DNA from: an uncultured Nitrospiraceae bacterium
Lineage (GTDB): Bacteria > Nitrospirota > Thermodesulfovibrionia > Thermodesulfovibrionales > SM23-35
Assembly: GCA_963727775.1 (NCBI GenBank)
Contig: CAVSHB010000003.1
Span: 320,001-384,000, forward strand
Direction: 5' to 3'
DNA: 64,000 bases
The notes under the pieces were generated by a model. That model saw nothing but the letters and a program-made list of their open reading frames with translations, was not told the DNA's origin and searched no databases. The position numbers were made by a program, and so were the translations under genes. Each line of letters opens with the position of its first letter. Position 1 is the first letter of the stretch. Of this stretch, positions 1 to 64,000 are shown piece by piece.

Positions 1-490
1 CGGCGCCTTAGACAGAGCGGACATTATCGTAATAACAAAAACTGACAAAGCAGTCATGCGGATGAATAAGGGTAACGGTTTGATTGAAGAAATAAAAAAG
101 TATAATGCACGGGCCCCGATATTTTTTACTGCTCACAAACCTTCAGCATTCATAACGATGAAAGGCGATATATTCCCCATAGAATGGGCGCGCAATAAGA
201 ATTTCTTTGGGTTCTGCGGCATAGGGAATCCCCAATCGTTCAGGGATACCCTCTCATCTGCGGGAGTGAAGATAACCGGACTAAGGCATTTTAGAGACCA
301 TTATCGATATAGTGCCGGTGATATTAAGGCGATAACAGGCAAGGCAAAAACCAAAGGGGCAGAGTGGATTGTTACAACAGAAAAAGATATAATGAGACTC
401 AAAGGACTGGCAATGCCGCAGAATATTGTCGCACTGGCAATTGAATTTACAGCCGATGAAGAATTTTATAATGAAGCCTTTAACTCTTGA
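1..490 (+). CDS. lpxK: Tetraacyldisaccharide 4'-kinase, C-terminal part (starts upstream of window)
   Basis: Frame is open from base 2 (GALDRADIIVITK...); motifs FCGIGNPQSF, FRDHYRY and IVTTEKD are typical of the LpxK C-terminus. Confidence 0.9.
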   Translation, partial: GALDRADIIVITKTDKAVMRMNKGNGLIEEIKKYNARAPIFFTAHKPSAFITMKGDIFPIEWARNKNFFGFCGIGNPQSFRDTLSSAGVKITGLRHFRDHYRYSAGDIKAITGKAKTKGAEWIVTTEKDIMRLKGLAMPQNIVALAIEFTADEEFYNEAFNS

Positions 491-520
491 ACCGGGAAAT
501 TTTCCTAATGTGGAGGTTTT

Positions 521-916
521 ATGGTCAGGTATATAAATGTCAGGAGCAGATCACGGATCGAATTCATCGATATTACCGAGATAGTGCAGGATGTTGTAAA
601 AGAGGCAGCAATCGAGAAAGGGGTTTGCTATTTATATGTTCCTCATACAACCGCCGGGATTACAATTAACGAAGGCGCAGACCCGAGCGTGCAGCGCGAC
701 ATACAGAATACACTGAGCAGGATCATACCACATGAGTTGAACTATGCCCATAGAGAAGGCAATGCCGATGCCCATATAAAATCAACCCTCGTCGGTACGT
801 CCGTCAACGTGATTATCGACGAAGGCAAATTACTCCTGGGTACCTGGCAATCGATATTTTTCTGCGATTTTGACGGGCCAAGACACAGGAGAATAGCAAT
901 CAAATTCATACAGTGA
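521..916 (+). CDS. yjbQ: YjbQ/UPF0047 family protein
   Basis: HTTAGITINE, GNADAHIK and LGTWQSIFFCDFDGPR motifs; GGAGG RBS. Confidence 0.92.
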   Translation: MVRYINVRSRSRIEFIDITEIVQDVVKEAAIEKGVCYLYVPHTTAGITINEGADPSVQRDIQNTLSRIIPHELNYAHREGNADAHIKSTLVGTSVNVIIDEGKLLLGTWQSIFFCDFDGPRHRRIAIKFIQ

Positions 917-1743
917 TGCCGGAAACCGGCGGTGAAACTGAATCTCTCCGTAACGAGATACAAAGACTCAGGAAATCGCTCTCGGAGCTTACTCCTCCCT
1001 TAGAAGTACTTTTAAGGCGCAGGGGTTTCAGAATTTACAAAAAAGAACCTTCAGACGATCTTCTCCTGCCGGAAGAAAAATTTATCGGCGGCTTTTATGA
1101 AATGATGAAAAAATATTCTTTCCGCCTGTTTCTGCGCGATGTTATCAAACATCAGAAATTCTTCAGGCTTGAGGATGTCGCCAGGTATGCGACGGCAGAC
1201 GTTACGCATGACTACCTTGAATATATTAAAGACATCGGCCTTATTGAAAAAAAATCTGACGGCTTCAGACTTGCGATCAGCCCTATAAAGAGCTTCGGTG
1301 AAACACTCGAATGGTTTGTAACCGAGCTGTTCAGAATTGAATTTGCGGCAGAGGCGATATGGGGTATACGGTTCAAAAGGCCGCGGGTCGGGGGTGACTA
1401 CGACCTCATCGCCAAGACAGACGGTTCGATACTATACATGGAGATTAAATCTTCCCCTCCGAAACAGATATACCAAAACGAGATCTCGGCTTTTTTCGAC
1501 AGGGTATCAGACCTGCATCCTGAAATAAGTGTTTTTTTAATGGACACAGAACTAAGGATGAAGGACAAGATAGTGCCGATGTTTGAGGAAGAGCTCGGGA
1601 AAAGATACGATGATCACCCCAAAGCGGTCCGAATGGAGAAAGAACTTTTTCAAATATGGAACAAAATGTTTATTATAAATGCAAAGGACAGCATCACTGC
1701 AAATATCGAGAAGGTATTAGTTCGGTTTTTCAGGAACCAATAA
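913..1743 (+). CDS. Hypothetical protein with possible C-terminal PD-(D/E)XK nuclease-like domain
   Basis: 276-aa ORF overlapping the yjbQ stop (GTGA); E...GDYDLIAK...YMEIKS pattern. Confidence 0.6.
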   Translation: MMPETGGETESLRNEIQRLRKSLSELTPPLEVLLRRRGFRIYKKEPSDDLLLPEEKFIGGFYEMMKKYSFRLFLRDVIKHQKFFRLEDVARYATADVTHDYLEYIKDIGLIEKKSDGFRLAISPIKSFGETLEWFVTELFRIEFAAEAIWGIRFKRPRVGGDYDLIAKTDGSILYMEIKSSPPKQIYQNEISAFFDRVSDLHPEISVFLMDTELRMKDKIVPMFEEELGKRYDDHPKAVRMEKELFQIWNKMFIINAKDSITANIEKVLVRFFRNQ

Positions 1744-1745
1744 AT

Positions 1746-1785
1746 TGTATATTCCGGCCACCTATTCCGGTGCAAACTGTTCACC
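1746..1785. mobile_element. Possible IS21-like terminal repeat remnant
   Basis: Starts with TG and has internal ATTCCGG repeats; the 18-mer at 1753-1770 is the exact reverse complement of 25390-25407. Confidence 0.35.
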
Positions 1786-2086
1786 TCTATCAGGGGAAGC
1801 CTTGGCTTCGCCCCAAAATGTGCACTGAGGTTTTCTTCTCGAAGTCCGCAACATTGAAACCTGAGACTGCTGCTCTGGCTTAGGAGCCCATCAATCAGCG
1901 AGTATCTTTAATGTTAGTCGCTAAATCGAAATGGTCTTTTTATTTTCTTTTATTATCAATAGGTTATAATTTTATGCTTGCATTTTCCCGCAGAATCGAG
2001 TTTCATTTATAAAGGAAGGCCGCAAAAAGAAAGGCTGAAGAATTTCTTCTCCAGCCTAAAAAATGTGTGTGTGCATGTTAAAAAAA

Positions 2087-2146
2087 CTATTTCTTTTTTG
2101 CGGTCTTCTTTGCTGCCTTTTTTGCTGGAGCTTTCTTTGCTGGCAT
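2087..2146 (-). CDS. 19-aa Lys/Ala-rich histone-H1-like micropeptide MPAKKAPAKKAAKKTAKKK
   Basis: ATG..TAG ORF preceded by a strong Shine-Dalgarno AAGGAGGTGA at 2154-2163 (minus strand); below the ORF-track cutoff. Confidence 0.7.
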   Translation of the reverse strand: MPAKKAPAKKAAKKTAKKK

Positions 2147-2421
2147 TATTTAATCACCTCCTTCCTTTACCTTTAAAGCGACGATAATAATTCTCCGCTT
2201 ATATTATTCATATATCATCTATTTCATTTTGTCAATGGGAAAATCACTTTTTAGAACAATTGATGCATTTTTGTGAACGATAAATTGTTTTATGTGAAGT
2301 AATCAAAAAGAGGTGTTTCTTGCTCAACTATTCAGAAGTCGCAGCTTGAGTGGAGGTGGAAAAGTCCGCAATGGTGTCGGGATTTTGATTCCTGCCTTAT
2401 ATTCAAAAACTAACCTACTGG

Positions 2422-2455
2422 AAAAAAGTGCCTCCACATAGTAAGCAGAGGCACT
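2422..2455 (-). terminator. Rho-independent terminator after the cupin gene
   Basis: AGTGCCTC...GAGGCACT stem followed by a T-run on the minus strand. Confidence 0.65.
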
Positions 2456-2485
2456 CCCGATTTCGATAAGCTATTTTGCTTAGCT

Positions 2486-2806
2486 TTATACAGGAGGAGC
2501 AATTGTAACTATTACCCTCATATCATTTATTGCAAGAATGCCATGTGGCTCACGTATATCTGAAATCAAAACATCACCGGTATTAGCAGGCAGTGTTAAT
2601 CCATCCTTGCCTAAGAATTCTCCCTCTCCTTCAAGAACAGCAATGCTTAACTGTCCCTCTACATCGTGAGAATGAATTCCTAATTCCTGACCACTTTTGA
2701 AATTAAAGTTTATTACCCTGAAATATGGGGAATCATGAATTAGAAACTTTTGCATGCCTTTATCACTAAATCCACTTTCTTTGAATACTTCAATCCGTTT
2801 CATCAT
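2486..2806 (-). CDS. Cupin-domain protein
   Basis: FKSGQELGIHSH...VLEGEG...EPHGI cupin motifs; AAGGAGA RBS before ATG at 2806. Confidence 0.85.
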   Translation of the reverse strand: MMKRIEVFKESGFSDKGMQKFLIHDSPYFRVINFNFKSGQELGIHSHDVEGQLSIAVLEGEGEFLGKDGLTLPANTGDVLISDIREPHGILAINDMRVIVTIAPPV

Positions 2807-2901
2807 GGTCGTTTCTCCTTTTAGCATATGAGATTTTATTGTTTGATTTTTTTAAATGGTACACCATCAATTATAATTTGTTTTGGGTTATTATTTAATA
2901 T

Positions 2902-3183
2902 ATGGACAAAGAACTAATACAAATATTGCCATTAGCATTCCTTATTGGATTAATCCCTGCCTTTATAGCCCGAAACAAAGGGAAAAACTTTTTCTTATGG
3001 TGGTTTTATGGTGCTATGTTTTTTATCGTGGCGTTGCCTCATTCATTATGGATTAAACCTGGCAATCAAGAGGTAGGACAAGAGCAGATGTCAGCGGGAA
3101 TGAAGAAATGTTTTTATTGTGCTGAACTTATAAAACGGGAAGCTAAAGTTTGTCAGTATTGTGGGAAATTGCTTCATGATTAA
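2902..3183 (+). CDS. Small membrane protein with C-terminal zinc ribbon
   Basis: Two hydrophobic segments (IARNKGKNFFLWWFYG) then KKCFYCAELIKREAKVCQYCG. Confidence 0.75.
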   Translation: MDKELIQILPLAFLIGLIPAFIARNKGKNFFLWWFYGAMFFIVALPHSLWIKPGNQEVGQEQMSAGMKKCFYCAELIKREAKVCQYCGKLLHD

Positions 3184-3494
3184 AAAAGGAGTTTGGCTGA
3201 GCATACCCAATGAATTTTCTATCATCCTTGAATACCTTCCCAGCGGAGAACCTCGGAACTTTTAAACAGCTTTATCCTGAAATACTCAGAGATCGCTTTC
3301 TCCCTTGTTGAAGCCAACACTGTGGCTTTTTTGTGCAGACGCAAGGTTTCCCCCGGAATCAAACGTTCTTCTGGCCGATGTCGAGTGAGGTGTACCTCTC
3401 CAAACATGCATGCCCAATTGCTTATTTGAATAATCAAAAGCACATTTGAAAACAATAATAAATGAAGCTTATGCTCGCAAGTCTTTATTCACCT

Positions 3495-4922
3495 TTATGA
3501 TAAATTCATTGATACATAAAAAGTCTGTATTCCCCTCTTCATCAAAAAAATTATGGGTTTGCCTTTTTCTGTTTTTAACATAATGGATTCATAGTCGTTC
3601 TTATTTCTTACGGGTTTGCGGTTTACCTCTTTAATAATATCTCCTGCGTGTATACCGGCCTCAGCTGCTGGGCTGTCAGGTGAAATCTCGATCACAACAA
3701 TGCCGGCATTATCTTTAAGCCTGAACGCATTCTTCCACTGCGGTTTTATGTCGTCAACCGTCATTCCGAGGTTTTTCTCAGGTATATTCATTTGAGATGC
3801 CACACGTTCCTCTGACATCTCTGCCACAGTAATATTCAAGACTATCTCCTTTCCATCCCTTATCACTTTAACAGGTACTTTTTCCCCTATAGGTGTTTCA
3901 GCAACCCTGCGTGGAAGATCTGGCATGTTCTGAATATCTTTTCCATCGAATGAAATAATAATATCCCCCCTTTTGATTCCTCCAGCATCAGCAGGTCCGC
4001 CCGGGACAACATCACCAATAAGGGCGCCTTTTCTATCTTTCAACCCGAAAGCCTGCGCTATCTCAGGGGTTACAGATTGTATGGATATACCTATCCAGCC
4101 GCGGGTTACCTTGCCTTTGTCTTTTAGCTGTGAGACTACAGATTTTGCCATATTGCTCGGAATGGCGAACCCGATTCCCTGGCCTCCCGCGATTATGCTG
4201 CTATTGATCCCGATTACCTCGCCTTTCAGGTTGACCAAGGGCCCGCCACTATTCCCCGGGTTGATGGGTGCATCCGTCTGGAGGAAGTTGTCATAAGCCC
4301 CTGATCCAAGAGCTCTGCCACTTGCACTTATGATGCCCTGGGTTACCGTATGTTCCAGACCAAAGGGGTTCCCGACGGCAAGCACCCAGTCTCCAACCCT
4401 GATATTGTCCGAATTACCCAGCAAAAGGATTGGAAGGTCTTTAAACAAAGAAGAAATTTTTATTAAGGCAATGTCAGTCTTCGGGTCTCTTCCTACAACC
4501 TTTGCTTTGAATTCCCTTCCGTCTATTAATTTTACTTTTATCTCTTCTGCACCTTCTACAACATGATTATTGGTGATAATGTAGCCATCCTTATCAATGA
4601 TGAAGCCGGAACCCAGACTCTGCTGTTTTAAAGCCCTATCCGGAATATTACCAAAAAACTGTTTGAAAAAGTCCCCGAAAGGACCTTCTTCACCAGGCCC
4701 GAAAAAGTGTCTGAACGGGCTTCCGGGTATCCGTAACGTTGTTGTGGTACTGATATTCACAACAGCAGGCTTTACCTTTTCTGCAAGATCGGCAAAAGAT
4801 TGTGGAAACCCGATAACCTCTGAACCATCCTTTTTCTTACATCCTGCAAAGACACAAAATATACCAGCAATAAGTGATATAAGAATAATGAGTGTCAGTC
4901 TATTCAAAATGTCCTTTTTCAT
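3495..4922 (-). CDS. DegQ/HtrA (Do family) serine endoprotease with two PDZ domains
   Basis: TNNHVV, DIAL and QTDAPINPGNSGGPL triad motifs; GAGGAGG RBS before ATG at 4922. Confidence 0.95.
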   Translation of the reverse strand: MKKDILNRLTLIILISLIAGIFCVFAGCKKKDGSEVIGFPQSFADLAEKVKPAVVNISTTTTLRIPGSPFRHFFGPGEEGPFGDFFKQFFGNIPDRALKQQSLGSGFIIDKDGYIITNNHVVEGAEEIKVKLIDGREFKAKVVGRDPKTDIALIKISSLFKDLPILLLGNSDNIRVGDWVLAVGNPFGLEHTVTQGIISASGRALGSGAYDNFLQTDAPINPGNSGGPLVNLKGEVIGINSSIIAGGQGIGFAIPSNMAKSVVSQLKDKGKVTRGWIGISIQSVTPEIAQAFGLKDRKGALIGDVVPGGPADAGGIKRGDIIISFDGKDIQNMPDLPRRVAETPIGEKVPVKVIRDGKEIVLNITVAEMSEERVASQMNIPEKNLGMTVDDIKPQWKNAFRLKDNAGIVVIEISPDSPAAEAGIHAGDIIKEVNRKPVRNKNDYESIMLKTEKGKPIIFLMKRGIQTFYVSMNLS

Positions 4923-5330
4923 AGTTTCCTCCTCTGATGGCTTCTTCAAGTTTTTTTGTCCGTGCCTGATTGAACAAGCATTGAACTCTACTTTTCACAA
5001 TAATTATATCAAATAATAAAGTCGTAGGAAGAAGGATATTGACCTGTGAGGTATAACATGGCAATCTTCACTTTGGATCAAGACACAAGTTGACAATCTT
5101 TAATGGTAGTAATCGCATAAAAAAGGACAAAGTGAAGTTAGAACTGATATAGGTTAAGGAGCATGGAAAGTGTTTCAGAGATAGTAAAAAAGAATGATTA
5201 AGAAATTGATTCCCTGCAAAAGTATATCAGGCAGGAAGTGAAACAAACTCGATTTCTCGGAGACAAGTATGTTGAATGATATAATCAATATGTCTGTGGA
5301 TTTAAATAGTTACATAGAAGGATATAAATC

Positions 5331-7970
5331 ATGAACAACCCCTGGCACTCTTTAAAACTTGATGAAGTATTTAGAGTCCTGAACACATCTCCGGAGGGTC
5401 TTTTACAGTCTGCGGCTTCTGAGCGACTTAAGCGCTATGGGCCCAATAAAATAGCAGAGCCTGAAAAGGTCTCTGCCCTTAAAATACTCATTGATGAACT
5501 TACAGGATTTTTTAATATCATCCTTTTCTTTTCAGCCTTTGTTGCCCTATCAGTGGGTTTTCTTCCAGGACATATTCCGAAATATCATGAAGTAATTTTT
5601 ATATTTGCGATTATAATCCTCAACACGATCATTAGTTCTCTTGAAGAATATAAAGCCGCCCAGAGTATTCAATCCCTCCATAAGGTAATGAAAATAAAAG
5701 CAAGAGTTTTGAGGGATGGACAGGAAGCAGAGATTGATTCCAGCGAGATAATCCCTGGAGATATCCTTATTCTTTCTGAAGGAGATAAGGTGCCTGCTGA
5801 TGGAAGAATCACGGAGGGATTTGGATTAAAGGTGGATGAATCAGTATTAACTGGTGAGAGCGTCAGCGCAGACAAGAGTAATATGGAAGTGTCTCAAGAA
5901 GCTATACTCGCTGAAAGAACAGATATGGTCTATTCCGGAACATATGTGACACGAGGAAATGCAAAGGTTGCGGTATCAGCAACAGGGATGTCAACAGAGA
6001 TAGGAAAAATCGCGACTGACCTCTATGAGATAACAGAGCAACCAACATCTTTTCAACTGGAGGTTGCAAAGCTTGGCAAGCAGATTACCATTAGTATTGC
6101 TGCAATTGTAGCAGTCATAGCCGTAACCTATTATTTTTTTGAACACCTGAGTTTCTATGATGTGCTCATCAATTCTATCAGTCTTGGGGTAGCTGCTGTA
6201 CCTGCAAGCCTCCCTGTGGTTATGACATTTGCATTGGCTATGGGCACAAGGAAGATGCTTGAGAAGAATGCACTTGTAAGACATCTGAGTGTTGTAGAAA
6301 GCCTCGGTTCTGTAGATGTAATATGCACTGACAAGACAGGGACCCTGACAGAAAACAGGATGACGGTACAGAAGATATATGTTTTTGACAGGATATCAAA
6401 GACGGAGGATGAGGGTACAGGTTTCGGCACGCAGGCCGTATCATTATTATTAAAGGCATCTGTTCTTTGTAACGAGGCGAAGATTAACACAGACGAAAAA
6501 GATCGTGAAACCTATCTCGGTGATCCAACAGAACTAAGCCTTCTGCTTTTAGCAAGTGAGAAAGGCCTTAATCCCCGGGCCGAGAGAAAGAAATATCCAA
6601 AGATAGGTGAAATACCCTTTTCTTCCGAGACAAAGAGGATGACTACTATCCACAAGATAGATGAAAAGACTGTAGCATATTCCAAAGGTGCAGTGAGTGC
6701 TATTTTGAGTGGCTGTGATCAAATCCTGAAAGGCGATCATACAATGCCATTAACTTCAGGTGATAGGGACAAGATCATGGCGGCAGCAGATTCTATGGCA
6801 GGAGAGGCATTAAGGGTCCTGGCATTCTCCTACAAAGAAGTGTCATCTGTAGAGGCACCGGAGCAAGATGCTGAAAAAGGGATGGTATTCCTGGGACTTG
6901 AAGGTATGATGGACCCTCCAAGAAAAAAGGTTAGGCAGTCCATACAGATAGCCCGTGAAGCGGGAATAAAGATTGTCATGATTACCGGTGATAATAAAAA
7001 GACCGCACAAGCTATAGCCGGAGAGGTTGGGATCGGCAGTAATGCAGTGGAAGGTGAGGATATTGATAAACATGCTGTCGAAGAATTATCAAGAGATGTT
7101 GAGGCAATAGACATCGTAGCACGGGCAACCCCTCAGACAAAATACAAAATAACGCAGGCCTTACAGAAAAACGGCCATTATGTTGCAATGACAGGAGACG
7201 GTGTTAACGATGCTTCGGCCATTAAGCAGTCTGATGTTGGGATAGCTATGGGATTGAGGGGAACAGACGTGGCAAAAGAATCCTCAGACATGATTCTGCT
7301 GGATGATAATTTCAAGACAATAGTAGATGCTGTTGAAGAAGGAAGAAGGATATTCGATAACATCAAGAAATTTGTGAATTATCTTCTCAGTGCCAACCTG
7401 TCAGAGGTTTTTGTTATATTGATTCTGTCATTCTTTGGCTATATACCGCTGACAGGTATTATGGTCCTATGGGTCAATATGGTAACAGATATCATGCCTG
7501 CAAGTGCCCTTGCTGTAGATCCAGCTAACCCGGGCATTATCAGGAGACAACCCAGAAAGGCAGGAGAGCCGGTACTCAATAGGGGTGTAAAGACGCTAAT
7601 CGCATTCAGTGGAATAAAAAAGGTTATTGTACTTCTTATCATTTTTTATATCGGGTTTCATATGGGAGGGATTAAATTGGCACAGACAATGGTCTTTACC
7701 AGTGTAATATTATTTTCATTTGTCCGGATAATGATTGTTCGGCAGATGGATAAACTGTCTATATGGTCAAATAAATGGCTTCTCCTCGCAATGGCAGCAG
7801 GTATCAGTTTGCAACTTATAGTCCTCTATACACCTTTCTTAAGAAACTTCTTCAATGTAATTCCCCTGGGTTACATCCACTGGGTAATTCTTTTGCCTAT
7901 AGTAGTTTCCTCAGCCTTTTTAGGAGTATTCGGTGCAAGGATCATCATGAGATTTGTTCCGGCAATCTAA
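5331..7970 (+). CDS. Cation-transporting P-type ATPase (type II-like)
   Basis: DKTGTLT, LTGES, MITGD, MTGDGVND and KGA motifs; M4 reads VPASLP instead of PEGLP. Confidence 0.95.
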   Translation: MNNPWHSLKLDEVFRVLNTSPEGLLQSAASERLKRYGPNKIAEPEKVSALKILIDELTGFFNIILFFSAFVALSVGFLPGHIPKYHEVIFIFAIIILNTIISSLEEYKAAQSIQSLHKVMKIKARVLRDGQEAEIDSSEIIPGDILILSEGDKVPADGRITEGFGLKVDESVLTGESVSADKSNMEVSQEAILAERTDMVYSGTYVTRGNAKVAVSATGMSTEIGKIATDLYEITEQPTSFQLEVAKLGKQITISIAAIVAVIAVTYYFFEHLSFYDVLINSISLGVAAVPASLPVVMTFALAMGTRKMLEKNALVRHLSVVESLGSVDVICTDKTGTLTENRMTVQKIYVFDRISKTEDEGTGFGTQAVSLLLKASVLCNEAKINTDEKDRETYLGDPTELSLLLLASEKGLNPRAERKKYPKIGEIPFSSETKRMTTIHKIDEKTVAYSKGAVSAILSGCDQILKGDHTMPLTSGDRDKIMAAADSMAGEALRVLAFSYKEVSSVEAPEQDAEKGMVFLGLEGMMDPPRKKVRQSIQIAREAGIKIVMITGDNKKTAQAIAGEVGIGSNAVEGEDIDKHAVEELSRDVEAIDIVARATPQTKYKITQALQKNGHYVAMTGDGVNDASAIKQSDVGIAMGLRGTDVAKESSDMILLDDNFKTIVDAVEEGRRIFDNIKKFVNYLLSANLSEVFVILILSFFGYIPLTGIMVLWVNMVTDIMPASALAVDPANPGIIRRQPRKAGEPVLNRGVKTLIAFSGIKKVIVLLIIFYIGFHMGGIKLAQTMVFTSVILFSFVRIMIVRQMDKLSIWSNKWLLLAMAAGISLQLIVLYTPFLRNFFNVIPLGYIHWVILLPIVVSSAFLGVFGARIIMRFVPAI

Positions 7971-8490
7971 AAAATAAAAATTAATCTGATTGCTTTAACT
8001 ATAATGCTTAACTTACGTATGTTTATTTATGTCATCAAGCAGCATCTTATAATCCTGCGGTGTCAAATGCCAGGCTCCTGGCCTGAAGGGATTATCAAGG
8101 TCATCAATAACAATGTAGATCGTATATGCTAATACCCCGATGCTTAATGTGAAAATATAATCGATCCAGGGATTATTTACGCCGATGAAAAGGGAAAGAA
8201 GAATCAATAACACATCGGCGAAGATGAGAGTATTTTTTAAGATGTGAGGAATGTGAATTGCACTTTGGTAAAGTCTTCTATTGCGATTTTTTACGATATC
8301 ATAAAAAAGAGGTGCAAACTTCATTCTTCCTTTTTCTTCTGTCAGCCGTGCTATTTTATTTCGGAGAGTGTCTAAAATAATTTCCTCTGGCTCACTTCTT
8401 TTCCCTTGTTCCATTATAGGCCATCCTACTTGAATAGTGGAAAGATAGTCCTTTATACATTTAAGAATATTCCCCTGGATATCATTTAAT

Positions 8491-10124
8491 CCTAAAAAAA
8501 GCGGTACGGGATACACATAAGGGGCGAAGCATGCAATAATAAACGGAAAAAGAGTGGCAGGAGGGTTCACCTAATGGGTGAGGCAAAACGGCGTGCGATA
8601 GCAAGGAGCAACTCAGTAGGAATTGATACATATGCGGGGAAGATACACGTAGAATGGGACCCTGATGCAGCTGTTACCCCATTGGGGCAGTTGCCATTTT
8701 TCATAGAATTTCTGAAAGTCAGCGGGTTGTTTGATTCCTTTGTAAAAGAGTGTCCCCTCTCCTATAGCAGCCCGAATGCGCCGAAGAAGAGAAACGTGTT
8801 AGGCACTCTCATGCTTTCGATACTTGCGGGACATAAGCGATATGCACATATCGCAGCGATACGAAGTGATGGAGTGAATCCCGAGTTATTGGGGATGGAT
8901 AAGATAATCAGTGAAGATGCGGCGCGTCGGGCCTTATTGCAGATAGAAGAAGGGACTGGGATACAATGGCTTGAATCAGAGCTTGCACGCTGCACGATGC
9001 CTGTATTATCGGCAGTATCAGGCCCCTCCTGGATACTTGATACGGACACGACGGTAAAGTGTCTGTATGGCAAACAAGAGGGGGCAGTTGTGGGATATAA
9101 TCCTAAGAAACCTGGGCGGCCCTCACACAGTTACCACAGTTATTTTATGGCAAACACACGATTAGCGTTAAAGGTAGAAGTGAAGGCGGGCAATGAGACC
9201 GCATCGAGTCACAGCACGGCTGGATTATGGGAATTGGTAGAGAGTATTCCCCGGGATAATCGGCCGGCCTTCATCCGTGGAGATATAGCGTTTGGAGTAG
9301 AGGGAGTGTTATCAGAGGCAGAAAAACGTAGTATACATTATGTCACAAAGCTGAGGATTACGAAGAATGTAAAAAGATTGATCGAGAGAATGTTTGAGAT
9401 GGAAGAATGGGTAAAAGCCGGTGCCGGATACTATGGAATGGAGTCAGAGCTGAAGTTATTTGGGTGGAGCCGTAGTCGCCGGGTGATCGTGCTGCGCCGA
9501 CCTATACCTGGGGATATTCTTTTGCAGAAAAAAGGGAAAGATCAAATGGAGATGAGTTTCATCGAGACACAAGGGGGAGTGGCTAAGTATGAGTACACGG
9601 TGCTGGTGACTTCTCTTTCTGATGAGGTATCAAGTATTGCACAGCATTACCGGGATCGTGCAGACAGTGAAAATATCTTTGACGAGTTAAAGAATCAGTG
9701 GGGCTGGGGCGGATATACGACAAAGGATTTGAAGCGATGCCGCATGATTAGTCGCATGGTAGCTCTTGTATATAACTGGTGGTCGCTGTTTGTGCGCCTG
9801 GCCAATCCAAATAAACATCATGAGGCAATAACGAGCAGACCGTTGCTGTTACACGCAGTTGCGAAACAGACAAAACATGGGGGACAGACTTTTCTGACTA
9901 TTACCAGTCCTCATGCAAAGGCTGAAAAGGTGCGGGGAGCATTGTTACGACTATCACTGTTCCTCGGGGATATTAGGACCACTGCGGAGCAGTTGAATAT
10001 CGCTGAGCGGATGAGGATTGTAGCAATGCATGCTTTTAGAAAAATCATCGGCCCTTTGAACATAAATTCAGGGAAATTGCTCCCTCAAACTGGTGTGGCA
10101 TGATCTCTAACTGCTTTTTTTAGG
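8491..10124 (+). mobile_element. IS1380-family insertion sequence
   Basis: Terminal IR CCTAAAAAAAGC(G/A)GT (14/15); flanks TTAAT/TTGAT form an imperfect 5-bp TSD. Confidence 0.88.
8574..10103 (+). CDS. IS1380-family DDE transposase
   Basis: LDTDTT..YGKQEGAVVGYNPKKPGRPS, RGDIAF and YRDRADSENIFDELK motifs. Confidence 0.9.
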   Translation: MGEAKRRAIARSNSVGIDTYAGKIHVEWDPDAAVTPLGQLPFFIEFLKVSGLFDSFVKECPLSYSSPNAPKKRNVLGTLMLSILAGHKRYAHIAAIRSDGVNPELLGMDKIISEDAARRALLQIEEGTGIQWLESELARCTMPVLSAVSGPSWILDTDTTVKCLYGKQEGAVVGYNPKKPGRPSHSYHSYFMANTRLALKVEVKAGNETASSHSTAGLWELVESIPRDNRPAFIRGDIAFGVEGVLSEAEKRSIHYVTKLRITKNVKRLIERMFEMEEWVKAGAGYYGMESELKLFGWSRSRRVIVLRRPIPGDILLQKKGKDQMEMSFIETQGGVAKYEYTVLVTSLSDEVSSIAQHYRDRADSENIFDELKNQWGWGGYTTKDLKRCRMISRMVALVYNWWSLFVRLANPNKHHEAITSRPLLLHAVAKQTKHGGQTFLTITSPHAKAEKVRGALLRLSLFLGDIRTTAEQLNIAERMRIVAMHAFRKIIGPLNINSGKLLPQTGVA

Positions 10125-10408
10125 TTGATAGATGCCGGGAAAAAAGCCATAACTCGCGGATGGCATCTGCTTCTCCCTTGATAGATTCAACGAGATGATT
10201 CCAGTTTTCCCACTCTTTCTGAATGGTAAAGGCAGCAAGGATGCTGAAGATAAGACATATGGCTGAGTAGAGCTAGGGTATCCCGCCTAAATCCCGTAAA
10301 TCCAATAATAGAATTCTTCCGTGATCAATTGTTCGCATCAACCAGAATACTAAAGAAAAAATAATAAAAAAGAGAATTATTTTTGGAATAAATTTCATTT
10401 AGGAGGTC

Positions 10409-10840
10409 TTAAGGCTTTGAACTGAAGCCTCTCCTCATCATGCGTCCTTTCCAAAGAGGCATGCAGGAAGAATCCCTGAGAGGCGTGATCTTCCCAGTCG
10501 AAAGATTTTTGAGACGGCTCGCGACGATATATAGATTTCCATCACGAGCGATATATTTCGATCCGGTAACTTCATAGGATATTCCGGATCTGAACTCAAT
10601 GCCTTCCCTGGCGATGTACCACGGCGGTGCGGTGACGACTCTATAATCCTTAACTCCGGATTTAAGAATTATAATCACCGGACCTCTCATCTCCCGCATA
10701 ACTTCTCGCACTGTCCCTTTTATAGTTACCTCGGTATTTTCATCGTACCCTTCTCCGCCTTCGCTTTCCGCATAAGCAGCAGAAAAGAGAAAAAATATTA
10801 AAAAATAAGCCAGCAAACCACTTTTTGTGTAACTGTTCAT
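10409..10840 (-). CDS. Exported hypothetical protein (possible OB-fold)
   Basis: Signal peptide ending AAYA; YDENTEVTIKGTV...APPWY...EVTGSK; downstream of the zraP-like gene. Confidence 0.65.
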   Translation of the reverse strand: MNSYTKSGLLAYFLIFFLFSAAYAESEGGEGYDENTEVTIKGTVREVMREMRGPVIIILKSGVKDYRVVTAPPWYIAREGIEFRSGISYEVTGSKYIARDGNLYIVASRLKNLSTGKITPLRDSSCMPLWKGRMMRRGFSSKP

Positions 10841-10899
10841 GCTTTCCCTAATAATACCTGATTTTGATCTTGCGTTTTGTTCTTTAACGCGAAGATGGC

Positions 10900-10933
10900 G
10901 AGGACACAGATTGCGTGTACTCTCTGTGTCCTC
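10900..10933 (-). terminator. Hairpin after the ZraP-like gene
   Basis: GAGGACACAGA / TCTGTGTCCTC 11-bp stem; no strong U-tail. Confidence 0.4.
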
Positions 10934-10945
10934 CCTTTGTTCCTG

Positions 10946-11344
10946 CTAAATCCTGCCCATTCCGCCCATGTGTCCTGAGCCATATCCGCAAGTACCGCAT
11001 CCACCGCTAAAACCGCTTGTCGCCGCCCTTTTCTGTATTTCGGTCCTTACGTCAACCATCTCCTTCCGTTTGGCCGAAATTGCGTTCCAATCAGTCGGCG
11101 TCTGCGTTCGCAGAGTCATCAGTTCCGTCCTGAGTTGAAGCATCTTCTGCTTCAGCGGCAGGATGTCTGTTTGAAACTTGGCGAACTTCTGGGACTGCTC
11201 AGGCGTTACGGTCGCTGCCGCCCCTGGGCATGTCCCGTAACCTGCGCCCATTCCCCGGCCATAGCCAGGGCCGAAAGCAAAGGCTGCGGTGACGACTATT
11301 GCGACTATTGCGACTACTAACCCTGCAATAAGACCTCTTTTCAT
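10946..11344 (-). CDS. ZraP/Spy/CpxP-like periplasmic protein
   Basis: Signal peptide, Gly/Met-rich ends, TPEQ..KF...LKQK coiled coil; adjacent to a sigma54 two-component pair. Confidence 0.75.
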   Translation of the reverse strand: MKRGLIAGLVVAIVAIVVTAAFAFGPGYGRGMGAGYGTCPGAAATVTPEQSQKFAKFQTDILPLKQKMLQLRTELMTLRTQTPTDWNAISAKRKEMVDVRTEIQKRAATSGFSGGCGTCGYGSGHMGGMGRI

Positions 11345-11389
11345 GCTGATCACCCCTTTCTGTGGTCAATTTCATCCTGACCATAGTAA

Positions 11390-11406
11390 AGCAATCATCA
11401 TGCCGG
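11390..11406 (-). promoter_or_regulatory. Sigma54 (-24/-12) promoter for the zraP-like gene
   Basis: Minus strand CCGGCATGATGATTGCT gives GG-N10-GC, close to TGGCAC-N5-TTGC. Confidence 0.7.
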
Positions 11407-11458
11407 AATAAAACGTACTGATTTATTGAGTTTTTTTCAACAAAGCATCTGTTTGTCT

Positions 11459-11491
11459 GCAAATATTGCGCTAAATTAGTGCAATATTTGC
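11459..11491. promoter_or_regulatory. Palindromic enhancer (UAS) candidate for the NtrC-family regulator
   Basis: GCAAATATTGC-N11-GCAATATTTGC perfect inverted arms about 55-85 bp upstream of the sigma54 site. Confidence 0.6.
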
Positions 11492-11500
11492 GTCACGACA

Positions 11501-12832
11501 TCATGTGATGTCATATTCCTTAATCTTGTACTGAAGAGACCTTAGGGATATGCCGAGCATCTCAGCCGCCCTCCTCCTATTCCCACCCGTACGGGAAAGT
11601 GTATTACTTATCGCTTCCTTTTCGATGGCCTTCAAATCTCCGCTGATTATTCGCTCGTGAGCCGGCTCGGAAATATAACCCATGCCGGAGATATGCAACT
11701 CCGGGCCTTTACTCACAATGATCGCACGCTCGATAACATTTTCCAGTTCGCGTATATTGCCTGGCCATGCATATTCCATCATCTCCTTCATGGCCGCGTC
11801 AGGAATGGTTTTCGGCTCCCTTCCAATCTTTCTTGAGATGATGTCGAGAAGATAATGCGTAATCTTTTCAAAATACTCCCTGCGTTCTCTCAGTGGTGGA
11901 ACTGAGATGGGGAAGACATTCAGACGATAAAAGAGGTCTTCCCTGAACTTTCCTTCTCTTACCATCAGCTTTAGATCCCTATTCGTAGCCGCGATAATCC
12001 GTGTATTTGTTTTGATCGTAATGAGTCCTCCGAGTCGTTCAAAGGTTCTTTCTTGGATGATCTTCAGGAGCTTGGCCTGCAGAGTCAGGCTTATCTCCGA
12101 TAATTCATCCAGCAGTATAGTGCCGTCATTGGCGAGCTCAAATTTGCCCTTTTTCTGAGCCAGTGCGCCTGTGAATGCGCCCTTCTCGTGACCGAAGAGC
12201 TCCGACTCGAGCAGATTTTCAGGAATGGCGGCGCAGTTGATATTCACAAAGGGCCCCTTCCTTCCGCTCAGGCGATGCAGAATCTTTGCCACCAGCGTCT
12301 TGCCTGTTCCAGTCTCGCCGTAAAGCATAACCGTAGTATCCGTCGGAGCAACATCCTTTACCTCCCTTAACACGCTGTCCATTCCGGCAAACACGATCTC
12401 GATGGAAGGAATGTCTTCAAGAAGGGCTGATTTCAAGAGAGCATTCTCGCTGAGGAGAACCTGATGCTCAAAGACTTTGGCTACCGCAATCCTAAGCTGG
12501 TCCGGATCTTTGAGGGGCTTGGTAATGTAATCCACAGCGCCTCTTTTCATGGCTATGACCGCTGTCTCGACAGTAGCAAAGGCAGTAACCATGATGAAAT
12601 CGACTTTGCTGCCTTTCTTAACCTCTTCCATAAACCGGATGCCGTCCATCTTCGGCATTTTCAAATCAGAAATGATCAGATTGGGGTCGAAGGAATCCAG
12701 GACTTTCAGTGCGTCTTCGGGATCAGAGCGTCCCTTGACTGTATACCCCTCACCTTCAAGAATTTTTGTCATCAGAAGAAGAAAGGATTTTTCATCATCT
12801 ACGATAAGTATCCTGAAATTCTCCTTATTCAT
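11501..12832 (-). CDS. Sigma54-dependent response regulator (ZraR/NtrC family)
   Basis: REC domain, GETGTGKT, ESELFGHEKGAFTGA, FREDLFYRL, WPGNIREL, C-terminal Fis HTH. Confidence 0.95.
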   Translation of the reverse strand: MNKENFRILIVDDEKSFLLLMTKILEGEGYTVKGRSDPEDALKVLDSFDPNLIISDLKMPKMDGIRFMEEVKKGSKVDFIMVTAFATVETAVIAMKRGAVDYITKPLKDPDQLRIAVAKVFEHQVLLSENALLKSALLEDIPSIEIVFAGMDSVLREVKDVAPTDTTVMLYGETGTGKTLVAKILHRLSGRKGPFVNINCAAIPENLLESELFGHEKGAFTGALAQKKGKFELANDGTILLDELSEISLTLQAKLLKIIQERTFERLGGLITIKTNTRIIAATNRDLKLMVREGKFREDLFYRLNVFPISVPPLRERREYFEKITHYLLDIISRKIGREPKTIPDAAMKEMMEYAWPGNIRELENVIERAIIVSKGPELHISGMGYISEPAHERIISGDLKAIEKEAISNTLSRTGGNRRRAAEMLGISLRSLQYKIKEYDIT

Positions 12833-14111
12833 ATCGCCCCTTATTCAGTGCCGCGGGAAGCTCTATCCTGAAGACCGTCCCATTGGCTGGTTTGCTATCG
12901 AGTTCTATCCGCCCTCCCAGAACCTTTGTAAGCTTGTCGACGATTGCAAGCCCCAGGCCGGTCCCTTTCGCTTTAGTAGTAAAAAATGAGGCGAAAGCCA
13001 TGGACTTCGTCTTTTCGTCCATGCCGCAACCGTTATCGCTGATTATTATAATGATTTTCACTCCCGCCTGCAGTGCCCTTAGTTCGATAATGCCCCCCTC
13101 ATTAATAGCATCAGCAGCGTTCTGGAGTATGTTGGAAAGTATCTGATTTAGCTTTTCCCTATCCGATACAATCATAATGTCCCCGGGGACTGCGGTATTG
13201 ACCGTTATCGCAGTCTGCTTCACCCGGTCCGATTCTTGTAATACTTTCACCGATTCATTAGCCAACTCACGCAGACTGAATTCTTCTATCCTGGCTTCTG
13301 AAGGTTTTGCATACAAAAGTAGATCCTCCGTCAGACGTTCGAGTCTTCTTGCTTCATCGACAATAATACCGAGTTCTTCTTTGCCTTCCGCACTTTTTTC
13401 CGTAAGATACTGGGCGAACCCCTTGATACTTCCTATAGGATTTCTGATTTCATGAGCAAGAACCGCAGCCATTTCTCCGATAACGGCAAGTCTCTCTTTG
13501 TCCGCCATCAAGACAGTGAGTTCGTCGGACCGTCTAACTGCCTTGATAAAGAAAAAACCCATGACCCACAGGACGACTATCGTTATAAGGATACTTATGG
13601 CCTGGAGCCTGGCCTGCCGCGTAATGTTCTGTGCGGGATAGGGATGAAGGGCAAGTCTCAGGACCTTGACGGAATCCGGCGTATGTATCGGATAATTGAG
13701 CATGAAGATCTCCTCGCCGGTCCCAAGAATCATGTGGCCAAATACCGGCTTTCCGTCGCCGGCTGATCTCTTGATATCCGGCGAATCAATGCGTTGCCCG
13801 ACCAGATTTTCATTCGAGTGAAGAAGGGTCAACCCGCTCTTGTCATAGAGCGCAATAAAGGCAATCCCTTCCCACGACGAATCTGTGACAATCTCCTTGA
13901 AAATGCCTTCCTTTACTTGTGCCGCCTGCACGGAAGGTTCGAGGCTCGCCGCTATGCCCAGTGCCTGAAGCTTAAGGGATTCTTCCGCTGCCCTAACGGA
14001 ATTCCGGTAGATGATGAGAGTGCTAAACAGCGTTGCAAGGGATGCGACTGCTATAATAATGATGAAATAAACATGGGTCTTTTTAGGTTTCTTTTCGCCT
14101 GCATCGGGCAT
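12825..14111 (-). CDS. Membrane sensor histidine kinase (ZraS-like)
   Basis: Two TM segments, AHEIRNP H-box, N box, DNGCG, FFTTK..GTGLGL. Confidence 0.92.
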   Translation of the reverse strand: MPDAGEKKPKKTHVYFIIIIAVASLATLFSTLIIYRNSVRAAEESLKLQALGIAASLEPSVQAAQVKEGIFKEIVTDSSWEGIAFIALYDKSGLTLLHSNENLVGQRIDSPDIKRSAGDGKPVFGHMILGTGEEIFMLNYPIHTPDSVKVLRLALHPYPAQNITRQARLQAISILITIVVLWVMGFFFIKAVRRSDELTVLMADKERLAVIGEMAAVLAHEIRNPIGSIKGFAQYLTEKSAEGKEELGIIVDEARRLERLTEDLLLYAKPSEARIEEFSLRELANESVKVLQESDRVKQTAITVNTAVPGDIMIVSDREKLNQILSNILQNAADAINEGGIIELRALQAGVKIIIIISDNGCGMDEKTKSMAFASFFTTKAKGTGLGLAIVDKLTKVLGGRIELDSKPANGTVFRIELPAALNKGRYE

Positions 14112-14836
14112 ATATTTGAATTATACACCAAAAAGTTTGATCTGACTCATGCCGCCTTTTGCTCTCCGAATAGAGACAAGAATTCTGACAACTGACGATG
14201 AATTGAACGTCAAATGTGGCTATGGCTGTGACTTTGGGGCTCAAACTTAGAAGTGGCTGACATTTTCAGCTTTGTCAAATCATCAGGCTATGAATCATGC
14301 AGTAGCACTTCAATAATTCGCACATAAGGAAACAATTTCACTTAGTGTTTTAGCCGCCATCTTACATCTTCACAATTTTTTAACATTATCTTCATCGATT
14401 CTTCATAATTTTCTCTTATCCTAAATCCATTAGTAAATCCTTTTGACTGGCAGCCAGTCCTCCCCCCTATAGACTGGCTGCCCTCCCTCCCTTAGTATTT
14501 CTCAACTGATATGCTTGGAAACGCCTTGTAATGTACCGATAGAGGGCACGCTTTCACATAGAAGTCTAAAACTCAGACCTCTGCTGATTACTGGAAAAAA
14601 CTCACAACTCAATACTCCAATAATCGGGGGAAGCGCTGTCTCAAAATGAGTTATTAATATTTATCCACGTATCCATTTTTTCATTTGATAATGAACCTCC
14701 CCGCCGCAGAGACGGCGGGGTATCTCGGAAAACTCTCACCAGCGATGGCATCTTTAAATTTTGAACAGTTTTAGCTGACCTGTGCGCCGCTCTATTTCAG
14801 ACTTATCCAAAGTCTGATTCCTTATGTATCGCTTAA

Positions 14837-16457
14837 CCCAAAAAGTGCAGTTGACCTAAAATAATATCCCCGAAGAAATTCTCCTTTCGTATTAGAATCA
14901 ATAGGTTTGAGCGACCATCAACTCTAAACGAAAGGAGAATAGAAATATGCAGTCAAAATGTAGCACAAACATCGAAATAAATAAAGTAAGGATTGGATTT
15001 ACGGAGAAGAAGATGACGGCATATGGGGGATTCAGTTTATTGGCGGCATTTTTTGAAAAGATCAAATTGAGAGGAATTTTGCAAGAGGTGATCCCGGTCC
15101 ACGAGAGTTCTCCCAATGGAATGGGGATATACAGCAAGGTATTGGCGTACATCCTTCTGATCTATGCGGGAGGCAGCAGGTTTTCTCATTTACTTTATCT
15201 TGGTTGGCAGGAGATTTTCACAGATCTTTTTGCAGTGAAGAGGCTTCCTTTGGCCTCTACGACATTGGGCAGGCTTTTCAGGAAAATCAGGAAGCTGAAG
15301 GAAGTGGAAACGATGTCGGAAGGGCTATGGGGATATTTGAAGAGATTGATTCCATGGGAGGAGATCAAAGAGGACTGGCTGACGTTTGATTCTACAGTGC
15401 TTGAGCGATATGGCAAACAGGAGGGGGCAAAGAGGGGATATAACCCGAAGAAGAAAGGGCGTGGGAGCCATAGCCCGCTTCTGGCATTTCTTAACAGAAG
15501 CAAGTATGTGATACATCTGTGGAACCGTCCCGGCAATGTGATGTCATGGAATAATATCATTGGATTTTTCGAGTCCACATGGCACAGGATTAGCGGGCAT
15601 ATCGATATTAAGGGCGTTATTGCGGACAGCGGATTTTATCTCAGAGAATTTATCGAACTTTTGGAGCGGAGAAAATTAATCTATATCATAGCCGCTCGCC
15701 TATACCGTCCTTTGCAGAGGATGGTTTATGCACAACAAAACTGGAAGCGGATAGAAGAGGGGATATGGATCACGGAGTTCTTTTTCCAGCATGTCGATTG
15801 GATAACCGACAGGAGATTCATTGCAGTCCGGCAGGATATAAAGAAGAGGCCGCATGCGATGGGGAAGGAGTTATCTCTTTTTAGAGATGAGTTTGATACA
15901 GGGAATTATCGTTACAGCGTATGGATAACCAATTCACATGATCCCGCATATGATGTATGGAAGCAGTGCAGGCCGAGGGCAAACGATGAGAATACCATCA
16001 AGGAACTGAAAGAGGATTTTGCGCTTGGAGGGTTCTCGATGAAGTATTTCTATTCAACAGAGGCGGCAATGCTTATTCGGGTATTCATCTACAATCTGTT
16101 TGTCCTGTTTCGACATCAGATACTGGGCCAGAAAGAAAAGATAGAACGCTTGAAGACCTTGCGGTATAAGTATTTTGTACTACCCGCCCAATTGGGAGGA
16201 AACGGCAGAACGCTGGTATTGAGGATCTCCGTCTTTACACAGAAAGTACGATCAAAACTTTTATACCTCTTTAGCCGCATAGGACAATACTTTCCGCCAG
16301 GTCTGGATACCTGCACTGCAGTTGCAAGATGACAATAAACTTCAAAAGGAGGCGGATCAAGAAACAGTGTAAAGATTAGCTTTGCTAATGCTAATTCCGG
16401 GATTGCCTTGATAGGCTTGGATCTATAGGCATGTCTTTTCCAATTGCACTTTTCGGG
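14837..16457 (+). mobile_element. IS1380-family insertion sequence
   Basis: IRs CCC(A/G)AAAAGTGCA(G/A)TTG; perfect TTAA duplication at 14833-14836 and 16458-16461. Confidence 0.92.
14947..16332 (+). CDS. IS1380-family DDE transposase
   Basis: TAYGG, FDST..YGKQEGAKRGYNPKKKGRGSH, ADSGFY and ENTIKELK motifs. Confidence 0.92.
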   Translation: MQSKCSTNIEINKVRIGFTEKKMTAYGGFSLLAAFFEKIKLRGILQEVIPVHESSPNGMGIYSKVLAYILLIYAGGSRFSHLLYLGWQEIFTDLFAVKRLPLASTTLGRLFRKIRKLKEVETMSEGLWGYLKRLIPWEEIKEDWLTFDSTVLERYGKQEGAKRGYNPKKKGRGSHSPLLAFLNRSKYVIHLWNRPGNVMSWNNIIGFFESTWHRISGHIDIKGVIADSGFYLREFIELLERRKLIYIIAARLYRPLQRMVYAQQNWKRIEEGIWITEFFFQHVDWITDRRFIAVRQDIKKRPHAMGKELSLFRDEFDTGNYRYSVWITNSHDPAYDVWKQCRPRANDENTIKELKEDFALGGFSMKYFYSTEAAMLIRVFIYNLFVLFRHQILGQKEKIERLKTLRYKYFVLPAQLGGNGRTLVLRISVFTQKVRSKLLYLFSRIGQYFPPGLDTCTAVAR

Positions 16458-17024
16458 TTAATCACTTCTTCATTTGTTGCATCCCCGACCGTTCCTATGT
16501 CCTTGCCGTCACTCCAGAATTCTCCACCCCACAATTCTACTTTCTTCATCTTCGGAAATTCTTCGAATACTCGTTTCGCCGTTATCGACTTAATTACGTT
16601 CAGCACCTGACTCGGGCTATATTGCGGTTGAGCACCGCAGAAGATATGTATATGATCCTCATCAAATCCAATTTCATCGATTACAATATTGTACCGTTCA
16701 GTAATTCCCCTCATTGTCTCTCTGATACATTTCTCAACTTCCTCATTCAACAAAACCTTACGGTACTTTACAGCAGTCACCAAATGGTATCGAATCTTAT
16801 AGACCGCATGAGGCCTCTTTCCCAGTTCCATTGTAACAGCATTATAATCCCCCAAACCCCCTTTTCAAAAGGGGGTTCACGGTTTCCCCGCCGCAGAGAC
16901 AGCGGGGTATATAATTTAATCAATATAAAAACTATGTTCAGATTTTCATATTTTCTTCATCACTTCTTCATAATTTTGAGACTAAAATTAGAACGAAAAA
17001 AAGAAAAACGAAAAGAGGTAAGAC

Positions 17025-18107
17025 ATGAACAAAGCTGTACTGGAGACACCGTCGCCGGAAGAATGTGCGAGTACCGTCTTTGAAATTAGCGGCACAAAAT
17101 TTGATCCGGATATTGCTGCTGATCTTTGGTCAAAAATATTGCAGCATAAATGGCTCATGTCTGAAAAACTCGGCCGTGATGTGGGAGTGCGGATTGCTTG
17201 TATCGACTTTCTCGAAAACATGGAGCAGGCCCTTAAGGAATATATGGACTATAAGAGAAAAGATATCTTAACTGAGTTGGGAGCTCAGATCGTTAGCAGA
17301 GAAATATGGGACACTATATCCCATTCCCAGCCTCCGAAGCAATTGGTTCAACGGAGAATTATTCTACCTTTAAAAGAAGAGGGCCTTTCTAAAAAGCATG
17401 GTGTAATTCCTCCAAAGACCATCATTTTCTTTGGGCCTCCAGGCACTGGAAAAACCCATTTTGTAAAGGCCATAGCAGGTATTTTGTCATGGTGGTATAT
17501 CGAAATTTTGCCCAGCATGCTCATGGCGGATGGTGTCGAAAAGATTGGAGTTAATTTACACAAAATAATGGAGAAGGCCCGAAATCTGGAAGAAGTAGTT
17601 ATTTTTATTGACGAGTTTGAAGAGATTGCGGCCAGCCGGGATATAGCAACACGTGTTGACAAGTCAATTACAAATGAATTTCTTAAACAGGTCCCTCTAC
17701 TCAAAAATCAGGGAAACAAAGTCTTACTCGTGTGTGCCACCAACTATATCCGACAATTGGATGCCGCGCTGCTTCGACCGGGAAGGTTTGATTGCATTAT
17801 ACCTGTTGGTGGTCTGGACGAAGCTGGAAGAAGAACGATCTTGGAACATTACATGTCCAAGCTCAATACGGAAGAGATCGATCTGAATCTAATTATCAAT
17901 ATGACATCAAGGTTTACTCCTGCAGATATAGAGTATCTTTTTCAGCAGGTGGCTCAATTTGCTTTTGAGCAGGAATATACAAACGGACGAGATTATCAGG
18001 TAACCACAGATACCTTTATCCAAATTTTACCCAAAATACGACCCTCTCTGACAGACGAAATTATTGAAGAGTTTCAAAAGGACAGTATTACATATTCCCG
18101 AACCTAA
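17025..18107 (+). CDS. AAA+ ATPase with DUF4032-like N-terminal domain
   Basis: HKWLMSEKLGRDVG N-terminal motif; GPPGTGKT, IFIDE and ATN..LDAALLRPGRFD. Confidence 0.85.
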   Translation: MNKAVLETPSPEECASTVFEISGTKFDPDIAADLWSKILQHKWLMSEKLGRDVGVRIACIDFLENMEQALKEYMDYKRKDILTELGAQIVSREIWDTISHSQPPKQLVQRRIILPLKEEGLSKKHGVIPPKTIIFFGPPGTGKTHFVKAIAGILSWWYIEILPSMLMADGVEKIGVNLHKIMEKARNLEEVVIFIDEFEEIAASRDIATRVDKSITNEFLKQVPLLKNQGNKVLLVCATNYIRQLDAALLRPGRFDCIIPVGGLDEAGRRTILEHYMSKLNTEEIDLNLIINMTSRFTPADIEYLFQQVAQFAFEQEYTNGRDYQVTTDTFIQILPKIRPSLTDEIIEEFQKDSITYSRT

Positions 18108-18240
18108 ACGAATGAAGAAGATACGGGAGATTATGATTATTCTTTAAATCACTTTGGAAGAAATACTCGGAGGCGATAAAGCATAACCGTGACCTTAAGA
18201 ATGATAAGACTTTAACGCAATATGGTATAAGTAAAGGTAT

Positions 18241-19281
18241 ATGAGTATAAAACTTCTAGCATTTTCAAAAAAGACATCTGCAATATTTGCTTTTATATCA
18301 CTATTCCTCATTGGATATCTCAATTATATAACGGGACATGAGTTCTATCTGTCTGCATTTTATTTAATGCCTGTCACACTTGTTGCGTTGAAATTCAGCA
18401 GGCCCATAGGAATTTCTGCCGCTGTAATAAGCGCTATTGTGGAAACGACGGTCAATATTTTAGGGGGAGGTTTTTATTATTCTCATCCACTGATTCATTT
18501 TTGGAACATGGCGATTCTCATGGCAATATATATTGTTGTTGCCACTCTGATATCCCTATTAAGAGACGCACATGACAAGGAGAGTGTGAGAGCGGTAGAG
18601 TTAGCACGTTCAAATGCAGATCTTAAGGCGTTTGCCCATATTGTTTCACATGACCTAAAAGAACCTTTAAGAGTCATTACAGGGTTTTTGGCGTTGCTGG
18701 AGAAGCGTTATAAAGACAAACTCGATAATAAAGGGATGGAGTATATCCAGTTTACCGTCGATGGTGCCAAAAGAATGGATGAGCTTATTAAAGACATTTT
18801 GGAATATTCACAAGTCGGGGCTAAAGACAAAGAATTCAAACCTGTAGATTGTTTAGCCGTTTTGAATAAGGCAATTTTCAATTTGCAGGTTGCTATCCAG
18901 GAAAGCGAGGCCGTAGTGACACATGACAGTTTACCTACAGTAATGGTTGATTCCACACTATTGACCAGTCTTTTCCAGAATCTCTTAGGTAACGCCATAA
19001 AGTTCCATGGCGATGAAGCTCCCAACGTTCATATTTCGGCTGAAAGAAAAGAGGACGAATGGGTTTTTTCGGTCCGTGATAATGGTATCGGAATAGACCC
19101 GCAATTTCAAGAACAGATTTTTGCCGCTTTCCGGCGTTTGCACACAAGAGATGAGTATCCTGGCACCGGCATAGGCCTTGCCACCTGCAAAAAAATTGTA
19201 GAGTATCACGGTGGAAGAATTTGGGTGAAGTCAGAGACCGGAAAGGGCGCAACATTTTACTTCACAATTCCCACCCTATAA
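18241..19281 (+). CDS. Membrane sensor histidine kinase
   Basis: About four N-terminal TM helices; SHDLKEPLR, NAIKF, DNGIG and GTGIGL. Confidence 0.92.
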   Translation: MSIKLLAFSKKTSAIFAFISLFLIGYLNYITGHEFYLSAFYLMPVTLVALKFSRPIGISAAVISAIVETTVNILGGGFYYSHPLIHFWNMAILMAIYIVVATLISLLRDAHDKESVRAVELARSNADLKAFAHIVSHDLKEPLRVITGFLALLEKRYKDKLDNKGMEYIQFTVDGAKRMDELIKDILEYSQVGAKDKEFKPVDCLAVLNKAIFNLQVAIQESEAVVTHDSLPTVMVDSTLLTSLFQNLLGNAIKFHGDEAPNVHISAERKEDEWVFSVRDNGIGIDPQFQEQIFAAFRRLHTRDEYPGTGIGLATCKKIVEYHGGRIWVKSETGKGATFYFTIPTL

Positions 19282-19426
19282 ATCCCATTAGTAATAATTT
19301 TCGGAAAAGGACAGGCATGATATACTCGTTTGCGGTTGTGTAATGCGCACTGAATACTGATCAGTCAAGATGCAGACTTGATGAAGTAGTAATGAAAATA
19401 TTTGGACTCTCATGATCGTTTATTTG

Positions 19427-19458
19427 TGGCTGTTATGTGGAGCTTCACATAACAGCCA
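19427..19458. repeat. 32-bp near-perfect palindrome (putative tyrosine-recombinase site)
   Basis: TGGCTG-TTATGTGGAG-CTTCACATAA-CAGCCA, one mismatch. Confidence 0.8.
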
Positions 19459-19591
19459 TTGAACTAAGCCGCTGACGCGGCAGGATGAACAGTCAAAGCT
19501 ATAAGGCCCTCCGCCATAAGTAATCTCACAATTTATTCCTCCAGCAGGTATTCATACAATATTCCTATAACCCAAAACGAGGAGGTATTGT

Positions 19592-20455
19592 ATGAAACCG
19601 TTACGTCACAAGATGCTCAACGACATGAAACTAAGGAGGTTTGCACCGAGTACGCAGGAAGCGTACGTGTCGGCTGTAGCAGGCCTGGCCAAGTACTATA
19701 AGCAGTCACCGGACCTGCTTGACAAGGAAAAGATACAGGCATATCTTCTGCATCTCCTGGATAAACGGAAACTTTCATGGGGCACCTGCAATGTCGTCGT
19801 ATCGGGGCTAAGGTTTTTCTACACGCAAACGCTGGGAATAGACTCGATGCATCTGGGGATCCCGCCTATGAAAACGCAGACAAAGCTTCCCGAGGTTCTT
19901 AGTGTCGAGGAGCTTACAAGATTGTTCCAATGCACTCGAAACCTTAAACACAGGGCGATATTGATGACCACATATGCGGCCGGGCTACGCGTAAGTGAAG
20001 TAGTAAATCTGAAGCTTAAAGACATAGACAGTGGCAGGATGATGATCAGGGTATGTCAGAGCAAGGGGAACAAAGACCGCTATACGATTCTGTCACCCCG
20101 TTTATTGACGGAACTGCGAGCTTACTGGAGAAAGTACAAACCCCTTTTCTGGCTTTTCCCCGGGGCATTCTCTGATAGGCCGATGAACAGAGCTACGCCA
20201 GAGAGAATATACTACAGTGCAAAAGAGAGGGCAGGGATAACTAAGGGGGGTTGTATTCATAGCCTGCGCCATTGCTTTGCATCGCATCTTCTTGAAGCTG
20301 GAGTGGATTTGAGAACCATCCAGTTGTTGATGGGTCATTCCTCGATAACGACCACGACGCGCTATATGCGGATAACCAGCAAGAAGCTGTCCGCCACAAA
20401 GAGCCCGCTGGACCTTATAGAGATACCTGACACAAGGAGATTGACTGAAGTGTAA
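19592..20455 (+). CDS. Tyrosine recombinase/integrase with N-terminal SAM-like domain
   Basis: YAAGLRVSE, KGNKDR, HSLRH and MGHSSITTTTRY: complete catalytic set. Confidence 0.95.
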   Translation: MKPLRHKMLNDMKLRRFAPSTQEAYVSAVAGLAKYYKQSPDLLDKEKIQAYLLHLLDKRKLSWGTCNVVVSGLRFFYTQTLGIDSMHLGIPPMKTQTKLPEVLSVEELTRLFQCTRNLKHRAILMTTYAAGLRVSEVVNLKLKDIDSGRMMIRVCQSKGNKDRYTILSPRLLTELRAYWRKYKPLFWLFPGAFSDRPMNRATPERIYYSAKERAGITKGGCIHSLRHCFASHLLEAGVDLRTIQLLMGHSSITTTTRYMRITSKKLSATKSPLDLIEIPDTRRLTEV

Positions 20456-20460
20456 TCTCC

Positions 20461-21690
20461 ATGTCGTCGTCCACGGAAGCCCTGCTGTCGGAGGTAGTAA
20501 AGAAGTGGGAAGTAGCCGATATCTTCCGGGAATTCGGAAAGGTCTATAGGCGTGAGAACTCAGTGCCTTATGCTCAGCGTAAAGTTATGCGGGCAATTGC
20601 CGTATGCCGGACCTCATATCTCGGTGGTCATGTGGAGAAGTGCAACAAATGCGGATTCGAGCAACACGCATACAACTCCTGCCGCAACCGTCATTGCCCA
20701 AAGTGTCAGTGTCTGACAAAAGCACGATGGCTTGAAGACCGCAAGGCTGAGCTTCTGCCGGTGCCGTACTTCCACAATGTCTTTACCCTGCCACATGAAT
20801 TGAATCCTATTGCCCTCAGTAACAGGAAAGCGATCTTCTCTATCCTGTTCAAGGCAGTCTCCGAAACCCTTCTTCAATTCGGCATCAACAATCTTGGTGG
20901 CACGCTTGGCTTTACAGCCATACTGCACACATGGGACCAGAGACTTCTGGGCCATATTCATCTGCATTGTGTAATAGCGGGAGGCGCCCTGTCGCTGGAC
21001 AAAACAAGGTGGATACCCTCGGCAGAAAACTATCTCTTCAATGTAGAAGCTCTCTCTCTGGTATTCAGGGGAAAGTTCATTGAAAACCTGCAGAAGACCT
21101 ACGCAAAGGGTGAGCTGGATTTCCCGGGAACCATTGCAAAGTATGCAACTCCTGAGGGGTTTTCGGGGTTGATAAAAGACCTCAGGGCAAAGAACTGGGT
21201 CGTATTTTCCAAAAAGCCCTTTGCGGGGCCTCAACAGGTTCTCGAGTATATTGGCAGATATACACACAGGGTGGCCATATCGAATAACCGCATAGTGGGT
21301 GTTCAGAACGGTATGGTCACCTTTACCTACAGAGACAGAAAAGATAACAATACCCTTAAATTGACGACAGTAGACTCAGGAGAATTCATCAGACGGTTTC
21401 TTCTTCATGTGCTTCCTCCCGGGTTCATGAAGATACGGCATTTCGGTTTTCTGGCCAACAAGCAAAAGAAAGAGACTATACAGCTCTGCAGAGAACTGAT
21501 AGGCGACAACACTCAACGTCCCGAACGAGAAAAGAAAACCGCAACTGAACTGATGATCGAGCTTACGGGCATAGATATTACCAGATGCCCCTGCTGCAGG
21601 GAAGGCACCATGATCACCGTGATGGAAATGCCATATCCTTCAAGAAGATCATATCGTTATTCCCATAGCGGTTACAAGGACTCATCGTGA
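20461..21690 (+). CDS. IS91-family (Y2 HUH) transposase with zinc-binding N-terminus
   Basis: YNSCRNRHCPKC, FTLP, HIHLHC, YIGRY and FIRRFLLHVLPPGFMKIRHFG. Confidence 0.95.
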   Translation: MSSSTEALLSEVVKKWEVADIFREFGKVYRRENSVPYAQRKVMRAIAVCRTSYLGGHVEKCNKCGFEQHAYNSCRNRHCPKCQCLTKARWLEDRKAELLPVPYFHNVFTLPHELNPIALSNRKAIFSILFKAVSETLLQFGINNLGGTLGFTAILHTWDQRLLGHIHLHCVIAGGALSLDKTRWIPSAENYLFNVEALSLVFRGKFIENLQKTYAKGELDFPGTIAKYATPEGFSGLIKDLRAKNWVVFSKKPFAGPQQVLEYIGRYTHRVAISNNRIVGVQNGMVTFTYRDRKDNNTLKLTTVDSGEFIRRFLLHVLPPGFMKIRHFGFLANKQKKETIQLCRELIGDNTQRPEREKKTATELMIELTGIDITRCPCCREGTMITVMEMPYPSRRSYRYSHSGYKDSS

Positions 21691-22087
21691 TTATGGATAT
21701 TGTCTCTCGGAAACGGAAGAACCGAAAAGGCTTTGGAACAAGTCACCGAAAAGTTCTGTCTCCTCAGCCTACTTTTCAGCAAACAGTCTCTATTCCCGGT
21801 GGCGTCAAAGCTGATATCCAGTCTATAAGTTCGAGAACCTCAGCGAAAATATTCCTTATAGCCACCAAATACTGCTTCATAGAATAATTCTCATCCTTTA
21901 CAATCCCCATACTCTTTGTTCACACTCCCCCGGGCGGCTCAGCTCAATTTGTTTTATCCGCAATGCCTTTCGGCACTACGGATAAAACACTATTCATTAT
22001 GTGGAGTTCCCCGTTATGTGAAGTAAACCTTGCAAGTATATGAATCACAATAATTATCGCTCAATCTACTTCACATAACGGGTAGGC

Positions 22088-23101
22088 TTACAGTGATTCA
22101 AGCCAGCCTATGATATCATTGTTGTGTTTGATAAGATGCTGCAGGTTCTCGACCTTGCATGCTGGCGCACAAGTCGAAAGGGCCTTACGTTTCATCTCAA
22201 GATCGATTTCCACATATGCATGGGTAGTATCGAGATTGACATGGCCGAGCCAGTTTTTGATTACAGTGAGATCAACCCCCGACTGGAGCAAATGCATAGC
22301 CGTTGTGTGGCGGAACGTATGGGGGCCAACTTTCTTTTTAGCGAGACTGGGACATTGCTCTGTGGCGGCAGAAATTCGCGCCCGGATTATATAGCGCACT
22401 CCGAACCGCGTCAACGGGTATCCTCTGGAGTTTATGAAGACGTTATTCAGAGCAACTGTAAAATGTCCCCGCTCTGCAATATATGATTTTAACAGCGTTG
22501 CTGTTTCAGGCCACAGAGGAACTTGTCTGGTTTTACGACCCTTGCCGGTAATAATCGCGAGCGGCGGCGGTTCGAAATGAACATGCTCCATGCAAAGATC
22601 GCAAGCCTCCTGGACGCGGGCTCCCGTATTATAGAGGAAGTTTAACAGAGCATAGTCTCGCCTGCCGGATGCTTTTTTGCGGTCAATGCAGTCTATGACA
22701 GCCTTTACTTCATTAATCTCAAGATACTCCATCATTGGATGAGAAGATTGTTTAAGTGGGATCGAGATAACTCTTTGATATTGGCTGGCATGCAGAGTGT
22801 CTTGCGTTATAAGATATTCGAAAAAGGTGCGCAAAGCGCTGAGCCGAAGATTTCTGGTTGCTACAGTGCACCGGCGTGTTTTCTCTATATGGATCAAGAA
22901 CGCAAGAACGTTTTCGGCACTCAGATCATCAAGCGATAGTTTTGAGGTGCGGCTTTGGATATGCTTTGATAAAAAGGCCAGAAAAAGTTTGATCGCATCC
23001 CTATAGGCCAAGACGGTATTACTGCTGAGTCCGCGATGGGCTTTGAGATAATCCTGGAAGAACTTTTGGACGTAATGCATCAATATTTCAGATTTGTTCA
23101 T
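22088..23101 (-). CDS. RIT tyrosine recombinase C
   Basis: TRNLRLSALRTFF, YNTGARVQE, GKGRK, HTFRH and LGHVNLDTTHAY. Confidence 0.92.
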   Translation of the reverse strand: MNKSEILMHYVQKFFQDYLKAHRGLSSNTVLAYRDAIKLFLAFLSKHIQSRTSKLSLDDLSAENVLAFLIHIEKTRRCTVATRNLRLSALRTFFEYLITQDTLHASQYQRVISIPLKQSSHPMMEYLEINEVKAVIDCIDRKKASGRRDYALLNFLYNTGARVQEACDLCMEHVHFEPPPLAIITGKGRKTRQVPLWPETATLLKSYIAERGHFTVALNNVFINSRGYPLTRFGVRYIIRARISAATEQCPSLAKKKVGPHTFRHTTAMHLLQSGVDLTVIKNWLGHVNLDTTHAYVEIDLEMKRKALSTCAPACKVENLQHLIKHNNDIIGWLESL

Positions 23102-24093
23102 TGCCGACCTCCTCTCAGAAGATTGTCTGATTTATAGACATGTTCGTAAAACTTCTTCCCGGCGGTTGCTAAAAGATCGGCCGCTGGATGCAAATAAACC
23201 TGGGTGTCCCTGATATGGACATGCCCAAGGTATGTTGCAAGTAAAGGCAGAGAGGCGTTAGGATCCTTTCCTTGCTGGTAAACTTCATTCAGATATCTGG
23301 TAGCGAATGCATGCCTGAAATCGTGCAGGCGAGGGGTATTGCCTTGAGCAGTTATGATGCCTGATTGTCGTATCAGAACTATGAACGTGGACTCGACGCC
23401 ACTGTAGGAGCATCTCTTTGAATGTATATTTATAAAGAAGGGAGCACCGGGTCTTTGGTCATAGCCGTGTTCTGCACGAAGTTGTCTGTATGTTTCAAGA
23501 GCAGCGGCAGAAGATAGTGTCAACGGGACAAGTCGTGACTTGAAGAATTTGCTTTCCCGGATATGCAAAACAGCGTTGTCCGTATCAACGTCTTCTAAAT
23601 TCAGCTTCAGAGCTTCTCTAATCCGCAGGCCGGATACCCACAAAAGCGAAATCAATGTGCTATAGGTGTGGGGGCGCAATGAACCACGAGGATTAAGCAT
23701 TCTTGCCAACCTGATCAATTTCATTGCCTCTTCAGTCGTATAGATATGGGGCAGTCTGATAGTTGGCCCTCGTTTAATCAATCTTGATTCTGGAACGTAA
23801 TTATCCGGGTTGAGCTGAAATAGGAACCGGCAGAACTGGCGCAAATGTATAAACCGAAGATATAAGGTAGATGCATGCAGGTGTTTGGCCGCTTGAAGGT
23901 AGCTGACTATCATTGGCTTCGTCACAGTTTTCGCATCTGGAAAGTATCGGGCTAAATAGAAATTGAATTTATTCAGGGTGTACTCGGCGTCTTTAAGAAT
24001 ACGGCCAAGTGACCGGCGCAGCTGCAGATATTGGTTAATAAAAATACTGAATGGTCCGTTTGATAGTTTTTTCATGACAAAACCTCCAGCCAT
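23098..24093 (-). CDS. RIT tyrosine recombinase B
   Basis: SGLRIRE, SKFFKSRLVP, HDFRHAFA and LATYLGH...TQVY; true start may be the ATG near 24075. Confidence 0.92.
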   Translation of the reverse strand: MAGGFVMKKLSNGPFSIFINQYLQLRRSLGRILKDAEYTLNKFNFYLARYFPDAKTVTKPMIVSYLQAAKHLHASTLYLRFIHLRQFCRFLFQLNPDNYVPESRLIKRGPTIRLPHIYTTEEAMKLIRLARMLNPRGSLRPHTYSTLISLLWVSGLRIREALKLNLEDVDTDNAVLHIRESKFFKSRLVPLTLSSAAALETYRQLRAEHGYDQRPGAPFFINIHSKRCSYSGVESTFIVLIRQSGIITAQGNTPRLHDFRHAFATRYLNEVYQQGKDPNASLPLLATYLGHVHIRDTQVYLHPAADLLATAGKKFYEHVYKSDNLLRGGRQ

Positions 24094-25010
24094 TCACACG
24101 CCACAAGACGAAGGTGTTTGAGATCGACTTTTGTATAGATGAAGGTGGTGTTTATAGATTTATGCCCCAACAAATCAGCTATCGTCTTGATAGGGGTTTC
24201 ATGTTCCATCAGTCGTGTCGCAAAGGCATGCCGTATGGCATGTGCACTCGCAGCGATACCTGCACTACGGAAAAATCTCTGCATTAAGACCGAAAGAGCA
24301 ACGGCCCTCAGAGGCATAAGGTTATCAATAGTAAGAAACACTTCTGGATAGGTAGCCTTACCACGTGTTTCCCGTATATAGGCAAGCAGCGCATCTGCAA
24401 CCTTTGGGTAAAGAGGGAAAGTTAAAGGGTTACCGCCCTTGCTCGGCTGAATATGGATTAAGCCTTTACGCCAGTTTATGTCCTGCAACAGGAGTTTTAC
24501 TACCTGACCTATTCGCACCCCATATGTCGCCAATAGTTGTAATACTGCATAAGTCCTTCTGCCACGATGAGTTTCACGATCGGTACCAGCAAGAAGTTTT
24601 TCGACAGACTCCCATGGGATACTGCGAGGAACTCTCCCTAATTTGGGGGTTACAATAACTGGGACAGCGTCTGTAAGGTTTTGATGGACATATCCTTTGA
24701 AATGGCAAAACTTTAAGAAGCTTCGAATTGATGTAACAACATGTTTTTGACTTGGACGGTTCATGTGTTTAGCCGTCTTGATAACGTAATCGTGAATCTC
24801 CTTTCCTGATATCTTCCCGATATCTTCCGAATCATTTTGTAGTCTCAGTGATCTCAGAAAAGGCCCAACATCATTCCTTCGAAAACGGATGGTCTTTTCT
24901 GAAATGCCCCGATGCTTGAACAAAAAATCCAGATACTCACTGAGCAGCTTCGATTGGTACGCCCCAACGCAGATACATTCCTTTTGCTCTTGAGACACAA
25001 CCATATGCAC
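24072..25010 (-). CDS. RIT tyrosine recombinase A
   Basis: YGVR, SKGG, HAIRHAFA and IADLLGHKSINTTFIYTKVD. Confidence 0.9.
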   Translation of the reverse strand: MHMVVSQEQKECICVGAYQSKLLSEYLDFLFKHRGISEKTIRFRRNDVGPFLRSLRLQNDSEDIGKISGKEIHDYVIKTAKHMNRPSQKHVVTSIRSFLKFCHFKGYVHQNLTDAVPVIVTPKLGRVPRSIPWESVEKLLAGTDRETHRGRRTYAVLQLLATYGVRIGQVVKLLLQDINWRKGLIHIQPSKGGNPLTFPLYPKVADALLAYIRETRGKATYPEVFLTIDNLMPLRAVALSVLMQRFFRSAGIAASAHAIRHAFATRLMEHETPIKTIADLLGHKSINTTFIYTKVDLKHLRLVACEWLEVLS

Positions 25011-25369
25011 CTCCTCGTTAATGTAGATATTTCAGTGAGGAGTATATCTATTATCAACTTATTATTATGTGGAGTAAATTTTTTCAGAATACTTATTTGA
25101 TAAGGAGTTAAGGCTGCTACTTCACATAACGGGGAACTCCACATAATGGCTGAAAGAGAGATTTTGAAATCGGACCCGATTGTGTTTCTTTCTGGATGTA
25201 CTGCGCCGCAATGATTTTTTCTCGGGTGTGAGGATTTCTTTTGAAAAGTGTGAGGGCCCTGATTCGACCGTGGTGTCAGGTAGTAGGTGTTACCAACAAA
25301 GGGATGGTGCATGGTACGGAGAAAAACATAGAGCCTCGCCTTGTTAAAGGCTTCGGTCTGTTCCTTTGG

Positions 25370-25423
25370 CCGAACCTGGCAACCTCTCGCCGGAATAGGT
25401 GGCCGGATTCGTCGGAATCTCCA
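25370..25423. mobile_element. Possible IS21-like terminal remnant
   Basis: Repeated CCGGA/CGGAAT units ending in CA; shares an 18-mer with 1753-1770. Confidence 0.35.
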
Positions 25424-25460
25424 TAAGTTCGCTGTTAACCCGATTCATAAAATTTTCGTC

Positions 25461-25571
25461 TGCCGACAAATACAGTATTTGCGCTCATTCTCGGCCCGGT
25501 ACAAATCGGGCTTCCGAGGTAAATTCTTTCTTCGAAAGAATATAGCCGCTTAAATACTGCATCTGTCGGCA
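25461..25571 (-). repeat. Structured dispersed element, copy A (candidate ncRNA)
   Basis: Reverse complement contains GTATTT..GCGG..ATTCT..AGAATTTACCTCGGA..CGAGAATGAGCG..AAATAC inside a 20-bp closing stem. Confidence 0.85.
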
Positions 25572-25591
25572 ATCTTAATGAATAATGTAGG

Positions 25592-26374
25592 TTAATAATT
25601 AGTTTGGAGCGGCGACAAAACGGTTTGTTCTACTGTTTTACATATTTGAGAGGCTGTCTTTTCCCGGTACTCTTCGATAGTTACAGGATCATGTAAAAAC
25701 ACCCTGACGTGAATCTTTTTTTGAGAGCTGACCCTAATCGCATTTTCTTTAAAAGATTGAGGCTTGTTCCACGCAATTTCCCTTTCTTCTTTATAATGGA
25801 GGGTCACCGGCAATAAAGAAATATTCGGGTTGAGTTCGACTACCTTAAAAATACCTCTATTAAAAGATATCTTTTCCTGAATGCCGCTGGTCGTTCCCTG
25901 CGGGAAAACAGCAAGTATCCGTCCTGAACAACCGCCGGCAATAGCATTAATCACTCTGAGTCTTTCCCTTGAAGAACTGCGTTCAAAAAAAATAACGCCT
26001 GCCAGTCCTGCGATCTGTCCGATTATCGGATAATACCTTACTTCCGCTTTGCTTACGAACACAGAGCCGAATAAAGCCGATAGAACAAAAATATCGAGAA
26101 AGCTAACGTGGTTTGAAACTATTATAAGGTCCTTTCTTTGCCGGGGAATTCGTGAATCAGCTCCGTATTCAATCTTGACCCGAAAAACTGAGAGGCAGAT
26201 TTTTGAATAAAACTGCACAAGCTTCGGACCGACACCATATCGCCACCTGTAGAAGATGAACAATATCAGAAAATAAAATGGCGCTAGGATAAGGGTAATA
26301 ATCAGACACAAAGCCGTCTTCCAATAAAACATCCACAGACTGTTTTGTATATTTTCCTGCTCCGGCTCCGTCAC
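25592..26374 (-). CDS. 1-acyl-sn-glycerol-3-phosphate acyltransferase family (PlsC-like)
   Basis: SNHVSFLD, FVSKAE, FFER and FPQGT motifs. Confidence 0.88.
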   Translation of the reverse strand: MTEPEQENIQNSLWMFYWKTALCLIITLILAPFYFLILFIFYRWRYGVGPKLVQFYSKICLSVFRVKIEYGADSRIPRQRKDLIIVSNHVSFLDIFVLSALFGSVFVSKAEVRYYPIIGQIAGLAGVIFFERSSSRERLRVINAIAGGCSGRILAVFPQGTTSGIQEKISFNRGIFKVVELNPNISLLPVTLHYKEEREIAWNKPQSFKENAIRVSSQKKIHVRVFLHDPVTIEEYREKTASQICKTVEQTVLSPLQTNY

Positions 26375-26586
26375 GTTGACTATTTACCTTCCCATAATCA
26401 TCCCTCTCGGGCGATATTGATAGCTGCGAGTATGCAGTATTTTAATCCATTGAACGACCGATAATAAATCGCCTGCAAATATATCGCACGTCAGACTTAC
26501 GGTGTAAATAAGGAAGAAGGGGTATCCCGTACTTTGAGGATAAAGAATAATCAGGTATACTTTTATAAACTAACCATTTATAACTT

Positions 26587-27039
26587 ATGAGAGAATGTCA
26601 TTTTTCATCAAAGTTAAGCAGCAAATATTATAAAGCTCTTGAGAAATTGCTATTTTTTAACAAGAAACAAGCATTTCTTATTAGAGATATTGAAAAAAGT
26701 ATTGAAGAATATGGCGTCCCCAGGATAGTTGCTGATGGAGAAACTTTCCGTATTAAGACTGGTTCAATTAATGATGTCCAAAATTTATTTGCTTTTGATA
26801 GTGAAACTGAAGATGCTGACCTCATTGGATTTATACTATACTATCGTCCTACTTTAAATAAGATAATTATTCTACACATTGCAGTTGATGAAAACTATGC
26901 TTTTGATGGAAAATTCTCAGATCAGACATTAACAATACAGTTGATCAACAAGGTCAAGGAAATTGCTCTTAAAATCAGAGGTATTGAATTATTAAGCATT
27001 GCTTATGGAAAAGACTTTACTATTCCTATAAGAGAATAA
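26587..27039 (+). CDS. Hypothetical protein (possible GNAT-like fold)
   Basis: 150-aa AT-rich ORF; IGFILYY...ILHIAVDENY pattern. Confidence 0.55.
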   Translation: MRECHFSSKLSSKYYKALEKLLFFNKKQAFLIRDIEKSIEEYGVPRIVADGETFRIKTGSINDVQNLFAFDSETEDADLIGFILYYRPTLNKIIILHIAVDENYAFDGKFSDQTLTIQLINKVKEIALKIRGIELLSIAYGKDFTIPIRE

Positions 27040-27386
27040 AATAAATATTCCATATGTCTGTATTTATCAGATCTCATGTTTTCGTTTGAAATATTGCATT
27101 GAATGTTTCAATTTCAAATCACAACTTCTTCAGAAGAGGAAGGAAGTCGCCCGGCATTAATCGCTGAATATTTCCTCCTGAATTAAACGGGGCATATTTG
27201 AGGGCTGCACCTTATAAATTCGTCTTTATGTGAGTTTCAGATGTATAACTAAGTTTGCAATCCAGTCTCCCATCTTTGTCTCAGTTAGAACATATAAAAG
27301 CGAAACTATAATTATTGTTAAAATAGTCGATAGTAAAAGTAGAAATAATAATATGTTTGATCATATTTCCCATCTTTTTTGTAAGT

Positions 27387-27626
27387 TCAAGCCTCTTTTT
27401 TACAGTTTAGATTTAAGTTCTTTTTTTCAAAATAGTCTCTAATTTCCTCTTCAGTAAACTGGAAATGCTTTAATACTAAGTAGCTGTCCATCCCTTCCTT
27501 TTTTGAAGCCTCAAAAACAATCTCTATCATTTTTTCCACTGGTATATGGGTAGGACAATCTCGGTCAAGTTCAATAGAGATTTCTTTATTAAATTTATCT
27601 TTAAATGATTCCTTCAGATTTTTCAA
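27387..27626 (-). CDS. Small hypothetical protein
   Basis: 79-aa ORF, TTG start preceded by AGAGGTGG. Confidence 0.4.
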   Translation of the reverse strand: MKNLKESFKDKFNKEISIELDRDCPTHIPVEKMIEIVFEASKKEGMDSYLVLKHFQFTEEEIRDYFEKKNLNLNCKKEA

Positions 27627-28077
27627 GCAGCCACCTCTCTTACCAATTAAACACTACCTCCTCATTCTTGTTGTTCCGATAAAAAGTGATATTCTTCTAT
27701 TATCTTTTTAATCAATAAATGTCTCTCGCTTAAAGGGACCGCCAAATAGAAACGCGAATCCATCAAAATTGTTATCACTTCTTTTGTCTTATTTTTGTAA
27801 GTTAGCTTTTCCATATTTGTTCTTAGCAATATCCGAAGAACTCATATACTTATTATTGTCCTTTATGCATAAAAAAGATGTCGGTATCTGTCTGATTTTA
27901 TTATCGGTATTTATGTCATTCTTCTGTAAGTGCATGTCCTACATACGGTGCGCATAAAAGGGAATCCTGATAAGTATTTAGGTGGGTTGTTTCCTGGGCT
28001 GAATGTGGCGTACTTCCTCTTCTAAGGAAGTTATTGAGAGGGGTAGGTAAAAAAGAGAGAACCTATTCTAATTAAAT

Positions 28078-28108
28078 AGAAGTGCCTCCACTTATTAGAA
28101 GAGGCACC
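28078..28108 (-). terminator. Terminator after the HU gene
   Basis: GTGCCTC...GAGGCAC stem with T-rich tail on the minus strand. Confidence 0.6.
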
Positions 28109-28126
28109 TTATTAAATTACAATAAA

Positions 28127-28399
28127 TTATTTTACTGCGTCCTTTAAAGCCTTCCCCGCTGTAAATTTAGGTGCTTTCCGAGCAGCAATCTTAATTATTG
28201 CACCTGTTTGAGGATTACGCCCCTTCCGTGCCTTCCTCTTTGAAACCGAGAAAGTCCCGAAGCCCACAAGGGCTACCTTGTTCCCTTTCTTCAGCGTCTT
28301 GGCAACTGCATCAATAAATGATTTAAGAGCCTTTTCCGCTACTGCCTTTGACGCCCCTGAGTCGTTAGCCATTTTTTCTACAAGTTCTGCTTTTGTCAT
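28127..28399 (-). CDS. hup: DNA-binding protein HU
   Basis: [22 protein letters not shown] and [14 protein letters not shown]. Confidence 0.97.
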
Positions 28400-28571
28400 A
28401 GAGACCCTCCGTTAATATTTATTGTTAGAAAGTATACCATGCCTGCGTTGAAAAATAGCTATCAGAAACCGGTACAGCCTGCGGGCAATATTCCTTGCCG
28501 GTGCGGCAAATTGACTGAGGGCTCTGATCTGCCCTCATTAAAAACCACAAGAAATTAACAAGTTGCAAAAA

Positions 28572-28587
28572 TGGTATCTATTTTGCG
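28572..28587 (+). promoter_or_regulatory. Possible sigma54 promoter for the TIGR03118-like gene
   Basis: TGGTATCTATTTTGCG gives GG-N10-GC about 50 bp before the start codon. Confidence 0.35.
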
Positions 28588-28633
28588 AGGATGGGGTAAA
28601 ATAGAAAAAATCCAATATTAAAAGGAGGTATTT

Positions 28634-29731
28634 ATGATGAGTACATTTCAGAGTAATTGGTACAGGAACTTATGTGCTCTTACATTAGCTTTAACAATGG
28701 TTTTGTTATCGGGCTTATCGGTTTATGCCGCCGGCAACTCCTACCACCAAGATAATCTGGTATCTGATAAAACTGGAGTGGCAGATCATATCGATTTAAG
28801 TCTCGTCAACGCCTGGGGAATTGCCTTTCATCCTAACGGGGTTGCGTGGGTTGCCGACAATGGCACGGGCAAGGCAACAGCCTATGATGGCTTGGGAAAC
28901 AAGGTGACCGAAATAACTGTCCCGCCGCCGGCCGGGAGTCCTCAGGGAACAACGTCAGCACCCACCGGCATAGTCTTCAGTTTTTCAGACTTCGCGGTAA
29001 CCAAGAATAATATTTCCGGTTTGAGCACCTTCATTATTGCGACGGAGGACGGAACTATATCGGGGTGGAATCAAGCCGTCGATGCTGCTAACGCTATACT
29101 CGCGGTAGACAATTCTTCGACAGGCGCGGTTTATAAGGGGATTGCCATAGCTGCCAACGGAACAGACCGCTTTCTCTATGCTACCGATTTCCACAACAAC
29201 AAGATTGATGTTTTTGATAAAGACTTTAAATCAGCTACACTGCCATGTTCATTCAGCGATCCGAAAATACCGGCCGGCTTTGCGCCCTTCGGTATCCACA
29301 ATGTCAGAGGCAACCTGTATGTTACTTATGCTAAACAAAATGCAGTAAAACATGATGACGTTGCGGGCAGAGGCCTAGGGTTCGTCGATGTTTATAATGC
29401 AAACGGCTGCCTCATCCAGCGCGTTATTAGGCGTGGGCAGCTCAATGCACCATGGGGGGTTGCAGTGGCTCCCGCAGATTTCGGCAAATTCAGCAATACG
29501 TTGCTGATCGGTAACTTTGGGGATGGCGGTATCAATGCATTTGACATCGGATCGGGTAATTTCCGGGGTACGCTGAGGAGGCCGAGCAACGGGCAACCTC
29601 TTGTGATAGACGGACTATGGGGAATAGCCTTCGGCAACGGTGTCAACAATCAACCGATTAACTCACTGTTTTTTACGGCTGGCCCCAATGGCGAAAGCGA
29701 TGGGCTCTTTGGAACGGTAGAGGCTGAATAA
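28634..29731 (+). CDS. TIGR03118-family exported protein
   Basis: Signal peptide; NLVSD, LVNAWGI, WVADNGTG, GFAPFGI, LNAPWG, GNFGDG, IDGLWG and FFTAGP; no PEP-CTERM tail. Confidence 0.88.
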   Translation: MMSTFQSNWYRNLCALTLALTMVLLSGLSVYAAGNSYHQDNLVSDKTGVADHIDLSLVNAWGIAFHPNGVAWVADNGTGKATAYDGLGNKVTEITVPPPAGSPQGTTSAPTGIVFSFSDFAVTKNNISGLSTFIIATEDGTISGWNQAVDAANAILAVDNSSTGAVYKGIAIAANGTDRFLYATDFHNNKIDVFDKDFKSATLPCSFSDPKIPAGFAPFGIHNVRGNLYVTYAKQNAVKHDDVAGRGLGFVDVYNANGCLIQRVIRRGQLNAPWGVAVAPADFGKFSNTLLIGNFGDGGINAFDIGSGNFRGTLRRPSNGQPLVIDGLWGIAFGNGVNNQPINSLFFTAGPNGESDGLFGTVEAE

Positions 29732-29737
29732 TAGGCC

Positions 29738-29770
29738 AAAAGGGCAGTGTCGAAAAACCACTGCCCTTTT
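29738..29770. terminator. Bidirectional rho-independent terminator
   Basis: AAAAGGGCAGTG...CACTGCCCTTTT between convergent genes. Confidence 0.85.
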
Positions 29771-29826
29771 CTTTTTTCCACCGTTCTGTCGAGCACTTGT
29801 GCAACAAATAATCTGAATTAGAGGCT

Positions 29827-30987
29827 TTACGGAAAAGTTGTTTTGACTCTCCTCCCTCTCATTTTTTTCTTTAATTTTGCAATTGCCAATTCAACCGCGA
29901 CTTTCCGTGGATTACAATTGCATTTCAGACTATCTTTCAAAATCATTCTCACATTGTGCGTAATTTTTCTTCTCACGAGATCAAACATCATTTGAGGGTT
30001 GTAACCTATGTATTCCGCGTAAGAAGAGAGTACGCCGCCGGCATTTACCACGATATCAGGCACAACGAGGATTCCTCTCCTAAAAAGTTCTTCTTCTATT
30101 TCTTCCCGCATCGGTATATTCGCTCCTTCAACAATGATCCCGGCCTTTATTGAGTTTTTATTCCCATCATTTATAACGTCCGTTACTGAAGCGGGTATCA
30201 GGATATCAACGGGCAAACCAAAAATGTCATCATGCTTCAATTTTTCCCCACCGGAATAGGAAGTTACAAACTTGCCTTCTTCCCTTAATACGGTCAGCTT
30301 TCCCTCGTCTAATCCTTTTTCGTGATAAACTGTGCCTTTGATATCGGACACGGCAACGATGTGAGCGCCGAGTTGTCTCAGATATTTAAAAACAAAGCTT
30401 CCCACGTTGCCGAATCCTTCTATCGCCACTTTTGCTTTTTTGATATCCACTCCCGATATCTCGGCTGCAGCTTTTACCGCATGGGCAACACCGAGACCCG
30501 TGCTTCCGAACTCATGAGGTATGCCGCACTTCTTCTCTGAACGCCTGAAGCTTTTCATACACAGATCAGCCGGCTTACCCGTCGCGCTCTGCCAATTTCC
30601 CGCAGCTTCTGCAAACCATTTCATCTCTTTCTCTCCGGTGTTGACATCAGGGCCTGCAACATATTTTAGAGGAGTAAACATCTTGATCGCCCTCGCAAAA
30701 CTCTGGATCAATTCCTTCTTATCTTTTCCGCTCCCGGGATCGTACCTTATGCCTGATTTTGCCCCGCCAAAGGGAATGTCCACCAGGACATTCTTCCACG
30801 TCATTGCCCTTGCAAGGCGGAAAACTTCCTCTTCCGTAATATCCGGTGTCATTCTGATTCCACCTTTGCCGGGGCCTGATACAGTATTATCGATAATCAG
30901 AATTCCCTCCATCCCGACTATAGAATCATAGACCCTCAGCACATATTCCGGGCCCCAATTATCGGCCATCAAGAAATTATGAATCAT
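29827..30987 (-). CDS. Glu/Leu/Phe/Val dehydrogenase
   Basis: GPGKGGIR, MTWK, PFGGAK, GPDVNT, GFGNVG, EGAN and PDIVVNAGGV. Confidence 0.93.
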   Translation of the reverse strand: MIHNFLMADNWGPEYVLRVYDSIVGMEGILIIDNTVSGPGKGGIRMTPDITEEEVFRLARAMTWKNVLVDIPFGGAKSGIRYDPGSGKDKKELIQSFARAIKMFTPLKYVAGPDVNTGEKEMKWFAEAAGNWQSATGKPADLCMKSFRRSEKKCGIPHEFGSTGLGVAHAVKAAAEISGVDIKKAKVAIEGFGNVGSFVFKYLRQLGAHIVAVSDIKGTVYHEKGLDEGKLTVLREEGKFVTSYSGGEKLKHDDIFGLPVDILIPASVTDVINDGNKNSIKAGIIVEGANIPMREEIEEELFRRGILVVPDIVVNAGGVLSSYAEYIGYNPQMMFDLVRRKITHNVRMILKDSLKCNCNPRKVAVELAIAKLKKKMRGRRVKTTFP

Positions 30988-31703
30988 GAGATGCCCCTTT
31001 GTTTTATTAACTGCATCTTTGCATCGAGTATCATTGCACCCCGAGGATAGAGCGCCACCGGATTCAGATCTATCTCGGCTATCAGGCCGCTGGCCATCAA
31101 TTCTGAAACCAGAACGATAATTCGCAATAGGACATCAAGATCCAGCGCCGGCCTGCCCCTGTAACCCTCAAAAAGCTTAAACGCCTTGAAACGTCTTACG
31201 AAACTCAGGGCTTCTTCCTTCGTTAAAGGGGCGAGCGCAAAAAGAACGTCCCTAAAGAATTCGACGAAAAGGCCGCCCAGCCCCAGCATCACAACAGGTC
31301 CGAATTGCTCATCAAGCATACCCCCAACGATCAGTTCAAGTCCCGAAGGGGCCATCTCCTCTATGTAAACTCCCTCTGCGTTCTCAAACCGGAGCAGTTC
31401 AATAATTGCATCCTTGAGTTCATGCTTGCTACGGAGGCCGACCTTCACTCCTCCTATGTCACTTTTTGATACTATTTTTGCTGAGGATACCTTAGCGACA
31501 AGCGGGTAAATAATATCCGGCAGATCAGGCATTCCTGCCGCCTGGTCCCTCGGCACAATTATTCCTTTGGGAATAGGAAGGCCAAGTTCTTTCAGCAAAG
31601 CTTTCACCTTGTATTCGACGAGGAATTCTTCCCCCTTATTCTTTCCAAGGAATTCTTTAAGTGCTTCAAAGGCGGCACCTTTCTCTATCACGCCGGGCAT
31701 CAT
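30984..31703 (-). CDS. Acyl-CoA synthetase (ADP-forming) beta subunit, ATP-grasp
   Basis: YPLVAKV, KSDIGGV, ELIVG..DEQFGPVVMLGLGG and EIDLNP. Confidence 0.9.
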   Translation of the reverse strand: MMPGVIEKGAAFEALKEFLGKNKGEEFLVEYKVKALLKELGLPIPKGIIVPRDQAAGMPDLPDIIYPLVAKVSSAKIVSKSDIGGVKVGLRSKHELKDAIIELLRFENAEGVYIEEMAPSGLELIVGGMLDEQFGPVVMLGLGGLFVEFFRDVLFALAPLTKEEALSFVRRFKAFKLFEGYRGRPALDLDVLLRIIVLVSELMASGLIAEIDLNPVALYPRGAMILDAKMQLIKQRGIS

Positions 31704-31753
31704 AACCCCACCCTTCCTCCCCTTATCTTAAGGGGAGGGGAGGAGGGGTTATG
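31701..31753. repeat. REP-like intergenic palindrome
   Basis: CATAACCCC..CCTCCCCTTA-TCT-TAAGGGGAGG..GGGGTTATG. Confidence 0.65.
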
Positions 31754-31823
31754 TCTTCCGTCACGCGCACCAGAATTAAACCCTGTCGATTTACATGATT
31801 TGTCAACATGTTTGCCTCCTTCC

Positions 31824-33170
31824 TCACACGACATTTGGATTGAGCAACCTTCTTAATCCCCTCGCCGCACACTCCGGCGAAGAGAAAGCAGGTATTTTTG
31901 CCTTCTCAACAATGCCGATCAGTTTCCCTGATTCGCTGCTGCACGACGTATGAAATACCATCGGCTTGTCGGTCTTCTCTTTGAAACTCCTCAGGAGTTT
32001 GCCCACTCTTGCCGTGATCCCGACAACGCCTGTCAGGGCTATGATAAGAAAGCCGTCGTAATCATCCTTCAACTCCTCGAGCGCGGTGAGATAATCCTCG
32101 TCTTTCACCTGTGCCGTGAGATCAAGAGGATTGTTCACGCCGTAGAAGTAGGGAAAAGCCTGCTTGAGCCTTACCTTCTTTTGCTCGGGAAGCTGCGGTA
32201 TCTCCAGCCCCTGCCTGAGACACTCGTCAGCTGCGAGGACACCTGAACCGCCTCCGTTCGTCACGATCAGGACGCGATTGCCGCTGACAGGTTTTTGATA
32301 AGAAAGCGCCTTCACCGTATCGATAAGATCGTCGAAGTCACGGGCTTCTTTGATCCCGTACTGTTCAAGCATGGACCTGAAAACTTCATACCTTCCCGCG
32401 AGTCTGCCGGTATGGGAATATGCTGCGATTCGGCCTCCGGAACGTTTTCCCGCTTTAAGAATAACGAGGTGTTTCTTCTCTGAGAGTTGTTTCGCCTTCT
32501 TGAGAAATTCTCTGCCGTTGCCCACTGACTCGATATAAGAGATGACGACGTCCGTCTTCCTATCGCTCATATAGTATTCGTAAAGGTCCGTCTCATCGAT
32601 ATCAATGGCATTCCCATATGTGACAGCGCTGGAGACTCCCATATTGGAGTCCCGCATGGTCCCGAATAGACAATGCATGATAGCCCCGCTTTGGGACACA
32701 ATCGCCACATTGCCTTTTTTAGGTCTTGCCACTCTGTCGGGGGAAAGAAAGAATGTATCAAAGCTCCTGTAAGGGTTGAAGATACCCATGCAGTTCGGAC
32801 CGAGCATTCTGAGACCGAGCTTTGTCCCCAGATGTCTGATCTCCTCTTGCAGTTCTCCCTCTCCGATCTCGGCAAAGCCCGAGCTCATAATCACTACACC
32901 CTTTGCCCTGCCTTCGTGTTCCTTAAGGAGATCGACTATTTCCGGAGCAGGCCTCAGAATCAACGAGAGGTCGACAAACTCCGGCACTTCTTTAATGGAC
33001 GGATACGTCTTTAATCCCATTAAGTTGTTGTATTTGGGATTTACGGGATAGACCTTCCCCTTGAATCTGAGCAGGTTTTTGAGGACTATTCCCCCCAGCT
33101 TCTCTTCGGCATGGGAAGCCCCTATCAAAGCCACCGTTTTCGGATTGAAAAGAAAGTTCAGATGGCTCAT
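31824..33170 (-). CDS. Acyl-CoA synthetase (ADP-forming) alpha subunit, CoA-binding
   Basis: VALIGAS, YPVNP, GPNCMG, SQSGA, SHTG (phospho-His), TNGGG and NPLDLT. Confidence 0.92.
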   Translation of the reverse strand: MSHLNFLFNPKTVALIGASHAEEKLGGIVLKNLLRFKGKVYPVNPKYNNLMGLKTYPSIKEVPEFVDLSLILRPAPEIVDLLKEHEGRAKGVVIMSSGFAEIGEGELQEEIRHLGTKLGLRMLGPNCMGIFNPYRSFDTFFLSPDRVARPKKGNVAIVSQSGAIMHCLFGTMRDSNMGVSSAVTYGNAIDIDETDLYEYYMSDRKTDVVISYIESVGNGREFLKKAKQLSEKKHLVILKAGKRSGGRIAAYSHTGRLAGRYEVFRSMLEQYGIKEARDFDDLIDTVKALSYQKPVSGNRVLIVTNGGGSGVLAADECLRQGLEIPQLPEQKKVRLKQAFPYFYGVNNPLDLTAQVKDEDYLTALEELKDDYDGFLIIALTGVVGITARVGKLLRSFKEKTDKPMVFHTSCSSESGKLIGIVEKAKIPAFSSPECAARGLRRLLNPNVV

Positions 33171-33200
33171 GTGCGGTAATCCTTCGCCGGAGCGTCGCCG

Positions 33201-33314
33201 ATGCGGCGGGTATAGTATTTTCGCGGATTTAAATTCTGTGCAGATTCATCGGAACAGAATTTACCTCGGAGGGCGATAGCCCGAGAATGAGCGACAATAC
33301 TTTGTCTGTCGCGT
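33201..33314 (+). repeat. Structured dispersed element, copy B (candidate ncRNA)
   Basis: Same conserved core as the other copies; closing stem with several G-U pairs; antisense to the surrounding operon. Confidence 0.85.
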
Positions 33315-33330
33315 TTCACTGAAGCGTTAC

Positions 33331-34512
33331 TCATGTGCTCTCTATAAACAGCAGTCCCGGATCTTCGAGATACCTGACTATTTTAGATATAAACTTGGTG
33401 GCATCGACGCCGTCGGTCACCCTGTGGTCAAAAGTCAACGAGAGCGGAAGGATTCTTCTGATGGCGATCTTTCCATCCACCACCCAGGGTTTCTCGGAAA
33501 TCTTTCCCGTGCCGAGGATTGCAACATCCGGGTAGTCGATTATCGGCGTCGCAAACCCTCCCCCGAAGGCGCCATAATTCGTAATGCTGAATGTGCTTCC
33601 TCTCATTTCTTCGAGCTTGATCTTTCTCTCCCTCGCCTTCTTGCTCAAATTCTGGATCTCCTCCGCCAGTTCCAGGATAGATTTTTTGTCGACATTCGTT
33701 ACAACGGGCACCATAAGGCCGTCGGGTGTGTCCACTGCAATGCCGAAATTAAAGTATTTCTTGACTACGATCTCCTCTTTTTCCTCATCCACCGAAGCAT
33801 TCAGAAGCTGATGCTCCCGCAATGCATGCTGGGCCGCCTTAATAAAGAAAGGCATGAAGGTCAGATGGATGTTTTTTTCAAGCAGCGATTTCTTCTCCCT
33901 CTCCCTTACCGACCAAAGCTCGGTGACATCGGCCTCTTCCATGGCGGTAACAAAGGCAGTTGTCCTCTGGGAGGTGATGAGATTTTTTGCGATAGTTCTT
34001 CTAATCCCCCTGATAGGAATTCTCTCAATTCCTCCGTATTGGTCCGGGGCCTCTTTACTCCTCGGTTTTTCAGAGACTTTCAGCACGTCCGTTGTCGTGA
34101 TGCTTCCTCCAGGGCCGGAACCCTCGACTGTCTTCAGGTCTATGCCGGACTCCTTTGCGAGGGCCCTCACGGCAGGCGTTGCGAGCACTTCTTCTCCCGC
34201 TTCAGGCAGAACGCCGATGACGGTCACCGACTTGGGACGCTCCTCCGCTTTCGGTTTTTCTTCCGCGGCTTCGCCCATTGCGAGGATTGTCATCAGAGTC
34301 TCTCCGACCTTTGCGATCTCGCCTTCCTGTTTCCCGATCTTAATGACCGTTCCTTTTTTGGGGGACGGCACTTCGACAACCGCCTTATCGGTTTCAACTT
34401 CAAGGACCGTCTGGTGTTCTTCCACGGCGTCGCCTTCCTTTACAAGCCAGGCCCGTATCTCGCCTTCGACTATCCCTTCTCCTAAATCGGGCAATACAAA
34501 TTCATAGGGCAT
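33331..34512 (-). CDS. 2-oxoacid dehydrogenase E2, dihydrolipoamide acyltransferase
   Basis: Single lipoyl domain (VETDKA), E3-binding ATPAVRALA, catalytic DHRVTDG. Confidence 0.95.
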   Translation of the reverse strand: MPYEFVLPDLGEGIVEGEIRAWLVKEGDAVEEHQTVLEVETDKAVVEVPSPKKGTVIKIGKQEGEIAKVGETLMTILAMGEAAEEKPKAEERPKSVTVIGVLPEAGEEVLATPAVRALAKESGIDLKTVEGSGPGGSITTTDVLKVSEKPRSKEAPDQYGGIERIPIRGIRRTIAKNLITSQRTTAFVTAMEEADVTELWSVREREKKSLLEKNIHLTFMPFFIKAAQHALREHQLLNASVDEEKEEIVVKKYFNFGIAVDTPDGLMVPVVTNVDKKSILELAEEIQNLSKKARERKIKLEEMRGSTFSITNYGAFGGGFATPIIDYPDVAILGTGKISEKPWVVDGKIAIRRILPLSLTFDHRVTDGVDATKFISKIVRYLEDPGLLFIEST

Positions 34513-34528
34513 ATTTTTACTCCTTTAT

Positions 34529-35488
34529 CTAATATTTCAATACCTCATTGACGGCTTTTTGTATCCTTTCCACGTTCGGCAAATAGTGGTCTTCGAGCTT
34601 CGGAAGGGGCATCACGATGTCATAGCCGGTGACCCTCATGATCGGGGCTTTGAGATAGAGCATAGTTTCCTCCGCGAGTGACGCGGCGAGTTCCGCGCCC
34701 AGACCGCATGTCTTGGGAGCTTCATGCACGATTACCACCCTTCCGGTTTTTTTCACGGAATTATAGATGGTCTCTTCATCAAAGGGATGAAGAGTCATAA
34801 GATCAATAATTTCCGACTCAGGGCCCACCGCCTCAAGAACTCTGTGGAGCATGCTTCCCCAGGCGATAACGGTCACATCTTTTCCCTCCTGGACCACCCT
34901 GGCCTTACCGAGCTCAATTAAATACTCTCCCTCGGGGACCTCCTCTTTTATCAGACGGTAAAGCCTTGTCGGTTCCAGAAAAATGACGGGACCGGGGTCT
35001 CTGATCGATGCCGTCAACAGTCCCTTCGCATAATAAGGTGAGGGAGGCACAACCACCTTCAGGCCCGGCATATGACAAAAGAATGCCTCAGTGCTGTCCG
35101 AATGGTGCTCCAATGCCTTCACCCCCGCGCCGTATGGCGTTCTGATAACTAAGGGGCAGGTATATCTTCCGCGTGATCGGGAAAGGATCTTTGTCGCGTG
35201 GCTGAAGATATGATCAATTGCAGGATAGATAAAGCCCATGAACTGGATCTCCGCCACAGGCCTCAGTCCATAAACGGCCATTCCGATGGCAGCGCCGACG
35301 ATCGCCGATTCCGATAAAGGGGTATCGACAACACGTTCCTCACCGAATTTTTCGAGCAGTCCGTCGGTAGTCCTGAATACGCCGCCATCTTTGCCCACAT
35401 CCTCCCCGAGAACGACTACACTCCGGTCACGCTCCATCTCTTCCCTGAGGGCAAGGGTTATCGCCTGGACCATATTCATTTTCGCCAT
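34529..35488 (-). CDS. 2-oxoacid dehydrogenase E1 beta subunit
   Basis: LGEDVG..GGVFR, DTPLSE, AEIQF, EHHS and KKTGRVVIVHEA. Confidence 0.95.
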   Translation of the reverse strand: MAKMNMVQAITLALREEMERDRSVVVLGEDVGKDGGVFRTTDGLLEKFGEERVVDTPLSESAIVGAAIGMAVYGLRPVAEIQFMGFIYPAIDHIFSHATKILSRSRGRYTCPLVIRTPYGAGVKALEHHSDSTEAFFCHMPGLKVVVPPSPYYAKGLLTASIRDPGPVIFLEPTRLYRLIKEEVPEGEYLIELGKARVVQEGKDVTVIAWGSMLHRVLEAVGPESEIIDLMTLHPFDEETIYNSVKKTGRVVIVHEAPKTCGLGAELAASLAEETMLYLKAPIMRVTGYDIVMPLPKLEDHYLPNVERIQKAVNEVLKY

Positions 35489-35489
35489 A

Positions 35490-36545
35490 TTAAAAACCCT
35501 CCATCTGTTTAAGCTGCCTTTGTGAAAGAGTTTTGTATGTATAGAGGAATATCTCTCGCGGAGAAGCCGGTTCTACAGATTCCATCTTTTTTATTTCATC
35601 TTCGATAGTCTTCTTTAAATTTTCTTCGGTTTCTCTCTGCAGCTGCTCGTTCCAGAGTCCTTTTCTTTCCATGAAAAGTCTCATCCTCAGGATCGGGTCC
35701 TTATCTTTCCATTTTTCCACTTCCTCTTTCGGCCTGTATCTCTCCGCGTCGTCGGCTGTCGTATGGTCTGTCATCCTATAGGTAAAACACTCGATAAAAG
35801 TCGGCCCTTTCCCTTCTTTTGCTTTTTTGACGGCATCCTGCGTGCTCTTGAAGACCGCGAAAATATCGTTTCCGTCCACCTGGATCCCTTCGAAGCCATA
35901 GGCAATGGCCTTCTGGGCAAGGGTTTGCGAGGCCGTCTGCCTTTCCCGGGGCACCGAGATGGCCCACTGGTTGTTCTCACATATGGCGACTACCGGCAGC
36001 CTGAAAACTCCCGCCATATTAAGACCTTCATGGAAGTCACCCTTCGAAGTGCCCCCGTCGCCGAAATAGGTGATAACAGCGATTGCTTCCTTTTTCAGCT
36101 TAGCTCCCATGGCTGCGCCCGCTGCATGGGGCACGTGGGTCCCGACCGGTATACAGAAAGGGAAAATATTTAAATCATCCGGAATTTTGAGCCCTCTTTC
36201 GTCTCCTGACCAGTACTGTAGGAGCAAGTGCAGCGGATATCCCATTGCCAGATACACTCCGAGTTCTCTGTATGTTGGGAAAACCCAATCGGACTTTCCT
36301 ATCGCAAAGGCGCTTCCCACCTGTGCAGCTTCCTGCCCGAACACGGGCGGATAGGTGCCGATACGGCCTTCTCTTTGAAGGCTCAGGGCATACTGGTCCG
36401 ACAACCTCGTGAAGAGGAGCATCCGGTACATTTCTGTTATCTGTTCGTCTTTCAGAGGCGGCATAAGTAACTCGTCAATACCGCCCTTCTCGTCAAGTAT
36501 ACTCAAATGCTTCACACTAAAATCAGCAATCACTCTTTCAGGCAT
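35490..36545 (-). CDS. 2-oxoacid (pyruvate/branched-chain) dehydrogenase E1 alpha subunit
   Basis: GQEAAQVG, ThDP motif GDGGTSKGDFHEGLN...NNQWAIS and HTTADD. Confidence 0.95.
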   Translation of the reverse strand: MPERVIADFSVKHLSILDEKGGIDELLMPPLKDEQITEMYRMLLFTRLSDQYALSLQREGRIGTYPPVFGQEAAQVGSAFAIGKSDWVFPTYRELGVYLAMGYPLHLLLQYWSGDERGLKIPDDLNIFPFCIPVGTHVPHAAGAAMGAKLKKEAIAVITYFGDGGTSKGDFHEGLNMAGVFRLPVVAICENNQWAISVPRERQTASQTLAQKAIAYGFEGIQVDGNDIFAVFKSTQDAVKKAKEGKGPTFIECFTYRMTDHTTADDAERYRPKEEVEKWKDKDPILRMRLFMERKGLWNEQLQRETEENLKKTIEDEIKKMESVEPASPREIFLYTYKTLSQRQLKQMEGF

Positions 36546-36666
36546 AGGTCCTCCCCAAAATATGTATTATTACGGATACCTCCAAATTTTCCCGCCGCTT
36601 TTAGATCTTGATTAAACAATAATATGTTTATACGCCTTCGTCAATTCCTTATGCTAAAATTCAATT

Positions 36667-37008
36667 ATGCGTGAGGAAAAAACGAGACTTGTTTATTCGA
36701 CTGATACTGCAATTCCGCGCAAAAAGAATACCGCAGAGGAAGCACCTCAAGAAACAAATCAACCTTCCCGGCAGAAGGTCTATGTCCGTCTTGACAGGAA
36801 AGGCAGGGGCGGAAAGACCGTTACAGTCATCGAAGGTCTCCAGATGCAGCGGAGGGAAATAGAGGAACTGCTCAGGGAACTGAAGGCGAAGCTCGGCACG
36901 GGTGGTACAATTAAGTATCCCTCTCTCGAAATTCAGGGTGACCATCGGGACATGGTAATGTCAGCATTGAAGGGGATGGGCTTCGCGCCAAAGCGCTCAG
37001 GCGGCTGA
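36667..37008 (+). CDS. yciH: SUI1/YciH translation initiation factor family
   Basis: LVYSTD, RKGRGGKTVT, LGTGGT and EIQGDHR. Confidence 0.92.
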   Translation: MREEKTRLVYSTDTAIPRKKNTAEEAPQETNQPSRQKVYVRLDRKGRGGKTVTVIEGLQMQRREIEELLRELKAKLGTGGTIKYPSLEIQGDHRDMVMSALKGMGFAPKRSGG

Positions 37009-37423
37009 GGTCAATTACATGCTATTTGTTTTTCAACATTAGGGCTCTGAAATGAAATTTCCACTGCTCCCCTGAAATGCTCGTCCTATATGCAAATATG
37101 TTATGCTCAAACATGAATTGTAAAGCATTAAAGCATAAGATCAATAATGTTAGAAGACCTTCCGCAGTTGAATGATGATGGACTATTGATCCCTGAAGTT
37201 GGATCTTGGGCAGAGCGTAAATATCGGATACTTTGGAACTATGCAAAAATGTTTACAACAGGCACGAAAAATAAATGGCATGAACGAATATACATTGATT
37301 TATATGCTGGCGCTGGTTTTGCGAGAATTAGAGAGAGTTCGATTATAGTTCCTGCATCACCACTGCTTGCACTTGATATCCCAGATAAATTTGATAAATA
37401 TATTTTTTGTGAGCAAGAGGAAG

Positions 37424-37996
37424 TGAAGAACCCTGCGGCAGAGACCGCAGGGCGTCAGAAGTCAAACAACCTCAACTGCCCAACATCCTTCTCTCTGCCT
37501 TGGTTCTTTATGTATTTCTCAATCACTCCTTTATTCCCTTTACCGCTGATCGTTGCTATGTAGTACCCATCTGTCCAGAACTCACCACCCCAAAGTTCTT
37601 TTTTTACCTCGGGGGCCTCTTCATATACTCTTTTCCCACTTATACTCTTTATTATCTTGATCACCTCCCCCCCAGAATACTTCGATAAATATCGACACAG
37701 AATATGCACATGGTTTCGATCAAATCCAACTGTATTGATCTCTATCGCATACCTTTCTTTCAATCCTTTCAGCGCTCCAACTATAGCCCCTTCTACTTCT
37801 TTACTCAAAAGTGACTTGCGGTATTTCACCGTTATTTGAATGTGATAGTAACACTCCGATATATTGTGATACCATCGCCATATATCGTCGTCAAGAGTTA
37901 CCATCGTCTCTTTATTCTATCAGTCTACAGGTCTTTCCCTCCATTTACTCTACATACATCGGATCCTGCGGCAGAGACCGCAGGGTGTATCAATTA
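37424..37996 (-). mobile_element. IS200/IS605-family element (tnpA only)
   Basis: Directly repeated hairpins CCTGCGGCAGAGACCGCAGG at both ends; right end TTCA, left end after TTAA; no TSD. Confidence 0.9.
37455..37904 (-). CDS. tnpA: IS200-family Y1 transposase
   Basis: YHIQITVKYRK, HVH, LWGGEFWTDGYY and KYIKNQ. Confidence 0.95.
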   Translation of the reverse strand: MVTLDDDIWRWYHNISECYYHIQITVKYRKSLLSKEVEGAIVGALKGLKERYAIEINTVGFDRNHVHILCRYLSKYSGGEVIKIIKSISGKRVYEEAPEVKKELWGGEFWTDGYYIATISGKGNKGVIEKYIKNQGREKDVGQLRLFDF

Positions 37997-38596
37997 TTAA
38001 ACTTGAAGCCTTAAAGCAAAGAATAAGATTGAAGCACTCTGATGTAAATACAATATATATCCACGGCGATGTAACAGAAAACATTGATAGAATTATCTCA
38101 GCGGTGTCAAAGCACAGTCCGTCGCATAAGGTTCTTTCATTCTGCTTTATAGATCCGTATAAAATAGATAATTTTAATTTTCAGATAATACAAAAGCTCT
38201 CATGTAAATATGTTGATTTTTTGATTCTTATTCCATCTTATATGGACGCGCATAGAAATGTGGTCAAGTATTCTGAAGATACGCACGTTTCTGTAGAGGA
38301 TTTTACGGGCGTTAAAAACTGGAAAGAGCTATGGGGCATTGAAAAACAAAGAGGAACGGACTTTGGAGTATTTTTACCTGAGTTGTTTTGCAAATCCATG
38401 GAAAACTTAGAGTATATTTCTACTGGAGTAAGCAATACAATTTTAATACGCTCAGACAAGAAAAATCTTCCTCTTTACCATCTTGCTTTTTTCAGCAGAC
38501 ATTCCTTAGGCATAAAGTACTGGAAAGAGGCTCTTAAATATAGTTCAGACCAAAGAGAGCTTTTTTAATGACTTTTATTTGATTATAATAAAACAA

Positions 38597-39331
38597 ATGG
38601 CACAGACATCAAAGATAGAATGGACTGAGACAACATGGAACCCTGTCACTGGTTGTACGAAAATCAGCGAAGGCTGCCTAAATTGCTATGCTGAGAGAAT
38701 GGCAAATCGTCTATATGCAATGGATAATCCACGGTATAAAAATGGCTTCCGTCTTACTTTGCATCCTGATCTTATTGAAATACCGCTAAAGTGGAAAAAA
38801 ACGCGGCTTATTTTCGTAAACTCCATGAGTGATCTATTTCATAAAGATGTGCCCTTTTCTTTTATTGATCAGATATTCCGCACAATGGAAAAAGCTCACT
38901 GGCATACCTTTCAGATTGTTACCAAGCGGTCTGAAAGACTTCTTGAATTATCTTCTAAACTCAACTGGCCATCAAATATTTGGATGGGGGTAACTGTTGA
39001 ATCGGATAGGTATTTAAAAAGAATAAATGACCTCAGCAAGGTGCCATGTATGGTCAAGTTTCTTTCTATGGAGCCGCTCTTGTCAGATTTTCCAGCACTT
39101 CCTATTGCTGGAATGGACTGGGTTATTGTAGGCGGGGAATCCGGACCCAGAAGCAGGCCGATGCAGAAGAGCTGGGTTAGAAATATACGAGAACACTGTC
39201 TATCGAGAAATGTTCCTTTCTTTTTCAAACAATGGGGTGGAGTTAATAAGAAGAAAAATGGTAGAGTGCTGGATGGCAGAATGTGGGGTGAAATGCCTGA
39301 ACCAGTACACCAAAGTAATGCTACCCTTTAA
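38597..39331 (+). CDS. DUF5131 / phage Gp37-Gp68-like protein (three-Cys motif)
   Basis: [45 protein letters not shown] and FFFKQWGG. Confidence 0.92.
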
Positions 39332-39777
39332 TGTTTTCTGTTGTTAATTAGTAATTCACTCACGCCTCTATCCTTTAACTTTGAGGGAGATGTTACCTTC
39401 TCAATAACTTCTTGAAACATGCATCTGAGCTATGACCCTTTGGTCTGTCAGTTGCGTCCTAAAATCAACAAGAAATTACTAGTGCTCGGAATCTTCTTCG
39501 CATTCTCCCTCCTTTAGGTAGCTTCGTATCTACTGATAGCTGCGCATTTGTTATGGTTGGGAAAACTTTTCATGGATTGGAGATTACCCTCAAAATCCCT
39601 CCTTTTCATTGAAAGCCATTATAGCCATAACAAGCGTATTTAGTAAAACATAAGGGCTTTGCAAACTTTCGAATAAGCGTCAGTCCGCTGCGGCAGTTGC
39701 GGACTAACGCATATTCGTTACCCGCACCCGACCTCGAAGATAATGCCTTCCGAACTATTCGATTGATTCCCGTGGCC

Positions 39778-40476
39778 TCATCGCTCCCAATCACGGTAAT
39801 AAAATTTAACCAGCTTGTCGGGCCGGACACCTAAATGATAAAGGCCCCTTAACATCCAGTTCCTCAATGTGCAGTAAAGGACCCCTTCTTTTTCCCACCT
39901 CCTCGGGGATGTCTTCACCTTCTGCGGCATGATGCAGATCTTGTGTCCGGCTCTTTTCATGCGCATCATAAACTCCAGATCTTCCATCAATGGAATTTCT
40001 TTAAATCCGTTCAGCTCATCAAATAGCTTCTTTTTGACGAATATGGCCTGATCACCGTAAGGAATTCCGGTAAAATGAGAACGGATGTTGGCCATTTTTT
40101 CTATAAGCCTGAAAACAATCCTTTCGGATTTTATTTCTAAATCAAAAGCCCCGCCCGCGCATTGATTTTTGTCCACTGCGGCAAGGATTGCGCTGTAGGC
40201 ATCTGCCGGAAGTTCGGTGTCTGTGTGCAGAAATAAAAGAATTTCGCCTTTGGCCGCGGAGGCCCCTTTATTCATCTGCATACCGCGGCCCTTTGAAGAT
40301 AGAACTTTTATTACATCATTTTTTTGTATTGCATTTATCGTTGCTCCGCCCGGTCCACCATCAACGACTATCACTTCAAAATCAAACCCGGAACCTGTCA
40401 GATAAACATTTTCAACGGTTTGGTTGATTATTGATGGTTCATTTAATACGGGGATTATAATAGAAAAAGAACACAT
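39778..40476 (-). CDS. GT2 glycosyltransferase, TIGR04283-like
   Basis: SIIIPVLNE, VVDGG, GRGMQMNKGA, LFLHTD, PYGDQAIF and TSPRRW. Confidence 0.88.
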   Translation of the reverse strand: MCSFSIIIPVLNEPSIINQTVENVYLTGSGFDFEVIVVDGGPGGATINAIQKNDVIKVLSSKGRGMQMNKGASAAKGEILLFLHTDTELPADAYSAILAAVDKNQCAGGAFDLEIKSERIVFRLIEKMANIRSHFTGIPYGDQAIFVKKKLFDELNGFKEIPLMEDLEFMMRMKRAGHKICIMPQKVKTSPRRWEKEGVLYCTLRNWMLRGLYHLGVRPDKLVKFYYRDWER

Positions 40477-40493
40477 TTTTTTATCAAATAAAC

Positions 40494-41189
40494 CTACGCA
40501 AAAAGCCTTTTCATATTGCCCGATATAAACCGCATAGTTCTTGAATCCGCAAATTCGGTATGTTTATTTCTCTCGGCCAATGCCCTTAAATCATCAAGAC
40601 TGTCCACATCCCTCCATTTCTGAAGGATATGTACTTCATGATTATATTTATTGAATATCTCCATTGTCCTCCCGAATACCTCGTCCGTACTCCATGGTAT
40701 CCCATCAAATATTTCCGGAAGGAAAGTGTTATGGTTAAAACCTATCAGATAATACCCTCCGTCGAAGGCCGGGCCGATCACCGCATGGTCATTACATAAC
40801 TCGAGCGCCTTATCCAATAACGTATTGGGCAAATCAGGCACATCACTGCCGATTATCAATATGTTTGAAAATCCCTCTGTAAAAGACTCTGTAAAGGCGT
40901 TCTTCATTCTTTCACCTACATCCCGACCCTTCTGGGGCATATATTGATAGTCCTTCCCGAGCCAGTCCGAGAACTTTCCTTTTGAATCCGGCGGGGTAAA
41001 ACAGATTTCAAAAGAATATCCGCCCTTTTTAAGCGTATCCACAAGGTCGAGCACAAAATTTTTGTAGAGAGCAAGAACGATAGTTTCATCCAAATTTATT
41101 GAAAGCCGGGATTTTACTTTTCCCTTTTCAGGGAGTTTGACAAACAGGAGCACACATCCATCAGGGAGCGTCTTTGTCTTTCGAATCAC
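40494..41189 (-). CDS. TIGR04282/DUF2064-like transferase
   Basis: FVKLPEKGKVKSRL, GERM, IIGSDVP, GPAFDGGYYLIG, WST and DVD. Confidence 0.88.
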   Translation of the reverse strand: MIRKTKTLPDGCVLLFVKLPEKGKVKSRLSINLDETIVLALYKNFVLDLVDTLKKGGYSFEICFTPPDSKGKFSDWLGKDYQYMPQKGRDVGERMKNAFTESFTEGFSNILIIGSDVPDLPNTLLDKALELCNDHAVIGPAFDGGYYLIGFNHNTFLPEIFDGIPWSTDEVFGRTMEIFNKYNHEVHILQKWRDVDSLDDLRALAERNKHTEFADSRTMRFISGNMKRLFA

Positions 41190-41227
41190 TATGATATAGT
41201 ATCATAATATAGCTGCATAATCAGCCC

Positions 41228-41349
41228 TAAATAATGGCGGAGACGGTATTTGAGCGGTTTTAAATTCTGTGAAGATTTATCGGAACAGAATTTACCTCGG
41301 AGGGCGACAGCCCGAGAATGAGCGAAAATACCGTGTCCGCCATTATTTA
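41228..41349 (+). repeat. Structured dispersed element, copy C (candidate ncRNA)
   Basis: Same conserved core; closing stem TAAATAATGGCGGA.ACGGTATTT / AAATACCGT.TCCGCCATTATTTA. Confidence 0.85.
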
Positions 41350-41357
41350 CAAATACG

Positions 41358-41783
41358 TCATGAATAATAAGGGGCGGTATTCAATAACTTTGTCAACACA
41401 GGAATCAGTTCGGTACCCATTTTCCTCTTTGGTATATAGGCATTGGCCCCCGCTACAGCAGCGCCGGCCCGGTATGTGGAATCTTCATATATGCTCAGCA
41501 TTACTACCTGTGCCTTCGGAACAGCATCCCTAATGAGCCGGGTTGCGTCGATGCCGCTCATTCCGGGTAACATAATATCCATCAGGACGACGTCGGGCTG
41601 CATTTCCAGGACTTTGGCCAGGGCCTCTTCCGCGCTTTTTGACTGTAGAACACTACTGTCCCGGAAAACGGCGCCAAGCCACTTTTGTAATGATTCCCGC
41701 AGTGCATCATGATCTTCAATAATAAGGATAACGGGCTTCGTAATTTTGCAAATATCCCTGACATCGCCCATGATAAGATTCAA
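41358..41783 (-). CDS. Single-domain response regulator
   Basis: IIEDH, PDVVLMDIMLPGMSG, MLS and YIPK; start uncertain. Confidence 0.88.
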   Translation of the reverse strand: MNLIMGDVRDICKITKPVILIIEDHDALRESLQKWLGAVFRDSSVLQSKSAEEALAKVLEMQPDVVLMDIMLPGMSGIDATRLIRDAVPKAQVVMLSIYEDSTYRAGAAVAGANAYIPKRKMGTELIPVLTKLLNTAPYYS

Positions 41784-41875
41784 CCTCCCGATATAAACCT
41801 TAACTGATAGTTTAATTCCATTTTATCCAAATGTCTGTCAGGGAACTTTGACTTTTCTTGTAAGGTTTGTTTGAT

Positions 41876-42529
41876 TTATTTTATTGTTGTCAGACCGTGC
41901 TGGAGGGCAAACTTGACCAAACCGGGAATATCTTTGATGTTGAGTTTTTCCATGAAGCGGCACCTGTATGTCTCAACAGTCTTGACGGACAGGGAAAGGA
42001 CGTCGGCAATCTCGGAGCTGGATTTCCCCTCAACCACAAGCTGCAATATCTCCCTTTCCCTTGAAGTGAGCCGTTCCAGGGGACTCTGGCCCGCCGCGGG
42101 CTCACGCTCACATATGTAATCGTCGATTATAGTTTCAGTAATATATTGCGATAAATATCGACGCCCTGCATATACGGTACGGACAGCGGTGATTACTTCA
42201 GCGCCGGCTGATTCTTTTAACAAATAGCCCTTAGCCCCTGCCTTAAACGCATGGAAGATATGCTCGTTGGACGCATACATCGAGAGAATAATGGTGCGTG
42301 TAGAATGGCAGTGGTCCCGGATCTGCCGGGTTGCATCAATGCCGTTGAGTTCCGGCATTGCGATATCCATAATTACTACATCGGGGCACAGGCGTTTTAC
42401 CTCATGCACAGCCTTGCGTCCGTCCGCTGCTTCGCCGACAACGGAAATGTCCTTCTGGGTCTCTAACAGTAATCGCAGTCCTTCCCGCACAACCGCATGG
42501 TCATCGGCAAGAAAAACTCTTATAGCCAT
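41876..42529 (-). CDS. NarL/LuxR-family response regulator
   Basis: ADDH, MDIAMP, YLLK and LTSREREIL..SVKTVETY. Confidence 0.95.
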   Translation of the reverse strand: MAIRVFLADDHAVVREGLRLLLETQKDISVVGEAADGRKAVHEVKRLCPDVVIMDIAMPELNGIDATRQIRDHCHSTRTIILSMYASNEHIFHAFKAGAKGYLLKESAGAEVITAVRTVYAGRRYLSQYITETIIDDYICEREPAAGQSPLERLTSREREILQLVVEGKSSSEIADVLSLSVKTVETYRCRFMEKLNIKDIPGLVKFALQHGLTTIK

Positions 42530-42533
42530 AGGT

Positions 42534-43953
42534 TCATCTCTTTATCTCAATTTCGAGCCTCGTCCCTTTTCCCGGCTCGGACTTAATAATCAATTTCCCA
42601 TCTATTGCCTTCGTCCTCTCCTGTATATTGAGCAGCCCCCATCCGGAGCGCTCACTTAATCTGTTAACAGCCGCCGGGTCAAAGCCCACTCCATTATCAG
42701 TGACGGTCAAATGCGCTTTACCGTTATTTTCATCCAGCCTTATGGTAACCTGTGTAGCACCGGCATGTTTAACTACATTGGTCAAAACCTCCTGAACGAT
42801 GCGGAATAAAGTTGTCTCTACCTCTGACGGCAGACGAGGCACCAATTCTTCACCTTGTATATTGATTTGCAGCCCCATTCGCCTCGAGAACTGTGCTCCA
42901 TACCATCGTAATACCGCAAGCAGCCCATAATCATCCAGAACAGAAGGCCGCAAGTCAGCCATTAAGTCCCGGACCCGCCTCATGGTTTCTTCCAATATGC
43001 TCAACATGTCGGTCAAAAGCGCCTCTATCTCGCCTGTCAGGCAGCCGGATAATTTATTGCGCAGCATATTCAGATTAATGCCGAGCGCAGTCAGGTTCTG
43101 GCCGATCTGATCATGCAGTTCCCTGGAAAATCTTTGACGGTCGGTCTCTTCCGCCTTTGAGAGTCGCTTGGTAAGCGCACTCGAGCTGATCTCTTGACCT
43201 TATGAGCGCCTCTTCCGCGTTCTTAAGGTCAGTGATGTCGCGCCCTACCGACTGAAATTCCACTATCTGTCCTTTTTCGTCGAATATGGCCCTGTTGGTC
43301 CACTGCTGCCACCGGATATCACCATTGGGCATAATTGCACGATGCTCCATTAGGGCAACAGGTTGCTCACGGGTCAAAACAGGAATGCGTTTCTTCAGCT
43401 CCTCTGCAGGCATAAAAGGTATAGAGGAATGCCCTATAAGTTCCTCGCAGGATTTCCCGACATAACGACAACAAACTTCATTAACATAGGTAATTGTTCC
43501 GTCGGGCATCCAGCGGCAGATCAGTTCAGTCTGATCTTCAACTATGGCGCGGTATTTTTCTTCTGATTTCCGCAGATGCCTTATTTCTATCGCACGTGCC
43601 ACCACAGGCCGTAGTATTTTCCAGTCCAGCGGTTTTGTTATATAATCAAATGCGCCGATCTTCATCGCCTCAACCGCGGTCTGGACTGTACCGTGCCCGG
43701 TTATGATAATGCATACCAGATGCCGGTCTTTCTTTAAGGCGGTCCTAAAAAGAGTGATGCCGTCTATTTCGGGCATCATAAGATCGGTAATGAGCAGGTC
43801 AAAATCCTGCTTGCTTAAGGCCTCTAATGCGTCTTTGGCCGACATAAATCGTATGACCTCATAGCCCGATTCCGTCAAGAAATCAGATAAAGGGGTTACG
43901 ACGTCAATTTCGTCATCAACAATCATTATTTTTTCTGAACGAATGTTATTCAT
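42534..43953 (-). pseudogene. Hybrid REC-PAS-HisKA_3-HATPase kinase with a frameshift near 43182
   Basis: After RDQL, a one-base shift gives SALTKRLSKAEETDRQRFSRELHDQIGQNLT, continuous with ORF 42534-43067. Confidence 0.85.
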
Positions 43954-43958
43954 CTTTC

Positions 43959-43990
43959 AGGCAACAGGCTATAGGCTATAGGCTATAGGC
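43959..43990. repeat. Heptamer tandem repeat (AGGCTAT)x3 plus degenerate flanking units
   Basis: AGGCAAC AGGCTAT AGGCTAT AGGCTAT AGGC immediately upstream of the kinase start. Confidence 0.85.
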
Positions 43991-44056
43991 GGGATGAAGG
44001 TCGTAACAGCAGATTTTTCGAAACGGATGGAGGAATTATTATACAAATCTTCTCCG

Positions 44057-45457
44057 TTAACCGGATGCTGATAAGGCTGTTTTTATTCCCCTGACAAGGA
44101 CCTCAACATCGCTGTCTCCCACTGTTCTTGCATCTATTATTAAGGAGTCTTCTTTTATTCTCGTGATAATAGGCGGACTGCCCTTTCTTAATCTCTCCTC
44201 AAGTTCATTAACGGATATCTTTGTAGTCCCTATAGATACCGCATAGGTAGGCAGATCTTCTTCCGGCAACGCCCCGCCGCCGGCCCTGGATGAATCCCCC
44301 ATGACATGAACGTCGAGACTCTTTATCTCTTTTCTCAGCCTTCGCGCTATTCTGTTCGCCTGTTTTTTTATCTCTTCAGGCCTCTGCAACAACATCCGGA
44401 GCGTCGGAATGTTTTTAACGGCCTTTTCTTCGTCAATGTATTCCATGAGTGTCGCTTCAAAACCGGCGAGTGTCAGCTTGTCTATTCTCATGGCTCTTGT
44501 CATCGGGTTTTTCTGGATCCTTTCGATGTATTTTCTTTTCCCTACGATAACCCCTCCCTGCGGCCCTCCAAGGAGTTTGTCGCCGCTGAAGGTTGTCAGA
44601 TCAACCTCTGAATTCACGATATCTTTTACTACCGGTTCATTGTGAATGCCGAACGGCTTCAAATCAATAAGACATCCGCTGCCGAGATCGAACATCACCG
44701 GCAGGTGATGTTTTTGTCCGAGTGTAACGAGGTCCTGCGTGTATACTTCGTCGGTAAATCCGACAATCTTATAATTGGATTTATGGATCTTCAGAATAAG
44801 CGAGGTGTTTTCATTTATCGCTTTTTCATAGTCGTACAGATGTGTCTTATTCGTTGTGCCTACTTCGCGGAGTACGGCGCCGCTTGCCGCCATGACATCG
44901 GGCAATCTGAAAGATCCTCCTATTTCAACAAGTTCACCCCTTGAAACAATGACCTCTTTGCCCTTTGATAATGTGTTAAGGCAGAGCAGCACTGCTGCAG
45001 CATTGTTGTTCACAACGAGCGCATCTTCAGCATTCGTTACTTCCCTTAGAATCCTCTTGATATGGGTATATCTTTTCCCGCGTTTCCCTTTGTCAATGTC
45101 GTATTCAAGGTTGGAATAACTTTCTGAAACCCGTCTGATATTTTCGAGCGCCCGTTCAGAGAGGATAGACCGCCCAAGGTTTGTATGGATTACGACGCCT
45201 GTCGCATTGATCAAAGGCTTCAGGCTGTAAGAAGAAAGTCTTTGAATTATACGCTCGATATCGGCCATCATAATATCTTCTGAGAGATCGGTGGAAAGAC
45301 CTTCGAGGATCTCTCTCCTCCTGCGGTCGATCCCATCTCTTATGGCCTGTATGACATACCTTCTTTGATAGGTATTGAGCCATTCGGCGCCTCGCCGGCT
45401 CTTCAGTAATTCATCGACTGAGGGAAGATTAGAGAGCAGTTTCTGTTTTTCGTCCAT
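44057..45457 (-). CDS. selA: L-seryl-tRNA(Sec) selenium transferase
   Basis: LPSVD, INATGVVIHTNLGR, VNNNAAA, SRGELVEIGGSFR and FSGDKLLGGPQ. Confidence 0.97.
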   Translation of the reverse strand: MDEKQKLLSNLPSVDELLKSRRGAEWLNTYQRRYVIQAIRDGIDRRRREILEGLSTDLSEDIMMADIERIIQRLSSYSLKPLINATGVVIHTNLGRSILSERALENIRRVSESYSNLEYDIDKGKRGKRYTHIKRILREVTNAEDALVVNNNAAAVLLCLNTLSKGKEVIVSRGELVEIGGSFRLPDVMAASGAVLREVGTTNKTHLYDYEKAINENTSLILKIHKSNYKIVGFTDEVYTQDLVTLGQKHHLPVMFDLGSGCLIDLKPFGIHNEPVVKDIVNSEVDLTTFSGDKLLGGPQGGVIVGKRKYIERIQKNPMTRAMRIDKLTLAGFEATLMEYIDEEKAVKNIPTLRMLLQRPEEIKKQANRIARRLRKEIKSLDVHVMGDSSRAGGGALPEEDLPTYAVSIGTTKISVNELEERLRKGSPPIITRIKEDSLIIDARTVGDSDVEVLVRGIKTALSASG

Positions 45458-45528
45458 CTATTTTTCTACCACAGAATGAAAATAAGGTCAATGCATTTTC
45501 TCCTACCCCACTTAATTCACACAATTGT

Positions 45529-45643
45529 GATTACCGGCAGATATAGTATTTGCGCGGTTTTAAATTCTTTCTTTGAAAGAATTTACCTCGGAGTCCGCCA
45601 CGGCGGACGAGAATGAGCGCAAGTACTATATCTGTCGGTAATC
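45529..45643 (+). repeat. Structured dispersed element, copy D (candidate ncRNA)
   Basis: 27-bp closing stem with two G-U pairs; same conserved core; lies between divergent selA and purF. Confidence 0.87.
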
Positions 45644-45708
45644 CTTAATTATTATACACGGGAGTATAGAATCATTGAAGATTAGATATATGTTAAACTA
45701 ATTTAATC

Positions 45709-47109
45709 ATGTTCCACGACATCCACGAAGAATGCGGCGTATTCGGGATATATGGACATCCCGAGGCGGCGAACCTCACCTATCTCGGGCTTTATGCCTT
45801 GCAGCACAGGGGCCAGGAAGGCGCGGGCATCTGTTCATCCGATGGGAGACAGGTCTTTCTTGAGAAATCCATGGGACTTATTGCCGATGTCTTCAGCGAA
45901 AAAAGGCTGAAACGTTTGCCGGGCTATATCGCCATAGGCCACAACAGATATTCCACGGCCGGCACCAGTGTGTTGAAAAACGTTCAGCCCCTCGTTGCGA
46001 ATTTCGCTCTCGGCACACTTGCGATAGCGCACAACGGAAATCTCGTCAGCGCAGTAGATCTCAGGGCCTCACTTGAAGAAGAAGGCGCAATATTCCAGTC
46101 CTCATCGGACAGTGAAGTTATAGTGCATCTTATCGCCCATTCAAAAGGTAACGAATTCTGTGAAAGAGTGGCCCATGCGGTCTCACAGATAAGCGGTTCC
46201 TTCAGCCTTCTTATAATGAGAGAAAAAGAACTTATCGCAATTAGAGACCCTTACGGCGTAAGGCCTCTCAGCCTCGGCATGAAAGACGGTGCATATGTCG
46301 TGGCTTCCGAGACATGCTCGTTCGACCTCATCGGGGCCACGTATATACGCGACGTGGAGCCGGGTGAAGTCCTTATCATAAACGAGCAGGGGCTCGAATC
46401 TCTCAAGATATTCAACAGCCAGAGGAAGGCATTCTGTGTATTCGAATTTATTTATTTTTCGAGGCCCGACAGCAACATCTTCGGTGGGGTGAATGTCAAT
46501 GAGATGAGGAAAGAATTCGGCAGGCAACTCGCACGGGAGTCCTTTACAGATGCCGATCTTGTCATACCTGTTCCTGATTCCGGAGTTCCGGCAGCGATAG
46601 GTTTTTCGGAGGAAAGCGGGATCCCTTTTGATTTTGGCCTCATCAGGAACCATTACGTCGGAAGGACTTTTATAGAACCGAAACACAGCATAAGACATTT
46701 CGGCGTCAAGATCAAACTTAATCCCGTAAGAAAGCTCCTTGAAGGTAAAAGACTGATTGTAATAGACGATTCGATTGTCAGAGGTACAACAAGCAAAAAG
46801 ATCGTCAAGATGCTGAGAGAAGGTGGAGGCGCCAGGGAAGTGCATTTAAAAATTAGCTCGCCGCCGACCATCGGTCCCTGCTTTTACGGGATAGACACTC
46901 CTACAAGGCGAGAACTTATAGCCTCAACTCATCTCATCGACGAGATCAAGAAATATGTCACCGCCGATTCCCTGTCTTATCTCAGCCTTGAAGGTCTTAA
47001 AAAAATAGTCCCGGAATCCCATAATTACTGCACCGCCTGTTTTGATTGCAACTATCCTATAAGCTTTCCGGGCGCGCACCTCAAACAGATGGAATTTTTG
47101 TTCAGGTAG
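45709..47109 (+). CDS. purF: Amidophosphoribosyltransferase
   Basis: [36 protein letters not shown] and CFYGID. Confidence 0.98.
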
Positions 47110-47122
47110 AAAAATCAAAAAC

Positions 47123-48250
47123 TTGGTGACCTGCGCATTAAGAGACATTTTCACGATTAACCTCGGAGTACAAAGACATGAGAAAGTCCTTCTGTTTGGT
47201 GACAGGGTTTCCCAAAGGGAGCATGTAAATGAAACCGACAGAGAAAGAAGGACCAAGCTCAGATGCGTTGCCATGCTTGCGGCTGAAATAGGTCGAAGTC
47301 TCTGCAAAGAAATCCTTTATTTCGAATATCCGGCTACCGGCTCTCACGGTGCGGAACCTCCGGTGGAACTGTGGAAGCTTGCATTCGGGGAAAAAGCAAT
47401 AGAAACTTTAAAGGCAGAGCGGCTTCTTATGCCTATTCTCAGAAAAAGTACAAAAGATGAGGATATCGATAGGGCGGAAGGCGTAATTGAAAAACATAAA
47501 AAAAATGCCGTGGATTGTGTTATTGCACTCTCAAACTATTCCACAAGTCATACAAGGTTCAGGGATTTCCTGACAAAGATTTGCGGGAGCAGATATGCGA
47601 GCATGCCTTTATTCGATATATCCATGCTTGAGGGCGCCATGAACATTGACTGGAAGGCCCTCGCTAAAAGGACAACGGCGATGGCAAGAATAATAAACAA
47701 AGCTGAATGCTTTGAGATTAAAACGCCTAACGGCACGCATCTTTCTTTCTCGAAGAAAGGGAGAAAGGCTTTAGCGGATACGGGTCTACTGACAAAACCG
47801 GGATCTTTCAGCAATCTGCCTGCTGGCGAGGTTTTCCTTGCACCCGTTGAAGGTACGGCCCACGGGAGACTTGTTCTGGAATGGGCCCCGATGAGACACC
47901 TTGATTCTCCAGCAACTCTAACGATCAAAAATGGCAGTGTTGCGAATATCTCCGGGAAGGATGAGTACGCTGAAACCCTAAGAATGAAACTCGCGGAGAG
48001 AAAAGAAAATGGAAATATTGCCGAGCTTGGCATCGGAACGAATAACGCGGCAAAAAGGCCTGACAATATCCTCGAATCGGAAAAAATACTCGGTACAATC
48101 CACGTAGCCCTGGGTGATAACAGTTCATTCGGAGGGAAGGTCCAAACCCCTTTTCATCAGGATTTTGTATTTTTTAAACCGACGGTAACCTTGATCCATA
48201 AAGACGGCAGCAGAAAAGACATTCTGAAGACCGGAAAATTGCTCTGTTAG
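47123..48250 (+). CDS. Aminopeptidase, M29/thermophilic metalloprotease-like
   Basis: NLPAGEVF, IAELGIGTN, ESEKILGTIHVALGDN and HQD. Confidence 0.85.
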   Translation: MVTCALRDIFTINLGVQRHEKVLLFGDRVSQREHVNETDRERRTKLRCVAMLAAEIGRSLCKEILYFEYPATGSHGAEPPVELWKLAFGEKAIETLKAERLLMPILRKSTKDEDIDRAEGVIEKHKKNAVDCVIALSNYSTSHTRFRDFLTKICGSRYASMPLFDISMLEGAMNIDWKALAKRTTAMARIINKAECFEIKTPNGTHLSFSKKGRKALADTGLLTKPGSFSNLPAGEVFLAPVEGTAHGRLVLEWAPMRHLDSPATLTIKNGSVANISGKDEYAETLRMKLAERKENGNIAELGIGTNNAAKRPDNILESEKILGTIHVALGDNSSFGGKVQTPFHQDFVFFKPTVTLIHKDGSRKDILKTGKLLC

Positions 48251-48286
48251 TAAAATTGTGCAGACATTTAAGGAATAATTATTGAT

Positions 48287-50164
48287 ATGCGTTATATAAT
48301 CCTTGGAACCGCAGGCCACATCGATCACGGCAAGAGTGCGCTTGTTAAAGCGCTGACCGGCATAGACCCCGACAGACTGAAAGAGGAGAAAGAGCGGGGC
48401 ATCACTATTGATCTCGGGTTTGCAGACCTTCATTATCCCGAGGGTCTTACTGTGGGTATAGTTGACGTACCCGGACATGAAAGGCTTGTTAAGAACATGC
48501 TCGCGGGCGCCGGAGGGATCGATCTTGTTCTCCTTGTCATTGCGGCGGATGAAGGGATCATGCCGCAGAGCCGTGAGCATCTTCATATCTGCAACCTTCT
48601 CAAGATTAAATCCGGTCTTATAGCAATCACAAAGGCAGATCTTGTTGACGGGGAATGGCTTCAGCTTGTTGAAGATGATGTAAAAAATTTTGTCAAAGGC
48701 AGTTTCCTTGAAAGGACTGCCATTGTCCCGGTATCATCAAAAACAATGCTTAATATCGACCTCCTGAAAGAAAAGATCAGAGAAGCGGCTTTAAACGTAG
48801 AACCAAAACCGACGAAAGGGCTTTTCAGACTTCCTATCGACAGGGTTTTTACTTTAAAAGGGTTTGGGACCGTAGTCACGGGGACTGCAATTTCGGGGAG
48901 CATATCCATTGACGACGACGTGGAAATCCTCCCGAGCAACATAAAAAGTAAGGTCCGCGGTCTCCACAGCCACGGCAAACCGATACAGACGGCATATGCA
49001 GGCCAGAGGGTTGCGATAAACCTTCAGGGGATAGATAAAGATGAATTAAACCGAGGAGATTCCGTTGTCGTACCTGAAAAGTTAACACCGACAAAAAAGA
49101 TCGACGCCAACATAGAAATGCTTGAGGATACGCCGGTTCTTAAAAGTAAAAGTCTTGTCCATTTTCACCTCGGCACATCCGAGACCGTGGCCCGGATAAT
49201 CCTTTACGGACGGAACGAGATCAAGGCCGGTGAGCATTGCTACTGCCAGTTCAGGCTTAAGGAGCCGGTTATTGCCATGGCAGGGGACAGATATATCATA
49301 AGAAGGTTTTCCCCGGTTGTGACCATAGGCGGCGGAGAGGTGCTCGATCCATTGTCGTTCAGAAGGAGTTTTAAAGAAGGCACGTCTGATTTAAGTATAT
49401 TTGAAGCGGGCACTCCACCTGAAAAGATAGCCATGAAGGTGCAAAAATCCGGAATACAGGGGATTAAAATCTCATTGATTGAGGGATGGATGAAGGCAGA
49501 GCTTACCTCGATAAAAGATTCAATAAAAAGCCTGAAAGAAAAAAGCATACTCGCACAATTCGAAGATGTCCTCATTCATAACAGCGCATTAATTTCTTTT
49601 CAGGAGACCGTTAAAAACATTATGAATGATTTTCATAAAAAAAACCCTCTGAAGCCCGGAATGTCTAAAGAGGAGCTAAGGGCCAATTTCAAAATTGACC
49701 CGCGGCTTTTCGGTAATCTGATAACTTCACTGAAAGATATTGTCATCGAAAAGGAGCTTGTCCGTCTTTCATCTTTTAGAATAGCTTTGTCACAGGTGGA
49801 TGAGACAGTAAAGACAAGAATCCTCGAGCTCCTTGAAAAAAGCGGATTTCAGCCCCCGACAAAAGAAGAACTGGCACAGTCTTTAAACATGGATGTAAAG
49901 CGTTTTTCGGATATCCTGAAACTGATGTCCAAAGAAGGTAGTCTTGTAAGGATCAGCGACTCGACGCACATAACAGCTTCCACATATAAAATGATAATCG
50001 ATAACCTGAAGAACTTTTTCAGTAAAAAACCCGAAATGACCGTTGCAGAGTTCAGGAACGTCCTCGGCACTTCAAGGAAGTATGCCCTGCCCTTTCTCGA
50101 ATACCTGGACTCGAATAAGATTACTATGAGAGTGGGAGATGTAAGAAAGTTCCTGCTGAAGTAA
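48287..50164 (+). CDS. selB: Selenocysteine-specific elongation factor
   Basis: [26 protein letters not shown] and C-terminal winged-helix [13 protein letters not shown]. Confidence 0.97.
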
Positions 50165-50165
50165 G

Positions 50166-50639
50166 CTATTCAATACGCTTCAGCAAACACACTGCTTGAG
50201 CCGCAATGCCTTCGCCGCGGCCTATAAATCCCATCCCTTCGTTTGTCTTTGTTTTTATATTGATCTTTCCGGAAAAAATTCCCCATTGTGATAGCGCCTC
50301 CTTCATGGATTCTATGTACGGAGACAGCTTAGGCTCCTCGGCTATGATGGTTGCGTCTATCCATGACACCTCATACCCGCTTGCCCCTGCAAGTCCGACA
50401 ATATATTTCAGGAGTTCAACACTTGATGCGTCCTTCCATTTCGGGTCTGTGTCGGGGAAATGGACGCCGATATCGCCGATTCCGAGCGCACCGATAATAG
50501 AGTCTATAATCGCGTGGCATAAGACATCCGCATCAGAATGACCGAGGAGCCCCTTTTCAAACGGGATGTTTACCCCGCCGATTATCAGCTTCCTACCCGA
50601 AGCAAGCTTATGAGAATCATAACCAATGCCTATACGCAT
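50166..50639 (-). CDS. ispF: 2-C-methyl-D-erythritol 2,4-cyclodiphosphate synthase
   Basis: MRIGIGYDSH, GHSDADV, GDIGVHFPDTD and GRGEGIAA. Confidence 0.97.
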   Translation of the reverse strand: MRIGIGYDSHKLASGRKLIIGGVNIPFEKGLLGHSDADVLCHAIIDSIIGALGIGDIGVHFPDTDPKWKDASSVELLKYIVGLAGASGYEVSWIDATIIAEEPKLSPYIESMKEALSQWGIFSGKINIKTKTNEGMGFIGRGEGIAAQAVCLLKRIE

Positions 50640-51382
50640 AGCTTTAACAATGCTTCGGCAATACAAATATCTTCGGGAGTTGTGATCTTGAGATTCAAGT
50701 ATGAACCCATCACAACCTTTATCTTCCCGCCATATCTTTCTATAAGCGCCGCATCATCTGTTGAGTAAAACCCTTCATTCATCGCCTTATCATATGCCGC
50801 GGCAATACTCCCGTACAGGAAAACCTGCGGTGTCTGGATAGCCCAGAGAGAACTTCTTTTAAGGGTCCTTTTTATAATTCCGTCTTCCGTCTCTTTTATC
50901 GTATCTTTCACCGGGACTGCAAGGACCACCCCGTCGACCCTGTTTAACTTTCCCTCAATATCCGTGTCTGAAGACAAGGCATGGGGGGACAGCATTTCTT
51001 TTATCGCATTTTCAATAAGAACTTTCTCAATAAGAGGTCTCACTCCATCATGTATAAGCACCAGACAATTTTTGTCCTCTATAAGCTTAAGCCCGTTATA
51101 TACTGAATCCTGGCGTTCTCTGCCGCCGGGTGCTATCCTTTGTATCTTGGAAAGCCCGAACTCTTCAATAATCTTCTGCCCCGGCTCCATATCTTCCGGT
51201 TTAAGAACAGGAATTATTTCCGTTATTTCAGAAACACCCTGCAATGCCTGCAAAGATAATGTAATAAGAGGTTTACCGCCAAGTGTTTGAAACGGTTTGT
51301 TGGTTCCCGGGCCAAATCTCTTGCCCAGCCCGGCAGCCGGTAAGATCGCAATGACCTTCACTTTTTTCCGGAGCTGTTTCAT
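50630..51382 (-). CDS. ispD: 2-C-methyl-D-erythritol 4-phosphate cytidylyltransferase
   Basis: PAAGLGKR, GGRERQDSV, IHDGVRP, QTPQ, TDDA and NLKITTPED. Confidence 0.97.
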   Translation of the reverse strand: MKQLRKKVKVIAILPAAGLGKRFGPGTNKPFQTLGGKPLITLSLQALQGVSEITEIIPVLKPEDMEPGQKIIEEFGLSKIQRIAPGGRERQDSVYNGLKLIEDKNCLVLIHDGVRPLIEKVLIENAIKEMLSPHALSSDTDIEGKLNRVDGVVLAVPVKDTIKETEDGIIKRTLKRSSLWAIQTPQVFLYGSIAAAYDKAMNEGFYSTDDAALIERYGGKIKVVMGSYLNLKITTPEDICIAEALLKLCV

Positions 51383-52387
51383 TTACTTTGCCGCCTTCAA
51401 CTCGTCCCTGTCATAATCTTCTTTGAGCTTCGAGAATATCATCCTGCCTGCGGTTGTCTGCAGCACGCTTGTAACAGTCACATCCGTATTTTTTCCTATG
51501 AATCTCCTTGCATTTTCTACAACGACCATAGTCCCGTCATCAAGGTACGCAATCCCCTGATTGTACTCTTTTCCTTCCTTCAGTACAAAAACCTTCATTG
51601 CCTCACCGGGGAGTACAACAGGCTTCAGGGAATTAGCCAGCTCATTTATATTAAGGACCGATACACCCTGAAGTTCTGCGACCTTATTCAGGTTAAAATC
51701 ATTCGTAACAACTTTTGCGTTCATGAGTTTTGCCAATGCAACAAGTTTTGCATCGACCTCTTTTATCTTTGGAAAATCCTCATCAACAATCCTCACTGTT
51801 ATGCGGGACATCTTCTGAATCTTATGAAGGATATCAAGCCCCCGTCTCCCTCTTGCCCGTTTCATCGAATCGGCGGCATCTGCAATGTGCTGCAACTCCT
51901 GAAGGATAAACTGGGGAAGAATAAAAACCCCTTCGAGGAATCCGGTCTCACAAACATCCGCGATCCGTCCGTCTATGATTACGCTTGTATCGAGAATTTT
52001 AAGATGCTCTTCCATCCCCTGACCTTGAAAGAGCCTGAAAATGCCGGCAACAGATAATGATTTGCCCCTGCCCAGGCCGAGCAATAACCCGCCGTAGCCG
52101 AATACCGCCATTAATCCGAAAGATACTGCTTTAACGTCTTCACCAAGATATAGCCATAAGGGGAGCATAAGAAGGTATGCAAATAAAAGCCCGCAGGAAA
52201 TTCCCAATAACCCGCCGATGATTGTACCGAGTTCTATCTTCTTAAATTTTATTTCTGCAGCGATCGCAATAAGACCCAAAGCCGCGCCGGCCAAAACACC
52301 GTATATCATGTAATTATATTTAATGCCGATCATATAACCTGAAAAAGCAAAAAGGATTAAAACAATAAGCCTGTAAACAATAAACAT
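51383..52387 (-). CDS. PIN/TRAM domain membrane protein (YacL-like)
   Basis: LDTSVIIDGRI, RGRRGLD, TNDFNLNKVA and SVLQTTAGRMIF; usual neighbour of ispD. Confidence 0.93.
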   Translation of the reverse strand: MFIVYRLIVLILFAFSGYMIGIKYNYMIYGVLAGAALGLIAIAAEIKFKKIELGTIIGGLLGISCGLLFAYLLMLPLWLYLGEDVKAVSFGLMAVFGYGGLLLGLGRGKSLSVAGIFRLFQGQGMEEHLKILDTSVIIDGRIADVCETGFLEGVFILPQFILQELQHIADAADSMKRARGRRGLDILHKIQKMSRITVRIVDEDFPKIKEVDAKLVALAKLMNAKVVTNDFNLNKVAELQGVSVLNINELANSLKPVVLPGEAMKVFVLKEGKEYNQGIAYLDDGTMVVVENARRFIGKNTDVTVTSVLQTTAGRMIFSKLKEDYDRDELKAAK

Positions 52388-52489
52388 TTTTCAACACCTC
52401 CTTTCCTATAATTTTCAAGAGTAATAAGAGCGGGTATGATGATCGCTGAAGATTAGAGGGACAACCGAACCTAATACATTGATTTGTCT

Positions 52490-53959
52490 TTAAGATGCCT
52501 TGAGAATAACATAAAATTTTTTACCGCTCCTGTTGACAAAAAGAAGGACCGGCTCACTACTTCTTAAGGTTGCGGCAATCCTGTTAAAATCCTCGACGGT
52601 ACCTATTTCTTTTTTATTTATCTCCTTTATTATATCGCCCTTTTTAACCTCGGCTTCATCAGCCGGACTTCCCGGCTCTACCCTTGCAACAACAACTCCT
52701 TTCTCGTCTCTGTTAAACCCGAGTTGCCTTACAATCTCTTTGGTCAGATTCATAACTGTGAGGCCCGTAAGTACCTTTGCATCTGAATCATCCGGTAAAT
52801 GGTTCGGCACGACTTCCGCAACTTCCCTCGGCAATTCAACAATCCCTACCTTAACCGTAAATTCTTTACCCGCCCGGAGTATCCTCATTGTTATTTCATT
52901 CCCTGTTTTACTCTGTGCAACCATATTTCGAAGACTGCTTACATCTTTTACTTCCTTGCCGTTGAATTCAAGAATTACATCGCCTCTTATAATCCCCGCT
53001 CTTGCCGCAGGGCTGTCTTTTGCGACATCGCTGACGAGGGCCCCCTTTGATCTCTTAAGCCCGAACTCCTGGGCAAGCTCGGGAGTAAGTTCCTGGATAG
53101 TAACCCCGATCCACCCACGCGTAACTTTTCCCTTCTGAACAAGCTGGTCCATGACAAGACGCACCATATTGCTGGGTACCGCAAACCCTATCCCCTGATA
53201 ACCCCCTGTCCTTGAAAATATGGCTGTGTTTATCCCGATAAGCTCTCCTTTTATGTTCACCAGCGGCCCGCCTGAATTCCCGGGATTTATCGCGGCGTCT
53301 GTCTGGATAAAGTCTTCATAATCCGCAATTCCAACATTGGCCCTTCCAACCGCGCTTATTATCCCCATAGTTACGGTATTGCTCAGACCATAAGGGCTTC
53401 CTATCGCAAGAACAAATTCACCGACCTGCAGCTTATCCGAATCTCCCCATGACAATGTTGGAAGATTGTTTGCGTCGATTCTTATTATCGCAACGTCTGT
53501 CTTGGGGTCGGCGCCTACTATACGCCCCTTGAAGGTCCTCCTGTCAAGCAGGGTCACTTTTATCTCGTCCGACTTTTCAACAACATGGTTATTGGTAATT
53601 ATGTAACCGTCAGGAGAGACGATGACGCCGGAGCCGAGACTGCGTTCCTTCCATTTCTTCGGCATTCCAAACTCATGGAAAGGGCTGAAAAAATCAAAAA
53701 AGGGATCTTCAAAAAATGGACCTGTATCCCGTTTCATAACCTTCGTTGTAGATATATTCACAACAGAAGGAGAGACGGCGGTGACTATCTCCGAAAATGC
53801 CCTGCCAGTTTCCATAATCTGGCGGGAAACATTTGGGGCAACAGTACGCGGCATATACTTGTATTGGCCTGTAAATTTACCGAGTGCGTAAAATGTGATC
53901 CCCCCCAGGAGAAACCCGATGAGGAGAATGGAGATGCTGATAAGTATTTTCTTCTTCAC
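52490..53959 (-). CDS. DegQ/HtrA (Do family) serine endoprotease
   Basis: TNNHVV, TDVA, FIQTDAAINPGNSGGPL and two PDZ domains. Confidence 0.95.
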   Translation of the reverse strand: MKKKILISISILLIGFLLGGITFYALGKFTGQYKYMPRTVAPNVSRQIMETGRAFSEIVTAVSPSVVNISTTKVMKRDTGPFFEDPFFDFFSPFHEFGMPKKWKERSLGSGVIVSPDGYIITNNHVVEKSDEIKVTLLDRRTFKGRIVGADPKTDVAIIRIDANNLPTLSWGDSDKLQVGEFVLAIGSPYGLSNTVTMGIISAVGRANVGIADYEDFIQTDAAINPGNSGGPLVNIKGELIGINTAIFSRTGGYQGIGFAVPSNMVRLVMDQLVQKGKVTRGWIGVTIQELTPELAQEFGLKRSKGALVSDVAKDSPAARAGIIRGDVILEFNGKEVKDVSSLRNMVAQSKTGNEITMRILRAGKEFTVKVGIVELPREVAEVVPNHLPDDSDAKVLTGLTVMNLTKEIVRQLGFNRDEKGVVVARVEPGSPADEAEVKKGDIIKEINKKEIGTVEDFNRIAATLRSSEPVLLFVNRSGKKFYVILKAS

Positions 53960-54093
53960 TATAATTAATTATAATAGTGGCATTTTATATTGTAAAGTAG
54001 TTGCCCTTGACCAAATACCCATTATTGTGCTAATTTCCAAAGTCTGGCTAATCTATAAAATTAATAAATAATGAGGTCTTTCAGGAGGTTTTA

Positions 54094-55233
54094 ATGTTAA
54101 AACGTTATTTATTGGCGCCTGGCCCAACGCCGGTTCCATCAGAAGTATTGCTTTCTATGGCGGCCCCGATTATACACCACCGTTCGCCTGATTTTTTGCC
54201 TGTGCTCGAGTCGGCAAAGAAAGGTCTTCAGTGGTTATATCAGACCAAGAATGATGTGCTTATATTGAGTTCAACGGGTACCGGTGGAATGGTAGGGGCG
54301 GTCAATAATTTTTTCAATCAGGGAGACCGTGTTATTGTCGTAAATGGCGGGAAATTCGGAGAAAGATGGACAAAGATATGCCAAGCTTATGGCCTTGAGG
54401 TTGAAGAGATTTCCGTTGAATGGGGTTATCCGGTTAAGCCTGCAGTAGTTGCGGAGAAGCTTAAAAAGGACAAGAACATAAAAGGGGTCTTTGTCCAGGC
54501 CTCTGAAACATCAACCGGCGTTTACCACGATATAAAAACGCTGGCGTCAATTGTTAAGAACTATAAAGATACGCTTTTCATCGTCGATGCTATCAGCGCC
54601 CTTGTCGCGCATGACCTGAGGACGGATGAATGGGGTATCGATATTATGGTGGGCGGGTCACAAAAAGGCGTTATGCTGCCCCCAGGCATTGCCTTTGTAA
54701 GTGTTAGTGAAAAGGCATGGGCAAAGGCGGAGACCTCAAAATTACCCAAGTTTTACTTCAATTTTAAGAAAGAACGCGATAATCTTGCCAAAAACCAGAC
54801 CAACTTCACTTCTCCGGTTACGCTGATTATCGGGCTCAATGAAAGCCTGAAGATGCTGCAGACTGAAGGTCTGGAGAAGGTTTTTAAAAGACACGAAACC
54901 CTTGCGAACGCGATGAGAAAGGCCGTTCTGGCCATAGGGTTAGAGCTTTTTCCTAAGGAGTCTCCCTCAAATGCTGTGACGGCTATCGTGGCGCCTGCCG
55001 GGATAGACGGTCAGGCAGTATATAAAAATCTCCGCGAGAAATACGGGATCACAACAGCGGGAGGGCAGGACAGGATAAAGGGGAAAGTATTTAGAATTGC
55101 ACACTTGGGTTATTCAGACCGCTTCGATGTCATAACAGCGGTTGCAGGGATCGAGATGGTATTAAAAGGAATGGGATATCCGGTAAAGCTCGGCGCGGGT
55201 GTGGCCGTTGCGCAGGAACTTTTAATGGTTTAG
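54094..55233 (+). CDS. Class V PLP aminotransferase (alanine-glyoxylate/serine-pyruvate type; possible SerC substitute)
   Basis: APGPTP, HHR, SETSTG, VDAIS, GSQKG and FRIAHLG; directly upstream of serA. Confidence 0.9.
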   Translation: MLKRYLLAPGPTPVPSEVLLSMAAPIIHHRSPDFLPVLESAKKGLQWLYQTKNDVLILSSTGTGGMVGAVNNFFNQGDRVIVVNGGKFGERWTKICQAYGLEVEEISVEWGYPVKPAVVAEKLKKDKNIKGVFVQASETSTGVYHDIKTLASIVKNYKDTLFIVDAISALVAHDLRTDEWGIDIMVGGSQKGVMLPPGIAFVSVSEKAWAKAETSKLPKFYFNFKKERDNLAKNQTNFTSPVTLIIGLNESLKMLQTEGLEKVFKRHETLANAMRKAVLAIGLELFPKESPSNAVTAIVAPAGIDGQAVYKNLREKYGITTAGGQDRIKGKVFRIAHLGYSDRFDVITAVAGIEMVLKGMGYPVKLGAGVAVAQELLMV

Positions 55234-55242
55234 GGAGGATAA

Positions 55243-58124
<2,882 letters not shown>

Positions 58125-58140
58125 TTAAAGAACGGTTCTG

Positions 58141-58632
58141 ATGGAAAGAAAACGGGGATATCAAAGGTATCCGAGGTTTACAAAAAGGCTTGAAGCCGCA
58201 TTCAGTTCCGGCGACCTAAGTTTTAGGGGGATCCTCAGCAATATTTCCTCAAATGGTTTATTTATAAGGACCAACCGGGGATTTACACCTGGAACCGCTA
58301 TTGACATCGAAATCATGATGCCGGACAATAAGGTATCTTTACTCAAAGGTATCGTAAAAAGAACGACCAAGACACCTTTATCATTAATGAAAAACGGCAT
58401 GGGTGTTGAACTTACTGAAAAAGATTCTGTCTTCACGGATTACATGAAATCATTCATGGAAGAAGCCGGGAACGATACCGGAGTAAACGGAAAAGAAAAT
58501 GCCGCCATGCCGGAATTTCAAATTATCGCCTGTCCCCATTGCGGAATAAAAAATAAGATCCGCAGTGAGAAGCTTAATCTCGGGCCTAAATGCGGCAAAT
58601 GCGGAACTTCTTTAGTCATCGACAAGGCCTGA
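58141..58632 (+). CDS. PilZ-domain protein with C-terminal zinc ribbon
   Basis: RYPRF, NISSNGLFI and GMGVE; CPHCGIKNKI...CGKCG. Confidence 0.75.
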   Translation: MERKRGYQRYPRFTKRLEAAFSSGDLSFRGILSNISSNGLFIRTNRGFTPGTAIDIEIMMPDNKVSLLKGIVKRTTKTPLSLMKNGMGVELTEKDSVFTDYMKSFMEEAGNDTGVNGKENAAMPEFQIIACPHCGIKNKIRSEKLNLGPKCGKCGTSLVIDKA

Positions 58633-59320
58633 TTGCGAGATTCTTCAATACTCTCTATCCTTCCCAATGTCCGATATGCGGGAAATCACCTGACGTTTTG
58701 GGTCTTTCACCAATCTGTAGTCCGTGCTGGTCTCAGATAAAAAGATATAACGGGCCGTCTTGCAAAATATGCGCAATGCCCTTTTCATCGGAATATTCCA
58801 CGGTATGCGGGCAGTGCCTGAAAAAACCCCTCCCTTCTCAAAGGTCATGGGATACGGTCTTTATGAAGGGGTCCTCGCAGAAGCTATCAACCAGATTAAA
58901 TTTCATGGCCTTAAAAGGCTCTCCAAACCTTTGGGAAGATTAATGCTCAGTCTGGATTTTCCCGAGGTAGACGGCATTGTGCCGGTTCCCTTAACAATAA
59001 AGGGACTGAGGGCGAGAGGCTTCAATCAGTCTTTGCTCATAGCGAAGTCCTTATCAAAAGAGATGAGGACACCATTGTTAATAGACGTTCTTTTCAAAAA
59101 AAAGGAGACGCATCCTCAAATAGGACTTTCTGCGAAGGAACGGTTGTTGAACCTCAAAAATGCGTTTGAGACTAAAGGTAATATAGAGGACCTGAGCCTT
59201 TTGCTCGTTGATGACGTGATGACAACCGGTGCGACCGTAACAGAATGTTCAAAAACATTGATGAAGGCAGGCGCAAGAGAGGTATTCGTGCTTGTTCTTG
59301 CAAGGGCAGGAATGACGTAG
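58629..59320 (+). pseudogene. comF: ComF-family phosphoribosyltransferase with a frameshift in the A6C4 run at 58821-58830
   Basis: Zinc-ribbon N-terminus (YPSQCPIC..CGQCLKK) and PRTase part (PVPL, RGFNQS, LVDDVMTTGAT) are in different frames; start uncertain. Confidence 0.85.
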
Positions 59321-59358
59321 TGCAACCATTGCTGTTAACCTTACCCGGTAGGGGATTA

Positions 59359-61029
59359 TTATCCTGATTTCATCGGCAAAGTGAAATAAAAGGTTGAACC
59401 CTTTCCGGGTTCCGACTCTACCCAAATTCTTCCACCATGACATTCAACAATTCTCTTACAGATTGATAGACCCAATCCGGTCCCGGGATATTCTTCTTTG
59501 GTATGAAGGCGCTGAAAAATAACAAATATTCTTTCTGCCTGGTTAGGATTTATCCCCATACCGTTATCCCGGACTGAAAAAAACCATTCATTCTCTTTTT
59601 TCTCAACCGAGATATGCACTTTTGGCACGTCCTCACCACGAAACTTGAGAGCATTACCGATCAGGTTCTGGAAGACCCTGCTCAGCTGTGAGGCATCAGC
59701 CATTACCGTCGGCAGAGAACCGTGTGTTACCGTTGCACCGCTCTCTTCGATAGCTGAACCCAGGTTCTTAAGAGACTTTTCTACCAGCAAATTGCAGTCT
59801 GTAGGGTTGAGGACCATACCCTGTAGTTGAACCTTCGAGTACTCCAGCAGATCTCTAATGAGCATTTCCATCCTTTGAACTCCGTCTATCGTGTGGGCAA
59901 TGAACTCCTCGGCTTTATCGTCTAACTTGTCCCCGTAATGCTTTGCCAGCAGCTTTACAAAACCTGAGATTACACGCAAAGGTTCTTGGAGATCGTGAGA
60001 CGCAACATAGGCGAACTGCTGCAAATCAGCATTGGAACGTGCCAGTTCATCCGCCAGATGTTTCAATTCTTTCTCACTTTGCCGCAGGGCAATTTCAGTT
60101 TGTTTATGTTCATTGATTTCGTTTTGGAGTTTTCCATTCGCGGCACTGAGTTCCGCTGTTCGTTCTTTTACAAGTTCTTTAAGGTGTTGACGGTGCTTCC
60201 TTAACTCTTCTTCTTCCCGCTTGCGTTTGGTAATATCCGTGAAAGTCACGACAGCTCCAATGAGTTTGCCGCCCTCCAAGATAGGAGTACTTGCATAAGC
60301 GACAGGAAAACTTGTACCATCCTTTCTCCAGAAGACTTCATCCTTCACACGTCGAATGATTCCATCTTTACAGACCGAATAAATCGGACACTCTTCTTCC
60401 GGATACGGACTGCCGTCTGCCTTTGAATGATGCCAGATTTCGTGACTATCTTTGCCGATGAGTTCTCTGACCCTGTAACCAAGCATCTGCGCAGCAGCGG
60501 AGTTAACAAAGGTATGGCTGCCATTTAAATCTAACCCGAAAATCCCTTCACTGGCGGAGTTCAAGATTAATTCATTTTGACGGCTCAGTTTTTCATTTTC
60601 CTTTTGTGCTTCCTTGCGCTCAAGATGTTCCTCCACTTCCTCCAGAGCCCTCCGTATTGCAGGTCCAAGCCGTGATAAACGCTGCTTAAGAATATAGTCG
60701 GTTGCTCCATTCTTGAGTGTTTCGATAGCGAGCTCTTCGCCCATTGTTCCTGAGACAAAGATAAATGGTACCTCAGGAGTCTTTTCCCGGGCTATAGCGA
60801 GTGCTGAAAGTCCGTCAAAGGAAGGAAGCTTGTAGTCTGCGATGATGATGTCGAATCCACCTCTGTCGAGGGCTGCAACGAAATCGGCTTGAGTTTCGAC
60901 ATGAGTCAGATTACTAATAAAATCTTCCTTTTCCAGTTTAGCCTGAACAAGTTCGACATCATTCTTGTCGTCTTCAAGATAAAGAATGCGCAATGGTTTA
61001 ATGACTTTCGCAGAAATGATATTTTTCAT
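59359..61029 (-). CDS. Hybrid REC-PAS-histidine kinase
   Basis: LEDD..DYKLP REC domain; PAS (FWRKDG); [14 protein letters not shown] and GTGLGL. Confidence 0.93.
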
Positions 61030-61372
61030 TTATCTCTTCCTTACGCTTCGCACACTCCCAGGAGGAAGATACGCTTCAGTGCAGTAACCATTCATTTCCC
61101 CTTTATCACTTCTGGAATTGAAACGGAATTTTCTATCTATTCTTAAGGGTTATTCCAATCCGAACATTTCATTGTAATTATATAAAAGCATGACATAAAA
61201 AGTCGTGATTTTATAACAATATGCTTTTTCGATTATATTATTAATAGTATTGAGCACAATAAACGGTAAGAAAAACGAGGCGAAAACAAGAACCCCATAT
61301 GGCGAAGATTCAGTGGTTATTTAAGAAAATATTTGATAAAATAAGCGGATACCTTTTACCGTTTATTAAACA

Positions 61373-62029
61373 ATGATAGATTTACATACACATACTTTTT
61401 TCAGTGACGGCGAGCTTGTTCCTTCGGAGTTGATCAGAAGGGCCGTTGCTATTGGATATAAGGCCATTGCAATAACCGACCATGTCGATTCATCGAATAT
61501 CGATCTTGTAGTTCCAAGGATAGTAAGCGCAATCAAAAAAATAAGGAGTTTTATCTCTATAGAAGTAATCCCCGGCGCCGAGATCACCCATGTCCCGCCC
61601 CAGCTTATACCCGAACTCGTGAAGGAGGCAAGACACCTGGGCGCGAAAATAGTGGTAGTGCACGGCGAGACTCTGGTGGAGCCTGTTGCACCGGGAACGA
61701 ACAGGGCGGCCATTGAAGCGAATACGGATATCCTGGCCCATCCTGGGATAATTTCGGAGGAGGACCTTCTCCTCGCAAAGGAGAAAAACGTGACACTTGA
61801 AATAACCGCACGAAAAGGTCATTGCCTGTCGAATGGGTATGTTGCAACAAGGGCCATGAGGTTCGGTGTTCCGCTTTGTATTAACACCGACGCCCATAGT
61901 CCTTCAGACTTAATAACCAAAGATTTTGCAGTCAGGATACTCCTTGCTTCAGGAATAGACGAAAACCGTATTGAATCCGTATTGAAAAATTCAAAAGACA
62001 TTGTTGAAAAAATTCACAGGAGGGATTAA
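61373..62029 (+). CDS. PHP-domain phosphoesterase (histidinol-phosphatase-like)
   Basis: IDLHTHTFFSDG, ITDH, GAEITH, AHPG and TDAH. Confidence 0.9.
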   Translation: MIDLHTHTFFSDGELVPSELIRRAVAIGYKAIAITDHVDSSNIDLVVPRIVSAIKKIRSFISIEVIPGAEITHVPPQLIPELVKEARHLGAKIVVVHGETLVEPVAPGTNRAAIEANTDILAHPGIISEEDLLLAKEKNVTLEITARKGHCLSNGYVATRAMRFGVPLCINTDAHSPSDLITKDFAVRILLASGIDENRIESVLKNSKDIVEKIHRRD

Positions 62030-62727
62030 TGCCGAAGCTGATAAAGAAAAGGTTGCCGAAGAAGACAACGGATACAGAAACAGAGGTAAAGGAAAAGCTT
62101 TTCAGTATTAAAGATACAATAAAACAGAAACGGGACACCGCTTTAAAGTTTGGTGCGGCAGCTATTATTATATTCATAGCCATTGTCGGCCTGCTGGTTT
62201 ATTCCTACTCTTCCCAGAAAAAGGCAAAGGAGTTGGAACACGAAGCGTACAATATCTATTACAATAACAACCAGGCACAGGCCGTAAATAAAGAGGACCA
62301 GTATAAAAAGGCACTTGAGATATTCAAGAAAGCCTACGATACAAAGAAATCCCCTGCCTCGCTCTTCTATATCGCAGCCTGCTATTATGAGATCGGCAAT
62401 TACGATGACGCGCTAAAGACGCTGAAAGATTTCGTGCAGAGATATTCAAGCGACGATAAATACGCCCCTTTGGCATACCAAAAAACGGCGATTATTTATA
62501 TTAAGAAAGGTGACGTAAACGAGGCGAAGAAAACACTTGACGCCCTTTATAACCTGAAAACGGACATTTACAAAGATTTCGCACTTATGGAATACGGCAA
62601 GCTGCTTGAAAAAACAGGGAAGTCAGACGAGGCAAAGAAAAAATATAATGAACTCGTTACAAAATTCCCAAATTCACCGTTCAAGGATGAGGCAAAAGCA
62701 AAGCTGGCTGAAAAGAAGGCAGGCTAA
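62029..62727 (+). CDS. Membrane-anchored TPR protein (YfgM-like)
   Basis: Single TM segment then TPR-like helices ending in FPNSPF. Confidence 0.8.
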   Translation: MPKLIKKRLPKKTTDTETEVKEKLFSIKDTIKQKRDTALKFGAAAIIIFIAIVGLLVYSYSSQKKAKELEHEAYNIYYNNNQAQAVNKEDQYKKALEIFKKAYDTKKSPASLFYIAACYYEIGNYDDALKTLKDFVQRYSSDDKYAPLAYQKTAIIYIKKGDVNEAKKTLDALYNLKTDIYKDFALMEYGKLLEKTGKSDEAKKKYNELVTKFPNSPFKDEAKAKLAEKKAG

Positions 62728-63983
62728 ATCTTTTTGCCCTTGAGAGCTTTTCTCTTTACTTTAAGCGAAACCTTCTTTACGGATTTCCCCGTATCGGATC
62801 TCTTGTGCTTACCGAGCATTTTCTTTTGCTTATAGGATGCCTTTTTTACTGTTGCACGGTCGTCCTTGTCCAACACAAATTTTTCTTTTGGAGGAAGGAA
62901 GATTTGTGCTCCGGCTGTCAGAGGCATAATCTTTTCCATATCATTGAGATCGAGTAAAACCTGCACAGGCACGCCCGTCTTCTTTGAGATTGTTTTAAAG
63001 GTATCGCCTTTCTTAACTGTGTAAGTATCTACGGTGAACCGCTTTTCCTCAGGTATCTGCGAAAGGTTCTCAAGGAATCTCTCCTTCTTGCCTTGAGGGA
63101 TACGCAGAGTATATTCATGTAAATCGGGAGGAGTACACCACCTCCTCAATTCAGGGTTTAATTCCTTAATCGCCTCAACAGAGGTTCCCGTACACTCGGC
63201 AATAACTTCAAGATCAACAGGAGCTTTTAATATTACCGTATCATAATTCAAAGGCGCATGATATTCAAGGTCGTCAAACCCGTAATTGCCCGGACTGTTT
63301 GCAATCATGCTCGCTGCAATGAACTTAGGGACATAGTCTTTTGTTTCAGGCTTGATATGCTTTGTGGTTAAAAGCGCCCAGTAATCATCGGCCTTTGACT
63401 TATTCAGCGCTCTGAGAATCTTCCCTTCACCGGCGTTGTAAGCAGCCATTGCCAGGTTCCATGAGCCGAACATTTCATAGAGGTCTTTAAGGTAACTTGC
63501 CGCAGCAACCGTGGACTTAATAGGGTCTCTCCTCTCATCCTTCCACCAGTTTATCTCCAGGCCGTATCTCTTAGCTGTGGAGGCAATAAACTGCCAGTAA
63601 CCCGCCGCCCGCGCGGGGGAATAAGCATAGGGGTTGAAGCCGCTTTCGATTAAAGGAAGAAAGACTATTTCTTCAGGGACATCTTTCTCTTTAAGTATCC
63701 CTTTCATGAGATCAATATATTGCCCCGACCTACTGAGCCATATGGAAAACCTCTCTTTTATTTTTTCGGTAAAGAGGGTAATATTTCTTTTGACCGCACC
63801 CACTGCAAGCTCGTTATAACTGTAGTCTTCGACTATTTTGGGACTGAGCTTGAGCGCTTCTTCCGGCAAAGCGGATATCACCGGTTGGTTAACATGCGTA
63901 TCCTGATCAATCTCGGATGCGTAAGCGGGTAATACAAAGAATAAACCGATAAAAAACAGTATTAAAAATCTGGATTTAGGCAT
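62724..63983 (-). CDS. Lytic transglycosylase with LysM domain (MltD-like)
   Basis: LIESGF, AAGYWQF, AAYNAGEG, ETKDYVPK and YTVKKGDT. Confidence 0.92.
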   Translation of the reverse strand: MPKSRFLILFFIGLFFVLPAYASEIDQDTHVNQPVISALPEEALKLSPKIVEDYSYNELAVGAVKRNITLFTEKIKERFSIWLSRSGQYIDLMKGILKEKDVPEEIVFLPLIESGFNPYAYSPARAAGYWQFIASTAKRYGLEINWWKDERRDPIKSTVAAASYLKDLYEMFGSWNLAMAAYNAGEGKILRALNKSKADDYWALLTTKHIKPETKDYVPKFIAASMIANSPGNYGFDDLEYHAPLNYDTVILKAPVDLEVIAECTGTSVEAIKELNPELRRWCTPPDLHEYTLRIPQGKKERFLENLSQIPEEKRFTVDTYTVKKGDTFKTISKKTGVPVQVLLDLNDMEKIMPLTAGAQIFLPPKEKFVLDKDDRATVKKASYKQKKMLGKHKRSDTGKSVKKVSLKVKRKALKGKKI

Positions 63984-64000
63984 ACTATCAATTTTTAGCT

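What the first reader, a model, noticed from the sequence alone, without database searches (positions are those of the whole stretch)
25461..45643. Four-copy ~115-nt intergenic element with a conserved three-way junction: candidate new structured RNA or ssDNA element
Seen: copies at 25461-25571 (-), 33201-33314 (+), 41228-41349 (+) and 45529-45643 (+). All share GTATTT-NN-GCGG-N(2-5)-ATTCT[variable]AGAATTTACCTCGGA[variable hairpin]CGAGAATGAGCG-N-AA-N-TAC. The outer 20-27 bp closing stems differ in sequence but stay complementary, and the loops of both inner hairpins vary in length and sequence. The junction bases (GG, UUAC/C, purine bulge after CUC, AAUGA) are fixed. In copies A, B and D most closing-stem mismatches are G-U pairs on the same strand of the motif. 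Inference: selection acts on a single-stranded fold in one orientation. Orientation relative to neighbouring genes is mixed and the neighbours are functionally unrelated, which argues against a pathway riboswitch and for an autonomous RNA, a ribozyme-like element or a non-autonomous mobile element. I do not recognise it as a known Rfam family.
Basis: partly seen in the sequence, partly recalled or inferred. Interest (0 to 1): 0.85.

Follow-up and report, generated by a model that had tools for sequence, protein, structure and literature searches.

The report
Flippable Y-shaped repeat riding mini-transposons
The four look-alikes are copies of an uncatalogued Y-shaped repeat, found about 74 times in this genome and in several bacterial phyla, that likely spreads inside gene-less mini-transposons and likely works as a one-strand docking site for a protein that is still unknown.

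Summary
Real, and larger than reported. The four copies belong to a family of about 74 in this genome; the same core occurs in at least seven phyla; no Rfam match. Only about 26 junction bases are near-fixed; all three stems vary but stay paired. Here 51 of 72 copies keep one or both ends of a resident IS1380, with 4-bp target duplications; other lineages use other ends. The core is 3-7% diverged where the ends are 25-39%. The core flips between its arms, so closing-stem covariation may be partly mechanical. The fold favours one strand (G-T over A-C, 97:35), which is antisense to operons (31:5), not mixed. Loops carry CsrA-type sites mainly in csrA hosts (15/19 vs 5/50) and DNA mini-hairpin loops in others, so RNA versus ssDNA is open. 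It resembles TwoAYGGAY but is not a member. The scan found this family before, in this genome and others. No expression data.

The parts
25439..25591 (-). Copy A with its wrapper: IS1380-type mini-transposon (153 bp)
   Evidence: Ends match the ends of the genome's autonomous IS1380; TTAA on both sides (sequence)
25576..25591 (-). Copy A left terminal inverted repeat
   Evidence: 1 mismatch to the end set
25439..25450 (+). Copy A right terminal inverted repeat, shortened by about 4 bases
   Evidence: Sequence
25592..25595 (.). Target duplication TTAA; holds the stop codon of the acyltransferase ORF 25592-26374
   Evidence: Sequence and ORF list
25435..25438 (.). Second copy of the target duplication TTAA
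   Evidence: Sequence
25461..25571 (-). Copy A: closing stem P1, hairpins P2 and P3; fixed core at 25482-25519; sense to both neighbours (rare class)
33201..33314 (+). Copy B: no recognisable transposon ends; fixed core at 33264-33293; antisense inside the pdh-acd gene run
41228..41349 (+). Copy C: fixed core at 41295-41324; antisense to both neighbours
41358..41373 (-). Decayed IS1380-type end right of copy C
   Evidence: 3 mismatches; background 2 of 400 spacers
45529..45643 (+). Copy D between divergent selA and purF: fixed core at 45586-45619
45507..45522 (+). IS1380-type end left of copy D; it is the kind normally found on the other side, so the core is probably flipped (scored unclear by the spacer test)
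   Evidence: 2 mismatches

Best explanation
The repeat is a gene-less cargo module with a fixed Y-shaped core that here likely spreads between IS1380 transposon ends, flips between its own arms, and likely acts as a folded single strand (RNA more likely than DNA) that docks an unknown host protein. Shown: ends shared with a resident IS1380, target duplications, different ends in other lineages, inversion of the core at one shared site in two species, one-strand bias, fixed junction across phyla. Inferred: the IS1380 transposase moves the unit in trans; template switching between the 20-bp arms inverts the core and keeps the arms complementary; exchange between copies shuffles the two hairpins; the motif-strand RNA is polar when it lies in sense inside an operon, so such copies are purged; in hosts with csrA the hairpin tips add CsrA sites, but this genome has no csrA, so CsrA is an add-on and not the partner of the fixed junction.
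For: Spread: 21 of 72 copies have both ends, 30 one, 21 none (background 2 of 400 spacers); left and right 4-mers are identical in 11 of 21 against 3.8 in permutations (0 of 20000 reached 11); four full 1.65-kb IS1380 copies with the same ends. An empty site in a sister species shows a ~215-bp insertion with a ~9-bp duplication and different ends; a third kind of end in G170. Core kept: in 39 copies picked by their arms, not by the core, ends differ from consensus by 39% and 25%, junction segments by 3-7%. Flip: G030 and G009 have the core in opposite directions at the same site; 5 of 39 copies here are flipped inside their wrapper, 30 standard, 4 unclear. Strand: G-T vs A-C 97:35 in 74 dissimilar representatives; motif strand folds better in 161 (RNA) or 164 (DNA) of 188. 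Orientation: antisense 31, sense 5 here; 28:8 in other Nitrospirota loci. RNA: A(N)GGA loops in 15 of 19 csrA-positive and 5 of 50 csrA-negative genomes, one copy each; four further genomes with such loops all have csrA, one without such loops has none.
Against: No transcript data. This genome has no csrA and 1 of 70 copies has a GGA loop. The favoured strand is mostly not the mRNA strand, so most copies would need their own or antisense transcription, and I did not look for a promoter. c(GNA)g and GCGNNAGC loops typical of DNA mini-hairpins are on the motif strand (exact in 8 of 148 unique cores vs 0 on the other strand; no UUCG excess). The csrA link is confounded by kinship (most negatives are one family). 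This IS1380 was found in only 5 of 61 relatives while the core is in 36 of 61 (draft genomes lose IS copies); a second empty site shows no duplication; and six Planctomycetota copies I read show no ends by eye. Orientation bias was not seen in other phyla (5:6 in 16 scored loci, 8 skipped). Slow core divergence could also come from gene conversion, which favours the middle of a repeat.
Confidence: 0.5

Rival explanations
1. The core works as folded single-stranded DNA, for example a primosome-assembly-like site or another docking site for a replication or repair protein; transposon ends only carry it.
For: GNA triloops 22 vs 3 on the motif strand among 193 unique hairpins of csrA-negative or untested hosts, against 16 of 642 background hairpins on either strand; all four c(GNA)g loops occur; such loops are far more stable in DNA than RNA and occur at ssDNA priming sites (PMC13037366, passages). 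The favoured strand is mostly not the mRNA. CsrA can bind GGA loops in ssDNA, 45-fold weaker (PMC5916893, passages). A relaxed two-block pattern hits ColE1 once, at 1311-1353, and 0 of 300 shuffles; that this stretch is the ColE1 pas/ssiA is my recall, the record does not label it.
Against: The pattern was written after seeing both sequences; it misses phiX174 and hits 1 other place in this genome. The covariance model scores the phiX174 F-G spacer at E 0.34 (hairpin only) and the ColE1 stretch at E 2.6. No exact core in 2.9 million viral contigs, no plasmid or phage match by BLAST. No compensatory intermediates: 0 of 120 viral hits and 1 single mutant among 117 metagenome hits examined.
Confidence: 0.25
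2. It is an ordinary selfish mini-transposon: arms stay paired by template switching and cores stay alike by gene conversion, with no function of the fold.
For: Ends, target duplications, flips and hairpin mosaics are all seen; template switching is known to homogenise arms and invert spacers (PMC8604942, PMC8794818, abstracts). In G170 many cores are decayed. Copy number runs from 0 to 62 among relatives.
Against: The same non-palindromic junction is unchanged in at least seven phyla and inside at least three unrelated wrappers; G-T bias and GGA or GNA loops follow the core's strand; loop type follows csrA.
Confidence: 0.12
3. The motif-strand RNA is a new self-cleaving ribozyme or a nuclease-processing signal; sense copies inside operons are lost because they cut the mRNA.
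For: Fixed junction with freely variable stems; lack of sense copies inside operons only.
Against: No Rfam ribozyme match at any threshold tried; some sense copies persist (copy A; G009); loop signals point to protein binding.
Confidence: 0.09
4. It is a riboswitch or other cis-regulator of one pathway.
For: Strong conservation of junction bases.
Against: Neighbours are unrelated, the motif strand is usually antisense, up to about 130 pattern matches per genome.
Confidence: 0.02

Closest known systems
TwoAYGGAY structured element (Rfam RF01731; PMC2864571 table row; PMC4333381 passages; bioRxiv 10.64898/2026.09.22.753630 section 8)
   Same: Two hairpins on a long basal stem; A(N)GGA loops in csrA hosts; tens of copies per genome; inverted doublets (8 pairs among 72 copies here, 6 back-to-back); function and mobility unresolved.
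   Different: RF01731 gives no hit in 22 carrier genomes; my model does not score 7 real RF01731 members; junction sequences differ; most copies here lack GGA loops; defined transposon ends and target duplications are present here.
Prokaryotic MITEs, here with IS1380-family ends (NCBIfam NF033539)
   Same: Gene-less unit, terminal inverted repeats shared with a resident transposase gene, target duplications, empty site in a relative.
   Different: The interior, not the ends, is the conserved part; the same interior sits in unrelated wrappers and can invert inside them.
REP, BIME and REPIN repeats with RAYT; ERIC and Correia repeats (recalled, not read here)
   Same: Intergenic palindromic repeats, often just after stop codons, often in inverted pairs.
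   Different: Three-way junction with a fixed core across phyla; no linked Y1 transposase (Y1 genes are in carriers and non-carriers alike).
Primosome assembly sites of phiX174 and ColE1 (PMC5778457, PMC3167613, passages; positions recalled)
   Same: Strand-specific fold; short shared words such as AAGCGG and TGAGCG; GCGNAGC mini-hairpins.
   Different: Not significant by covariance model; element not found in phages or plasmids; chromosomal and multicopy.

Membership tests
TwoAYGGAY (RF01731) | Score above Rfam gathering threshold | tested here: not met
   0 of 22 carrier genomes (controls were silent there, but the same search found members in 2 of 121 other genomes); no hit on single loci
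TwoAYGGAY (RF01731) | Two hairpins from one basal stem | tested here: met
TwoAYGGAY (RF01731) | AYGGAY-type loop on both hairpins | tested here: not met
   Not in this genome (1 of 70 copies has any GGA loop); met or nearly met in csrA-positive relatives
TwoAYGGAY (RF01731) | Shared junction sequence | tested here: not met
   7 members lack the CGAGAATGAGCG block even with 3 mismatches and are not scored by model R1
IS1380-type MITE | Terminal inverted repeats shared with an autonomous element | tested here: met
   51 of 72 copies have at least one end within 3 mismatches; window copy B has none
IS1380-type MITE | Target-site duplication | tested here: met
   11 of 21 exact 4-bp matches vs 3.8 expected; copy A has TTAA on both sides
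IS1380-type MITE | Intact transposase in the same genome | tested here: met
   Four full copies, 448 aa, above the NF033539 cut-off
IS1380-type MITE | Empty site for an IS1380-wrapped copy | not tested
   No same-genus relative of this genome is held; the empty sites found concern another wrapper and an unwrapped copy
IS1380-type MITE | Mobilisation in trans | not testable with these tools
   Needs a transposition assay
REP/REPIN with RAYT | Linked Y1 tyrosine transposase flanked by the repeat | tested here: not met
   No recurring neighbour; 1 of 10 Y1 loci lies beside a copy, and there an IS200-type element has inserted into the copy's end
Primosome assembly site | Sequence-structure homology to phiX174 or ColE1 sites | tested here: inconclusive
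   E 0.34 and 2.6; post hoc pattern hits ColE1 only
Primosome assembly site | PriA-dependent primosome loading | not testable with these tools
   Needs biochemistry
Known self-cleaving ribozymes | Match to an Rfam ribozyme model | tested here: not met
K-turn or k-junction RNA | L7Ae-family binding protein in the host | tested here: not met
   PF01248 not found in this genome; controls rang in 7 of 14

The most novel reading that the evidence does not exclude
The fixed junction is a sequence-specific single-stranded DNA docking site, akin to plasmid and phage primosome assembly sites, that unrelated mini-transposons have captured and scattered through the chromosomes of many phyla; it flips between its arms, and selection keeps it on the template strand so that transcription does not expose it as an unscheduled replication-restart site.
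Probability: 0.1. Interest if true: 0.9.

Novelty: new variant of a known kind. Interest (0 to 1): 0.62.

Why it matters
A non-coding core that is letter-for-letter conserved across at least seven phyla, yet rides different transposon ends and inverts in place, implies a widespread unidentified binding partner. It is a second, sequence-unrelated family beside TwoAYGGAY, whose link between mobility and regulation is called unresolved in the 2026 preprint; here the mobility route is visible (ends, duplications, empty site), and csrA-free hosts separate the loop function from the junction function. It also shows that stem covariation in such repeats can be mechanical, which matters for genome-scale RNA discovery.

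Tried and rejected
Rfam at gathering and E-value thresholds: nothing. First viral scan: 2 hits; the one I read lies in coding sequence, and neither scores with the model. Exact core in viral contigs: 0. phiX174-like pattern in viral contigs: 18 loci, one identical to phiX174, the others not convincing by eye. Search for compensatory variants of the junction: 0 of 120 viral hits; 4 of 117 metagenome hits had a closing stem and only 1 was a real copy, a single mutant (3 loci dropped before the count). Linked gene: none among neighbours of about 100 loci; no copy beside 6 reverse-transcriptase loci or 9 IS1380 loci. Y1 transposases: in 52 of 61 relatives regardless of the element. Expression: no RNA holder listed; laying three same-study RNA runs gave no cover of the element; this is no evidence either way. 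Empty sites: of 5 sister-species comparisons 2 gave empty sites, 1 an inverted core, 2 no orthologous region; none among 20 relatives of the Planctomycetota carrier. Stop codons as targets: only 6 of 49 YTAR ends hold the stop of the gene running in, so this does not explain the positions. The replication strand could not be assessed: GC skew is weak. The accession of a plasmid with an annotated assembly site was not held. Literature: nine searches gave no description of this family; none searched the core sequence itself, subscription papers are missing, and supplements of the 2026 preprint (closed) and of PMC2864571 (not opened) could bear on novelty.
Full report
Observation. The four stretches are in the window as described, and none matches Rfam. 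The window lies in a 3.43-Mb genome in four contigs. A pattern allowing 1 and 2 mismatches finds 72 copies; a covariance model built from 48 diverse copies finds 74. The exact core is in 36 of 61 genomes (this one and 60 relatives), 0 to 62 times each, with no match to the reversed control. A scan of one genome per species returned 126 loci from 4 of 64 parts, about 2100 stretches in all. The named records are mostly Nitrospirota (Thermodesulfovibrionales), which is also my reading of this genome's 16S (from recall), and include Desulfobacterota, Planctomycetota, Latescibacterota, Gemmatimonadota, Patescibacteria and Pseudomonadota. I discount one Vicinamibacteria hit without stems and two hits (Elusimicrobiales, an archaeon) that are near-identical to Nitrospirota copies and may be mis-binned. 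In 22 such genomes a looser pattern gives 1 to about 130 matches each, some overlapping.

Anatomy. A closing stem P1 of about 20 bp leads to (G)AGCGG-NTT, hairpin P2 (12 to about 80 nt), CCTCGGAG, hairpin P3 (5 to about 45 nt), CGAGAATGAGCG and the other arm. On the 48-sequence alignment 92% of cells pair, 260 show change on both sides against 78 in shuffles and at most 78 in slid controls; the junction pairs never change on both sides and so say nothing about structure. P1, P2 and P3 types occur in mixed combinations within this genome (23 combinations in 70 copies), which points to exchange between copies.

How it spreads. Many copies are framed by 16-bp inverted repeats next to YTAR. The same ends bound four 1.65-kb elements that encode a 448-aa IS1380 transposase. 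Of 72 copies 21 have both ends, 30 one and 21 none; background is 2 of 400 spacers. Left and right 4-mers are identical in 11 of 21, against 3.8 in permutations. Copy A is a complete example with TTAA on both sides; C and D keep one end; B none. The wrapper is not the element: this transposase is seen in 5 of 61 genomes; in G031 the core sits in a ~215-bp insertion with a ~9-bp duplication and other ends, absent from the same site in G013 (the ends look like IS66, recalled); G170 has a third kind of end; and a ~140-bp insertion in G008, absent in G029, shows no duplication.

The core outlasts the ends and flips. In 39 copies chosen by their arms, the left and right ends differ from consensus by 39% and 25% (partly misalignment of decayed or flipped ends), the junction segments by 3-7%, one misoriented row included. 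Selection at the loci or gene conversion could give this. G030 and G009 carry the element at the same site with the core in opposite directions and the switch inside the arms; here 5 of 39 copies are flipped inside their wrapper, 30 standard, 4 unclear. Template switching is known to homogenise arms and invert spacers (PMC8604942 and PMC8794818, abstracts), so P1 covariation alone does not prove selection.

One strand matters. With scoring that treats both mismatch types alike, P1 holds G-T over A-C 75:19 here, 135:41 in other genomes and 97:35 in 74 dissimilar representatives (188 of 219 distinct copies had a parsed stem). That strand is antisense to both neighbours in 31 copies, sense in 5, between convergent genes in 17 and divergent in 19 (simple ORF calls). 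The departure from the genome's spacer types (p=4e-4) disappears when the sense class is left out (p=0.34). Other Nitrospirota loci give 28:8 (14 skipped); other phyla 5:6 (8 skipped). The simplest reading is that the motif strand inside an mRNA harms the downstream gene.

RNA or DNA. ANGGAX on a stem is the high-affinity site (PMC4005645, passages). This genome has neither csrA nor such loops. In such hosts the loops are often GNA triloops and GNNA loops closed by C-G, on the motif strand: 22 vs 3 among 193 unique hairpins, background 16 of 642; exact GCGNAGC or GCGNNAGC in 8 of 148 unique cores vs 0. These are much more stable in DNA than RNA (PMC13037366, passages). GNRA loops are also strand-biased (6:0) and UUCG is not enriched. 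CsrA binds GGA loops in ssDNA too, but 45-fold weaker (PMC5916893, passages). I put RNA ahead because a loop signal that follows an RNA-binding protein is hard to explain for chromosomal DNA, but the DNA case is real. No expression data could be had.

Primosome lead. From recall I compared the element with the phiX174 F-G spacer and the ColE1 stretch after the origin, fetched as records. Short words are shared, and a pattern written after the fact hits ColE1 once at 1311-1353, 0 of 300 shuffles, phiX174 not at all, and one other place in this genome. The model gives E 0.34 and 2.6, no exact core is in viral contigs, and no intermediates were found. It stays a low-probability lead. Papers seen: PMC5778457, PMC3167613, PMC4129139, PMC6668396 (passages); none gives the site's sequence.

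Comparison. The closest known thing is TwoAYGGAY: same shape, multicopy, doublets, proposed CsrA sponge, mobility unexplained (bioRxiv 10.64898/2026.09.22.753630, abstract, passages and section 8; PMC4333381 passages; PMC2864571 table row). It is not a member: RF01731 finds nothing in 22 carriers, and 7 true members lack the junction and are not scored by my model. As a unit of spread it is a MITE by ends, duplication and resident transposase; what differs is the conserved, exchangeable, invertible cargo.

Verdict. A real, uncatalogued family, in none of my nine literature searches, but noted before by this scan in this genome and others. New here, as far as those notes show, are the inversion of the core at a shared site, the antisense bias with its lack of sense copies in operons, the DNA mini-hairpin loops and the primosome test. 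New variant of a known kind; interest 0.62.

Noticed in passing
window 22088-25010: Three tandem tyrosine recombinase genes (a recombinase-trio type element, label recalled) start about 430 bp after copy A.
   Followed up: no
window 19592-21690: Integron-integrase-like recombinase followed by an IS91-family transposase.
   Followed up: no
window 8574-10103 and 14947-16332: Two IS1380-family transposases whose ends differ from the repeat's wrapper.
   Followed up: partly
window 37147-38568: A tcmP-like gene in two pieces with a Y1 (IS200-type) transposase at 37500-37862 between them.
   Followed up: no
window 44057-50164: selA and selB flank purF and copy D; a tRNA-Sec lies elsewhere on the same contig.
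   Followed up: no
window 39778-41189: Pair of arsenosugar-type glycosyltransferase genes (TIGR04283, TIGR04282) next to copy C.
   Followed up: no
G000:C4:4089-4150: A copy that kept its left end and a collapsed closing stem but lost the whole core, as by slippage between the arms.
   Followed up: no
G000:C1:672113-672676 and C3:133614-134177: An IS200-type element has inserted at the same point in the right end of two different copies.
   Followed up: partly
G000:C1:1115310-1116967 and 1358645-1360302: Two full IS1380 copies have unlike 4-bp flanks, which may mark recombination between IS copies.
   Followed up: no
G000:C1:37393-41528, 318274-318971, 477885-482029; C4:100-480: Seven reverse-transcriptase domain matches, in halves, several about 3.8 kb apart, as if interrupted.
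   Followed up: partly
L485, L489-L499 (G191): A sub-family with three coordinated junction changes, the only structured variant of the core seen.
   Followed up: partly
L033, L059, L063, L083, L147: Hairpin P2 carries a second repeat of the CCCCCTT-loop-AAGGGGG type inserted at its tip in several Nitrospirota copies.
   Followed up: no
L543:tail, after the element: A Saccharibacteria copy lies just before a tRNA-like sequence on the other strand (by eye).
   Followed up: no
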